From NCBI GenBank assembly GCA_964247055.1, contig OZ176050.1:4030001-4094000 (forward strand): DNA of 64,000 nt, given 5' to 3'. The notes beneath the pieces are model-generated. The model saw nothing but the letters and a program-made list of their open reading frames with translations. It had not been told where the DNA came from and did not search any database. A program made the translations under genes and the position numbers. Below, piece after piece: positions 1 through 64,000 of the stretch (positions are counted from its first letter, which is position 1; each line of letters starts with the position of its first letter). The DNA is from Paragordius varius. Its lineage: Eukaryota; Animalia; Nematomorpha.

Positions 1-639
1 ATACAATGCTAATAGATTCCCATAATTGTAAATTTATTTATTGATCGATATATTGTCTATTCATTTGACTAAACACTAAATAAGATAATTAATAAATAAA
101 GATTTATTTAATTACATTTGCTTAATTATTTCTCTTAATTTTTTTAATTAATTGGCTCAAAATTATTATAGAAGCATGCAGGTAAGGGAAAATAATTTTA
201 CAGCCAAGTATTTTTAAATAAATTCTATTGAGTAAATGTGCCATAATAATCTTTTGTATTTCATTAATTGTTGACTTAGTTGGTTGACACAGTTGTTTTG
301 GTTATTTTTAAAAAAAATTTCTAGCTTTGTGCAGCGAAAACGCACTCTCACCTCTGAGTTTGAGGTTCAGCTATAAGGGCATATAGTTGGTAAAAAAACC
401 TGCCAAATTATTTAAAACCATAGAAATATTGAACAATTACAAGAATGAATGATATCACTATGAAACGACCTAAAAACACCACAAATATTTCAACATCTAT
501 GTTAATGAAAATTTTTAATAACAATATTTTTATTTCTACTAATAAAAATTATAATAATATATATACAAATAAAAAATGGGACCATCCAACAAACAACACC
601 AAAGTTAAACCAAAATATAGAAACTAAAATAAGATAAAT

Positions 640-3580
640 ATAAATGATTCCATCCCTAAGCTCAAAATTGGTACTTGGAATGTTGGTACTATGAACGAAA
701 AATTATGGATGGTTTTAGACAATCGAAAAATTTGGCGTAGATATGTGCTGCCTCCAAGAAACAAGATATAAAACATCAGGTCTAAAAAATTTAAAAGGCC
801 ATACATTATTTTTTACCGAAGGAAAGCAATCTCAAGCTGGAGTTGCAATAATAATAAAAAATGAACACAGAGATAACATTCTTCAAATTACTAGGCACAG
901 CGACAGAATTATACAAATCAGATTGTTAATCCAAAATTCAATATACAATATAATCTCATTGTACGCGCCTCAACGTGGCCTTCCCGACGTAATTAAAGAG
1001 GCTTTCCGGACCCAATTGCAGAACATCTCATTCAAAATTCCTACATCCGACAAAATCATTATAGCTGGCGATTTCAACGCCCATATTGGCAGCAACGAAG
1101 GATTCAAAGGATTGCATGGTGGTTATAGCTTTGGCTCAAGAGATAAAGAAGGAGAAACTCTGCTCGAATTTTGCTCATCTATACAACTCCATATTGCTAA
1201 TACCCTTTTCACCATAAAAGACAGCAAACTGATTACCTATACATCAGGCTCACAAAAATCAACAATCGATTATATATTAACAGGAGAAAACCTGAGGCAT
1301 CTGATTCTAAATACAACTACTTATAATACGGATACACAACACAAATTACTTGTAAGAACATTAAAATTAAAAAAATTCAAACCTACACCACAACCATTCC
1401 AACCCAAAATAAATACCTCCAAACTAAAACACACAGAAATAAATAATAATTTTGTTAGTAGTACAACAAACTAAATAAAAATGGATTTTCAATCAGTAGA
1501 GGAAGGATGGAAAAACTACAAACAAACGATAATGAATAATGCTGAAAAATGGTGTGGAAGGAAAAAGAAAAGCTCGCGACAACCCAAATGGTGGTGGGAT
1601 GACAGTGTGAAACCCTTACTCTTGAGAAAAAACGAGCTACATAAAAAATGGAAGAAATCAAAAAATATAAAGACCAAATCATATACAATCAATATAAAAA
1701 ACTGGTAAACAAAATTATTAAGGATTTAAAAAATAAACGTTGTATGGAAATGGCGGACGAGCTGGAAAAGGACATAAATAATATGACAATATTTACAAAA
1801 ATCAAAAACTACAATCAAAACCAAAAGGATATTAAAAATATTCGTTGCGTTAAAGATGATGAACATAATATTCTTATCAATCCCAACGATGTAATAAACA
1901 GATGGGAAAAATTTATGAAAGCTAAATTTAACCTCTCTGAATCTAAGGTTACTACACATGAAAATTCTGTCATACAAGGTCTCATTCAGGAATTCACTCC
2001 AGAAGAAATAGCAATAGTAATGAAAAACATAAAATCTAACAAATGGGCCTTCTGAGATCTCTGCAGATTTAATGAGGGCCACACCAATAACTGTTAAATT
2101 TTTGGTAGAGCTGTTTAATTTGGTATACAAAAGCAACACAATACCAACCGATTGGGACAAAAGTTACATTTACCCCGTTTATAAAAATAAAGGAGATGCC
2201 CTTGATTGCTCCAATTACCGCCCATTAAAATTTTTGGAGCACGGTATGAAAATCTTAGAAACAGTTATCAAAAATAGAATTAAAAATATAACAATAAATA
2301 AAAATCATTTGCTTTTCAAGAAGGTAAAAGCACATCGGAACCCATTTTTATTTTAAATCGCCTACAAGAAAAATACCTAGCAAAAGGTCAAAAACTGTTC
2401 CACATCTTTATAGATCTGGAAAGAGCGTTTGACACTATACCCAGAGATCTCATAATTGAGGCATTAAGGTATCAAAAAATCGAAGAATATTTAATAACAT
2501 TAATAATGCTCCTGTATGAACATGCACAAAGCTGCGTTAAAACACCAGTCGGGAACACAAATTATTTTAATATTAATATAGGCCTCCATCAGGGCTCAAC
2601 TCTAAGCCCACTACTATTTATAATAATAATGGATTACATAAGCAGAGACTTCGCAGCTGTTCCACCATGGAACATGCTGTACGCCGACGATTTGGTTATA
2701 ACAGCAAAAACAGCCCATGAACTGAAAATACCTTAAATGGAACTGTTTCCAAAAACATGGGCTAAAAATAAACATAGAAAAGACGAAGGTAATGATCACA
2801 GGATATGAAAAAAGAACCATAAAATACCCTTGCTCCATTTGTTACAACGAGGTTAAAACAAATTCCATTCTATGTACATCGTGCAAAATGTGGGTCCATA
2901 AAAAGTGCTCTAACTTGAAAGGAAAATTAGTCGACAATAAAAATTTTAAATGCGAAAGCTGTATATCAGAGAAACCAAATATCTCTAAATCTAGGGAGAT
3001 TAGTATCGAAGATTGTAGGTTCGAAATCGTCAACGATTTTACCTATTTAGGTAATATCAGTAATAATAATGGGGACCCTCAAACAACCATATCACATAGA
3101 ATCAAACTCGGCTGGGCAAAATTTAATCAACTCAAATATGTATTGACACATAAAGACATAACCGTAAAAAATAAAATCAAAATGTATAAAGTGGGTGTCC
3201 GCCCTACCCTTACCTACGCTAGCGATCCCTGGGCAATCACAAAAACATTAGAATCGAGATTGAAAAGAACAGAAGATAAAATGCTTAAATATATGATGAT
3301 AAATTCTACCATTGAACTAGAACCAATAACAGCTTTTATCAGAACAAATAGACTTCGGTATTTTGGACACATAGACAGATCCAGTATAGACTCATTTGCA
3401 AAGGAAATTCTTGATTTACAGATTCCTGCCCCCAACCGTAAAGGGAGGCCTAAAACAACTTGGACTCAAATCATAGAACAAGATTTTAAATTCCTGAACA
3501 TACCTCGAAACGCAACAAATGATAGGGACATATATCGTAAATTAATCCATGGAATCCCAATAACTGGGCCAAACCAATAA
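640..3580 (+). mobile_element. RTE-clade non-LTR retrotransposon (APE endonuclease + reverse transcriptase + PHD-like Zn finger), decayed by stops and frameshifts
   Basis: APE motifs KIGTWNVGTM (~665), CCLQET, IIAGDFNAHIG and STIDYIL. RTE linker PKWWWDDSV. RT motifs YKNKGDALDCSNYRP, GLHQGSTLSPLLF and MLYADDL. C-terminal LRYFGHI..RKGRPKTTW. The reading frame is broken into at least 6 pieces (743-1474, 1481-1708, 1648-2055, 2072-2356, 2506-2736, 2792-3580). No TSD found. Confidence 0.93.
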
Positions 3581-4097
3581 TACCTATTTCATATTAAAAA
3601 TCTTTACCAAACCTAGAACTATAGAAATTTAATACAAATATAAATTGCTGTCGTTCTGAATTAAAATTTAATTTTCAAAGATTATTAATTCGTAAACCAT
3701 TTGCATTCCTAATTTTTCCAATTTTAATTTAGGACACGGTTTATATTATTTTTGTAGAAATTAATGATTGTCAGCACAATTTTATTTATATATGTTTAAC
3801 TGTTATTAATGAATATAAAATTTTAGGCATTGGACTTCAAAGGCAGAGTTTGTCTGTTTTTGAACATCATCTATTTACTATTTATATATTTTACCTTTAT
3901 TGAATTTTTTTTCAAAAACTCAAAAAAACGAGTTGGATGGACACAATATAAAAGAACTTGCAAGTTGCAAGCTTAAAGCAAAGAGTTCTATGGCTTTACA
4001 GGTTATTTCACATGTCCACTCTTAAGAGCGAACATATAAGAATAAAATGGTGAAGTAATCATAGCTTTAATTAGTTTTTCTAAATCTATTATAACAG

Positions 4098-6916
4098 CAA
4101 GGAGATACTGATTTTAGTCATCTTACGATCCATGAAAACACTTTCGTTTCCGACAAAATAAAGGTTAATCATAAAAATAATTTATCGAAGGGAATTTACT
4201 ACCAAACATTTCATAGATTAAAGGTAGCAAGTATTATAACAAATCAAAAGGATTTTTTAAATATATTCACCCACACCTAAGGCCCAAATTGTATCGTTTA
4301 ACACATTAATCGAACAATCTTTTCTATTTTTACATTTGATATAGCCTGTCCTTTTTATATGTCTATATTCGATTTGATTTTACCTGCTAACAATGGTTGG
4401 GCCATCATTTCATTGGTGATCGTTGTCATTTTATTAATTTATTTTTACATCATCTATTCTTTAATTTTAAGTTTAAGCCGTGCTTGGAAAAGGGTATATT
4501 AATTTTATTATAACATCACATTATCAATTATATTTTTTGTGTAAACATAGTTTTTTCAATGCCCGATTTCATGCATATTATAATTGTTTCGTTTAAATAA
4601 CATATATAAACAACTCAGTGTGACTCGTTATGATTGCATTTGTAATTGAGATTAGCTTAAAAAATTACTGTCAATTTTTTAAAGATCTTTTCATGTATAA
4701 TTTTAAGCAATTTTAACTAAGAAATACGAATTTTATTTATTGGCCTAACATATATAATATAGAGATTAATTAATTGGTTATGAACATATAAGACTTCCAG
4801 GCCGTCGTTCAGTTTTTATTATTTAGGTTAAACTTTAAACACATCAATATGTCAAATGAATCAATTCTTATTATTATAATTAATAATTTTGGAGACATTA
4901 ATTTTTGCATAATGATAGAAACAAAATGTAGTTTTCGATTACGGCAAATGGATTAAGGAATGGACGTTAAAAACCAACTTCTCATCAGATACCACTCAAA
5001 ACCTAAATATTTGGTCCAAATTTAAAATAACTTTGGCATATATCATGTTTTGTTTTAGAAACTATCACTTGGCTTATTCATTATTTCATCGTCGTTATGC
5101 CCAATGTTATAACAAATTGAGAGAGATTGAAAGTATACATCTCAGAATAGGACATGTTACTATAGTGACCAACCTTATATTTAACATTTTAGCCATATCG
5201 GTTAACGTTGTAATCGATTACGAATCGTCTCTATTAAACGCCCAAACTAATTTAAATACATCGAGTAAAACAACATCAAATTATTTTGGAGTTAGCCCCA
5301 GTAATGAAACCACTGCTACGCTAATAATGAACATATCACCCAAAACAAGTTATGGACAATCATTTCTCAATAATATGAACTTGTTTTTTCTCCCTGTAAA
5401 ACAATATTTTAAAGATGTGTCAAAAATCATGAAAAAGCCATACGCCGTTACATTCTATACCAATATCATACTATTTGTTGGTTTATGTTGCTTAGGAAAC
5501 CAATTATTTTATTATATAATCAGACATGTTCGGCGTAAACTCCATCTGTCCCATGATGTTTCCTTAACTGAGGACATGCATACAGTTTTTTCAAAGGTAT
5601 GCCCTTGCTTAACTGTTGCACATAAAACAGCTCAAAAAGATATACCATACATTAATTGTTACCCAAAGCTTAAGGAGGAAAAACGAATCACGTCTCTCAC
5701 AGACATAAATGTTTTCAAAGGAATCGATGGAAAAATCAACATCTTCCGCAAATCTTCTATTGATAGGTTAGCCCTTCAAAATAAGTATGAGGCTGGGAAG
5801 TTATCAGTACCATTAATAAATAAAGGAGACGAATCACAAGATATACTTGCAAAATCTTCCTCCAGTGTTAGAGATGCAAGGAAAAGTCAAACATTGTTAA
5901 CATCATCAACGTTAAATCATGAGTTATCAAATGATTCGATTTCCTACTATGAGGGCACTCTTATGCAACGAATTCTAGCTTTACAAAATGAACAATTAAG
6001 TATCAGTCCTGAAGCAAACCAACAACATGCACCTGTTTGGGATCAAGATATAGAATTAGAAGAATTCCTCTGCAAGTATATTACGAATCGGGTCCTTATT
6101 AACCCCGAAAGGATTTTATCTGATAATTCGATTTGCGATGCTACAGAAAACCCTGAGAGTTATTTTAAAACTATGCAACATAGATATTCCTATAAATATC
6201 TATATTACATTGTGGTAACTCGAAATTATTTAATAAAAAATATTATCCCAGCCATTGATTATGTCAAATGTACCAAACTTTGTGATATCTGGATTCAAGA
6301 GCTTCTAACAGTTTGTAAAACTAGGATGACAAACGGCAAATCTAACAACTCTAAAGAACAAACAATCAATTTGAAATCTGCGCTGGATGAAATATTCGCA
6401 AACGTAGAACTGTTAAATAATAAATATCTTGAAACTAATGAAACATCTAAAAGCAAAGAAAAATCAAGTATTCCACGACTATCATTGAAACATATCGTAA
6501 ACATTAAAACAAATAATGAAACCGACAATACTAGCAAACCTCAAAATAATAAGTGGGTGACTCTGCTAGGAAAAGGTGTGGGGGTTCGATCACCCTCAAT
6601 ACAGATGGAATTTACGCCTTTAGTTCATTATATAGTACTAATTTTAAATGGATTCTCTATTGCATACTGTATATATGTCATATACTACATAGGGTTTGAT
6701 TGGCCAAGTATATATTCCGTGGTTTGGCTTATTTATGCCACTTTTACCATATTAATAGCATTGTTTATAATAGATCCGTGTATTATTTGTTTATACCTTT
6801 TGCTTATCCTTTTCATGAAATGCACTCTAATTTTATATAAAATGGCTGTAAATCATAAACCGACACTTTCCAAAGCTAGGGCCCGCAAAAGAAGTCGATT
6901 GTACAGTTTGGAATAA
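4098..6916 (+). CDS. Polycystin-1 (PKD1-like) family membrane protein, partial model; the long terminal exon is 4919-6916
   Basis: An open frame runs from acceptor TAG|4919 to TAA at 6916. VVFDYGKWIKE resembles the end of a PLAT domain. FRNYHLAYSLFHRR resembles the post-PLAT HLWxSxF motif. The C-terminal hydrophobic cluster YCIYVIYYIGFDW..SVVWLIYATF..LFIIDPC resembles PKD1-like TM3-5, followed by KPTLSKARARKR. Putative upstream exons carry HLT (GPS-like, ~4098-4163) and a TM segment (~4350-4494). The 5' structure is unresolved and the family call rests on remembered motifs. Confidence 0.55.
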
Positions 6917-7800
6917 ATAGATATGATAGATATTTATCTTTAACTGGTTTACCTTTAAATATTTAAAGCACAGCTATAAAAAAGAAAAGTTACATAGTGT
7001 AGTATAATGCCTTAACAATTTTGAGTAAAATAATGTGAATTATGGGACTATATGGAATATTTAATAAAAAATATGGACGCAAAAATAAAATTTTATTAGG
7101 ATAATCACCATTTTTTAACAATAAAACGGCCATTTTTTCAAAATGTTATACAATGTGCGTTTTTTCGGAGTTATCCCTACGATTGGTGCGAAATAAACCT
7201 TGTGGCGCATTATTTCAAAACTACATATATATGTATGTATGGATAAAGCTAATTTTAAACATTTTTTTGCATAAATTATATAAATAATTATAAAACATAT
7301 TAAAAATATGACTTCTTTGTAAATTTTTGTGCAGTTCCGCCTAATAGAGGTTTAATCGTACTTCTTAGCCGACATAATTGATAAATCATTTATATTTTAA
7401 TTAACATAAGGTGTAAAATAATTTCAAATTTATGGAATTAGGACCGTCTTTAATATCGGCTTTCTAATTCGGCCGTAAATTTACGGGGTAACTAACACTT
7501 GTCAAAATATCAAAATTACTCAAGAAAAACCACAACATTGCGAATTAAAAACCGTTGAAATAATATGGGTGGGGTTGATCGATATATTTATTACTAATTA
7601 TATTTAACAAACTTTCGGTATAAACAAAATTATGTTAGAGATGTGCCAATCAATAAGATTAAAACATTAGCTTGAAGCAAAAAATATTATACAAATTTTC
7701 ATCATGATGCTCTTAATTATGCAAAAACATGAAAATTCCGATGTATTTTAGACGTCGTTCATCTAGTCTAGATGGATCCCCGACTATGTTACCGTATATA

Positions 7801-10318
7801 TAAGGTGACCAGACGTCCCGCTTTTTCACACTTTGTCCCGCGTCCCGCTACGTTTTTAAAATGTTCCGCTTTTTCACGATTATATAAAAAAAAAATTTTT
7901 AATACAAATAAATTTTATCATTAAATATTTTTTAATTCTATATAAATTTTAAATTAATATTTATTTTTTTCGAAATATGATTATACATTTTCCTTCCTAC
8001 TACTACTGTCATCAATATCAAATAGCCAAGTTAATACCACAAATCTCTAGATTAAAAGACAAATTGATACCACAAATCGGTACCTCACGCTGTTAATCAC
8101 AATCATTCCTTTAGATCTATGGACTGTACCTCACAAGTTATTTGCACGTTATTACATAAAAAATTTACATGTGCCCGTACAAAGGCTGAAGCCATTGTGT
8201 GTAATGTCCTTTCGCCACATGCATTTTCTAAAATACAAAAAGATTTACTGAAAATTAATTTCTTATCCCTATACTCTGATGCATCAAATCACCATGAAAC
8301 AAAATTATTTCCCACTTTAATAAGATATTTTGATTCAGAAACCGGAGTAAAAAATTTTAGATTTAATTTCTCTACCCGGTGAAAATTCATAAATAATATT
8401 TACTTCAATAATGCATATTCTAGAAAAAAATAATTTAAAAGAAAAAATTATCGCATATTGCGCTGATAACACCAATACGAACTTTGGTGGAAAAGCAAGG
8501 AGGGGAACAAAAAATATTTTTCATAAATTAGCAGATAATCTTAATCAAAACATTATTGGCGTTGGGTGTGCAGCGCATATAATACACAACGCTATTCAAA
8601 CAGCTGCTGATTTGTTACCCCTAGATGTGGAAAATGTAGTTGTTAAAATATATTCCTATTTTTATATATACACGGTACGTGTTGAAACGCTTAAAGAATG
8701 TGAAAATGCAGAAGTTCAATATCAAAAAATGCTTGGATATTGTAAAACTCGTTGGTTAGCTTTTATGCCAGCTATCAAAAAATTTTTAAAAATGTATGAT
8801 CCTTTAAAGTCTTTTTTTATCAAAGGACAAATGTCCTACAACTTTAAAAAAGTTTTTTGAAAGTGATTCTTCTAAAATATGGTTAGAATACTTACATAAT
8901 CAGGCTTCTCTCTTTCAAAATGTTATTAAATTTATAGAAGGTGATAAAATTTCGGCAATCGAAGTAGCCGATGAAGTAACCTAAAATTCCATGTCAAGAA
9001 CGGTTAGAAAATAATTTTATACCATTAACCATCCGCAATATAATAAACTATTTAGAAAAACAAGGCTTAATAAATCGCCAAGATATCCTGTACCATATAA
9101 AAATGTTTTATACAAACTGTAAAGATTATTTGGAAGACTGGACGACGCAATTCAATGAAATTGATGATTTTCATTGGATAACACTAAAATCAGAATTTAA
9201 TTGGTGCGATGTTCAAAAATCATTTGATTATATCTGCTTCCAAAAATGTTCAAAAAGTAATCTTTCAGAAAATGATCTTTTTTCTGAAGTATCATTAGTT
9301 AAAAGATATATTAATTATGAAAAACTTAAATTATGGACAAAAGAAAAATATACAGTAGAAAAGAAATGGTTGGAAATATTTCATCATTTTGAAGCCAACT
9401 ATATTACATACAATTATATTTTAAAAATTGTGGAATTTGCACTATCTTTACCTGGAACCAACACTGCTACTGGGCGCGTTTTTTCCACAGTAATCAGGTG
9501 TGGACATAGGAAAAATCAAATTTAAATGTTGAAACTTTAAAGGCCGTTTTATCTGTCAAATATAATTTGACAAATTCTTGTGAAGACTTCTACAATATTA
9601 TAAAAAATGATGACAATCTGCTAAAACTCATTCACTCAAACAAAAAATATACCAAAGAATAAAATATTTTCTTATATTTATAAAGTTTTTATGTTAAAAA
9701 ATAAACAAAATTACTCAAAATATTGTATAAGTCTTCATAATTTGTCAAATTATATTTGAACACATAAAATGGCACTTATTCAACATTTAAATTTGATTCC
9801 TTGTCCTTACTTAATTTACTGTGGAAAAACGTGTTCAATAGCAGTGGTTCAGGTAAAGATAATGCAAATTCTACAATTAAAATATTATTGTATGGAAAAT
9901 AATTGTTTAATAATGTTTATTTTAACCATTTCTATCCTACGTATTTTTTTCTGTTGTCCATAATATAAGTTTTCATTCAATATATTTATTTAATAATGAG
10001 ACTTCATAAAAAAGTGTCATTGTGCACCGTCTTGTGCCGCTTTCTGCATCACCCAGCGCACTTTGTGATGATTTCGTCTTTATTATTTTTTTCTAGATAT
10101 TACAATCACTTCACCCTTTGTTAGTGCACATGTAAATTTATTGAATAAGGTACAAACAACCTGTAAGGTACAAATTTTTTTATATTTATAATGTATTTCT
10201 GTTAAAAATAAATAAATATAACAATAAATTTTTTGTATAAAATTTTTTGGTTGTACCCCCCAATGACCCCCCTCTCAGATTTGTCCCGCTTTTTCTTTTA
10301 AAAAATCTGGTCACCTTA
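7801..10318 (+). mobile_element. hAT DNA transposon, Blackjack-like, with a defective transposase
   Basis: TIRs TAAGGTGACCAGA (7801) and TCTGGTCACCTTA (ends 10318). Exact 8-bp TSD CGTATATA at 7793-7800 and 10319-10326. Subterminal GTCCCGC repeats. Transposase fragments: DASNH..LFP, CADNTNTNFGG, GCAAHIIHN, KTRWLA, LSLPGTN..ERVFS-like. Confidence 0.93.
8119..9660 (+). pseudogene. hAT transposase remnant (N-terminus missing, several frameshifts and stops)
   Basis: ORF pieces 8119-8382, 8411-8860 and 9103-9525 carry successive hAT catalytic and dimerisation motifs. Confidence 0.85.
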
Positions 10319-11029
10319 CGTATATATCATGCATGGTTTGCCAATAAGGTCCAATAAACATCTTTAAAAATTTGCTTAAAATTAATGATTTTTTAAAAAA
10401 GCTATAAGACTATATAAAGTGAATGAGTAACAAAACTTGATGATGTTACTTTAGAGACATGTAAAAGGTTTAAATATTGTGCAACCTAATTGTAATAATT
10501 GTTAAAAAATGGATAACTAAAATAAAATCAAAAAAATACTATTTCCGTAATTACAATAATCATTTTACAACGATCAATTTTATTTATTGGATCAATTATG
10601 ATGGCTTCTTATTTTTTTAAATTATTTACAGAGCCTTTTGCGCACTATTGTAAAAAATATAGGTATATAATCAATTAATCATAAGTTAAAATCATTTTGT
10701 CTCAAATATTTTAATTATTAATCTTAAAGTATAGCAAAAGCGGTATAAAAATTGAAGATATAAGTTTATTTATTAGATCTTTAGGCATGAATACAATTAA
10801 AAAGCAATATTTAGGCAGTTCAGAAATTTATATATTTATAAAAATGGAAAATGCTGTTGTGATCTGATTCTGCCGGTAAACCCATTCAAATCCAAAAAAT
10901 ATAATCATTAATAAATGCCCCGACAATAGCTTCGCCCTTTTTGAATTAGGCCCCCGGGCCCTCTCCGTGTGAAAAACGGGTTCTTTTGAGACAATATTCC
11001 CGAAAACGTGTTGGATCATTCGATTTCAA

Positions 11030-12420
11030 ATATGATTTTTTTACTTATTTTCGATCGCGTCGAACATAGGCGGCTCGCTTTTTTAATTTAGGCGTATTTT
11101 TACCCGCTCCCCCGTAAAATGCTATTTAATTAAGTCCACCAAAATAACTTTTTGAATCTATGAGGATTCCAGGTATTCCTTGAAAAAAGGCAAACATTTT
11201 AGTCGTGCGTTTTTTTATAGTGACTGCTGGGTAAGGAGATACCCGCTAAAAACTGCCCCGTCATATCAAAATAGCGTGCCTTTGTGGTTGAATTTCAGAA
11301 AACCTATCAGGCCCTATGAATCCAATAGGTGCTTAAAATATTACCCGTAACAAGGCAAAAATTTAGGTCGTGCGGTTTTTAAAAATTAACCGTTATTATG
11401 TGCTTCACGCCTGAAAAATGTGCCACCATAGAAGGATTTTTTAGTTTTGATGCAATTTTTCCAAAAACGAATGAGAGCATATGATATCAATCATGATTCG
11501 AGGTATTCTCCGTAAAAAAGCAAAAAATTTAATCAAGCGCTTTTTTGCATCAGCCTCTGGGCGGGGAGCTACCCGCCTAAAACTGCACCATTATACGAAA
11601 TTGAATTGTTTAAAAGTTATTTTAGAAAAAACTTATTAGGCCACATATGTTTAATAGGGCCTAAAATATTATCCGTAAAAAGGGAAAAATTTAAGTCTGG
11701 CGGTTTTTAAGCCGTTGACTAGGCCCTTTACGCCATAAAAAATGCGCTATCTTTGAATGACTTGTTTGAGGCAATTTTTTGAAAATTCTACCAGAGCATA
11801 TGGAATCAATTAAGATTCCAGGTATTACCCGAATTAAGGCAAGAATTTTAATCGAAGCGTTTTTTTGTTTCGCCTCTGGTTAGGGATATGCCCGCGTAAA
11901 ACTGCGTATATCGATACAAGCCAAATTTCAGATAACCTATGAGACTAATAGGAACATATGGAACCATGATAACTCCCGACCCCATATAAAGGCAAAAATT
12001 TTGCCCAAAGCTTTTATTATACCTGCCCCTGGGTAAAGAGCTACTCGCCAAAAACTGAGCCACTACATAAAAATTGCATTGTTTTGGAGCTAATTTACAG
12101 AAAATTTATGAAGCCTAATGAGCTAATTAAAAGCTAAAAATATTACCCGTAACTAGGTAAAAAAGTCAGGCGTTTTTTAGCCGTTAATTTTGGGCCTTTA
12201 TCCTAAAAATATGCCATCATAAAACGATTATTTAGTGTTAAGGCTTTTTTGAATAACTCATGAGACGATGGTATCAAAGATGATTCCAAATATTTGCCCT
12301 AAAGAATTTAACTCAGCGCTTTTTCCATATAAGTCTATGGGTAGGGGTCTACCGGTTTGAAACTGAGACGCCATACAAAAAGGGTGGTTTTAGGGAAAAA
12401 AACATAAGAAGCCATACGAG
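11030..12420. repeat. Diverged tandem array of ~8 units of ~150-165 bp with a dimeric ~330-bp higher-order pattern
   Basis: The anchor (TATTACCCG)..AAGGCAAAAATTT..GCG(G)TTTTT recurs at ~11187, 11352, 11518, 11680, 11836, 11989, 12154 and ~12300. Alternate units begin GATTCCAGGTATT-like (11165, 11497, 11814, 12282). Boundaries are approximate. Confidence 0.75.
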
Positions 12421-12697
12421 TTCAATTAAACACATTTCTGGGGTTCCTTAAAGGTACCACAAACGATTTATATATCCCTTGATCCAAGCTGTGTGAACAC
12501 AATTTTGTTTTCGTAAAATAGAAATCTTAAATAAATCCAATGATGGTTGAATATTAACTTTAATAAGGGATTGTTTAATTATGGTCAATTTCGAGTAAAC
12601 AATATTTGAGCCTATGCATAAACCCCTGATATTAAATATGTTTTTTTTTCTCCATTACCTCTATTTATGCAAATTATTAAAAATAATTAATGAGACT

Positions 12698-12729
12698 CCG
12701 TCACAGTGAAGCGTGACAGGGCCAGCTAG
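12698..12729 (+). mobile_element. Helitron-type 3' terminus (GC-rich hairpin + CTAG)
   Basis: The CCGTCAC-agtgaagc-GTGACAGG hairpin is followed by GCCAG, then CTAG and a T. This matches the canonical Helitron 3' end. The 5' end was not identified. Confidence 0.55.
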
Positions 12730-13204
12730 TATTATTATAATTTGTTGATACTAAATTTGTTCAAACTCTAGTACTTCGGAACATTGTTTTCACGGAGATA
12801 ATATTTAAAAATTAAGTCGATTGGGCCAAATTTAAAGCCATGCATTCTATGGATTTATAGAAGCATTATACACAAAAATATTGTTTGAGTTTAATTCTAA
12901 ATTGAAATAAAAATTAAAAATATTGATAATTTTTTTTAACGTGTGTTTATGATTGGATTAGCGAGCTAACCAAATATATCTTAGAATTCTTACATTAGAA
13001 TATATTCAGATTATTACTAATATATATTTTGGTATACTTTTAATTTTTTAGTCTTCGGGGTGGTAACATTGTATTCTAGGTTTAACCTATCATGGCCAGT
13101 AACTATTAAATCCGAACCTTAGCAAGCTCGAAATCAAAAATGCGGGAAATTCGTTAGTTTTATGAGCAATACAAAAGATGTCAGAAATTTCAAATTAAGA
13201 TTGA

Positions 13205-13208
<4 letters not shown>

Positions 13209-13242
<34 letters not shown>
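13209..13242. repeat. (AT)n microsatellite
   Basis: Pure AT dinucleotide run. Similar runs occur at 20446-20472, 44611-44663 and 59392-59432. Confidence 0.95.
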
Positions 13243-13245
<3 letters not shown>

Positions 13246-13566
13246 GTGGGCTCTTGGGCTAGTAAAAACAGTATTCATGCACCCCCGATGCAAATCAACT
13301 AAATTTATTTAGTTGACACATTCTTTACAATATTAATTTGATATTAGAACACGCTTAAAGTTTAAGGCCTACAAAGTAAAAATATCTTATGTTATTTTTT
13401 CTTTGTGGCTATGATTTTAAAATATTAATATTATATGTTTTAAATAATTATATTGAATCCGAAAAAGAGGAGTTAAACGATAGATAACACAATAATAATC
13501 TTGGAAATAATTATTATAATTCTGTTAAATTCATTTGTGCGTTCATACATATGTCATCCTTAAACC

Positions 13567-16500
13567 ATGCTTCAGCGGGCTAAAAATTTCAATAAAGTTC
13601 TTAAGCCAGCTTTATGCTATATTAGACAGTATATTTGATTTTATAATTTTATAGAGATAAAAATATTGGCTTAGCTGTAAAAAATGTTGAGCCCGAGACA
13701 CTCAGTGGTAATATTTCCCAGGGAAAACCATTTTCTAATCATGAAATTGCCTTCGACAATAAATTTTTTGATATAGATATAAATCTTAAGAGATTTGGCA
13801 GAGTCGACAAGCAAAATGTTTTTCAACTTGTTAAAGAAATGAATAAAAAGGGTATCACCTAACTTTTTAACTTACAGCGGCTATTAATTCATTACATGCT
13901 CTTTTGTTGATTCGTTGTTGTGGAAACGTCATGGTTTCCGAATCATTATCATCAAAAAGAGAATTGATAGCGAATTTATTCAATGTTTGCATGCAAAAAG
14001 GTATACATAATTTTAATACTATTTAGATTTAAAATTTGAAATAACACATTTTAATAGCCTGCTTAAGGTTTTCACAGAAAACAAAGATTTTGGCTTAATT
14101 GATAAACTTTTCCAAGAATCTAGTAAAATAGATTCAGCGACCGCAGATGCATACCTTGTCCAACAATTAAAATTAATGTTTCCGGCTCAATTATTTCCGA
14201 ATAACCTAACCCCAAATAGAATAACCTATCAAAGATTCGTATCTTATGTTTGTGAATCAGGGAACATGGAAAAGGGCGAAGTTTTGTTACAATGCCTAAA
14301 AGATAAGGGAATATCTCTGAACGAAACAATATTTATAAGTTTGATAAATGGTTACGCATCCAAAGGGGATATTGAAAATGTCAAGGGTATTGTTCAGGTT
14401 TTTCCCTTTATCCTAATTGCTTAAAAATTAGCTGTTTTTAAACTTTTATTTTCAAAAAATCTATATAGTAATTCAAATGATAAATTTATCATTATTTTAA
14501 ATGTATCCCTTTCCTTGGTTTTTCTAAAGCGTCTCAATTTTTTAGTGTTGAATAAAAAGGATTAGGTCCGCTGTTATTACCATATATTGGTTTTTCAATA
14601 GTAAATTATACAAGTAGAGAGTTACTTTTATATATAAGAGAAATTTTTATATGATTTATATCAGGGGTGGCCACACTTTTTTTGTCGCGAGCTTTTTTTT
14701 GGCTTTTTTGTTAAAAAAAGAGTTCGCGGTCACCCAGAAATATTTATCAAAAAAACTCAATCAACACTTTAAATGATGTATATACCTGCTTTACAGATTA
14801 GAGTGACTTGTTTAAACCATTTTAAAATTGTAATTTTTTTATCTATCAACCAAATACAAAAATAATTTTAATTAAAAGACAACGGGTTATTAACTACCTT
14901 AATTTTTTAACCAACATAAAACACTTCAAAATATTTATTTATTAAATTTCTATTATATGAAATTTTACAATATAAAAATTTAAACAATGCATTTGAAATT
15001 ACAGGGGAGAATACATTATGATACAAAAAATAAAAGAAATAAAAAATAGCATTCCAATTTAGAACCATAATTTGAACATAAATAAGAGTACATTAAAATT
15101 GTATCAGTTTTAATTCTATCCACATATTTTTTAGTAAATCGGCTTTTTCCTAAGCGAAAATACAACTCGATAAACATCCATATTTAATAAAGAAAAAAAT
15201 ATTTAAAACGCCCGACTGCGAAAAAATTCAGAAAGTTTATCTAAATTAGGTTCAAATGAAGTCAAAGCAATTCTCAAACATGATTCTAAATGTTTATTAG
15301 TTAATTGTGACCTCTGTTTAGTTTTGATAGCATTCATAATTGAAAAAGCCGATTCACATAAATATGTGGATCCAAAAAAAGAATTGAATAATGCAGCGGT
15401 TTTCCAAATATGGGGGTATTTATCTTTATTTATAAATTTATATATATCTGATCCTAATGATTTTAGATGGATATCGCATTTAACATTTATTAATTCCTCT
15501 TCCAACTCTGCTAAATTTGGTACACCAAGAAAGTGGCTGAGTTTTTGAGCAATATATTAAAATTATTATTATTATTAAATGGGCATGATAAAAAAATAGC
15601 GATGTCTTCAAGTTTATTTATAGATGAAAATCGTTTTTCAAAATCATTAATAAGCAGACCAATATCATCTGCATATTTTTCAAAAGAGAGATTCTCTATT
15701 TTTTCAGACACCGCTGCCAGATTAAAAAAATGTTTTAAATCTCGGTTTTTTAATTGTGTTTCTACTACTGTTAGTGTTTCCTTAAAAGATTTTAAAGCAC
15801 CCATCATATCCATTATTGTTTTATCTTTTCCTTGTAATTGGATGTTTAATTTATGCAATTTTTCCGTGATATCGCATAAAAATGCAAGATCAAGCAGCCA
15901 ATCTTGATCTTTCAATTCAGGGTATGAAAATTTAGAATTCTCTAAAAAAATTTCTATTTGTGGTAAAAGTTGCCTAAATCTAATTAAAAATGCGGCACGA
16001 CTCAACCACCTTACATCAGTATGTAATAAAAGTTCTCCATATTCCACGCTGCACTCATTTAACAAAATTCGAAATTGGCGGCGGGACAAGCTTTTTATTC
16101 GAATGGCGTTAACAATTTTAAAACAGGGGTTCATTACATGATGGTATTTTAAAACTTTTGAACATAAAACTTGATTATGGATTATACAATGGTAATCAAT
16201 GAACTTGGGAAATGCACTGTGATTTTTACATAAAGCGATAAAGCCGTTGTTAACGCCAATCATAGCTGGAGCTCCATCAGTAATTATAGATGCGAGTTTT
16301 ACGATGGGAAGTTTCGTATCTGTGATAAATTTATAAAAAGAATCAAAAATATCCTGCCCTCTGGTTCGTTCGTGGAGAGGTATTATAGTTAATAATTCCT
16401 CCTTTGCAGATAAATCACTAAATATCATACGAATAAAAATGCATAATTGGGCGATTCCAACATAATCGGTGGACTCATCGAGTTGCAAGGAAAAAAAATA

Positions 16501-19500
16501 CAGTTATTAATATTTTCATGTAAAATTTCATCAAGATTATTACTAATATCTTCAGCCCTGCGCATAACGGTATTTCTCGATAAGCTTATGCTTTTAATAG
16601 CTGTCATAATATTATTTTTGTTATCAAAATTTTCAAATAAAATATCACAAGCGCTAATAAAGGCTTCTTTAAATATTTCACCATCTTGGAATGGCTTATT
16701 GTTCCGAATGAGTATTTCCGCTACCTTGAATGAAGCAATCGTAGCATTTTTATAGTCTTTGTTGTATTTAAGTATGCTATTTTGTGAGGCGGATAATTGT
16801 TCTTTTAATTCCTTTACTTTAATGTTGCGTTCTTGAGTTTGTAAGGGGTAGTTTTTGGAGTAATGTGGATGCAGAGATCTATAATGTCTTTCAATATTTG
16901 ACTTTTGGCAAAGCAACAGTACTATTGCATATTAGACAGGTGCATGTTTCATTTATCATAATAAAATAGTATTCATGCTCCCAATCTTTCTTGTATCTGT
17001 ACAACTTTTTTTGGCTCATTCTAAAATATAAGTTTTAAAAACCTACTTTTGGTGTATCAAATCAAATCTAACTTCACGATTATGCTTCTGATTTATGAAT
17101 AAACTTTGCTCAAAGTTTTGATATATTCAAGGGAAATGACTGATTTTAAGTTTTAATGCAAATGCTCCAAAACATATGAATTATAATTAATAAAATAATT
17201 TTTTTATACCCTTTTCTTAGACGTTTTTTTTAATTTAAACCTTATTTTTTTGTATTTTAAATTTAAATTCGCTCAGAAGTAGCCAACTATCCGAAAAAAA
17301 TCAATAAAATTTTTTTAAAAAAAATATTTTAAGGCGGTCACTTTTTGAGTTGTCGCGGTCACGAAAGTGACCGCGGTCACCTCGTTGGCCACCCCTGATT
17401 TATATGGTAGTATCTCATTAATGTTTTGCGAAAAAATATAAACATGTAATTAATATTTTAGATTATGAAGAATATGGATATAGATATGTCATCCGCTATA
17501 TATGGCGCCATAGCCAAGGCTCTCATATCCTGTGGTCAGTCTCAACAAATAAATGAGTATTTAAAGGAAGCCCTTGAAAATGGTAGTTGATTATACTCTT
17601 CTATTAATATATCTTAATTTATCTTTTTTTGCTTATATATATAATTTATCTTGTGATCAAAAATTTAGCCATGCAACAACTTTTAAATTAATATATTAGT
17701 AACGTTTTTAAAATTATATATCATCAACAATAAATATCTAAAACCTACTAATAATAAAACGTTTAAATTTTGGCACGTGTATTCAACTTCCTGAATATTG
17801 ATCACAACCATTTTTATGTAAGTTTTGCCCGGTTTTAAGTAATCAATTAATATACTTGAAAATATTTTTTGTAATGTAAATAACTAATATAATTTAATTA
17901 TAATAAATAAAGAGTAAAATTTACTTTTTTAAAAATTGGGAATTATCCAAATTTTTAAAAAGAAAAAACGTTAGCCTAGCCCAAGTTAATTAGTATTAGG
18001 TGCTGTATGTTTTAAAAAATTACGAAATCAGGGGGTATATTTTAAATTTCAAATTTTTTAGGAGTTAATTTCAACAATCGTGATATGTTTGATGTCATTT
18101 CACATGCTATCATTACACAACCCTCATTCGCCCTAAAATCGCAAATTGAGGACAAAAATGTTTCCTTTAGTGCTGATTGGAAAAGTGTTTCAAAAGATCT
18201 TTTGCCTTACATCAAACCACACGGGGATATGATGCAATGCCTTATTAATTCCGTTCATAAACTCTTATCGTACGATAATGTCAATCGGCCAGTTAATTTG
18301 GATTTACAGGCTTATGAAATGTTTAAATACTTTAGTTTTACCATTGGTCAAACGGTTGATCCATCTTTTATATGTAAGTACCATAGTATTAAATCAAATG
18401 TTAAATTTGTTAAAAATATGCTTGTATATTATTTTTTAATATATACATGATTTTTCGATAATGTATTATTCCATTTTTTAATCAAATGACTTATATGATT
18501 TTTTGCATCCGACTCTTTGTGTATTATTTTATATTGTTAGTCACGATTCTTTATGTAATATATGGTTTTCTTATATTTTTGAATTTCGCCTAAAATCTAC
18601 AAATAAAATAAAGATATTTCACTTTTTTGTTTATCATTCACATCAATATATATATATTTATTTATATTATTTACCAATTTTAGAATTGAATTAAATGATT
18701 TAATATGATTAGTACTCATTTGATAAATTAATCACGGTATATTATTTTAGTTAATAATGAACTTAAAAATTCGGGATACTTTATCGTTAAACACATGGCG
18801 GAACAAAAAGAGCCGGCACACTCTTTCAATGATTTAGCCACCATAATTAAAGATTTGCATGGGAATGAACTTAATAATTTTGCATCTCAACGTTTACTTG
18901 AATCATTTTTCAATCAACACTGTTTGCCATCTAACGCTGGAAATAAAAACCTTAAATCATCTACCCCTACTCTTGATGAGTTTATGACAAATTATAAAAA
19001 GTATAGCATTTTATTGTCTTTTTGTCTTTTTTAGTTTATCGTGAAGAATATGGGTAATTTAGAATAAATGAGTTTTAAATAATATTACACACAATGTAGC
19101 AAATTTGTTGGAAATTAAGTTTTTCAACCTTTTATAACGCTTTATTATGTTTAAATTTTATGAACTCTCAATTCAAAATTATCTTTTATTCAATTTATAA
19201 CAAATATGTGACCAAATGATGTCACAAATTATGATATTTTATACTTGGTACGTAAGATAAAAGCATATAGATATAGGTTTTTAATTTTATTAACCTTGAT
19301 ATAAGCTTATATATTTAATGAATTATAAATTATTTTATACAAAAACCAGTTTAAATTTTTTAATGAATTGTTTAAATTTAAATTTTTTGCCTTACTCCAG
19401 ATACTTCCAATTAATGAGGGATACAAAACAAGTGTTTAGACCACATTATTTTTGGCCCTTGTTTGCCAAAATTAGGAATAGCTTAAATTCACGACAATCA

Positions 19501-20445
19501 AGTCCCAATGATACTTTAAAACATTTGTTTTCCACTCTGAAAGCCATGAAAAATGAATATGGTATTGAATGTCTTAACATAAAAATACTTTTTTTTGTTC
19601 AAAATACTTACCTGTATTTAAAAATTAATGGTTTATTTGACCACTTTTCACCCTAAAACAATAAACCAAATTTCATACAGTATTTCATTCAAAATATCTT
19701 TTTTTTTCAAATCTAACTAGACATTTCTATTTAACCATTTGTTCATATAACTTACCATAAAACTTTAATCTTAAAGTTAGAGCCAAATATTAGTTTTATA
19801 TTAAAAAGCTATCAATAAATTAATCTTTAATTCGAACATTTTTCCATTAAAATAATTAAAACCATAAAATTATAATCAATAAACAATTATTATTCTTTTT
19901 TAGACTGTGTCCCTAATGTCACCACATTTCATAGTTATGTATATCCAACACTACTTGATGCACAAAATATTATGATGACTAGCTTTGAAAAAGATTCAAC
20001 AAATTCCAATGCAAATGAATCCGGCTCTATGAATAAATATAAAGGTAACATATCAGTAATAATACATAAAATTGTTTTCATTATTTTCGCATTTTATTTA
20101 AAATAACTCATAATGAGTATTAAAGGTATTAACATATCAGTAAAAATATAAAAAATTGTGTGTTTTTATTTGTCTTCTTTTTGCAATTATTATTATTATT
20201 ATTATTATTATTATAAACTTAAAGGTAAATATATATTTTTTTTCATTTAATTCAAAATAATTTATTATGTATAAATTTAAAGGTGTTAGCATTGAAATGT
20301 CTGAAGAGCTTGCTGAAGCTATGGACGAAGATTATGAAATGTCTGAGACGGCGGAAAAAAATGAAGAAATTTCAAAGAAAACATCAAAGACAACAACCAT
20401 ATTTGATCAAAATAATATAATTATGGTATGATTGATATTATAGAA

Positions 20446-20476
<31 letters not shown>

Positions 20477-23400
20477 CGTTGCAAAATGGGTAATAAAACT
20501 TTTTTTAGTTAACTTATCAAAGATATTTAACTATATTGATAAATTAAAATGGAACCATGAAAAAAAAGTACCTGTCAAGGAATTTCAACAACAGCCATTT
20601 TGATCATAATGATATCATTATGGTATAACATCGAAAATATGGCTATACAATACAAATGGCTTTGCGGGCCACATTTGAAATATATATGAACATTAAGGAT
20701 AATTTATTTCAAATATAAAATTGTAAATTAATTATAGTTTGTTGCCAATTTGATTAGGTTTATTGAAACAAGAAACATCAATTTTACCAAAATTTTGTGA
20801 GCGTATTTTTGGAAATTATGGAATAAATGTTATAAATAACTAATTCATTTATCAAGCAATAATATAATTTTTTATTAATTAATAACCATGTTTGATTGAA
20901 ATGATAATAATTATGGTAGGATATGATTGATAAATAATAATTTTAGCAATATCATTTAAACAAAATAATTAATGCGTTTAATGTAAAATAATTTGTTTGG
21001 TTATATAATGCCACTATTAACCACCGGATTTTTAACGCCATAATTAATTTGAACGATGACCGTGTTTAATACAAATATGGTTCATGATTGGATGGAATTT
21101 CGCATTTTAATATAACCAAAACAATTTAACTTATTGGTTTCTTAAATCCGATTGATTAATAATTAATTTAGTAAAAATAACACGATTTTTGTCTTCTTTT
21201 CTGAAGACTTTCAATCACATTTAAAGCCAATATTGATGTACTATCATCCATTGATTTACCGGCTTAATACTTCATTAACTCATAATTGCCAGTTATAATG
21301 AACGGATTTTTTTATCCGTATTTAATTTTTTGAATATTTACTGTGGTAAATTTTGTTAGCTATCTGGAAAAAGCAATATTTTATGTTGTTTAATAAAATA
21401 CCTAAGACATTTACAGAGAAAAGCTTTATACCAGGCTTTACACATCATGTGTAATTGAAATTTGCACTAATTGTTTTATGTAATTATGGGAAGTTTGCCT
21501 CTATAAAATAGCCTGAGCTAATATATTTATTGGTTTCGGTTGAATATACAATAAAAATTGGTATTACAAAATATAGAAAAAAATTTGATTTTTTTTATAA
21601 AAACTATATGATTTTAATTTATTAATTCTGTATGTTGTTCATATATTATGCCAGATAAGTTAAGATATATAGAATAAATCAAGGCTTTATAATATGGCTT
21701 ACTTAATAAATTTTCATTTTCGTTGTAAGTCCTATCGAAATTTAACATTTTTTACCATTAATATCTTTCATAGAAACCCATACTTTACAATGATTTAAGC
21801 CGAATATGGACAATGCTGAATCAAGGTTTACCATCCAATTTCATGAAAACTATTGAATCACGCGGTATATATTGTCGTTTATGATAGCTTTTGTTATAAG
21901 TCAATTTTTTTAATATTTTAACAATAAAAATACTTAATTTAAATATATTTTAAAGTTTTTGTTTTGTGAAGATATACTTGGAATTGTGTTTTAAATTTGA
22001 TGGTAATTATAATATTTTACCAGTTTTTATTATTAGATTTTATAATTAGATTGTTTTATAATATTTAATCCTATACACTTCAAATGAATTTATTTTTTCG
22101 ACCCTATTATAGCACTTAACTCACTACTTTTGTTTGGGCTAAACACAGCAAATGGTTTTTATACTACGCTACCTAGCTTACATTCCTTTATTCATGGATT
22201 ATCCAAAAAGAATGTTACAGAACCGCAACAAATATCACCTCTAATAGATACATATTTTATATTAAATTCGCTATCTAATCTTTACATATCTACTCTGTAT
22301 TCGACGAGTGACGCCATTTTGTCATCTAAAGGTATTATGTTCAATAACTTAGAAAACTTATATTTGTAATTAAGTTGGGTTTTTCACCCGTTAAAAAAAA
22401 TAACCAGTCTAGCTTGTGTATCTATTTGTGATAATCATAGGCAATTATCATTACCACCTATGTAAAATATATGAAGTTCACTAGTTTAAATTGGTTAAAT
22501 GGTGTCAAATTATGTTTGTATTTCATAATGAAAATGGGATATAATTTGAAGTTTTAGAATTTTTTAATGAATAATGTAGGTTTAGATAAACATATGTTTG
22601 AAAAATTTTAACCTGGTTGCTATTAAGCGCTGTTCATAAAATATGTGAATAATTCATTTTTTTCCATACAGTTAAATCTTTTTGTGCGGAAAATATTTGT
22701 GCTTTAACTCTTTTTCGAGTTTTTAATTTTTCACTTTATTTGTGCTACCCTATTTTATAAAATAAACGGATTTTTAAACATCATTCTGCTTAAAATCTTT
22801 ATTCATCATATTTTGAGTTAATACTCCATTTTTTTGTAAAAATATTAATGCTAAAATTGGTGATCAAAATAAAAGACGTTATATATATAATGCATTTGAT
22901 GAGTTTGCTGGATTAGATAATTTTTATATAATTTCCAACAAACATCATAAAATTATAAAATTAGCGACACGTTTTTTTCACAGTTAAAATAGCCATATTC
23001 ACTAATTTTTTTCTATGTATTATGATTGGGATTAACGGTTTTTTTTCAAATACAAAAAGCCTTATTCCATTTTCTTGTTGGTCAGTTATAGCGGATTTAA
23101 AAATACTTTTGTATTTTTGTGTTCTGCCGGTACCTGTAATATAAGATTTCATTTAGTGAGGAGGAATTTTTAACCTATTTAGTTAAAGATAAATACTCTT
23201 AAACTAATGATAATTATTTTTGGTAGATGTTAAAGCTAACCAATTGGAAAAGCAAATTGTAGATATTTTGGGCTGGATCAACAATTCAATCAACAAGAAT
23301 GAATCTCAAGAAACTCCATCAAGTTTAACTTTTAAAATATTTTTATCTGATCTTTTATTAAGGGAAAATATAATTTACTTTTAATATTTTTTGCTAAATA

Positions 23401-26400
23401 ATCATATATATAATATCAAATTCATTATTCCTAAAAAATCTATATTAGATTTTATATTATTTTCATTTAAAATATGTTTCAAAAATTTAAGTCCATATTT
23501 ATTTAGCTTTTTACTTAGTTTGATAATCATTATTTTTTCATTTAGCCACCCAACAAAATACGTATGACTGGAATGGCAAAGTAGTTTTTTTAAATTTAGT
23601 TTGCAATTAAACAAATTATTACAACATTGTAGTTTAAACTTTTATGGTATATAGGATATTATCGGTAATTAAGTATAGCCTTCATATATAAAAATATTCC
23701 TTAGATATTGTTGGATACTATCAACTATCTTGCTTCAAATCCAATTAAAAGTGATTCTAAACACTCCAAATCAGAATCATTAATGACAAAAACTAATGAA
23801 ACAAATACTGAACGCATATTAAACCTTATGGAATCATTTGGTAATGCTAAATTACCCATATCGAAAGAGGTGATAGAACAGTTACGAAATAGTATCCTAC
23901 CAACCTTGAATGATTATGCCTCAACTAAACAAATCCCTGCCTTTTCGCTTGAGAGCCTTAATGTAATTATTTTACATATTTTTTGAAAATATGGGTTTGA
24001 TTTAAGTAGCTATATAATTTCTAAAAGTATATGAAATACATTACCATATTTTTTTAAAAAATAAAATTTAACTAGTTTCAGAGCTATAATGTATTTTATA
24101 AAATAGATAATCGTAATTAAGTCAATGTACTCTATTAATTAATCAAATTATTTTATTTGTGAGAAACTTGGGTTAATATGGCCATATTTATGCAAAGTCA
24201 TGTATAATGAAATTTTAACTAAATAATCGAAATAAAGACAAAATTATCGACCATTCTTTCATGCCCAATATTATAAATTTTAATTTTAAATAACCTTTAA
24301 TTTTACGATTTGATATTAAAAAAATACATTTTAGACGAATGAAACTCTTTCGCTTACGAATTCGTCATCACCCCGAAGTGCAGCTCCCAAAGGATCAAAC
24401 TTTAATCAAACTTCCATAATGAATGGTACTGTTGATTTTTACAGGTTTATTTTATACCTGTTTAGCTTTTAAGGTTTTGTGTAATGCTATGTAATATTAG
24501 TTATTTATATATAAAAATTTGAATTTTACCCTATTAATGAATGTCCTACCTACCTTTTAACACTTTTAAACGAAACCTTTATATCTCTAAAAACTTATTT
24601 AATGCATAAGTTAATTAAAGAATGAAATATATTTATCATTTATGTTTTGTAGATATTTATAATACTATATTAACAATTTAATTTATATTTATCTCATATA
24701 CTAAATTGGCTATGCAGAAATTAATTGTACGTATCTTATAATATATACAATTTACAGTGGCGCTATGAATTTACGTGGAATGTCAATCCCGCAGTTGGAA
24801 TCTATGCTTAAAGTTTGTCAACAAAACTCACAAGAAACGTCAACCCTTTTCCCGGCTAATTGGCAAAAAGTCTTTTTGATTAAACGTCACCTCCTTATCC
24901 GACTTTGTAAAGAAAAACAAGGCGATTCGGTAAGCTATTAAATAAAACTTAAAATATATATACAAAGACGGATGAACTGAAAAAAAATATTAAAATTCTT
25001 TAATCACTATGATAATCTTGGTGTTTTATAAAATCTATTTTGTTAATTTGCGAAATCTGGTATAGAGATAATAGGTAATTCATTATATAGGGGTTTATAA
25101 AAAATTTAAGAATATAAATATCGTTTTATAAATATATTAAGTTTTTTCTTAAAATTTTACTGTAATAAAGAACTTTTATGCATTTGTCTAATTTTATAAT
25201 AGGTTTCTTTTATACCAGTATGATATTTGATTTAGTCAACTTTTAATTTTTGTGAAATATTTAAGCCTTGGATGAGTTATAGTTATATAATTAATACTTT
25301 AATTTTACATTAAATTCAAATTATAAGTAAAATGTAATAAACATGTTATAAAAGATAATTCTAAGCTTTTATATTAAAGTCTTTCGATTACTTAAAAGTT
25401 GGCACCCTGTTCAATATAGTCATCATTATGAATATTAAATATGGGATTTACCTCTGATTTTACGCCCTTATATTTAATACTGTATCTTTATTTTTATTAC
25501 AGTTTTATACACCACGGATTGAAACGCTTGCCAAAGATTTTGAAGACATTTTGTCGGCTTTAAGAAACGATTCAAAGAATGAAATTACAAAAGACTCACT
25601 AAAAAATACGGATGAGACTATTAAGACTGATAAAATACCATATAACTTGTCACACTTGAATGATAGTGATAAACAATCTTGTATTGCTACATGTATTAGC
25701 CTCCTAAATTATTACACTCACAAAGCTGATGGTTATCGAGCTTACCGTCTTAAAAATTTGTTTGATACACTTGTCACCGAATTCGAAAGTATTCCAAAGA
25801 CGCCTCCTATGGAAAAAATGCCGACAAACGAATCGCTCGCTGTTTTTAATAACGAAACATCGACGAATTTGTTTGGTGCGAAATTATCGGTACCAAAAAT
25901 ATTGGATATTTGTGCAGCTATTATTGGTATATTTATATATATATATACCATTTACAGTTTAATTTCACCCTTAAACAATTCAAATTCACCCTTGAACAAT
26001 TCTAATTCACCTTCGAAAAATTCAAATTCACCCTAAAATAAATTATGTGTTTTTTAAGATTAAAATTACCTATATTTTTTATATTTTGAAAAAAGAAATT
26101 TTGTTTAAAATTAAAATAATACTGAAAAATTAATAAACTATGCCATAAAAATATATTTAATTTTAATGATGATATTGGACTGAAATTTGATAATTTATTT
26201 TTAGGGTGAATCGAATTGTTCAAGGGTGAATTTGAATTGTAAATGGTATATATATTTGATTATATAATCGTTAAAAATATCTAAATTTTAGGAATGATTT
26301 TTTTGTTATCCATGTTAAAAACGTAAATAATATTGATTGTTATGAGGTTTTTTCTGACATTCCTGTGGGTTTTATTGAAATTATTCGTTTTGGAAATTTT

Positions 26401-29400
26401 TTCTGTTTTCTAGTGATATTTTATCTACATTTATAATGTTTTTTTTAAATATCCTTTTACCAATAACAGCCCAAAAAAGATTGGGAACATTACCTGTCGA
26501 TGCATTTAACAATTTGGAAGTGAGCAACAATGCTTCCGTCTCAGTTTTAGAAGAAATTACACTTAGATCGAATAAAAAGCCCGTACCTGGTATACTATTA
26601 GCAATCAAAATTAAATATTAATATGTCTTTTATGTTTTAAATTTTTTGATTTTCATATATCGAAATATTAGGATACGTTAATGCAATCATGGATTTGTTA
26701 CAAGAAGGTTCAATAGCACCCTTAGTACCTACTAAATACTCTAATACAATGAATGACAATACTCAAAATAATAGCAATCCTGAAATGTCTTTTGACTCCA
26801 AAGATTCAAATATGAATGATTTAACGACCGAAAAATTATCGGCTCCGGAAGGGAATCATACAGAAAATGTCTCATCAGCTCGAACAATTAATAAGAAATT
26901 TAATTCGGCTGCCGCCTCGAACGTTAACAATTTATGTAAAAAATATTAATTTACAATTAGTTTTCAAAAATTTTATAATATACATCTTATAATCATCTTG
27001 TTAAAATAAACAGCGCTTCTAAACTAATTGGCTCAGTTTAATCAGGCACTTTTCCAATATTTATATGAAGTTTTAGTTTTTATCGTTTAAAGTTAAAACA
27101 TTCCTGGTCATTATATGTGCGCAAGCTATAATATTAATTATAATTATTGCTAAAATTCTACATTATTTGATTTAATTAAAATTTAAGTTTTTTTAAAGAG
27201 GCTCAACATTCGTTCCTTCAAAAATATGTTGTTTCATTGAGCAATTTGATTTAATTACAAATAATTATAAAAAAAGATAGAGAATTGACACTACATTAAA
27301 CGTTATAAGAAAAATGTAAATTTTTAAACTGCCATACTTTTTAAACCATGATTTTTTTAATCTGAATGATTAAGACTGTAAAATATTGAGTGTGTAATCA
27401 ACACAACATCTCTATTCTTTATTTTGTAACTCAAAACGATAAGTTTAAACTAAAAAAATCATGGTTTTAATAAGATGAATTAATTATAATTTTGTTGAAA
27501 TTTTATTTTATGTTTTATACAGTTTATGATGCAAACGGGCCTAAAAGCCACATAGAATATAATGCTTGGAAACTTTTGAACATAGCCGCCGGGTGTGAGG
27601 GCAAATTCTATGATACAATTATACCATTAGGAAAACGTATTTTTTTTAAATCGTTTTTTCTCATATGTTTTTATCGAAAAATAAATGGTAACACAAAATT
27701 TTAATATTGATTATATGCAATGAATAAAATTTGTTTTGCAAGTATTAGTTATTTTTTATGTAAAAAGATTATTAAAAATTGCTCAAGTTCCGGATATTTT
27801 ATTAGTTTTTCAAAATAAAGGGTAATTATTTATTTTTATGTTTATATATATAGCCATACCCGATTTCGACAAAATTTATGATGCTACTTCGTATTTGGTA
27901 AATCTTGTGTTGGGAAAACATAATCCTTCAGTCGGTATTATGGGAACCTTGATAAATGCTCGAATAAACAAGTATTTAATTTTTTTAGTTTTGAAAGCAC
28001 ACATTTTAATTTTAATGAATAAATTAATTGCTTTTATAAAATTAACAATGTTTTCGATTTGATTTTTGACCTAATTCGATAATTTACATTTTTTCAGGAG
28101 TTTTATTATTATTTTTGTTTTAGAAAACAGTCTGTAATTATCTAATGATTATTGCGATTTTTACTTATTAAAATTATTTATTTTTATATATATTTTATTT
28201 CAAAAGTGATGATTTGAAATCGGCCTTAAGTGAGTTCCACAAGTATGCGTTGGAATTCAAGCAAACACCCCAAATGACCCATCTAATGAAACGGTTAATC
28301 AATCTCAACGATACTGAAAATTTGCAGAAATGTAATTTTATATATTATCTTTAAACTTTTAAATTATTCAATTATACTTATTTATTTTTACATTTTTTAA
28401 GATTTTGTTTGAAAGATGCGTAAAAAATTACTATTTTCAAACAAAATTTTATTGATTTTTGAAAATATTTATACCTCAAAAGTATAAATAATACATGTCT
28501 CCCTAACTTTTTATTTAAATTATTTAGCTTTTTGTTTTTTTTACTTTCAATCATCAGCCATTGACAAAAAATTTAACAAGTATTGAAAAGGAAAAGTATC
28601 GTTTGATTAAATTAATAATTAATATAAAATAAGACAATTAAGTCCATCAGTTTCAAACCCTTGAATAATTTAAAATTTACCCTCGAACAATTTAAATTCA
28701 CCCTAAAATAAATTGTGATTTTTAAGATTAAAAATTATTACTATTATTAATATTTTTAAGATATTGAATTCTGCCTTAAAGTATTGTAAAAATAATAAAC
28801 TATTCGCACAAATATATTTCATATTAAAGAGAAGGTATCTTAGCACGAAAACAAATAATTTATTTTTAGGGTAAATTTGAATTGTTCGAGGGTGAATTTG
28901 AATTGTTTAAGGGTGAATTTGAATTGATTTTTTCCAAAAACATTTATTGATATTTTGTGCTTTTCATTTTTATGATAATGTATAATATTTAGTGGTTGAT
29001 GTGTCTTCCGAAATTCATACGGAAACAAACGTTTTGATTGATTTACTTTTTGCTTTCATTGATTTGGGGCGCATGAAAGAGGCCGGAAAAGTTATTGAAG
29101 TATTTGTGTTTTTATTCTAATCTTTAGATTTTGGTTCTAAATTATTTTTAAGTTAGCATATATTCCAATTTTTTGATTTTAATTTTTGATTCAATTTTTA
29201 AGGATTTTATTTATTATATGTGTGTTTCATAGTCACCTAGCTTCCAATATCGCCCAAATCGATTTGACTTTTACTGTAGTCGTTATATACGAAATTGCCA
29301 AGTATTTTTTTAGAATATTTAACATATAATTGTAAATATTCATTTTCACTAATTACAAAATTAAAATATTTAATAATTTATTAATATAATATAAGCTTAA

Positions 29401-32400
29401 AAAATATTTTTAATTATCATTTATAATACTATTATTTTTTTAATAAATAGACGAAAGAATTGGAATTTTTGGTGAACGCATTAAAGGATACGAAAGATGA
29501 TGCTTGTCGAGATGCTATGTATTACAATCTGTTGAAAGTTTACGGTATGATTTTTTAGCCAATTTAATTATATATTTTATACATTTTTGATATAACTACA
29601 TTGTTTGCTAGTGAAAAATATGTTTTAAATTGAATTTTTTGCTTTTATTTTAAAAACTTTATATTGGTTTTATAACTAAGAGGTATGTAATGCGCCATAT
29701 AAAATATATTTAATAAATAGCGGCATTACTAGGTTTGCTAATAGCGTGGTTTTGAAATATGGGGGATAAGCACATTCCTAATTACATGGGAAAAATAAAA
29801 AAATAAGCTAAAATTATATTTGCTTCATATATTTCGATTGCGGCAACAAATAAAACTTTTGCGTTCAAAAAATTTACCTACTTGCTTTCTTATATACCAT
29901 TTACAATTCCAATTTACCCTTGAACAATTAAAATTCACCCTCAAATAAAATATATGTTTTTTAAGATTAATAATTACCTATATTTTTATATATTTTAAAA
30001 AATAAAATGCCATAAAGATATATTTCATATTAATATTATGTTAGTCCGAAAACATATAATTTATTTTTAGGATGAATTTTAACTGTGGTATATATTAAAA
30101 GTCTTGCGTCATTAAGTATGAATTTTTTAATATAACTTATTTTTATGATGCGTAGAACGGAATCAATCCAAGGAAGAGGCTATAAAACTGTGGGAAAAAA
30201 TGGTTGAAAATGAAAACTCCGGATATTTTTATTATTTGCTACCCAAATCAACTGCTGAAACAAAAGGAGGTGATATATCTAATGATCAATTAAACGCAAT
30301 AAATGAAGCTAAAAATGACAGTCAAGATAATAAAACAATCAATTTAAACGACTCTTCAACTACTGTAACGAATGGTATTTATTTTTTTAATTAAACCATA
30401 TTTTTATTAAAGCATTTTTTTCATGATAAATATAATATAATTAACCCACTTTTCGCAATTTATTGGTTTTTACTATCTTTTAGTGTGCACTTTATTCACA
30501 ATAATTTGGTATTTTACCACAATTTTAAGTTTGGTTTTTAACTTATTGTTATTTTTCAAACAAATTCATTTAAATTATTTACTGGTAAAATGTTTTTAAT
30601 TTTTATTTTTTTATTTAGAAAATGTCGTTTATAAAATGGGATCTGACTCCAAAATTGGTTTGCGACAACGTATAATGCAGGACACGGCAAAAATTAGGAA
30701 TTTGCGTTTATTGGCTCGGATCATACGCTCCGATTCTAATGCACATAGTTTGCAACTTTTTAATTTATGGGAGTTTTATTAAGTTGTTTTAACGTATTCT
30801 TAATAAATTATTCTTTAATAATTGGTGACATAGTCATAAATAATTTACGATAAAAATTAGATGTTTCCTAAAGACAACCACCATGTTTATAAATCTAATT
30901 TTTTTAACTAAAAATTAATCTAATAAAATCGTAATTTCATAGGTTATGTAAAAAAATGTAGAAAAATATATATAACACTTGTATTTACTTTTTATTTATT
31001 CCATACATTATCAATTTCGTTTGCATTTATTTTGTTGTTATACTAAGGTGATGAATCAATATGTCATAACATTTCACTACCTTTTAAAATCCCCACGGGT
31101 CCAAAAAATACACCAACTGCAACATTTGCCAATCAAAATGAAATCCGACAGGATACGGAAAATTCTATAATCAATGATCAAGGAAATTCTGAACGTCAAA
31201 ATCAGGTATAATTATAGGTGCATCTCTAAAATGCTTTTAAACCAAACTTATAACGATAAAAAGTAAAAGATTAACTTTTTTTAACTTTGATTTTAATATA
31301 ATTTATATCTTTTTACTAAATTATATAATTAAAGCTGTTAGCTATCGAAATATTATCCAAATTTCAACAAAACAATATGTTTAATTATTAATTATGGTAT
31401 GAGAAATAATAAATTTTATTTTCCATGTTTTGTCTATACAATTTAAATTTTTACATGGAGCGATATTCGTATGTTTACATAAAATAACTTCTTAGGATTT
31501 TGATAAAGAACGCCAAATAATGCAAGAAATTGGAAACGGTGATGTTGCAAAAGCCTATCTTTTAAAACAAAAGTATATTTTTTTGTTTAATTTCTAATTA
31601 TTTCGTTTGAGGTTTTACATGTATGTAAGTTTTTTTAATATACCATCTACATTTCAAATTTATCCTAAAAATAAATTATGTGTTTTCGGGCTTATATATT
31701 CATCATTATTAAAAAATATATTCTTATAACATAGTTTATTATTTTTTTAGTATTATATTAATTTTAAGCGTTTTTTTATTTTTTAATTATATCAAAATAT
31801 GGGTATTTTAAATTTTGAAAATCATAATTTCTTTTAGGGTATATTTCAAGGGTGAATTTCGATTATTCAAGGGTGAATTTGAATTGTTCAAGGGTATATT
31901 TGAATTGTTAAAGGGTGAATTTGAATTGTTTAAGGGTGAATTGGAATTGTTCAAAGGTGTATTTGAATTGTTCAAGGGTGAATTTGAATCGTTCAAGGGT
32001 ATATTTGAATTGTTCGAGGGTGAGTTTAAATTGTTCACGGACGAAGTTGAACTGTAAATGGTATATTCAATTAATATTTTTTAGCTAATTACTAGATGAA
32101 CATTGTTATTTTATATAGATTGTATTGAAAAATGTTTTCTCTTAAATCAATAATTTAGATTATACCAAAACTCAAAGAGTATACTTTCACCCAAAACTTA
32201 TGCCGCATTGATGGAGGGATTGCTTAAGACTGATGGTAAATTAATTCTTTTTGGTGTATTTTGAATTTTACCAAAAATAATTTAAATAATTAGATTGGTA
32301 ATTGCAATTTATATGAAAAGAAAAAACCTCTATTGAACCATAATTTAATATATGTTGTCGTCTAAATTACGTTTTGCATGATTATAATTTTCATCATAAT

Positions 32401-34883
32401 GAGTTGAGTTATATTGTCCTTTTTTTGCTATAATAAGATAATGTTTTGGATGCGTTACGTTTGGGTGAAGAAATGACATCTTATGGTTTGTATGTGCCCT
32501 TACCCCTCATAAAAAGTTTGTTGAGTCGCTTATCAGCGCAAGGGAAAGTCGGGGAAATTATTGAACGCATCCCTGCCCTTATAAGTGTGACTGAGGTGCG
32601 GAATCGTATAAATATCCCCCGTTATATATCCTACGCTTACACAAATAGGTATGAAAATGATGCATATCTAAATTTTATCATACATTTTTGCAGTTATAAA
32701 TTTTTGAGAAGAAGAAACTAACCAGGTTATTTACCGTAAAATCCGTAGTAATGGTGGCCCCCCTACCTAAAAAGAGCGTTTTTAAACCCATCACTTTTAG
32801 ATATTTTTTTAAAGGTTGATTAGGAAAAGGAGTTACTGTTAAAATTTGTGTGTTATATCCCGCAAGTTAACTAGTTTTGCATTCTAGTACGCCAAAAACA
32901 TGAATAATATTTGATTTTATATGAAGTATATGAATAAATTATTATTCAACTATATATTAAGTATTAGAAAATAAATTGTATAAAAATTTATTATATTTGG
33001 GTCACGATACAATTCATAAGCCATGATTTAGGGGAGTTTACAGTAGTACATAAATTATTTTCTTTTATTGGATTTCATTTACTCAAAATAAATAATAGTG
33101 TATGTATTATTATAAATAGCGGACGATTTGGGGATTACATTACAGAATTGGAAAAAAGTTGCCATCAAAATGAATTAAGTAATGTCAAATTACCGTTTGG
33201 AATTGTGTATGGTTTATCCAAAGAACCTGACAAATCAGACAGAAGTATTTATTATTTAGTATTTTTGATAAAATAAAACATTTGGGATTATATATATATA
33301 AGAGATATTTTTAATAGAATTTATGAGTTTGAACCTTAAATGCCTTATTAATTATTATTTATTAAATTAATTTTTATCTTTTTTGTTACTCAGCATTTTT
33401 AAAATGTTTAATCTTCTTTTATGGTTTTGAGTTCTTTAAATTATTTTTAAAATTTTATTCTATCTATCAACCCATTAGTTTTACAGTTATCCAAAGTTTA
33501 CATGGACAAATTCAACATTTTTGCGGGGTATAATACCATGTTTACCTATTACTTTCTTTCGCGACAATTTGAAAAAGCTCATGACTTGTATAACACAATT
33601 TTAAAGCCTAATTTGAAACCGTTGGCTGATGTGAATGTAGTGAATGATAAAACAGAAAACATTTCAAACAATGAACATGATTTAAGTATTAATCAAGATA
33701 AATTCGACCATGAAAAGTTGCGTGAAGCCCATCTCAATCTCATAAATATTTGTAGGGATGCCAAAATCAAAAATGATGTATTTGTACTATTTTTCTTACA
33801 ATTAGAATGTGTGGTTTTAATTTTAAAAATCATTTTTGTTTCTTTTTGAGATTTTAACATGGTTCGAAATAGCAACAATATTTATTTGAATTATGCTCTG
33901 ATTTTTAATAAGGTGTGCCTAATTTTGTATAGAGGCAAAATATTACAGGTAAAAAATAATAAGTACCATTTTTTATACCCTATCGTTTTAAATTGAGAAA
34001 TGGTAAAAATAATGTAAATTGGTTGAGCATCAAATTCTTCTCACATTTTAATGGGTCATATACTATAGTTGTTTCCGCAAAACAATAGAAACGGCTTTTT
34101 TATGTTTTGTGTTTATAATAATTTTTAAATCTCAAATATATTTGCGCAGGATGCAGCCCTTAAATTTTTGATTTATGATATGGAGATTGAAAGAAAGCAA
34201 GACTTGGGCCTTCTTTACAGCTTTTGGATAAGTTTAAAATGTATGTTAAATATTTTGATTTACTATAAAATAAGCTTGGAATCGAAACTTCCGTAATTTA
34301 CCTCCTTTGTGAAAAAAATATATTTAGTTAGCATTTTACATTATTTTCACCATAAATATATTTTTTCACTCTTAAAATTAGGACCAATTTTTTGGAAAAT
34401 AATAGGTATCTAGCTACTCAATTTTAAATCTATATTACATCAAAATAATACTAAATGATTGTAAAAATATAAATTTAAAAGAGAGATTTTAATCATTTGT
34501 AAAAATTAATTATATTTTAGCATCAATGAAAAAAATATATATATATCATTATTAGGTCATAATGGTGCTTACACAGAGGCTTTGAATTTGTTTAATGAAG
34601 GCGTAGAACGTAAAGGCTTAGCTTTGGAGCATTTTAGAGTTTTTGCCCTGAGAGAACTCAAAAATTGTTTGGAATCTAATGGGACATTGGTGCCGTTCGA
34701 TATTTCTCAAGTATTTACTTTTTTTACAAATAAAATGTTAAAAGATTTATCAATATTTATAAGAACTAATTATTATTATTTTGATTATTGTAATTGCAAA
34801 AAATAGTAATATATAAATTTGTTTTATAATATCATATTATATTATTATTATAGCGGAACGTAGAAAATAGAATGGCACAATGA
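13567..34883 (+). CDS. LRPPRC: Leucine-rich PPR-motif-containing protein, mitochondrial (LRPPRC orthologue), ~37 exons, ~1,950 aa
   Basis: The spliced frame keeps phase from ATG 13567 (MLQRAKNFNKVLK.., basic, targeting-peptide-like) to TGA 34883. Segments collinear with remembered human LRPPRC: HALLLIRCCG, THFNSLLKVF, PNRITYQRFVSYVCESG, FRPHYFWPL, PNVTTFHSYVYP, DLLFAFIDLGRMKEAGKVIE, RDAMYYNLLKVY, LRLLARII, LVPFD. Exon starts: 13567, 13655, 13878, 14027, 17462, 18062, 18751, 19400, 19905, 20283, 21774, 22113, 23227, 23546, 23705, 24335, 24758, 25503, 26470, 26672, 27522, 27854, 28207, 28990, 29233, 29451, 30156, 30620, 31049, 31497, 32160, 32438, 33120, 33479, 34151, 34557, 34854 (some +/- a few nt). 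Confidence 0.92.
14662..17397 (-). mobile_element. hAT DNA transposon, Charlie/Buster (SPIN/GTF2IRD2-like), antisense in LRPPRC intron 4
   Basis: TIRs CAGGGGTGGCCA (14662) and TGGCCACCCCTG (ends 17397). Exact TSD ATTTATAT at 14654-14661 and 17398-17405. Subterminal GCGGTCAC motifs, including a perfect CGCGGTCAC-GAAA-GTGACCGCG hairpin at ~17354-17375. Confidence 0.95.
15203..17019 (-). pseudogene. Full-length Charlie/SPIN-type transposase with three frameshifts
   Basis: ATG 17019 MSQKKLYRYKKDWEHEYYF..CLICNSTVAL (BED-like), then LDESTD, RGQDIF, TDGAPAM, HCIIHNQVLC, HTDVRWLSR, LAFLCDIT and FGSTYLCESAFS. Frameshifts at ~16908, ~16495 and ~15550. Confidence 0.9.
25946..26248. mobile_element. Foldback MITE family A, copy 1 (LRPPRC intron)
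   Basis: Termini TACCATTTACA..TGTAAATGGTA flanked by TA. The arms are built of 21-bp TTCAAATTCACCCTTGAACAA units in inverted orientation around an AT-rich spacer. Confidence 0.9.
28645..28926. mobile_element. Foldback MITE family A, copy 2 (ends degraded)
   Basis: 21-bp units on both arms and the shared spacer (TTTTTAAGATTAAAA), but the terminal motifs are lost. Confidence 0.8.
29895..30090. mobile_element. Foldback MITE family A, copy 3 (short right arm)
   Basis: TACCATTTACAA start and ..AACTGTGGTA end, with the same spacer. Confidence 0.85.
31641..32063. mobile_element. Foldback MITE family A, copy 4 (right arm expanded to ~10 units)
   Basis: TACCATCTACA start, a long run of GGGTGAATTTGAATTGTTCAA at ~31840-32050, and a TGTAAATGGTA end. 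Confidence 0.88.
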
Positions 34884-35764
34884 ATATCAGAATGTTTGTA
34901 AATGGCATATATTTTTATATAGAATATTTTTAATCTAGTATTGATTTCAATAAATTGTGATTTTGTTTCCTTATAGTCCTTGATTTTTTAGATTCAAAAT
35001 TGATAAATTTTGGCGAAATAATTTTTGGATATGTAAAGTCGTGATTATAGGCTACAATTAAGTATAAAACTATACGGTCAAACCTCTTTTTATGGTTATC
35101 ACGGGACCAAATTGTTTTTACAACATATTTTAATTTTGGCACTATTATTGGTCGGCATAAAAATGCAAAAAAAAAATTTTTACGGTAAAAAATACGCACA
35201 GAAATTATTAGTTAGGAAAAAATCAGGTAAATGCCCTTTTTGAACGCAACTTTGCATTTTTACCAAATTTTTATATTCATCTACTTTTTGAATTTATCAT
35301 TATCATATAAACCTATTTGGTTAACCCATTTCAGCAGTTATAATCTTTAAAAATGGTTAATCATAATAAGATAATGCAGATAAAAATGGTAATCAGTTTT
35401 ATACTGTTTGTAGAGTTATTAAATGCATAAAAGTTACGACCGTTTATTTCGCACAAAAGGAAACGGTAAAATAAGGGTATAAAACCGCGAAAAAAAGATT
35501 TTAGGGTTTTACAGGATTTTCAGGCACCGTAAAAACAGTGATTATAATAGGAATATAATTTATTCCATAGTTTTTCATTTATTATTGTCAGGTAGAGTTT
35601 ACAGTTCAAAAGCAATATGATTCGCTTATATTTTGCGCTGTTAAAAAATTGTGTAGTTTATTCGCTTTTTTGAGCCAATAGAATAACTTTATCAAAATAT
35701 CAGACAATATTGAATTAAAAACTAGCAATGTATAATTACTCATACTATGTAAAAGAAAAATAAT

Positions 35765-37470
35765 TTATTGCATAGTTTTGCGAATAAAAATGAGTAAATA
35801 AGTTTTGCGACCTTCACGTTCCACTTTTTGGCCTTCTTGCGTTTTTTGGCTCAAACATTTCAACCAGTCATATTCTTCCTAATATTATATAAAGAAAAAA
35901 GTTAATTGTCTTAAATTTGAATATATACCATTTACAATTACATTTCACCCTTAAACAATTCAAATTCACCCTTGAACAATTCAAATTCACCCTCGAACAA
36001 TTCAAATTCACCCTCAAATAAAATACATGTTTTTTAAGATTAAAAATAACTATATTTTATATATTTTTTTTAAAATAAAATTTTTGTTTTAAATTCAAAT
36101 AATATTGAAAAATAATAAACTATACCATAAACATATATATCATATTAATAATGAGTTATATTAGTCTGACATAATTTATTATTTGAATTGTTCAAAGGTG
36201 AATTTGAATTTTTCAAGGGTGAATTTGAATTGTTCAAGGGTGAATTTGAACTGTAAATGGTATATATTTTTATGCTATATTTTTAGTAACACCAATTATA
36301 ACCTTTTAGATAAATAAGGTATTTATATTCGAATACCAAAAAAGCATTAGCAATGTAAAAATTTATAATGGAAGAAAACATGCCCATCCTGTCATATACA
36401 CTGCATTAAATAATCAATCTAAATTCCTAATGTTAGGTTTATATTAGATAATATATTAACACGCATAATCAGATAAGTTAATGATATAACCATTTTAAAT
36501 ATGGCATACATGCTCTATATAAATGATGAATAATCTGGTTTCTTGGCTAGAAAGATTACCATATTATATTCTGACTAAATATTTAACAGTTCTATTATAA
36601 CAAATATTAATTTGCTTATACTTAATTTTTCAGTCATCGTTAAATTTTAAATCGGTTATATAGTGTTCATTGTCTGGATAAATTAAATGCAATATGTTTT
36701 TTGATAAGGAATAATCCAAAACTTTTTTAAAATTTGGAAAAACCCTATAAATATTTACCTTATATCTTTCTGGTTCCAAATACTGTAAAAGCGGGTGCCT
36801 ATTCAAATGTTCGTAATTCCATTTGTGAAGTTGCTCCACATCCGTTGCACTGTATAAACATCCCTGAAATATAGAAATTTATTTCTAACATTTTCCTTCA
36901 TAATAAATGCTATTTCATCTAGAAGTGAATCACTAATAAATCTCCATTTATGTTTGGCTTTTTTAAAATGCGGATCTGGGTACATCAAAAATATTTTTTT
37001 AATCTCTATATTGTAAAAGGTTTAACAAACTTGGGATTTATTAAAAAAGTTTGGCAAGTATTTCATGGCATTTGTGCGAACACATGCTATATTTTTATAC
37101 ATATTTGGATTTTCTTCACGAAGATTTTCGATTGTTTGTATAACAAAATCGGAAACTTTAATGCGTATTTCGATACCAAGCATGCGAATTTCTGGAAAAT
37201 GTGGCGATAGATATGCTACAAAATAAATTATTGGTAGTACTTAGTAGACCTCCGTATCCACAACCAATATCTACAAACTCAATGGGTGTTGTAGTGTCCT
37301 CCGAATCAAATAATGTCTTATAACTTAATTGACTCGGAAATAAAGGACTAAATTAAAAAATATAAAAACTGATATAACGGGCGGAATGATATTGGATTTG
37401 AGTGCGCACGCTGTCTGAAATATCTTTTTTGTGGTTTTTGAGTCATGCTTGATTTTGGTTTTTGAGTCAT
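35765..37470 (-). CDS. METTL1: tRNA (guanine-N7)-methyltransferase catalytic subunit (METTL1/Trm8), 6 exons, 241 aa
   Basis: complement(join(35765..35878,36759..36863,36890..37003,37031..37215,37241..37347,37370..37470)) is 726 nt and in frame. Motifs: PQKRYFRQRAHSNP, EFVDIGCGYGGLL, GIEIRIKV, NIACVRTNAMKYLPNFF, YPDPHFKKAKHKWR, TDVEQLHKW, TQEGQKVEREG. Confidence 0.96.
35926..36262. mobile_element. Foldback MITE family A, copy 5 (METTL1 intron 5)
   Basis: Complete TACCATTTACA..TGTAAATGGTA termini and 21-bp arm units. Confidence 0.9.
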
Positions 37471-39215
37471 GCTTGATTTTCATAAAAAGTTTATCATATG
37501 AACAATTTCAGCCTAAGGGAATAAGATACATCAAATTTGGTCCAAATTGGGAGGGTGGGGGGAAGGGGTATGGATAAATATTGTTTAAATATTATATATA
37601 TATATATTATAAATATATATATATAAATCATTATAGTTTTGTCTACGAATGCCTTATTTTAAAAATCATTACTAAAATATATTATAAATTACATATAAAA
37701 TGCAAATAATATTTTTAAAAATTTAGATGCAGGTTCCGAAAATCCCAATTTTTTTGCCTTTTTGAAATAGTATCATTCATTTAACACTTGGATACAACAC
37801 ATTATTTTAGTCCTTCGATTCATATTGGGGTAGTTAAATACCCCAAGCCTGTTTAAAATTAAATTCTTTTAAAAATATGGAAGGAATCGAAACCATGGCA
37901 AAATTTTACACTTATATAACATTAATAAACCAAAATATATAATTAATTTTATTCAAAAATACTTGATATTACTTATTTAAGCTAAAAAAGGTAAAAATCT
38001 AGTCAACGTGATATGTGTGCAATGGTAAAATTGAAAAATTAAACAAAATAAACAGCTTTTTCTATATCTATCAATGTTAGATGTAATTTAAATAAATAAT
38101 TAGCTTTAAATTTAGCTTTAAAATTAATTAAATACCATATTTTGCAAAAACTTTGTAAAATAAAAATGGCGTCGAAGTAGTTTGACATGGAAATTTTTTT
38201 TCAAAACAAAATTTTATTTGGATATTTTGGCATATTCATATAATTTACAATAGTATAGAAGCATAAATTTAAATTGAGACCGTTTCCTTATGTAGCTTTT
38301 TAAGAATCCTAACTCAAATATAGTCTGGGGTATTTAGATACCTCAATTTGAATCGAAGTGTTAAACTTAACGCGAAAATGCCGGAATCATGCGAAATTTT
38401 AAATATATAATTTTGACATCAAAAAAATGTACCAAAGTAATGGATATATTTAGTTAATTTTTTTATAGCAAAATGTAAAAATGTGCTTTATATTCTTTGG
38501 TGCAAGATGAAAACGTTTATATTCTAAAAATACTTTTTTTATGAATCTGACACTGAGCACCTATCACCTCAGAATTTTTATTAAAATATTCTGCTAAATT
38601 TATAAACGATTCGTAAAATTACAATATTTCGCGGAAATGTTTAGTATTATCAAATTTTATTATTAAATAACTTAAAGTTTTTTAAAACCGTTTTTACCAT
38701 GCTTTAAAATATTAAATTTATAACAATAATTATTTTTTGGAAAAAAATATGGATGTCAAAATTTAGCATCTCGGCCCTTTTGTCTTTATTTTAAAATAAA
38801 TTGCCATCTAAATGGGTAATTTGAGAGGTTTGGAGATTACATTAAAATTTGAAAATTTTATAAAAATGTTGCTTTGCTTTTTATGTGTAGTTTATAATAT
38901 ATTTAATGATATTCTTTGGAACTAAACATTTACATTTTACAGAAAACTTTATTTGATATAATGTGCGATAATTTTGTTTTTTTCTGATATGGAGCAGATA
39001 CCACAAAAGTGTAATGGCCGAAAACAAAAGGATCATGAATATTTTGTTAATATATTTATTGCGAATATTTTTAACCGATTTTAGTCATAGTGTATATTAA
39101 TATAATCTCACAGAAACTTAGATATTTTATCACCATATATTTGAAATGGAATTTATAAATACAAGATAAAACTATATAAAAAGCCATAGGCCGGCCCATA
39201 TTTTCATAAATAAAT
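37471..39215. promoter_or_regulatory. Divergent (head-to-head) intergenic region between METTL1 and ALG9, probably a shared promoter region
   Basis: Inferred only from the opposing start codons at 37470 (-) and 39216 (+). It contains a MITE and a G-run tract. No TSS is visible. Confidence 0.4.
37785..38360. mobile_element. TTAA-flanked piggyBac-like MITE family B, copy 1
   Basis: TTAA|CACTT..AAGTG|TTAA. Inner inverted repeat TTCGATTCA(A)ATTGGGGTA..TACCCC. The ~575-bp body is shared with copies 2 and 3. Confidence 0.85.
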
Positions 39216-42200
39216 ATGACTTTGCCACATGGTTATAGTTTCAAATTTTTCGACATAAAACCCGTGTCTGCTCTTAGAATTTTACTTTCATTTAAATTGG
39301 TATCTGCTCTCTGGTCTTCTATATCTGATTGTGATGAAGTTTACAATTATTGGGAACCAGTTTCTAACATTTTTATTATAAGGCGCACATGTTATTGTTT
39401 AAATACGGATTTCAAACATGGGAATATTCACCTATTTATGCTTTAAGATCGTATGCATATCTTTGGATATATACCCTACCCTTATACCTCTATAAAATAT
39501 TTCAACCAAATAAAGTTTTTATTTAATATTATTATTAGGTTCTCTTATTTTACACTTGTCGGTGTTTAATTGGTTGTTTGGGTGCATATTCTGAATATCA
39601 AATCTATAAGTTTTTTAAATTTAATCATTTAAATTTAGAGCTCTAAAATTTATTTCGAATGAATTGTCAACTATATACATTTGGCTTACCATTTTTCCAG
39701 CTGCATCATTTATATCCTCAACTGCGTTTCTCCCATCAACATTTGCTTTGCACTCAATAAATTTTAGTTTTGCTTTTTGGTCTTATGCACATTGCCAAAA
39801 GTCTACCGTAATTATGTTTCTTTAGATTATGTCATGAGTTAAAATAGTTTAATGTTATTTTTCAACGGTTATTAACACTTGGATACAACACATTCATTTT
39901 AGTCCTTCGATTCAAATTGGGGTAGTCAAATACCCCAAGCCTGTTTAAAATTAAATTCTTTAAAAAATATGTAAGGAATCGAAACCATGGCAAAATCTTG
40001 CACTTATATAACATTAATAAACCGAAATATTTAAAAAAATAAATTCAAAAATACTTGATATGTTGAGCTAAAACCGAAAGGTAAAAATATAGTCAACGTG
40101 ACATGCGTGCAATGGTAAAATTGTAAATTAATATAAGTTAAACAGCTTTTTCTATTTCTATCAGTTTTAGATATAATTTAAATAAAAAATAGCTTTAAAT
40201 TTAACGTTAGAATCAAATAAATACGATATTTTGCAAAAATTTTGTAAAATAAAAATTGCGTCGAAGTAGTTTGACATGGAACTTTTTTTTAAACAAATTT
40301 TTATTAAAAAGTTTTAGCTTATTTAGATTATTTTTATTAGGAAAGAAGCATAAATTTAAATTAGGACCGTTTCCTTCAGTAGTTTTTTTAAAATTCCAAC
40401 TTTAATTTGGTCTGGGGTATTTAAATACCCCAAATTGAATCGAAGTGTTAATAAAACATAGCTGACTTAAAATATTGGGTTATTTATGACCTATTGTTGG
40501 AATCAGTAAAAATCCTATTTTTTAGAAATGTTTCACCTATAATATTTAGTAAGAGATACTCAAACACTATATACTTGTTCACAACTTGATTATTTAAATT
40601 AAGCAATTCGCAAAATCCTAAAATTGGTTGTTATAATGATATTTTACACTTATTAAATTATGTAACCGAAAATCGTTGCCATTATTTTAAAATTTTCTAT
40701 ATCATAATATTATTTTAAATTCATGCCAACAAGATGCCATAAATAAATTTTAAAATCTTTGGTAATACTATTAAAAATTTTAAATCTATTTTTAGATGTT
40801 ATTTTAAATATATTTTATCTATTAGAAAATGTACATCATCTCCATATTGTTTTTAGCCAGTGCGGCCCTGATAGGATGGCCATTTGCAGCTATATTAGGG
40901 TAAGTTAAATTTATAATATATATTTATATCAGGGATTAGGTTAGAAACATAGAAATATTTTGATGCAACTTAAACCGATCTTAATTTTATGTAAATGCCC
41001 TATAACCGGTTAATTTTTCTTTTTAAACAACCACTTTTCTCATAATTGACTTTTTAAAAAACCTATTTGGAAGATTATGATGTACTTTTTTGATTTCAAA
41101 ATAAGGTCCCATAATTTTAAAATATCATTAAAATTTTTATCATTTTTAAAATAATGTTATATTATTGGAAAAAAATTATCAATTTAATTTTCAGTTATTT
41201 TGTTTTCTTTGAAAGGCGTCGACATGATGCGGCGGGTGAAGAGGCATTTTTTTCAAAATAGGTAATTATTATAAAGAGACACTCTAAGTTATTGAATTGG
41301 GGGTTTGTTTTGCCCATATAAAAAATTTATTCTAAGATATGAATGAAAAAATACGTTTATAATTAACTTACGTTTTTTATTATTTATTAATACATTTTAG
41401 GTTAGTGTGTAACGATTACATTAATAATTTTTTTGGTATTTTTATTAATCTTTATCTTAAGGGTAAAAAAGTATCTTTTTCATAAAATAAATAGATTACG
41501 TGATTATTTTAAATAATACTGTATAAATTACAAATTTTTTAAAGTCTTAGGTGTGGAATAATAAAACTGATATTATATTTACAAAACCATTTTATTATTT
41601 TGGCGTCATTTGGTTTATTTTTTGTATCAATTAATACTAGTTTACCCATGGTGATAGATCTGATAGTGGTACAAAGAAAATTTGGCGCCTTTTTCAAATC
41701 CATATTCCTAGTCCTTTTAATTATCTTGGTATTTATGTAAATTATATAAAATTTTATGAAATATTTTAAGCGAAACACCGAAATAAAAATGAAAACTGGT
41801 TAAAATTATTAAACCGCTTAAAATTTTTTAGCGAAACTGACTAGAACATTATTAAAATAATTAAAATCCTTTGAAAGTTATGTGTTGTGAATTGTGTTCG
41901 GTAGTTAACTTATTTTAATCGGAATTATTGATGTTAACATTATAATTTAAACTAGTAAATACTAGGCTTATATCAAAATTTTTGGTTATATATCCATGGT
42001 CAAAATTATTTATTGTATTTAAACCATATTGAATGTATATACGCCCTAGAATTTAATCGTAATGCGATAATTTGGAGCATTTACTTTAAACGAGATATTA
42101 CTTTTATTAGAAACATTGTAATATTTTCTCAGTTTAAAAAAACCGTAGAATCGGTTGTAAAATTCTAAAAAAATACAATATCACATATGAGTACTATTAT

Positions 42201-44616
42201 ATAACACTGCTCAACAAGGTTTTGCACCACCCCATTATTTTTGCATTTCCTGATACCTAATGGCATGGAAAGGCCAAAACAAAAAAGAAAATTGAGGCCA
42301 CCAATAGGATTTTTCCGATTTTTAAATTTGTATTTAATTTAAAAATAACAATCATTCCTCGCGCACATATGTTTAAATATTCAAACGAACAAGTCGATAC
42401 AAGTAATATTCCATGCATGAATAACAAAATTCTAGGCATTAAATAAGATACTAAACAAGCTAGCCAAAGTATTAAAAATCTAAAAGGGGCTTATGTATAG
42501 TGTGATAGATCCGGGCGGCTGCACAAGCTCTGTATATACCCCAAGCGATCCAATTATGCCAGATATGGCAAAGATAACAATAAGTAATCGTAAAGCCCGA
42601 TAAGAGAGACTTGCAAGTAAAATCCAGGCAAATTGACATGTCAAATTAACCAATTCACAGAATAAAGTTAGATAAATTCTACAATTAAATTGGATAAAAA
42701 GATTAGGTAAATACAAATGGTCCAATCCCATAATAGTAAATTCTACTAAAAGTGGCTACACAACATCCATCTGAAATTAAAAATACAAAACAACCAATAA
42801 TTTTAAAAAATAAAGTATATCCACTAGGTATAAATAAAGGATTTTTTGTAAGAACCAGCTCAAGAAAAAAAGCCTAATAAGTACTCGAAAGAACGAAAAC
42901 TAACAAAAAAATATAGCCTATCTAAAAGCCAAAGGTTCAAACCATAGAATGTTATTTTTAGTATTTTTTTAAAAATTTTTTTTACGTATTAAAAATTCAC
43001 TTGAAAGAAAAAGACTAAATTTTGACGTTTAATTCCGTACTAATTTTTTTTCTCTGATATTTAAATGACATATTTATATGGATCAAAAATTTTTTCACAT
43101 TCGGTTTTAAAACACTGAAATTAGTCATAATTTAAAAGTTTGAGTGGTGGTGCTCAAAAATGTCCAAATTTCTAAATATTTACATTATAATGTAAATATT
43201 TAGATACCAATGTGTTACATAGACAGCCTATATTTCGGAAAATTTGTCCTGGCGCCACTTAATTTGGTCCTTTACAATGTATTTGCTTCAAACAAAGGAC
43301 CTGAACTATATGGTAATTTATATTTAATATTTCTAATATAATCAATCATCTTCAAGAATTAAATGTTTATATATACTTTTGAAATGTGAAATTTTGTAAT
43401 AATCTTAATTGTCATTTTTATTTCGATAATCTCAGTGATATACATTGTATTTTGATATGTTAGGTGTTGAACCTTGGTGGTTTTATCATCTCAATCTATT
43501 CCTAAATTTCAACGTAGTGTATGTTTTTGCTCTTATGTCCCTTCCCATATTAGTATGTTTCTTTCAATAACTATTATATTTATTTTGTATTTTCAAAAAA
43601 TGTTGCTTTTAATATACATGGAAAAAATAAATTTAATCTTTTCGGTGAAGATATAAGGTGGTTTGTTTAATTTTTTTGAGTTATTTGATTTGCATTAACA
43701 TCCTGTAAAATTCAACAATATTAATAAGTTATTTTTATATCAATTCTATTACAAATATTATTTTATATCAATTCTATTACAAATATTATTTTATATGAAT
43801 TAAAATTCCCTATAGTTAATGACATTATGGATTCATTTATCACTTTTGTTTATTGAATTATATATTCATTCCCATTTTCCTGAAAATATGGCCTAAAATT
43901 TCATAAATGTTTTATTATGTAGGTCCTACATCGATTTTTACAAAGCAAAACACTTGCTAAACAACCTAAGAATAAAGACTCAGATAGTTTCCATATTTTA
44001 AGTAACAATACATGAATATAATATAAACCATATTATATCTTGTATCAACTCTTTTCATCCACTTTTATTTTTGTTATTCCTTAGATTTAAAATTTTTAAG
44101 AAGTTTTTGTATTTTTGACATTTTTTAGGATTCGTTACGTTTTAAACATAAATATTATCGGTACAAAACTACTTATGTGGATTTGATTTATTTTTAAAAT
44201 AACGTAAATAGGTTAATCTTATGAAGCACTTCACACGGGTGGATTGAATTTTAAAAATTATATTTTAAATAATTTTACATTTTAAAAACAAAATTATAGA
44301 TTTGAGATTGATAATGCTATTTATATCACCCATGTATCTTTGGTTCCTGGTATTTTTCAATCAACCTCACAAGGTAAAAAATAGCTTCATTAGCATTTAA
44401 TTTTTATTAATTCCATTTTTAATCACAGGAGGAAAGGTTCATGTTCCCAGTCTATTCATTTATCATTGTGTCTGCAGCAATATCTTTGATCGAAATTAAA
44501 GTAATATAAAAACATATACATTATTAATATTTTTGGATAGCGATTTATATTTTTGCAATTTTAAAATTGGTAATTTTTGCTTTATGACTATGTTAAATAA
44601 AAGCGAAATGATATAT

Positions 44617-44667
<51 letters not shown>

Positions 44668-46600
44668 TTTTTTAACTGATTTAAAACACAATTATAAATC
44701 TTATTTAGGCATTATTGTATCGCTTGTTCAGTGTTAAAGGATATTCGCTATATGTGATAATTGTAGCAACACTTTTTGGCCTCTACATACCGCTTAATGT
44801 TGCGAGAATCACCTCACTAGTTAAAAGTATATTATTTTATAAAGTTTAATTCAAAATGGTAAAAATATTTTCCATCTAAACTTAATAATTTATCAGGTTT
44901 TTTGGATTGTTTGGTAATAAAAAATTTCATATAACCCTATAATTGATTTTAATTCTATATAATTTGCCGTTATTTTGTACAAGATTATCATGGTAGCATT
45001 AATATATTTACACACCTGTATACGGAAAATGAAAAGTTATTTATCTCAAACCTTGGGGAAGACGACAATATGGCCGCGTCCATGATTCGACCTCATGATC
45101 GAATAGTTTGTATGGGAAAGGATTGGTACCGTTTTCCTAGTCATTTCTTTTTACCCAATGGGTTTAACTATTTTTTTTATCTTGACTAAGAATTATGCAA
45201 ATCATGGCTTTTTAGGCGCATTATTCAAAAATATTTCATAAAAATCCATTAGCTATAACTTTTTGCTAGTAAATATTTTTTTGAATATTATTGTTTAAAA
45301 ATAAAACTATTGAATTTTGAAGCATTTATGACAACAAATTTTTTATTTTTAAATCTTGTTTCAATAAAATTTTAGAGCTCTCCAAATTTTAATGTAACAT
45401 TTACTGTGTAGATTGGTAATTATTTCCAAAATACTTTTAGCGTAATTTCGAAATTTTGGCCTCTAAGCTAAAGAAAACTCACTAAAATATATCGGATATA
45501 TGATATTTCATTATGGAAACGGTGGATTATTTTTAGATGGAAACTGCGTTTTATAAAGTCAGAATTCGATGGACAATTGCCTGGCCATTTCGGAGAACAT
45601 TTATGGGCAAATAATTATAGCACATTCGAAAACTTTTATGAATACAAATCAGCAGAACATTTCTACAAGCCTTCAGCTTTTGATTTAACTCGACACATAC
45701 CTCAACACATGAATGATTTGAATCAAGAGGAAATCAGTCGTTATGTAATATTGATTGGTTTTCACTAATTGAGCCTTTTTCTTTGAATGCTAATAATTGC
45801 TAACGATTCCTTACAATAAAATTTTATTTTTATACATAATTATTCATAAAGCCTTTTAATCTTTAGATCTATCGTTTTTTATAATTGTTTATAAATATTT
45901 TGTTTGGATATTATTCATAATAAAAGTTTTTTGGGCTAAAATAATAGCTCTTAATGTATCTTAAGGGAATTATTTGCGATTCTACAAAAAGGGGTTTGTC
46001 CGTGGCTTTTATATTTTATTTCTGACAAAAAAATATATAACCCGCTATCCTAAATAGGTGCCTTTGGAAACATGTGACCTTTTAATCGATATGTTTGATG
46101 AAAGTTCGGTAACGCCTTTACAACCAAATTACAGCTTAAATGATAGCGCATGGGTTGTTGAATCAAAATATCCCTTTCTCGATTCTAAACGGTACATTCA
46201 GGGATTGCTTTATATTTTTTAGTCATTTTTTACCCTTAACAATTTTTATTAAAAAATAATTAATATATATTTTTAAAGCGTTGTTAAACTTTTTTAAGAA
46301 AATATGAAACTATTTTAAAAAATTAACTTATATCGAGGGTAGGAGCGCTTGTTTTTTTGGTTTTAATCAACAATTTTTTATTAACGCGTTGTATTACTTT
46401 ATTATCTTAAAAAATTAAGGAATGTCATAAATGTTTTAGCTTATTTTAATTATATTTGTCGTAGATCAAATCGCATACTACGGGCCTTTTATATCCCTTA
46501 CTTGACATCGAAATATGTACACTACAACTCTTATAATTTATTGGTTTCCAAATCCAAATTACACAGATTAACAGGAAAAAGCCGTCCAAAACGAATATAA
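39216..46600 (+). CDS. ALG9: Alpha-1,2-mannosyltransferase ALG9 (GT22), 16 exons
   Basis: Motifs: ISDCDEVYNYWEP, GFQTWEYSPIYALRSY, FLPSTF, IGWPFAAILG, IDSLYFGKFVLAPLNLVLYNVF, EPWWFY, QPHKEERFMFP, VCMGKDWYRFPSHF, FIKSEFDGQLP, MNDLNQEEISRY, LRAFYIPYL. Exon starts 39216, 39383, 39539, 39639, 40826, 41641, 43204, 43464, 43923, 44300, 44429, 44709, 44984, 45538, 46058, 46466. Stop TAA at 46600. Confidence 0.96.
39876..40447. mobile_element. piggyBac-like MITE family B, copy 2 (ALG9 intron 4)
   Basis: TTAA at 39872-39875 and 40448-40451, with the same termini and body as copy 1. Confidence 0.87.
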
Positions 46601-47606
46601 ATTTGTTAATATTATTATTCATATAAAAAATGTAATTATATGTTATAATTATAAATTATAGAAGGTTTATAGTTTTATAATGCAAAATCTCTGAATATAC
46701 TAGGTTTCGGAATCTTCTACATATTCTTAGGAAACTTGTCGACATTGAAATGTCATTTTTTTATAAAAAAAAATGAACTCTTTTGTGTTTATATGTACAT
46801 AAGAATGTATTAATAGCACACTGGGGATTTAATAAGTGTTAGTGTTTTCTTCGATGATCCTAATTCTAGTGATAATCTATTTTTAAATCTAAATACTAAA
46901 TTTCAGTTATGGGATATAAAAAAATGGCGCCTTTATATTATTATAAATTCATTTTATATTATATATTTATTTTGTGACTTATTAAAATTAATTTATGGGC
47001 CAAGAAGTTTCTCATAATTCCTTTTTATTTTCAAATAGACAATAAAATATATTGTTTAAGCAAGGCGCCTAGCTTATGCGAAAATATTGATGTTTTCCCG
47101 CGTTCAATGAATACTTCTAATCAAAAACCAAATAATATTGTATAACTCCTATCCTTAAAATTTATTTTCTATGACCTATACCCAGAAAGTTAAAATAACT
47201 TATGGTAATTGCTCATAAATTCAAATTTAACACTTATTAAACTAATAAATTTGTGGTGGGAGAATCTAAATACCTAAATCCACAAAATCTGTAAATACCG
47301 AGATTATATTTGGATAGTTAAGCAACAATGTTTGTATATTTTATTTGTGTTTGATCTCCAAAAGCTAGACATTTTTATTATACCCGTTTAAATGAAAAAC
47401 AAAAAAGTTAAACTTAGATAAATTTATGTATAATTTCATAACTTAATATACTTTTTAAAAACATCATTGTTGTTATAATATCAAATTAGTGCAAATTTGA
47501 TTCGGAGGGAGTTGGAACATGTATATTTTATAAAAAATTTCCCATTCTTAACCCAATAATATTATCACCCTAAGAATTTTAGCGATTGTCGCCACAAAAT
47601 TATTCT

Positions 47607-47871
47607 CAAAGCGTAGCTAGAGGAGTAAAAGAGGGGCGGATGCACCAGGCGCCATAGTTGAAGGGGCGCCGGATATTAAAAATTTTTATTTTATTTCAAA
47701 AAAATAGGTATTTAAAAGTTATTATTTATAATAATGCATAAAAAAATCACCCATTGAGTGGTTATGACCACGGTTTAAATTTGAATATTTTTTTAAAAAT
47801 GCAAGGGCTCGCATGGAGGAGAGGGGGCGCCATCTCGGATTCATGCACTGGGCGTCTAAGCTACGCCTCTG
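47607..47871. mobile_element. Small GC-rich hAT-type MITE
   Basis: Imperfect TIRs CAAAGCGTAGCTAG and CTAAGCTACGCCTCTG. Internal AGGGGCGCC repeats at both ends. The flanks ATTATTCT and ATTAATTT match at 6/8, suggesting an aged TSD. Confidence 0.6.
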
Positions 47872-50065
47872 ATTAATTTTACATTTATATTGTGTTTAGC
47901 AATTATTAGATTGCTAATACTAAACTTATTTTTTGTTTAAATTATTTATGTAATATACCAGCACTTGTACGTTTTGTAATAATATTTAATCTTATGGCAC
48001 AACTTATATGAATTATTGGGTGAAACCAAGAGGCCTCTATGATCTCTTTATCAAAGAATTAATGATTTATTTTACAACTGTGCAACTGTTTCGGGAAACC
48101 ATCTTAAGATAACACGATTTTTTGAGATAAGGGATAATTCAAAAGGGTGAGGTTCCATTTATTTAAAAAGAATGCTAGACTCTCCTTCAGGGAAATATTT
48201 AAAACTTATATGTAATTCATGTGATAAACGTTTTCCAAAATTGCTTAAAACATGATTTTTGAGATTTAATATGCGTGATAATTAGGATTAATCCAAAAAA
48301 GTGGCTAGAGCACTCGACTTCTTCGTTAATAAAAAAAATCAATTTTAGAACCGGTAATATTGTTTTAAAGCCATACAAATTTATATATAAAATTGTGGAG
48401 ACAAAATAAACAATTGAAAAAAAATAAGAACAGTATTTTAAAGTTTGTGGTATTTTTACCCCAATGGAGTTAAACAAATATGTTATAATGAATTGGCTCA
48501 ACTACAATGCATTAATTTCAAGAAAAATTGGCATTATTGAATTTGAATGGGTAACACTTTTTCCGGAAAATTATTTTAAACAATTTTTTAATGTGCAGGT
48601 ATGATTTAAGGGTCCTTCTATGGGGCTAATTTGGTTTGACTATTCGGTAAAAAATTAAATCACAAAGGCAAAACGTAAAAATTAAAAATTGATATTTTTA
48701 AAGATAAAGTTATCATTTTGGGTCGTAAAAAAGAGATGTAAATTGTTCACACACTCAATATGTTGAGCTATTGTATTAAATAGATATAAACTTTTAACTT
48801 TATAATTTAAATTTTTATTGTAATCTTCGCTTTTATAAGGGAAACCCATTTGATTTCTGTGCCCTTATGCGTTATCCAAAATGATTATTTAAAGAAAATT
48901 TGTTGGGGACTCAACATTTGCGAAAAACACTTATTTCAATGGGGAAAAGGCACAAATAAAAAAATGAATTTATGTATAATCGGATCTACCCATTATCTCG
49001 AAAACTCTCTACAACATTTGCATTTATTAATATATGGTTTCATAATTTATTTTTTATGATTTTTAAATCGCGTGTCAACATTCTAATATTTTAGGATATA
49101 AGAATAGTATAAAAATTTAAATGTGATGATAGATATTATGCTCATATATTTTTGTGGTTATGAAATGCCAAAAATTGATGGTGTGCAAGTTTTTGCGGTG
49201 CAAATCCCGATGAAGAATACTAGAAATGTGGGATGTGTTATCTATGTTTCTATAGTTGATGGTTTTACAAGAATAAAAGTACAAAATTGTGCAAAGAAAA
49301 GTTTTACGTATAATACTGTACAATATATAAAAATGTATATAGTGTATAAAAATGGAGATTCATATAATTATAATAAAATACGTTGTAAATCTAATAATTC
49401 AACATGTAAAATAAATTTACAAGTAAAAATTTAGGAATAATATAAAAAATTATCATATAAATAAATAGACAAGATAAGGAGTATATTTTTCATTTTTGGA
49501 CAATGGTCTCATAAATAATTAGGTTGAACAATGGAGGGTACAAAGTAGTGCGAATTTCATTGTCTCGGTATAAAATTTTTCATATTCACAGACGGACAGA
49601 CAAAACAGCAAACTGCTTTCAATTTTATCCTTATTGCACATTTCTATGCTTTTTTATAATGTTATATGAGTGTAACAAGAGATAAAACATGCATTGTTAG
49701 CAGACCAATTTTAAATGTATGATTTCACTCTTGATTTCAGTTTATCTGTCATGTTTGCTGACTAAAATGTCGCGTCTGACCTTGCTGACATGCATGTCTG
49801 AGTGCACAATCGTGTAAAATGTGCCATCCAAGTGTCTAGGGTATTGAAGGTACATTGCTTTGTTTCTAACATGTGAAAAATGATATAAACAATTGAACCA
49901 AAAAAATAAATGATCCTGAACTACATTATACATATTTACGCTTGCCTATTTACATTATTGTTATCCGATTGGCAACACAATAGTGTATGAGTAAAAACAA
50001 CTAAATGATAAAATAGAGCAATTTATACTTTTACTTAATTATGGTCAAATTTTGTTTAACGCACG

Positions 50066-52963
50066 CTAATGTATTATCAGTTGGCAAACAATAATGTGAA
50101 AAGGCCCCAGCATAAATTTATTTGCACACTGTATTAGAGAAATTAAAAAATTTACATTTTTAGCCAATGAAGCCATGAGTAAAGATGTTTCTTCAGTATT
50201 ATTTGACCTTACAGTCACGTTGGGTAATAAATTGTTATAATAATTATTGGGTTGGGGTAATTGTTCTTCATTTATCATTAAATGTTTGTACTTTAAGAGA
50301 TATATGGATTTTATCAGATCTGGTAGCGTATCTTGAAAAGGTTTATACGTTTCAATATTTTCTGTTTTATTGTTTTTTGTATTATTAATATCATTATAGG
50401 ATGACAATGTTTGGGCTCCTGGACTCTTAAAATGGGCCCGTGGGATTAAACGAGATTCATCTAAAGCATTTGGCATATATCTGCCATAATAATCGTCCAA
50501 GTCTGTATTCTGTGAATATCTGTAATAGTATATGAAAAGTGTGAAAAATTTAACCTAAAATAATTGGTCAAATATAAAATTTACGATTAAAAATTTTGAA
50601 AGAAATAAATTGATGAAAAAAGGACCTAATATAATCTTCCATATTTTGTTTTGTGTTCTTTTTGTCTTGAGCATCGGGTATCGGTTCGACACTCAGGTTA
50701 AGGGTCAACACAACTGGTTTTTGACTACCATCCATTTTTCGGATTCTATGAATTTGTGTAACTTCTCTTGTTTCTGAATCATGTGTGGGCGACACTTTTT
50801 GGTTTGGTAGCGCGGACTTTTTCTCTGATCGCCCATTATATAAACGTTCTTTTTCAGGTTTAGGTTGTTGAATTATTTGATTGTATGCCAGCATATCATT
50901 GCGTGTGGTAACGGGAAAAGCAAAAATATCATTCACACCAGTATTTTGATTATTTTGAATTTGGGCAGTAGATTGAGGTGAATCTATTTCATCCCTGCGG
51001 TCATCTCCATGGGTAGAACCTGCAAAAAATGTGGTAGCCACACTATTTGGTGAAATTATAGATGAGGGGCTGTTTAAATCAGTAGGAGGTTTTTTTGTTT
51101 TAGGATTTGTAGTCAGGTTTTCTGTAGCTACACTTGAAGTATCTATCTTGGGTCTAGGAATTAGTGTTGAAGCCGGAGTCCTGTACAAATGGTATAGTAG
51201 GGGATTTCGGCTATACACATTACGAGCCATGTTTTCCAACATACTTTCATAATCTACTGATGCGTTCATACCATTATTGGTATTGAGAGTGTTGGTACCA
51301 GTAATTTTATCATATTGGGTAGAATATTTGATGTTGAAGGAATCACCATCATTTGCTGCTTGGGACAAAAGGGAAGTTGCAAGTTTCATATTTGTGGCTC
51401 GTCTTTTACGCCTTTAAATTAGTAAAAAACAATTTATATAAATCAATACCTATTTTTAGGAATTAATACTAAAATCTAAAAATGTAAATTAATGCATAAA
51501 AAACAAAAATAATAACTTACTGAACAAACAGGTATGAACCGAGGGAAAATGTTAAAGCCAGTAAAAAAGCCACCAGAATGCCGCTGGCTACGCTTGCTTT
51601 CTTTATCTCTCCTTTGATTTGACCTAAAAAATATAGGATACTGTGAATATTAATAATCAAAACTTTGTCATAAAAATTAGATATTTCGTGATGGAACATA
51701 TGGTAAAAAACATGCCTATGTAGTACTGGCAATTGGTTCCAAAGAAGGGTGGAATACATCTAGAAAAAAAATTTAAATATAAAATTAAAAACCAACATCA
51801 AAGCTAAAAGTAACAAATTTGTAGAATATTAGATATCGTTAAAAGTTATAGTTAGCACAAATAATTACTTGCAAACACCGTTGATACATTGTGCGTTGGA
51901 ACCACATGGGTGTTTGGAGGTATTATTGTTACATTTTGTTAAGGACAAAACTTCTATTTCCTGCAAAATGTTAGTACCATTTTTCGGATGATGATGATGT
52001 AAGGTAGTGTTAGATTTTGTCCGTAGCTTTAACGCCTCTTCCAGCACAACGTATAGGGGAATGTTTTGATTAGAGTTATTGCTAATGACGTAAAAGTCTT
52101 GTAATATATGGGCATTTTGAATGCCAAACAAGTCTGGTTCATACATGTGGATACCCTTCAAGCTATCATTTATGGCATTGTTTAATTCCTCTTGCGTTAA
52201 CTGATGATGGGGACTGGAACGATTTTTATAACTACCAAACGATGTATCTTTAAACGTAGTTTTAGGTGACTTGTTTAGTGGTTTAGCTGTGGTAGAGACA
52301 ATTGTGTTTCCATCATGACCATTTTTAGCATGAGAAAAAGATGAGTCAATACCGACGTTAATATTATTGTTATTATCATAGAGCTTATGTTTAGCAGGGT
52401 TAAGGGGAAAATTTACTGAGGAAGGATTAGTTACAATCGGTTCAATAAACATTTTGAGCAAATCAGCTACACCGCTGTAAGCCAAATCACGATCCATTTG
52501 TTTGATAATATCGGGCGGTGCCGATTTTATGTCTCGTGGTTGGGTTCGCTGACACCCGTCTAAATTAGAATTTACATATGAAAAAAGGCAATCAATTTAT
52601 TTCGAATTTAATCGTATAAAATTTTATCATTTAAAATTATTGTTAAGCGCTTAAAAATTATTTTTTCCTAAAAATTGGTATATTATCAAACATATGATAT
52701 CTTAGTAAAATCGTTATCCAGTTTCATAAAAAACTGTATAAAATTTTATTTAACATAATATTTAATTGATTTATTCATCAAGTAATGCCTAAAAATATGA
52801 AAATTTAATCAAAATTATTTTGAACTTTTTATTACATGTTATATATATTTAAACAAATTTTACTTGCTGGATTGAAAGTAGCAGATAATAGCATGATTCC
52901 CAATATTATTGCAGATGGAATATTGGTGGAGGGATAAAAATAGGAATGAGGCAAAAATTTCAT
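50066..52963 (-). CDS. Type I single-pass membrane protein with one juxtamembrane EGF-like module and a long low-complexity cytoplasmic tail
   Basis: Exons 52963-52864 (signal-like SAIILGIMLLSATF), 52559-51869, 51759-51716, 51623-51521 (TM SGILVAFLLALTFSLGSYLFV), 51411-50626 (starts RKRR, stop-transfer) and 50519-50066. Phases are consistent. EGF module CNNNTSKHPCGSNAQCINGVCKCIPPFFGTNC. The 3' end is uncertain. Confidence 0.75.
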
Positions 52964-55900
52964 TTTCTTGCGATCATTAACAATACAATAAATAATATTG
53001 GATATTTGGGATTGGATTGGTGTTTATAGCGCAGCATATTTTTCATTTACATTTATGTTAATTAATTTTTAGCAATTTTCATTTTAGAAAATGTACGCAT
53101 ATTTTAGTATGTACATAGTTTGTAAGATTCAGTAATTATTGGGCGGGTAGCATGTAGAATCAAAAATATATTGTATACAAATTAAACAAATTGGTTCATT
53201 CCGTAATGATTTTTTTGTATATTCTTGCATTCTTCCATAAATTAGTTGAAGGGGAGGAGAACGATAGCAATGGTATAAGCAAACATGCAGAAGCAATCAT
53301 GTTTATGATAAAATTAGAAACATTGAAAACCAGTCAAATTTAATGTAAGAGAATAAAGAATTTTTGTTCAAAATATTTGAATAATTTAACTAATAAAACA
53401 TATCTGTCTACTGCGATATTTAAATTTCATCGTTTGTGCTAAAATTGTTTCCTTTCTCACAGTTGATATGATGATACATCCGGAACTTTTTTATCCAAAA
53501 TAAAGTATGCATGAGTAAATCATTTAAACTGTGCTAATTGAGTTTGCTCCGAATAAACTTTTGTATTCATGTTAATTGTTAAAGTGGTTTATTAGAAGGC
53601 ACGATATAATTTCCGAAATTGCAATTATTACGCAAGTATAGGATGAGTATGATAGCTAAAACTATAAAAGATAAATGTGATAATACAAATATGATTCATC
53701 GCATTTTCAATTATTATCTTACAAGTGTCTATAAAATATATAATTAGTCAAAAACTACTTTTAGATATCGAAAAAAACGTCATAGTCTATAAAAGTAGAT
53801 TAAAAGAGCGTGTCGCACCATTTTTTATTTAATTAAAATTATCACAAATTAAAATTTCACGTTTTTAAATGCTCGATAATTATTCGTCTGCTTTAAGTAT
53901 TTTTTTCGGTATAAAAGAAAAACGACAAAGTATCGTAAAGATTATCCAGATATTTGTGAAGAACAAGTATGTAATATTTAATTTAGAAAAGAAGAGGTGA
54001 TATAAAATTAAATAATTAATTCATGACGCAACATGCAAACATCCGACTGAAATTCCTTGAACTTGTTGATATTCATGGATTATGTATACGATGAAATAAA
54101 AGTGTTAATCATCATATTGTATGCCACTTAATAAAGTTCATCAAGTAAAAATACTTTTGTAAAATAGTTTTTATAAATCATCATGTTTTATAATCAAAAT
54201 ATGATATAATTTATTTGCTCAACAAAAGTCCTTTCAAATTTATGATAAAAACATAAATAAATGATGTAATTACATAAAAATAATACTTAGATGAACACAA
54301 TCATATTATGCAATCGGTCAAAATATCTGTTCAATTTATGAAAATTCAATATTATCGAACGATACATACAACACAGATCAACAGTACACGATACTCTCTA
54401 CATGTTAATCAATTTGTTTATAGAGGTAATCCATTTTCTACATAACGTGTTTTTGATTCGATTACATTATTTTTGGTGTATATGTTAGATAAGACTCACA
54501 TATCTAACAAAGAAACTTTTTACATCTATCATCCAACTACTATAATTTATTGACCATGTATATACAAAACAACACAGGTATATTAATTGGTGGCGCGAAT
54601 TTATAAAAAAAATTTTAACAATTGAATAAGGTAGAAACAAGTAAGCATGAGGCTGATCAAACATAAAAAAAACTTTGCCTATGTTTTCATACTTAGTATG
54701 TTGTGGAATAAGTTTCAAAAAATGAAAGTTTTTAAGCGCTTGCTTGATGATACAAAAACACAATTTTAGTATTTTCTAAGTTTGAAACACAACAAGGGTT
54801 AGATGACCCCAGCAAAAAATGAAATATACAGAGTGGTCATAAGTGATACCACCAATAATTTGTTGTACTATTACTATTTACATATATTAATGGTAAACCA
54901 TTGATGCAAAAGATTGGATTGAAAAATATTTGTTTGTACAAGAGGGAAGATATGTTTTGTACTTTCGTATTATCATATCACTATCCATCTATCTCTCTAT
55001 TGCTATGATAAAAAATCAAAAGAAGGGAAAGTACCTTTCTGTGGTATATATATGTATTATAGTATAGAGTACCCTAAAAAATAACATATTGCATTGCACA
55101 GTAAGCAAAGCAATTGTTATTCATTTTGCAATCAATACTATGTATATATATTAGGATAGGACTGGTTAGTCCCCATTTCATTACACTTTTGTAAAAATGA
55201 TTCTTGATTGAGTATAAGTAAACAATACGGTAACATATAATATAGCTCATCAATATGTCATCTCGATAACAATAAGGCTAATGGTAATGTCCTCTAAAGT
55301 GAAATTTCTATACAGCACAAAAAAAATGCTTTTTGCCTTAAATGTGTTTGTTATAACCCAATAATCGTGTAGTTTTTTGTATAAATCATAAAAAATTAAA
55401 AAATCCTAGTTTTAACATATCAATTTAATTAATTGATATATCATGCTGTTCACAGGTGCGCCTACCTTTTGCAATTAATTATATTTCATGCTATGTATTA
55501 ATCTCTAATTGACTACTAGCATTATAAAGTATAGATATAAGGTTAAATAATTTTTATGTTATGCAAAACAAAAGACAAAAAGAGAAATATAGATTAAAAC
55601 AGTTAGATAATAACTCTATTAGAAATTTCGAAAACAACCTATATATTCAATTTTACGATTAAATAATTTAATGTAATCAATCAATCAAATGCTATAATAA
55701 GATAAGGGAAATTATGATTTATACATAAAAATATACAAATAATTCAAGCATGGCTTAAAAGAAAATAGTTATAACATTTAATGCATATATAAATATATAT
55801 GTAATGAGGGACCATATAATTTAAATAAAAATTAGTTGAATTAGCTTAATAAAGTTAAATAATTATATGATAATTTTGATGGCACGAGAGCGTTTTACAT

Positions 55901-56842
55901 AAATTATATTTAAAAATTTGTATCATAAATTATTCAATTTTCCAAAAAATGATACGCTCAGTATCTAAAACTCCTCCTTGCTAATTTAATTTTTAATTAA
56001 GGAAAGATGAATTATGCGTAAAACAATAAATTACGTATGAAAATATTTGTAACTTCTTGGATAGTATTCTAATCTATGACCTTAATCAAATTAACCCAAT
56101 TTTTAAGGTAAAGGTGTTGTCTTATTTTAAAAAGTGTTAGTCGAAATGACCCATTTTTAATAAATTTTGATAAGGATCAAATGCAAAAAATCGATGTGAT
56201 ATAAATTTCTAAAAAACAGTGATATTTAATCAAACAACACTTGAGAGATTAGGCAAACTCAAGTGTTTCTTTACAAATATTTTTAAAGGTAAATTTTATG
56301 ACGTGTTTTTAGAGTGTTAATAAAAAATGAATGTTTATTAAATTAAAAAATAATTTAATATGTAAAAAACTTGTTTAAAACAGAATAAAAAATTATTTAA
56401 AAAAAAATATCTATTTGCCTGGGCCAAAAAATTTAGAATAGAAAATTTCAAGTCTTTTTTTCTTATAAATATGGATATCATATCAGATAAAGTTTATGAG
56501 AAAAAGAGTCAACGTAAGATAGTAAAGAAGCCAGGATTGTTACAACTGTTATGTACTGAAAAGTTATCATCAAAGTATAGTGTAAACAATGTTGACTTAT
56601 AACATACGATTATTTTATGCCATAGGCTATAAGATTTTTAAAGGTTAAAACCATAAAAAAATTAAGATAAATAAAGATGTTTACCCAAAAAAGTGTGTGG
56701 AATATTTGCCAAAGCCACTTTATTTGAACAGGTCAAAAATCAGTAAAAAAGCCATATGTAAAAACATTTGTCCACAAATTATGAATAAAAGTTATTATAA
56801 CATATGACTATTAAGTTTTTATGGATGAAAAATATTATGCTT

Positions 56843-57413
56843 TACTTGGATAAAACACATTCACATTTTAGTCCTTCGATTCAAATTGGGTATTTAAAAC
56901 CCCAGGCCTGTTTAAAATTAAAATATTTAAAAATATTGTAAGAATCGAGGCATTTTGCACTTACATAACATCAATAAACCTAAATATATAAAAAGATTTT
57001 ATTTAAAAATACTTGATGTTACTTAATTTAAGCTAAAACCGAAAGGTAAAAATTTAGTCAACGTGACATGTGTGCAATGGTAAAATTGAAACATAATGCA
57101 AAATAAACCGCTTTTTCTATTTCTATCAATGTTAAATATAATTTAAATAAATATTAGCTTTAATTTTACACTTAAAATTCAATTAAGCCATATTTTGCAA
57201 AAATTTTATGAAATAAAAATGGCGTCGTAGTAGTTTGACATGAAACTTTTTTCTTAAAACAAAACTTTATTTAGATATTTTGGCATATTTATATATTTTT
57301 TATTTGGATAGAAGCATATTATTAAATTGGGACCGTTTCCTTCAGTAGTTTTTTCAAAATCCTAACTCAAATTTTGTCTGGGGTATTTAATTACCCCAAT
57401 TTGAATCGAAGTG
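56843..57413. mobile_element. piggyBac-like MITE family B, copy 3 (left end degraded)
   Basis: The body matches copies 1 and 2. The right end AATCGAAGTG|TTAA is intact. Confidence 0.82.
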
Positions 57414-57554
57414 TTAAGCCAATGAGAATTAAGCAGTAAAACTTCCAATTATATTTTGCAGCACCCTAAAAATTTTCAAATATTATATTTTAAAATGCTA
57501 ATATGCACACAGTGCTTACGAAAATCTTTATTTTAATGGATAAATATTTTAAAA

Positions 57555-59300
57555 TTCTCATTGTGCTTTTGGTTTTGTTTTATGTACAATTTAAAAATAT
57601 TTAAACTTTTGTGGCAAATTCTTAATCAAAAGGCGCAATATTAGCGTATATTACACATCGGACAAAAATAATTTGATAAAGTATATATAAGAATAAGGGT
57701 TGTTATGGTGATTTTGCTGACTGCAAGTGTGATATATATATATATAACACTATTATGGTAATTGCTTCATCAAAAAATGGATGAGCATTTAAAAAATATT
57801 TAATTGCTAAAAGCTTCCTTGCAAAAAAATTACCAAAATATATCATGAACTACATATAAAAATCAAAACAAATTTATTAAATTAATAAGAGGCCGTTAAA
57901 ATATAATGTTTTAAACCCCAAAATTAGCAAGTTCTATGTAAAATATGCGAAAGCCGGATTATTTTGTAAATTTTAAATATTCTACTAATGGTCAAAAAAA
58001 ATTTTCGAAAAATGAATATATTGCTTAAAATTTAATTTGTAACAAAATTTCGCTGAAGCGAGTTTTGTGGTATTTTGAAGCATGGAAACTGTATAAAAAC
58101 ACTAAAAAATTATAGATAAAACTTTTCTAATCAGATAATTTTGTTCTGTCACCTTAAAAGGTCCGTTTGTTTTTAAATTTGGATTTTGTGTACAATATAT
58201 ATTGACAGATATTCAAAAACAAAGGAATATTTAAATCGAAATATTGAAGTGATAGAATTTCAGCATTATTGAATTATATAAAGGTAATCTAATTATTTTG
58301 ATAGAAATGTATAAAAATTCATGGTGTCTTTGTTTTGGATTTTACGAGTGATATAAGAAAGTTCTTTACACTTTTTTGGTAAGTGGCCCATATTAAAAAA
58401 TGGAATTTGGGCACATTTTAAATAATATATTTTTGGTGAAGGCTAGAGGGCTTATTTCAAAAGTGTACTAAAATTTATAAACTAAATAAAAACAAAATAA
58501 TATTTTCAAAAAATTCATTTTTTAGATGTGGGCCCCGAAAGTCCCGAATTTTTTTGCTCTTCTAAAATGAGCTAGTCCTTTTAAAATAAACGCAAAAATG
58601 CCGTTGATGGTTAAAAGTTTTATAACTTTTGATATCAACAAATATTTCTTAAAACTGCATGGATTTTAAAAATTTAATTTAAGAAATTCGTTGAAGCGCA
58701 TTTCATACTTTTTTGAGGCATGATGGAAACGGTATAAAAATGCACGGCATTATAAAAATATTTTTCTACACAATCGATGATGAACATCGCTTCAGAATTT
58801 TAATTTAAAGGTTCCTTTGCTTAAAAATTTTGGTGCGCGAATTTTTACTCAAAATTTTGAGGTGATATAAATGTTCAGCATTATACCGTTTCCATCATAT
58901 CAAAAAATTAATAATTACGTTTCAATTAAACTTCAACCTAAATTTAAATAACATGCATTTAAAAAAAAATTTAGTTGATGTCAAAATTTAGTATATATTT
59001 AAATTTTATCCCGCAATCCGATATTAGAAGATCAAAAAAATGGGACTTTTAGAGCTTACATCTAAAAATCAAAATCTTTTAAAATATTGTTTTGCTTTTT
59101 ATATGTAGTTTATCATATATTTTAGTGATATATTTTAGAATGAAGCCTCTAGCTTTCAAAAATATTTTATTAAAAAAGATGTGCGCAAATTTTGATATCC
59201 AGCACTTACTTCAAAAGTGTAAATAATTTCTAAAATCACTATTAAGGGCAAAACCAAAAGCACAATGATAATCCCGTATACATGTTCCTATCTGAATATG
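57555..59300. repeat. Complex of diverged ~500-650-bp repeat units in direct and inverted orientation (foldback-like)
   Basis: CATTGTGCTTTTGGTTTTG occurs at 57559 (+), ~58320 (+, diverged) and 59249-59267 (-). TTTTAGATGT occurs at ~58520 (+) and ~59060 (-). GGAAAC(G/T)GTATAA occurs at 58084 and 58725 (+) and ~58885 (-). Confidence 0.72.
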
Positions 59301-59391
59301 CACATTCATCAGGTTATATTTTTGTTGAGTAAATTCATTTAGCACAAAACTGTAATAACCTTCTTTATTCAGACGCAAACCCCAATAGCAC

Positions 59392-59434
<43 letters not shown>

Positions 59435-60019
59435 TGCCGATTTCGTACACAGTCTATTTGAATTAACTGCCATAAGGTTTTAAAAGATATATATATATTT
59501 TACGTAGTTACATGAAACGATACCAATACGTTATACTATGAAATTAGGTTCTAAGGATGGTTGCACTCGGGGCGCAATAAAGCCGTGTTTAACACTCGTC
59601 ATCCAAGAAATGGATAGACGTGCTGACAGTTCAAAGTGTTGACATATCGTTAAATAAGATGGTTAACCTTTATTCTCCTCAGATAGGGTTGACTAGAAGA
59701 AGATAACTTTTATGATTTATTAGTAGGAGAAATGAAAAGGAAGCATAATTGTGGTAACTTCATTCAACATGTGGGACGAAATCGTAAAAATTTTAAGCCG
59801 ATATGGGGGTTAAGCTTAAAGGTTCAATATTAAACTAAGGTGTGCTCATTATTATAATTTATAAAATACCTTTTTTATTAAAAAGGCTAGCCATTTAATT
59901 ACATAAGCATTGTAGGAGGTCACATATTAATTACATCCTGGTAGCGGGAAAGTTTTCAGAGTATGTTGTGGATTGCAAAGTGGTACCTAATCCACAGATT
60001 ACTACATAACATTATATTG

Positions 60020-60408
60020 TACCATTTACAGTTCAAATTCACCCTTGAACAATTCAAATTCACCCTCGAACAATTCAAATTCACCCTTGAACAACTCAAA
60101 TTCACCTTTGAACAATTCAAATTCACCTTAAAAATAAATTATGTATTTTCGACCTCTCCTTATTAATATGAAATATATGTTTATGTTATAGTTTATTATT
60201 TTTTAAGTATTATTTTAATTTAAAACAAAATTTTTATTTTTTAAAAATATATACAAATATTGGTAATTTTTAATCTTAAAAAACATATATTTTATTTGAG
60301 GGTGAATTTGAATTGTTCGAGGGTGAATTTGAATTGTTCAAGGGTGAATTTGAATTGTTCAAGGGTGAATTTGAATTGTCTAAGGGTGAAATTGAATTGT
60401 AAATGGTA
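60020..60408. mobile_element. Foldback MITE family A, copy 6
   Basis: Complete termini with about 5 units per arm. Confidence 0.9.
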
Positions 60409-60489
60409 TATTATGTGTAAATATATGACAAATATACCAAGAAATATCAAAACCCTAAACTTATAGAAAGTAGTTGAATGCGATTTTCT

Positions 60490-60760
60490 AAAAATAGTAA
60501 AAAAAGATTTGTACAAAGGTAGATATGGGAGACAGTAACAGCGATTAGAGAGAGTTTTCTCTTGGTGGCTTAAACAATAAACGAAGGAATTAAGGTGTGT
60601 GAAAAAAGGTGGTAGAAAACAGGTGTATACAGAGGCATGTCTGAAAAAGAAGAGAAAAGTGAAGCTTTTAAAAGGTGGAGTTTTGCCCACCAATCAGATG
60701 ACAAGGAAAATTACAAAAGTATTAATAACGCGTCCGAAATCGGGGGTTATAACGGATGAA
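60490..60760 (+). mobile_element. Short relic of an RTE-type LINE (endonuclease-RT linker region)
   Basis: The degenerate translation GRQ*QRLERVFSWW..EKEEKSEAFKRW..DDKENYK resembles the RTE linker (cf. PKWWW..HKKWKK at ~1580-1680). It is purine-rich relative to its flanks. Confidence 0.45.
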
Positions 60761-60789
60761 ATATAATTCTGATAGGAAAATGTATTAGG

Positions 60790-61420
60790 ATCATGGTGCT
60801 TTTGGTTTTGGCCCTGACGAATATTTGAAGAGTTATTTACGCTTTTGTGGTAAGTGCTCCATATCAGAAAATAGATTGCGCACATTTTTAAATAAAATTT
60901 TTTGGTGGAGACATATGCTTCATTCCAAAATTATCATAAAATACATATAAGGCAAAACAATTTAAAGATTTTTATTTTTAGATGTGGTCTCCGAAAGTAC
61001 GAAAATTTCTAGCTCTTGTGAAACGGGCTGGTTCTCTTAAAATAAACGCAAAAATGCCGAGCGCGATAAAAAAATTTAATATAATAAATTAAAAATATTT
61101 TTTTAACAAAAATTTTGTTGAAACTTATTTTTGTTTTTATTATAATTTATAATTATTTTGTTCAATTTTTTTTAATTATATCATATTATTATTATTTTCT
61201 TTTGTTTTTAACTATTCCATTGAAAAAGATACTACCATGTATCGAAAATTTTGGATATAGTTAAAATTAATATATTTTACGAGAATTAAATTATTTTATT
61301 TTAATATTATACTATTTTGAGGAATGAAGGAAACGGTATAAAAACACTTTTTCTATATAACTCGATGATGCTGAACATTTCTATAACCTCAGAATTTTGA
61401 TTATAATATTCGTTCATCTT
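60790..61420 (+). repeat. A further copy of the 57.5-59.3 kb repeat unit
   Basis: The same anchors appear in order: CATGGTGCTTTTGGTTTTG 60792, TTAGATGTGG ~60978, AAATAAACGCAAAAATGCCG ~61040, GGAAACGGTATAAAAAC 61329. Confidence 0.72.
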
Positions 61421-62428
61421 CAAGATTTTTTTAAATATAAGTTGTTTACAAATAAAAACATGATTCATCTCAATACAACTTGCCAAAGCTAGATAATAGA
61501 GTATAATTAAAAAAATTAAATTAACTCAAATTTTACAATTTGGTAAATGTTAATTTCCTATAGATTATAGTAATCAGTATTTATTTATAATAATTTTTCA
61601 TGCGAACTACAAGTAATTTAAAACGGAATAAACAAATTAAAACTGACGCTGAGATTACGATATTTTTTTTATTAATTGGATTGCGGGCAAAATATTTTTT
61701 TAGAAGGCTTATATTTTAAAAAAATCTTAGATATATTTTATGGCGTTCCCTTAAACGGTTAAAAATATTTTATACAAGCTATGCCATATCACGCACGCTG
61801 TTATTTAGTCAACATTATTAATAGAATGATATATTTTCTGCGCAATAAAAACTGCTTTTCATTTGTACCCTACCTAAGGGTGAAAACATGACCTTGACCA
61901 ATATTGTTGCTTATATGCGGGAAATATCTCAATTCATTATTGAATCCATACAATTCTGGTAAGGAGCTATAAAGCCACATTGTTTCTATATAAATAAGCT
62001 TTTTTGAGAGGGTTAATTTCTACTTAGAGGCTAATTAAAAAACGCTGGGAATTTGTATTTTTGCAGAAAATGACTAGAAATATTTGCATATGGTCTCATA
62101 TCTTGATTAATAGGCTTCGACTACGTTAATTTTATGTACTGATGTGTTGTATAAAAATTCCCTATTTGGAACCTTTATTTGAAAAGTGAGGCATCTGAAA
62201 TGTAAATATCAGATTTTATATAAATTATACATTTAAATATTGTTGTATTCTGTTAAGGTTTTTTGGATAGATACTCTGTAATAAAGTACTATATAATTTT
62301 TTCCTAAAAAATTACATGAAAATAATTAAGAGTGCACCTTTATAAAAACCTGACACAAACTAAGGCTAGATATTAAAAATTGAGGACTTGGTGTATGGTA
62401 AAATAATTGTTTATAGAAAATGATAATA

Positions 62429-62733
62429 TACCATTTACAATTCAAATTCACCTTTGAACAAGTCAAATTCATCCTCGAACAATTCAAATTCACCCTAAAA
62501 ATAAAGTGTTTTCAGGCTAATATAACTCATTATTAATAAGAAATATATTATAATGGCATAGTTTATTTTTGTCAGTATTATATCAATTTTAGACGTTACT
62601 TCATTTTTTAAAAATATAAAAAAATATAGGTAATTTTTAATCTTAAAAAACACATAATTTAGTTTAGAGTAAATTTGAATTGTTCAAGAATGACTTTGAC
62701 TTGTTTAAGGGTGAATTATAACTGGAAATGGTA
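62429..62733. mobile_element. Foldback MITE family A, copy 7
   Basis: TACCATTTACAA start and ..GGAAATGGTA end, with 21-bp units on both arms. Confidence 0.87.
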
Positions 62734-62791
62734 TACTTTAAAAAAACTAACAACCAAAGTTAGATAGATAATGGTTTTTTTAATATAAAAG

Positions 62792-62965
62792 TAGGGGTGT
62801 CCAACACACGCAGCCAGGAAGAAATTTTAAATACTATAAATTTTATGAAATCTAAGTAAAATTTATTTTCTTTATTTGTTAATGCTCATATATTTGTAAA
62901 TGTGACCCGCCGGATTTTTTGATCCAACAAGGCGGTTCGAGAAGCCATTTGTGTTCACAACCTCT
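62792..62965. mobile_element. Possible degenerate hAT-derived MITE
   Basis: TAGGGGTGTCCAAC at the left resembles Charlie-type TIRs. There is a weak counterpart TGTTCACAACCTCT at the right and no TSD. Confidence 0.3.
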
Positions 62966-64000
62966 TTAAATCAACATATCGTAGAATCATTAGTTACTTT
63001 ATTAATATTTAAATGATATTTGTTAATTTATCCCTGAATAACCCAATAAGATATATGGATAAATTAATTTATTGAACAATTAACCTATCATATTATTTTC
63101 AGAATTTAGGGTGTGGTTGTGAGACACGACATATATATGTATATATATAAATATAATTTAAATAATATTATATTATATATATTAATTTTCATAAATAATA
63201 TAATTTTGAATGCCATTTTCATAGGTAGTATAGATTTAAATTAAATATTTTTTATTTGAATTTATAATAAAAACTTTGCAATTGTGTTGTAGTGGATGCA
63301 TGATATAAACAGAATCCGTTTATTTTGAAAAAAGTATTATATGCAATTGATGCAATTTCTTTGCCTTAATTTAAAAATAAATGTAATTTTAAAACAATTA
63401 AAAATCTGTCCACTCAAAATATTTTATAAGGAGGAGAAGGAGTTTAATGGGTGAATTTGAGATCAATAATAATAATATATGAGGAATATTAGTTAATCTT
63501 TTATAGATATATTCTAAAATTTTGTTGAAACAAAATAAGTTAATTACATATATTAAATGTGTATATTATATTGTAGATTAATAAATAAATAATTAATACA
63601 ACATACTTTTGAGTGACATAACGATAATTAAAATATAGATATCCAACTAATAAGTTAATAATTTAGACTTTATACCATAAATAAACTATAAGACTTGTAA
63701 TAATAATACAATAATTAGTTAAGTATTTTAAAGGTGTTTGCAGAGTTGTTTAATTTAATAAGGTTAAGTATTCAGAAAATAATGGACTTTTTAGAAGACT
63801 AATTTACTAAAATTATTAATTAATTCCAAAAAATGATAAAGGTTATAGCATTCATATACATTATTTCATAGGGTTAACTATTAGTAAAAAATTAATATTT
63901 CAAAACAAATAACGATTTTGTTTTAGGAAGTTACATCTAGTGTCCAAAACTACCTATACAAATGTTTTTAAAATGTGAATAAAAAATTTTTTTTTATAAA

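What the first reader, a model, noticed from the sequence alone, without database searches (positions are those of the whole stretch)
13567..39638. Ultra-short (22-29 nt) introns confined to the 5' end of each housekeeping gene; all downstream introns are long
Seen: LRPPRC introns 1-3 are 26, 26 and 26 nt (13629-13654, 13852-13877, 14001-14026). METTL1 introns 1-4 are 22, 25, 27 and 26 nt (37369-37348, 37240-37216, 37030-37004, 36889-36864). ALG9 introns 1-3 are 23, 24 and 29 nt (39360-39382, 39515-39538, 39610-39638). Removing each restores a conserved protein frame. All 10 lie within ~610 nt of the ATG. The 46 later introns in my models are at least 55 nt (LRPPRC minimum 82; ALG9 minimum 55; METTL1 880) and host the TEs. 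The tiny introns are little more than GT + A/T-rich filler + AG, with no recognisable branch box. Established: most animal introns exceed ~45-60 nt and first introns are usually the longest. A 5'-biased class of ~35-nt introns is described in parasitic flatworms, and 20-30-nt introns in ciliates and a few reduced parasites. Inference: two splicing regimes operate within one gene. A promoter-proximal zone permits or enforces minimal introns (cap/CBC- or early-elongation-coupled intron definition, or chromatin that excludes insertions and favours deletions), and a distal zone tolerates long TE-filled introns. The EGF-TM gene (first intron 304 nt) does not follow the rule, so it may be specific to housekeeping promoters.
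Basis: partly seen in the sequence, partly recalled or inferred. Interest (0 to 1): 0.85.

Follow-up and report, generated by a model that had tools for sequence, protein, structure and literature searches.

The report
Tiny introns only at gene starts
Three ordinary genes of this very AT-rich animal genome (a horsehair worm, according to earlier notes of this scan) begin with introns of only 22-29 bases, while every later intron is 55 bases or longer; the tiny ones sit where other animals have normal introns, which bears on how short an animal intron can be, but I found no RNA data to show the cutting.

Summary
All ten segments are GT..AG at the stated coordinates and are 22-29 nt long. Removing them gives open, conserved proteins.

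Support for real introns:
- Pfam and profile coordinates run on without a gap across the junctions.
- The seven tiny introns of METTL1 and ALG9 lie at the same codon and phase as introns of 116-984 nt in the same genes of two other animals. They are therefore ancient introns that shrank.

Later introns, in my own models:
- ALG9: 15 exons, 599 aa, 563 bits against a homologue profile; 11 later introns, shortest 55 nt.
- METTL1: one later intron, 880 nt.
- LRPPRC: approximate model; about 31 later introns, shortest 82 nt.

No intron measures 30-54 nt. Random placement would give this polarity with p about 1e-7.

The tiny introns also differ in make-up from later ones. Their interior is 2% G and 55% T, and T at donor position +3 is more frequent.

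No RNA covered these genes, so the splicing itself is not shown.

The nearest published pattern is the flatworm "microintron": about 37 nt, clustered and 5'-biased. Animal introns under 30 nt are published only for dicyemids and myxobolid myxozoans.

The two-regime reading fits the data but is untested. The EGF-TM gene shows that the zone does not enforce tiny introns.

This scan has already noted the same pattern in other windows of this genome.

The parts
13567..34710 (+). LRPPRC-like gene, about 35 exons. The 5' end is exact; the distal model and the 3' end are approximate.
   Evidence: Exon 4 matches human LRPPRC (8any_A5) residues 184-251, E 6e-21. Exon 3's only PDB match is LRPPRC 120-150, E 0.5. 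PPR Pfam hits. DP model.
13629..13654 (+). LRPPRC intron 1, 26 nt, phase 2
   Evidence: GT..AG; removal restores the frame. No homology test of its position was possible.
13852..13877 (+). LRPPRC intron 2, 26 nt, phase 1
   Evidence: GT..AG; it joins two open frames of 40 or more codons. The downstream exon matches LRPPRC 120-150.
14001..14026 (+). LRPPRC intron 3, 26 nt, phase 1
   Evidence: GT..AG; it joins exon 3 to the PPR-bearing exon 4.
14387..17461 (+). First long LRPPRC intron (about 3.1 kb). It holds long open reading frames on the opposite strand (15203-16916), which I read as a transposon remnant although Pfam gave no hit.
   Evidence: DP model; ORFs; Pfam search without a hit.
26590..26671 (+). 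Shortest later LRPPRC intron in my model, 82 nt
35768..37470 (-). METTL1 (tRNA m7G46 methyltransferase) gene, 6 exons, 240 aa
   Evidence: PF02390 hits on exons 3-5; exon 3 matches human METTL1 residues 64-123, E 1e-15; model.
37348..37369 (-). METTL1 intron 1, 22 nt, phase 2
   Evidence: Same codon and phase as a 984-nt intron in L003. This favours the 22-nt donor over the 31-nt alternative at 37378.
37216..37240 (-). METTL1 intron 2, 25 nt, phase 1
   Evidence: Same position and phase as a 384-nt intron in L003.
37004..37030 (-). METTL1 intron 3, 27 nt, phase 0, with an in-frame TAA
   Evidence: PF02390 positions 71 and 73 abut across it. Same position as a 367-nt intron in L003. Two SNPs and no indel in a second individual.
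36864..36889 (-). METTL1 intron 4, 26 nt, phase 0
   Evidence: PF02390 positions 109 and 111 abut across it. Same position as a 468-nt intron in L003.
35879..36758 (-). METTL1 intron 5, 880 nt. It holds an inverted pair of 21-nt tandem arrays that are very high-copy.
   Evidence: Model; TRF; contig depth about 1e6 at 35,900-36,300.
39216..46600 (+). ALG9 (alpha-1,2-mannosyltransferase) gene, 15 exons, 599 aa
   Evidence: hmmsearch against a profile of 17 homologues: 562.7 bits, profile positions 39-581 in one stretch.
39360..39382 (+). ALG9 intron 1, 23 nt, phase 0
   Evidence: PF03901 positions 31 and 32 abut across it. Same position and phase as a 520-nt intron in L001. One SNP and no indel in a second individual.
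39515..39538 (+). ALG9 intron 2, 24 nt, phase 0, with an in-frame TAA
   Evidence: Same position and phase as a 279-nt intron in L001. No gap in the profile alignment.
39610..39638 (+). ALG9 intron 3, 29 nt, phase 2
   Evidence: Same position and phase as a 116-nt intron in L001. No gap in the profile alignment.
39808..40825 (+). First long ALG9 intron, 1018 nt. It starts 592 nt after the ATG and holds a copy of the high-copy repeat also present at 37.7-38.5 kb.
   Evidence: Model; depth and joints between the two copies.
44374..44428 (+). Shortest later ALG9 intron, 55 nt. It splits the conserved motif QPHK|EERF.
49742..52963 (-). EGF-TM gene, which lacks tiny 5' introns. Its introns are about 304 (52560-52863), 109, 74, 109, 106 and 210 nt. 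The third has weaker 23-nt (51641-51663) and 35-nt alternatives.
   Evidence: Sequence; open frames; splice-site scores; DP models.

Best explanation
Shown or strongly supported: the ten segments are genuine U2-type GT-AG introns. They are old introns, present at the same codon and phase in other animals' METTL1 and ALG9, and they have shrunk to 22-29 nt. In all three genes they fill every intron position within about 0.6 kb of the start codon. The first long intron begins 590-820 nt after the ATG, and every later intron is 55 nt or longer.

Inferred: intron size here is limited in a position-dependent way. Later introns obey the usual animal minimum of about 50-60 nt, and transposons are free to inflate them. 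Cap-proximal introns escape that minimum and have drifted, or been selected, down to a G-poor, U-rich core of about 25 nt.

The mechanism I think most likely: the whole 5' block up to the first long intron is transcribed and handled as one cap-defined unit. The small introns inside it are then removed by intron definition early in elongation, with help from the cap-binding complex or the early form of the polymerase. That help is not available further downstream, where exons set between long introns are recognised by exon definition.

The zone permits tiny introns but does not enforce them.
For: Termini, sizes and open frames.

Contiguous Pfam coordinates across the junctions.

Full-length, gapless ALG9 alignment.

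Intron position and phase identical to ordinary introns elsewhere: L001 for ALG9 (520, 279, 116 nt) and L003 for METTL1 (984, 384, 367, 468 nt).

DNA contigs of two individuals keep the tiny introns, with substitutions but no indels over the three that the listed contigs of the second individual cover. The 880-nt intron shows 14 gapped positions in 404 nt.

All ten would give a premature stop if retained, and both introns whose length is a multiple of three carry an in-frame TAA.

Interior composition is A .34, T .55, G .02, C .09, against G .11 in long introns.

Polarity: 1/364 x 1/5 x 1/5984, about 9e-8 under random placement. No intron measures 30-54 nt, while short transposon-free later introns stay at 55-157 nt.

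Donor +3 is T in 6/10 tiny introns against 7/43 later ones.

Flatworm microintrons show the same clustering and 5' bias, and their authors also proposed intron definition at 5' ends (PMC6530080).
Against: - No RNA evidence: the RNA-labelled runs do not cover these genes, and no transcript-derived protein was found.
- Only three genes were examined.
- The later LRPPRC introns come from a codon-statistics model that also inserted false exons inside transposons.
- The three LRPPRC tiny introns have no position-conservation test.
- The donor difference is driven by METTL1 and ALG9 (the LRPPRC tiny introns are all GTAT), and the later LRPPRC donors were chosen with a matrix trained on these same genes.
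- The EGF-TM gene has a 304-nt intron inside the 'zone'.
- A weak 23-nt candidate about 1.3 kb into that gene cannot be excluded.
- Nothing here tests cap or elongation coupling.
Confidence: 0.55

Rival explanations
1. Mutation balance without any special splicing. A strong deletion bias shrinks every intron towards the smallest size that can be spliced. Transposon insertions and their debris re-inflate introns. Insertions close to the promoter are removed by selection, for example because silencing would spread onto the promoter, so only 5' introns reach the floor.
For: Long introns hold very high-copy repeats and foldback arrays (35.9-36.3 kb, 39.7-40.5 kb), and one holds long opposite-strand open reading frames that I read as a transposon remnant (15.2-16.9 kb; no Pfam hit). 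The published Gordionus horsehair-worm assembly, whose GC content matches this window, is 64% repeats. The tiny introns are old introns that shrank, not new ones.
Against: Eight or more later introns are short and show no transposon (55, 74, 82, 106, 109, 124, 151, 157 nt) yet none has fallen below 55, and nothing lies at 30-54 nt. A high-copy repeat sits about 230-250 nt upstream of the METTL1 ATG, so promoter-proximal DNA does accept insertions. The tiny introns also differ in composition and in donor position +3.
Confidence: 0.25
2. A gene-class effect rather than a positional one. Broadly and highly expressed genes are selected for very short introns near the start, for example to keep intron-mediated enhancement at minimal cost. 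The apparent distance rule is a by-product of looking at three housekeeping genes.
For: The one tissue-type gene in the window (EGF-TM) has a 304-nt first intron and no tiny 5' introns. In plants and nematodes, intron-mediated enhancement is known to need introns close to the transcription start (own knowledge, not checked here).
Against: It does not explain why later introns of the same housekeeping genes never fall below 55 nt. The sample is one exception against three. Expression level could not be measured.
Confidence: 0.12
3. Not introns. The segments would be assembly errors, small insertions in decaying pseudogenes, or DNA that is cut out of somatic genomes.
For: Splicing was not seen in RNA.
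Against: Independent DNA contigs from two individuals carry the segments unchanged in length. No DNA joint skips them in the joints table, which shows only its best-supported rows. All ten have GT..AG ends. Seven of the seven tested sit exactly on ancient intron positions with the same phase. The spliced proteins are intact and conserved along their whole length.
Confidence: 0.03

Closest known systems
Flatworm microintrons (Opisthorchis felineus and other trematodes, Schistosoma, tapeworms, Macrostomum; Ershov et al. 2019, PMC6530080)
   Same: A separate class of very short introns sits beside kb-long ones in the same genes. The short ones lie next to each other and prefer the 5' end. They lose the polypyrimidine tract and other internal signals. 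The authors proposed intron definition at 5' ends.
   Different: The peak there is about 37 nt (with a second at about 90 nt), against 22-29 nt here. There the 5' preference is a statistical bias; here it is all-or-none in the three genes. Flatworm microintrons are reported to have splice sites closer to the consensus, whereas the donors here are further from GTAAGT (GTTT or GTAT). The phylum is different: Spiralia there, an ecdysozoan here if the scan's horsehair-worm label is right.
Ultra-short introns of Dicyema japonicum and myxobolid Myxozoa (Hadjez et al. 2026, PMC13644364)
   Same: Animal GT-AG introns under 30 nt, at conserved intron positions, with reduced splice-site motifs ('GTa' at the 5' end).
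   Different: In those animals the tiny size is the genome-wide median in compact, transposon-poor genomes. Here the tiny introns are a minority (10 of about 53 in three genes) and share genes with introns of up to 3 kb in a repeat-rich genome. That paper's main text does not mention Nematomorpha and reports no 5' polarity.
Ciliate introns (Paramecium, about 25 nt)
   Same: Same length. Retention gives a premature stop, and introns whose length is a multiple of three carry in-frame stops (own knowledge of the Paramecium literature; abstracts).
   Different: In ciliates all introns are tiny and show no positional classes. They are unicellular and have no transposon-filled introns in the expressed genome.
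The usual animal rule that first introns are the longest
   Same: Intron length depends on rank along the gene.
   Different: The direction is inverted here: the first three or four introns are the shortest, by 2 to 100 fold.

Membership tests
U2-type spliceosomal GT-AG intron | GT at the 5' end and AG at the 3' end | tested here: met
   10 of 10.
U2-type spliceosomal GT-AG intron | Removal restores a continuous, conserved reading frame | tested here: met
   Pfam coordinates abut across the junctions. The ALG9 model aligns without a gap. METTL1 is collinear with L003. For LRPPRC only frame restoration and weak collinearity are available.
U2-type spliceosomal GT-AG intron | Orthologous intron at the same position and phase in other species | tested here: met
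   7 of 7 tested: ALG9 introns 1-3 against L001 and METTL1 introns 1-4 against L003. LRPPRC was not testable.
U2-type spliceosomal GT-AG intron | Absent from mature RNA | tested here: inconclusive
   The two RNA-labelled runs laid do not cover these genes, and the best holders are DNA.
U2-type spliceosomal GT-AG intron | Branch site upstream of the 3' splice site | tested here: inconclusive
   TAAY or YTNAY is present in 8-9 of 10 but is no more frequent than in shuffles (P 0.09-0.33).
Flatworm-type microintron architecture | Two separate length classes in one genome | tested here: met
   22-29 nt against 55 nt or more, with nothing in between, in four genes.
Flatworm-type microintron architecture | Microintrons lie next to each other | tested here: met
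   Runs of 3, 4 and 3 consecutive introns.
Flatworm-type microintron architecture | Preference for the 5' end of genes | tested here: met
   All ten precede every long intron; chance about 9e-8.
Flatworm-type microintron architecture | Length peak near 32-37 nt; taxon Platyhelminthes | tested here: not met
   The mean here is 25.4 nt and the maximum 29 nt. The organism is not a flatworm according to the scan's notes. I checked only that the GC content (26.8%) matches the Gordionus assembly (26.93%).
Genome-wide ultra-short introns (Dicyema or myxobolid type) | Introns under 30 nt | tested here: met
Genome-wide ultra-short introns (Dicyema or myxobolid type) | The tiny size is the typical (median) intron size of a compact genome | tested here: not met
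   About 43 of 53 introns in the three genes are 55-3075 nt, and transposons fill the long ones.
U12-type (minor) intron | Highly conserved 5' splice site (A/G)TATCCTT and branch site TCCTTAAC | tested here: not met
   None of the ten shows either motif (sequences).

The most novel reading that the evidence does not exclude
An animal in which the minimum size of a spliceable intron depends on distance from the cap. Introns of 22-29 nt, about half the normal animal minimum, would be removed only within the first 0.6-0.8 kb of the transcript by a distinct, cap- or early-elongation-coupled mode of intron definition. The same spliceosome would need 55 nt or more further downstream. This would be a third, independent animal origin of introns under 30 nt. 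It would be the only one in which both size classes sit in one gene, so the rule could be tested directly with minigenes.
Probability: 0.3. Interest if true: 0.85.

Novelty: new variant of a known kind. Interest (0 to 1): 0.62.

Why it matters
**How short an animal intron can be.** A paper of September 2026 states that animal introns under 30 nt are known only from myxobolid myxozoans and a dicyemid (PMC13644364). This genome would add a third lineage. It is also unlike the other two: the genome is large and full of transposons, and tiny and kb-long introns share one gene.

**A natural experiment.** The sharp switch about 0.6 kb after the ATG lets one ask what sets the minimum intron length. 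It also allows a test of whether early, cap-coupled splicing differs from later splicing.

**Annotation.** This point is an inference and was not tested. Gene finders and BUSCO-type tools that assume introns of about 40 nt or more would break the 5' ends of such genes. The published Gordionus assembly, whose GC content matches this window, scores only 71.6% BUSCO completeness, and its paper never mentions introns. Some reported 'losses' of universal genes in horsehair worms may therefore need re-checking with a minimum intron of about 15-20 nt.

Tried and rejected
**RNA evidence**
- The look-up of sequencing runs gave no RNA holder.
- Read laying on 35,700-41,699 with X1, X4, X6 and X8 showed that X1 and X4 are DNA. 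X6 and X8 gave only short, diverged pieces with loose ends that do not belong to these genes.

**Transcript-derived proteins and close relatives**
- The search for homologous proteins found nothing with LRPPRC exon 4 or ALG9 exon 2.
- METTL1 exon 3 gave only relatives of 73% identity or less.
- The look-up of encoding contigs found nothing for the open reading frame 50571-51389 or for P0004. I therefore could not name the organism or test a second horsehair worm.

**Methods that were too weak**
- Pfam on single transmembrane exons of ALG9 gave nothing. I replaced it with a home-built homologue profile.
- Blind scans for 'GT..AG of 18-40 nt joining two open frames' are no better than decoy dinucleotides. 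They are useful only as a list to inspect.
- The first DP with codon scores alone mis-modelled ALG9. With splice-site matrices it recovers METTL1 exactly but still adds false exons inside transposons.

**Features tested**
- Branch-site motif: not above chance.
- 'GTAA never in tiny introns': 0/10 against 7/12, P 0.005, in ALG9 plus METTL1. It fades to P 0.10 once the later LRPPRC donors are added. I kept only the weaker +3 T statement.
- CpG island or methylation footprint at the 5' ends: none.
- A distal 23-nt intron in the EGF-TM gene: rejected as the best model, because both its sites score below every confirmed site and a 74-nt alternative uses the best acceptor. It is not excluded.

**Papers:** the Berriman 2009 paper could not be read.

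Full report
**What is in the sequence**

The window is 26.8% G+C. At the stated coordinates there are ten GT..AG segments:
- LRPPRC: 26, 26 and 26 nt.
- METTL1, minus strand: 22, 25, 27 and 26 nt.
- ALG9: 23, 24 and 29 nt.

Splicing them out gives open frames from ATG 13567, 37470 (minus strand) and 39216.

**Gene identity and the junctions**

Single exons given to Pfam by reference hit adjoining profile positions:
- METTL1 exons 3, 4 and 5 match PF02390 positions 19-71, 73-109 and 111-143.
- ALG9 exons 1 and 2 match PF03901 positions 3-31 and 32-72.

METTL1 exon 3 matches human METTL1 residues 64-123 (E 1e-15). LRPPRC exon 4 matches human LRPPRC residues 184-251 (E 6e-21). The only PDB match of LRPPRC exon 3 is LRPPRC residues 120-150, and it is weak (E 0.5).

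**Full gene models**

- ALG9: a search with exon 2 returned 150 representatives. I built a profile from the 17 near-full-length ones and placed the exons by profile coordinate, GT/AG ends and frame. The model has 15 exons and 599 aa, with introns of 23, 24, 29, 1018, 741, 1475, 151, 743, 55, 208, 157, 375, 313 and 273 nt. It aligns with profile positions 39-581 in one stretch (562.7 bits) and has no gap at the three tiny junctions. One 15-residue gap falls in a variable loop at the 743-nt intron. That gap could hide a micro-exon.
- METTL1: introns of 22, 25, 27, 26 and 880 nt.
- LRPPRC: no homologues could be fetched. I used a dynamic-programming model with codon log-odds and splice matrices trained on the confirmed introns. 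It allowed introns down to 18 nt and had no length preference. It recovers METTL1 exactly. It recovers ALG9 except for extra exons inside transposon-bearing introns. For LRPPRC it gives 26, 26, 26 and then about 31 introns of 82-3075 nt.

Targeted scans found no credible tiny intron in the later parts of LRPPRC or ALG9.

**Are the tiny segments real introns?**

RNA could not settle it. No RNA run holds the region. When contigs were laid on 35,700-41,699, the two best holders proved to be DNA and the two RNA-labelled runs did not cover the genes.

The strongest evidence is comparative:
- L001, a contig from the public run SRR6063170, carries the ALG9 gene of another animal. It has introns of 520, 279 and 116 nt after WEP| (phase 0), after NK| (phase 0) and inside the K codon after FY/IY (phase 2). 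These are exactly the positions and phases of the 23-, 24- and 29-nt introns here.
- L003, a scaffold from ENA ERZ23487155, carries a whole METTL1 gene. It has introns of 984, 384, 367 and 468 nt at the positions and phases (2, 1, 0, 0) of the 22-, 25-, 27- and 26-nt introns here. This also decides between the 22-nt and the 31-nt version of METTL1 intron 1.

Further support:
- DNA contigs of two individuals keep the segments. The listed contigs of the second, diverged individual cover three of the tiny introns; they show substitutions inside two of them (37017, 37019, 39379) and no indel in any. The 880-nt intron shows 14 gapped positions in 404 nt.
- Retention of any of the ten would give a premature stop. 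Both introns whose length is a multiple of three carry an in-frame TAA.
- The interiors are 55% T, 34% A, 9% C and 2% G. Long introns have 11% G.
- A branch-like motif is not more frequent than in shuffles.

**Is the polarity real?**

The last tiny intron ends 460, 606 and 422 nt after the ATG. The first long intron starts 820, 712 and 592 nt after it. Placing 3 of 14, 4 of 5 and 3 of 34 introns first by chance has probability 1/364 x 1/5 x 1/5984, about 9e-8. No intron measures 30-54 nt.

The EGF-TM gene lies on the minus strand, with its ATG at 52963. It has a 304-nt intron 100 nt after the ATG and later introns of about 109, 74, 109, 106 and 210 nt. Its third intron could instead be 23 or 35 nt. 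Those sites score below every confirmed site, and the 74-nt version uses the best acceptor in the region.

**How it may work**

Two readings compete.

- Mutation balance: deletion bias against transposon inflation, with insertions purged near promoters. It explains why long introns hold the repeats. It does not explain why short, transposon-free later introns stop at 55-157 nt. It also does not explain why a very high-copy repeat sits about 230-250 nt upstream of the METTL1 ATG.
- Position-dependent limit: this fits the empty 30-54 nt gap. It also fits the distinct make-up of the tiny introns and their donors, where +3 is T in 6/10 against 7/43. That contrast is weak and partly circular.

I therefore favour a cap-proximal mode of intron definition, and I stress that it is an inference. 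CpG observed/expected is 0.97 and flat, so a methylation-defined zone is unlikely.

**Comparison with what is known**

Flatworm microintrons peak at 37 nt, are clustered and 5'-biased, and prompted the proposal of intron definition at 5' ends (PMC6530080). They are the closest architecture.

Introns under 30 nt are published for Dicyema and myxobolid myxozoans only, and there as a genome-wide median (PMC13644364).

No searchable paper links horsehair worms with intron length. The Gordionus genome paper gives a GC content of 26.93%, 64% repeats and 71.6% BUSCO completeness, and never mentions introns.

I did not verify the organism beyond the GC match. The horsehair-worm label comes from earlier notes of this scan.

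**Earlier notes of this scan**

The same pattern has already been recorded in other windows of this genome, mostly also without RNA. One note reports RNA support for tiny introns in another gene, which I could not check.

What this report adds:
- exact position and phase matches for seven introns;
- a full ALG9 model;
- the chance estimate;
- the G-poor composition of the tiny introns;
- the flat CpG profile and the promoter-proximal repeat, which argue against an insertion-free zone;
- the EGF-TM gene as a worked exception.

Noticed in passing
window 35934-36018 and 36181-36254; similar arrays near 25996-26130, 29799-29945, 31812-32085, 59945-60163, 60245-60693: Tandem arrays of a 21-nt unit (TTCACCCTCAAACAATTCAAA) occur as inverted pairs about 160 nt apart inside long introns. 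Contig depth there is about 1e6 times the single-copy level. This looks like a very abundant foldback or MITE-like element.
   Followed up: partly
window 37700-38500 and 39700-40500: A second very high-copy repeat lies in the METTL1-ALG9 intergenic region, starting about 230-250 nt from the METTL1 ATG. A related copy lies in ALG9 intron 4. Many DNA contigs join the two copies.
   Followed up: partly
window 37432-37480 (minus strand): A perfect 24-nt tandem duplication covers the METTL1 start. The ATG and the first eight codons (MTQKPKSS) occur twice in frame.
   Followed up: no
window 37470-39216: METTL1 and ALG9 are a divergent, head-to-head gene pair with 1.75 kb between their start codons. 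Both start with runs of tiny introns.
   Followed up: no
window 719-3577 (+): A LINE-like element with an endonuclease domain (PF14529, PF03372), reverse-transcriptase-like frames and a PHD finger (PF00628).
   Followed up: partly
window 15203-16916 (-): Long open frames (325, 163 and 100 aa) on the strand opposite to LRPPRC, inside its first long intron. They have no Pfam hit. I take them for an unclassified transposon.
   Followed up: partly
window 1-64000: CpG observed/expected is 0.97 over the window, so there is no sign of germline cytosine methylation. The CAGCTG word that other windows of this genome report as hugely enriched occurs only three times here.
   Followed up: partly
P0001 (ALG9 homologue of another organism, 549 aa): A predicted protein with five or six tandem copies of the ALG9 exon-2 peptide, separated by what look like translated intron ends. 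It recalls the 'introns built from exon-edge repeats' noted elsewhere in this scan, but it comes from a different organism (55% identity).
   Followed up: no
window 51624-51697 (-): Between the EGF exon and the transmembrane exon of the EGF-TM gene, three frame-compatible introns are possible: 74, 35 or 23 nt. Only RNA can decide. The 23-nt one would be a tiny intron far from the gene's start.
   Followed up: yes
window 13629-13656 and 37004-37030: Two tiny introns end in AGAG or TAGAG, with tandem acceptors 2 nt apart. Only one of each pair keeps the frame, so acceptor choice must be precise to the base in a 26-27-nt intron.
   Followed up: no
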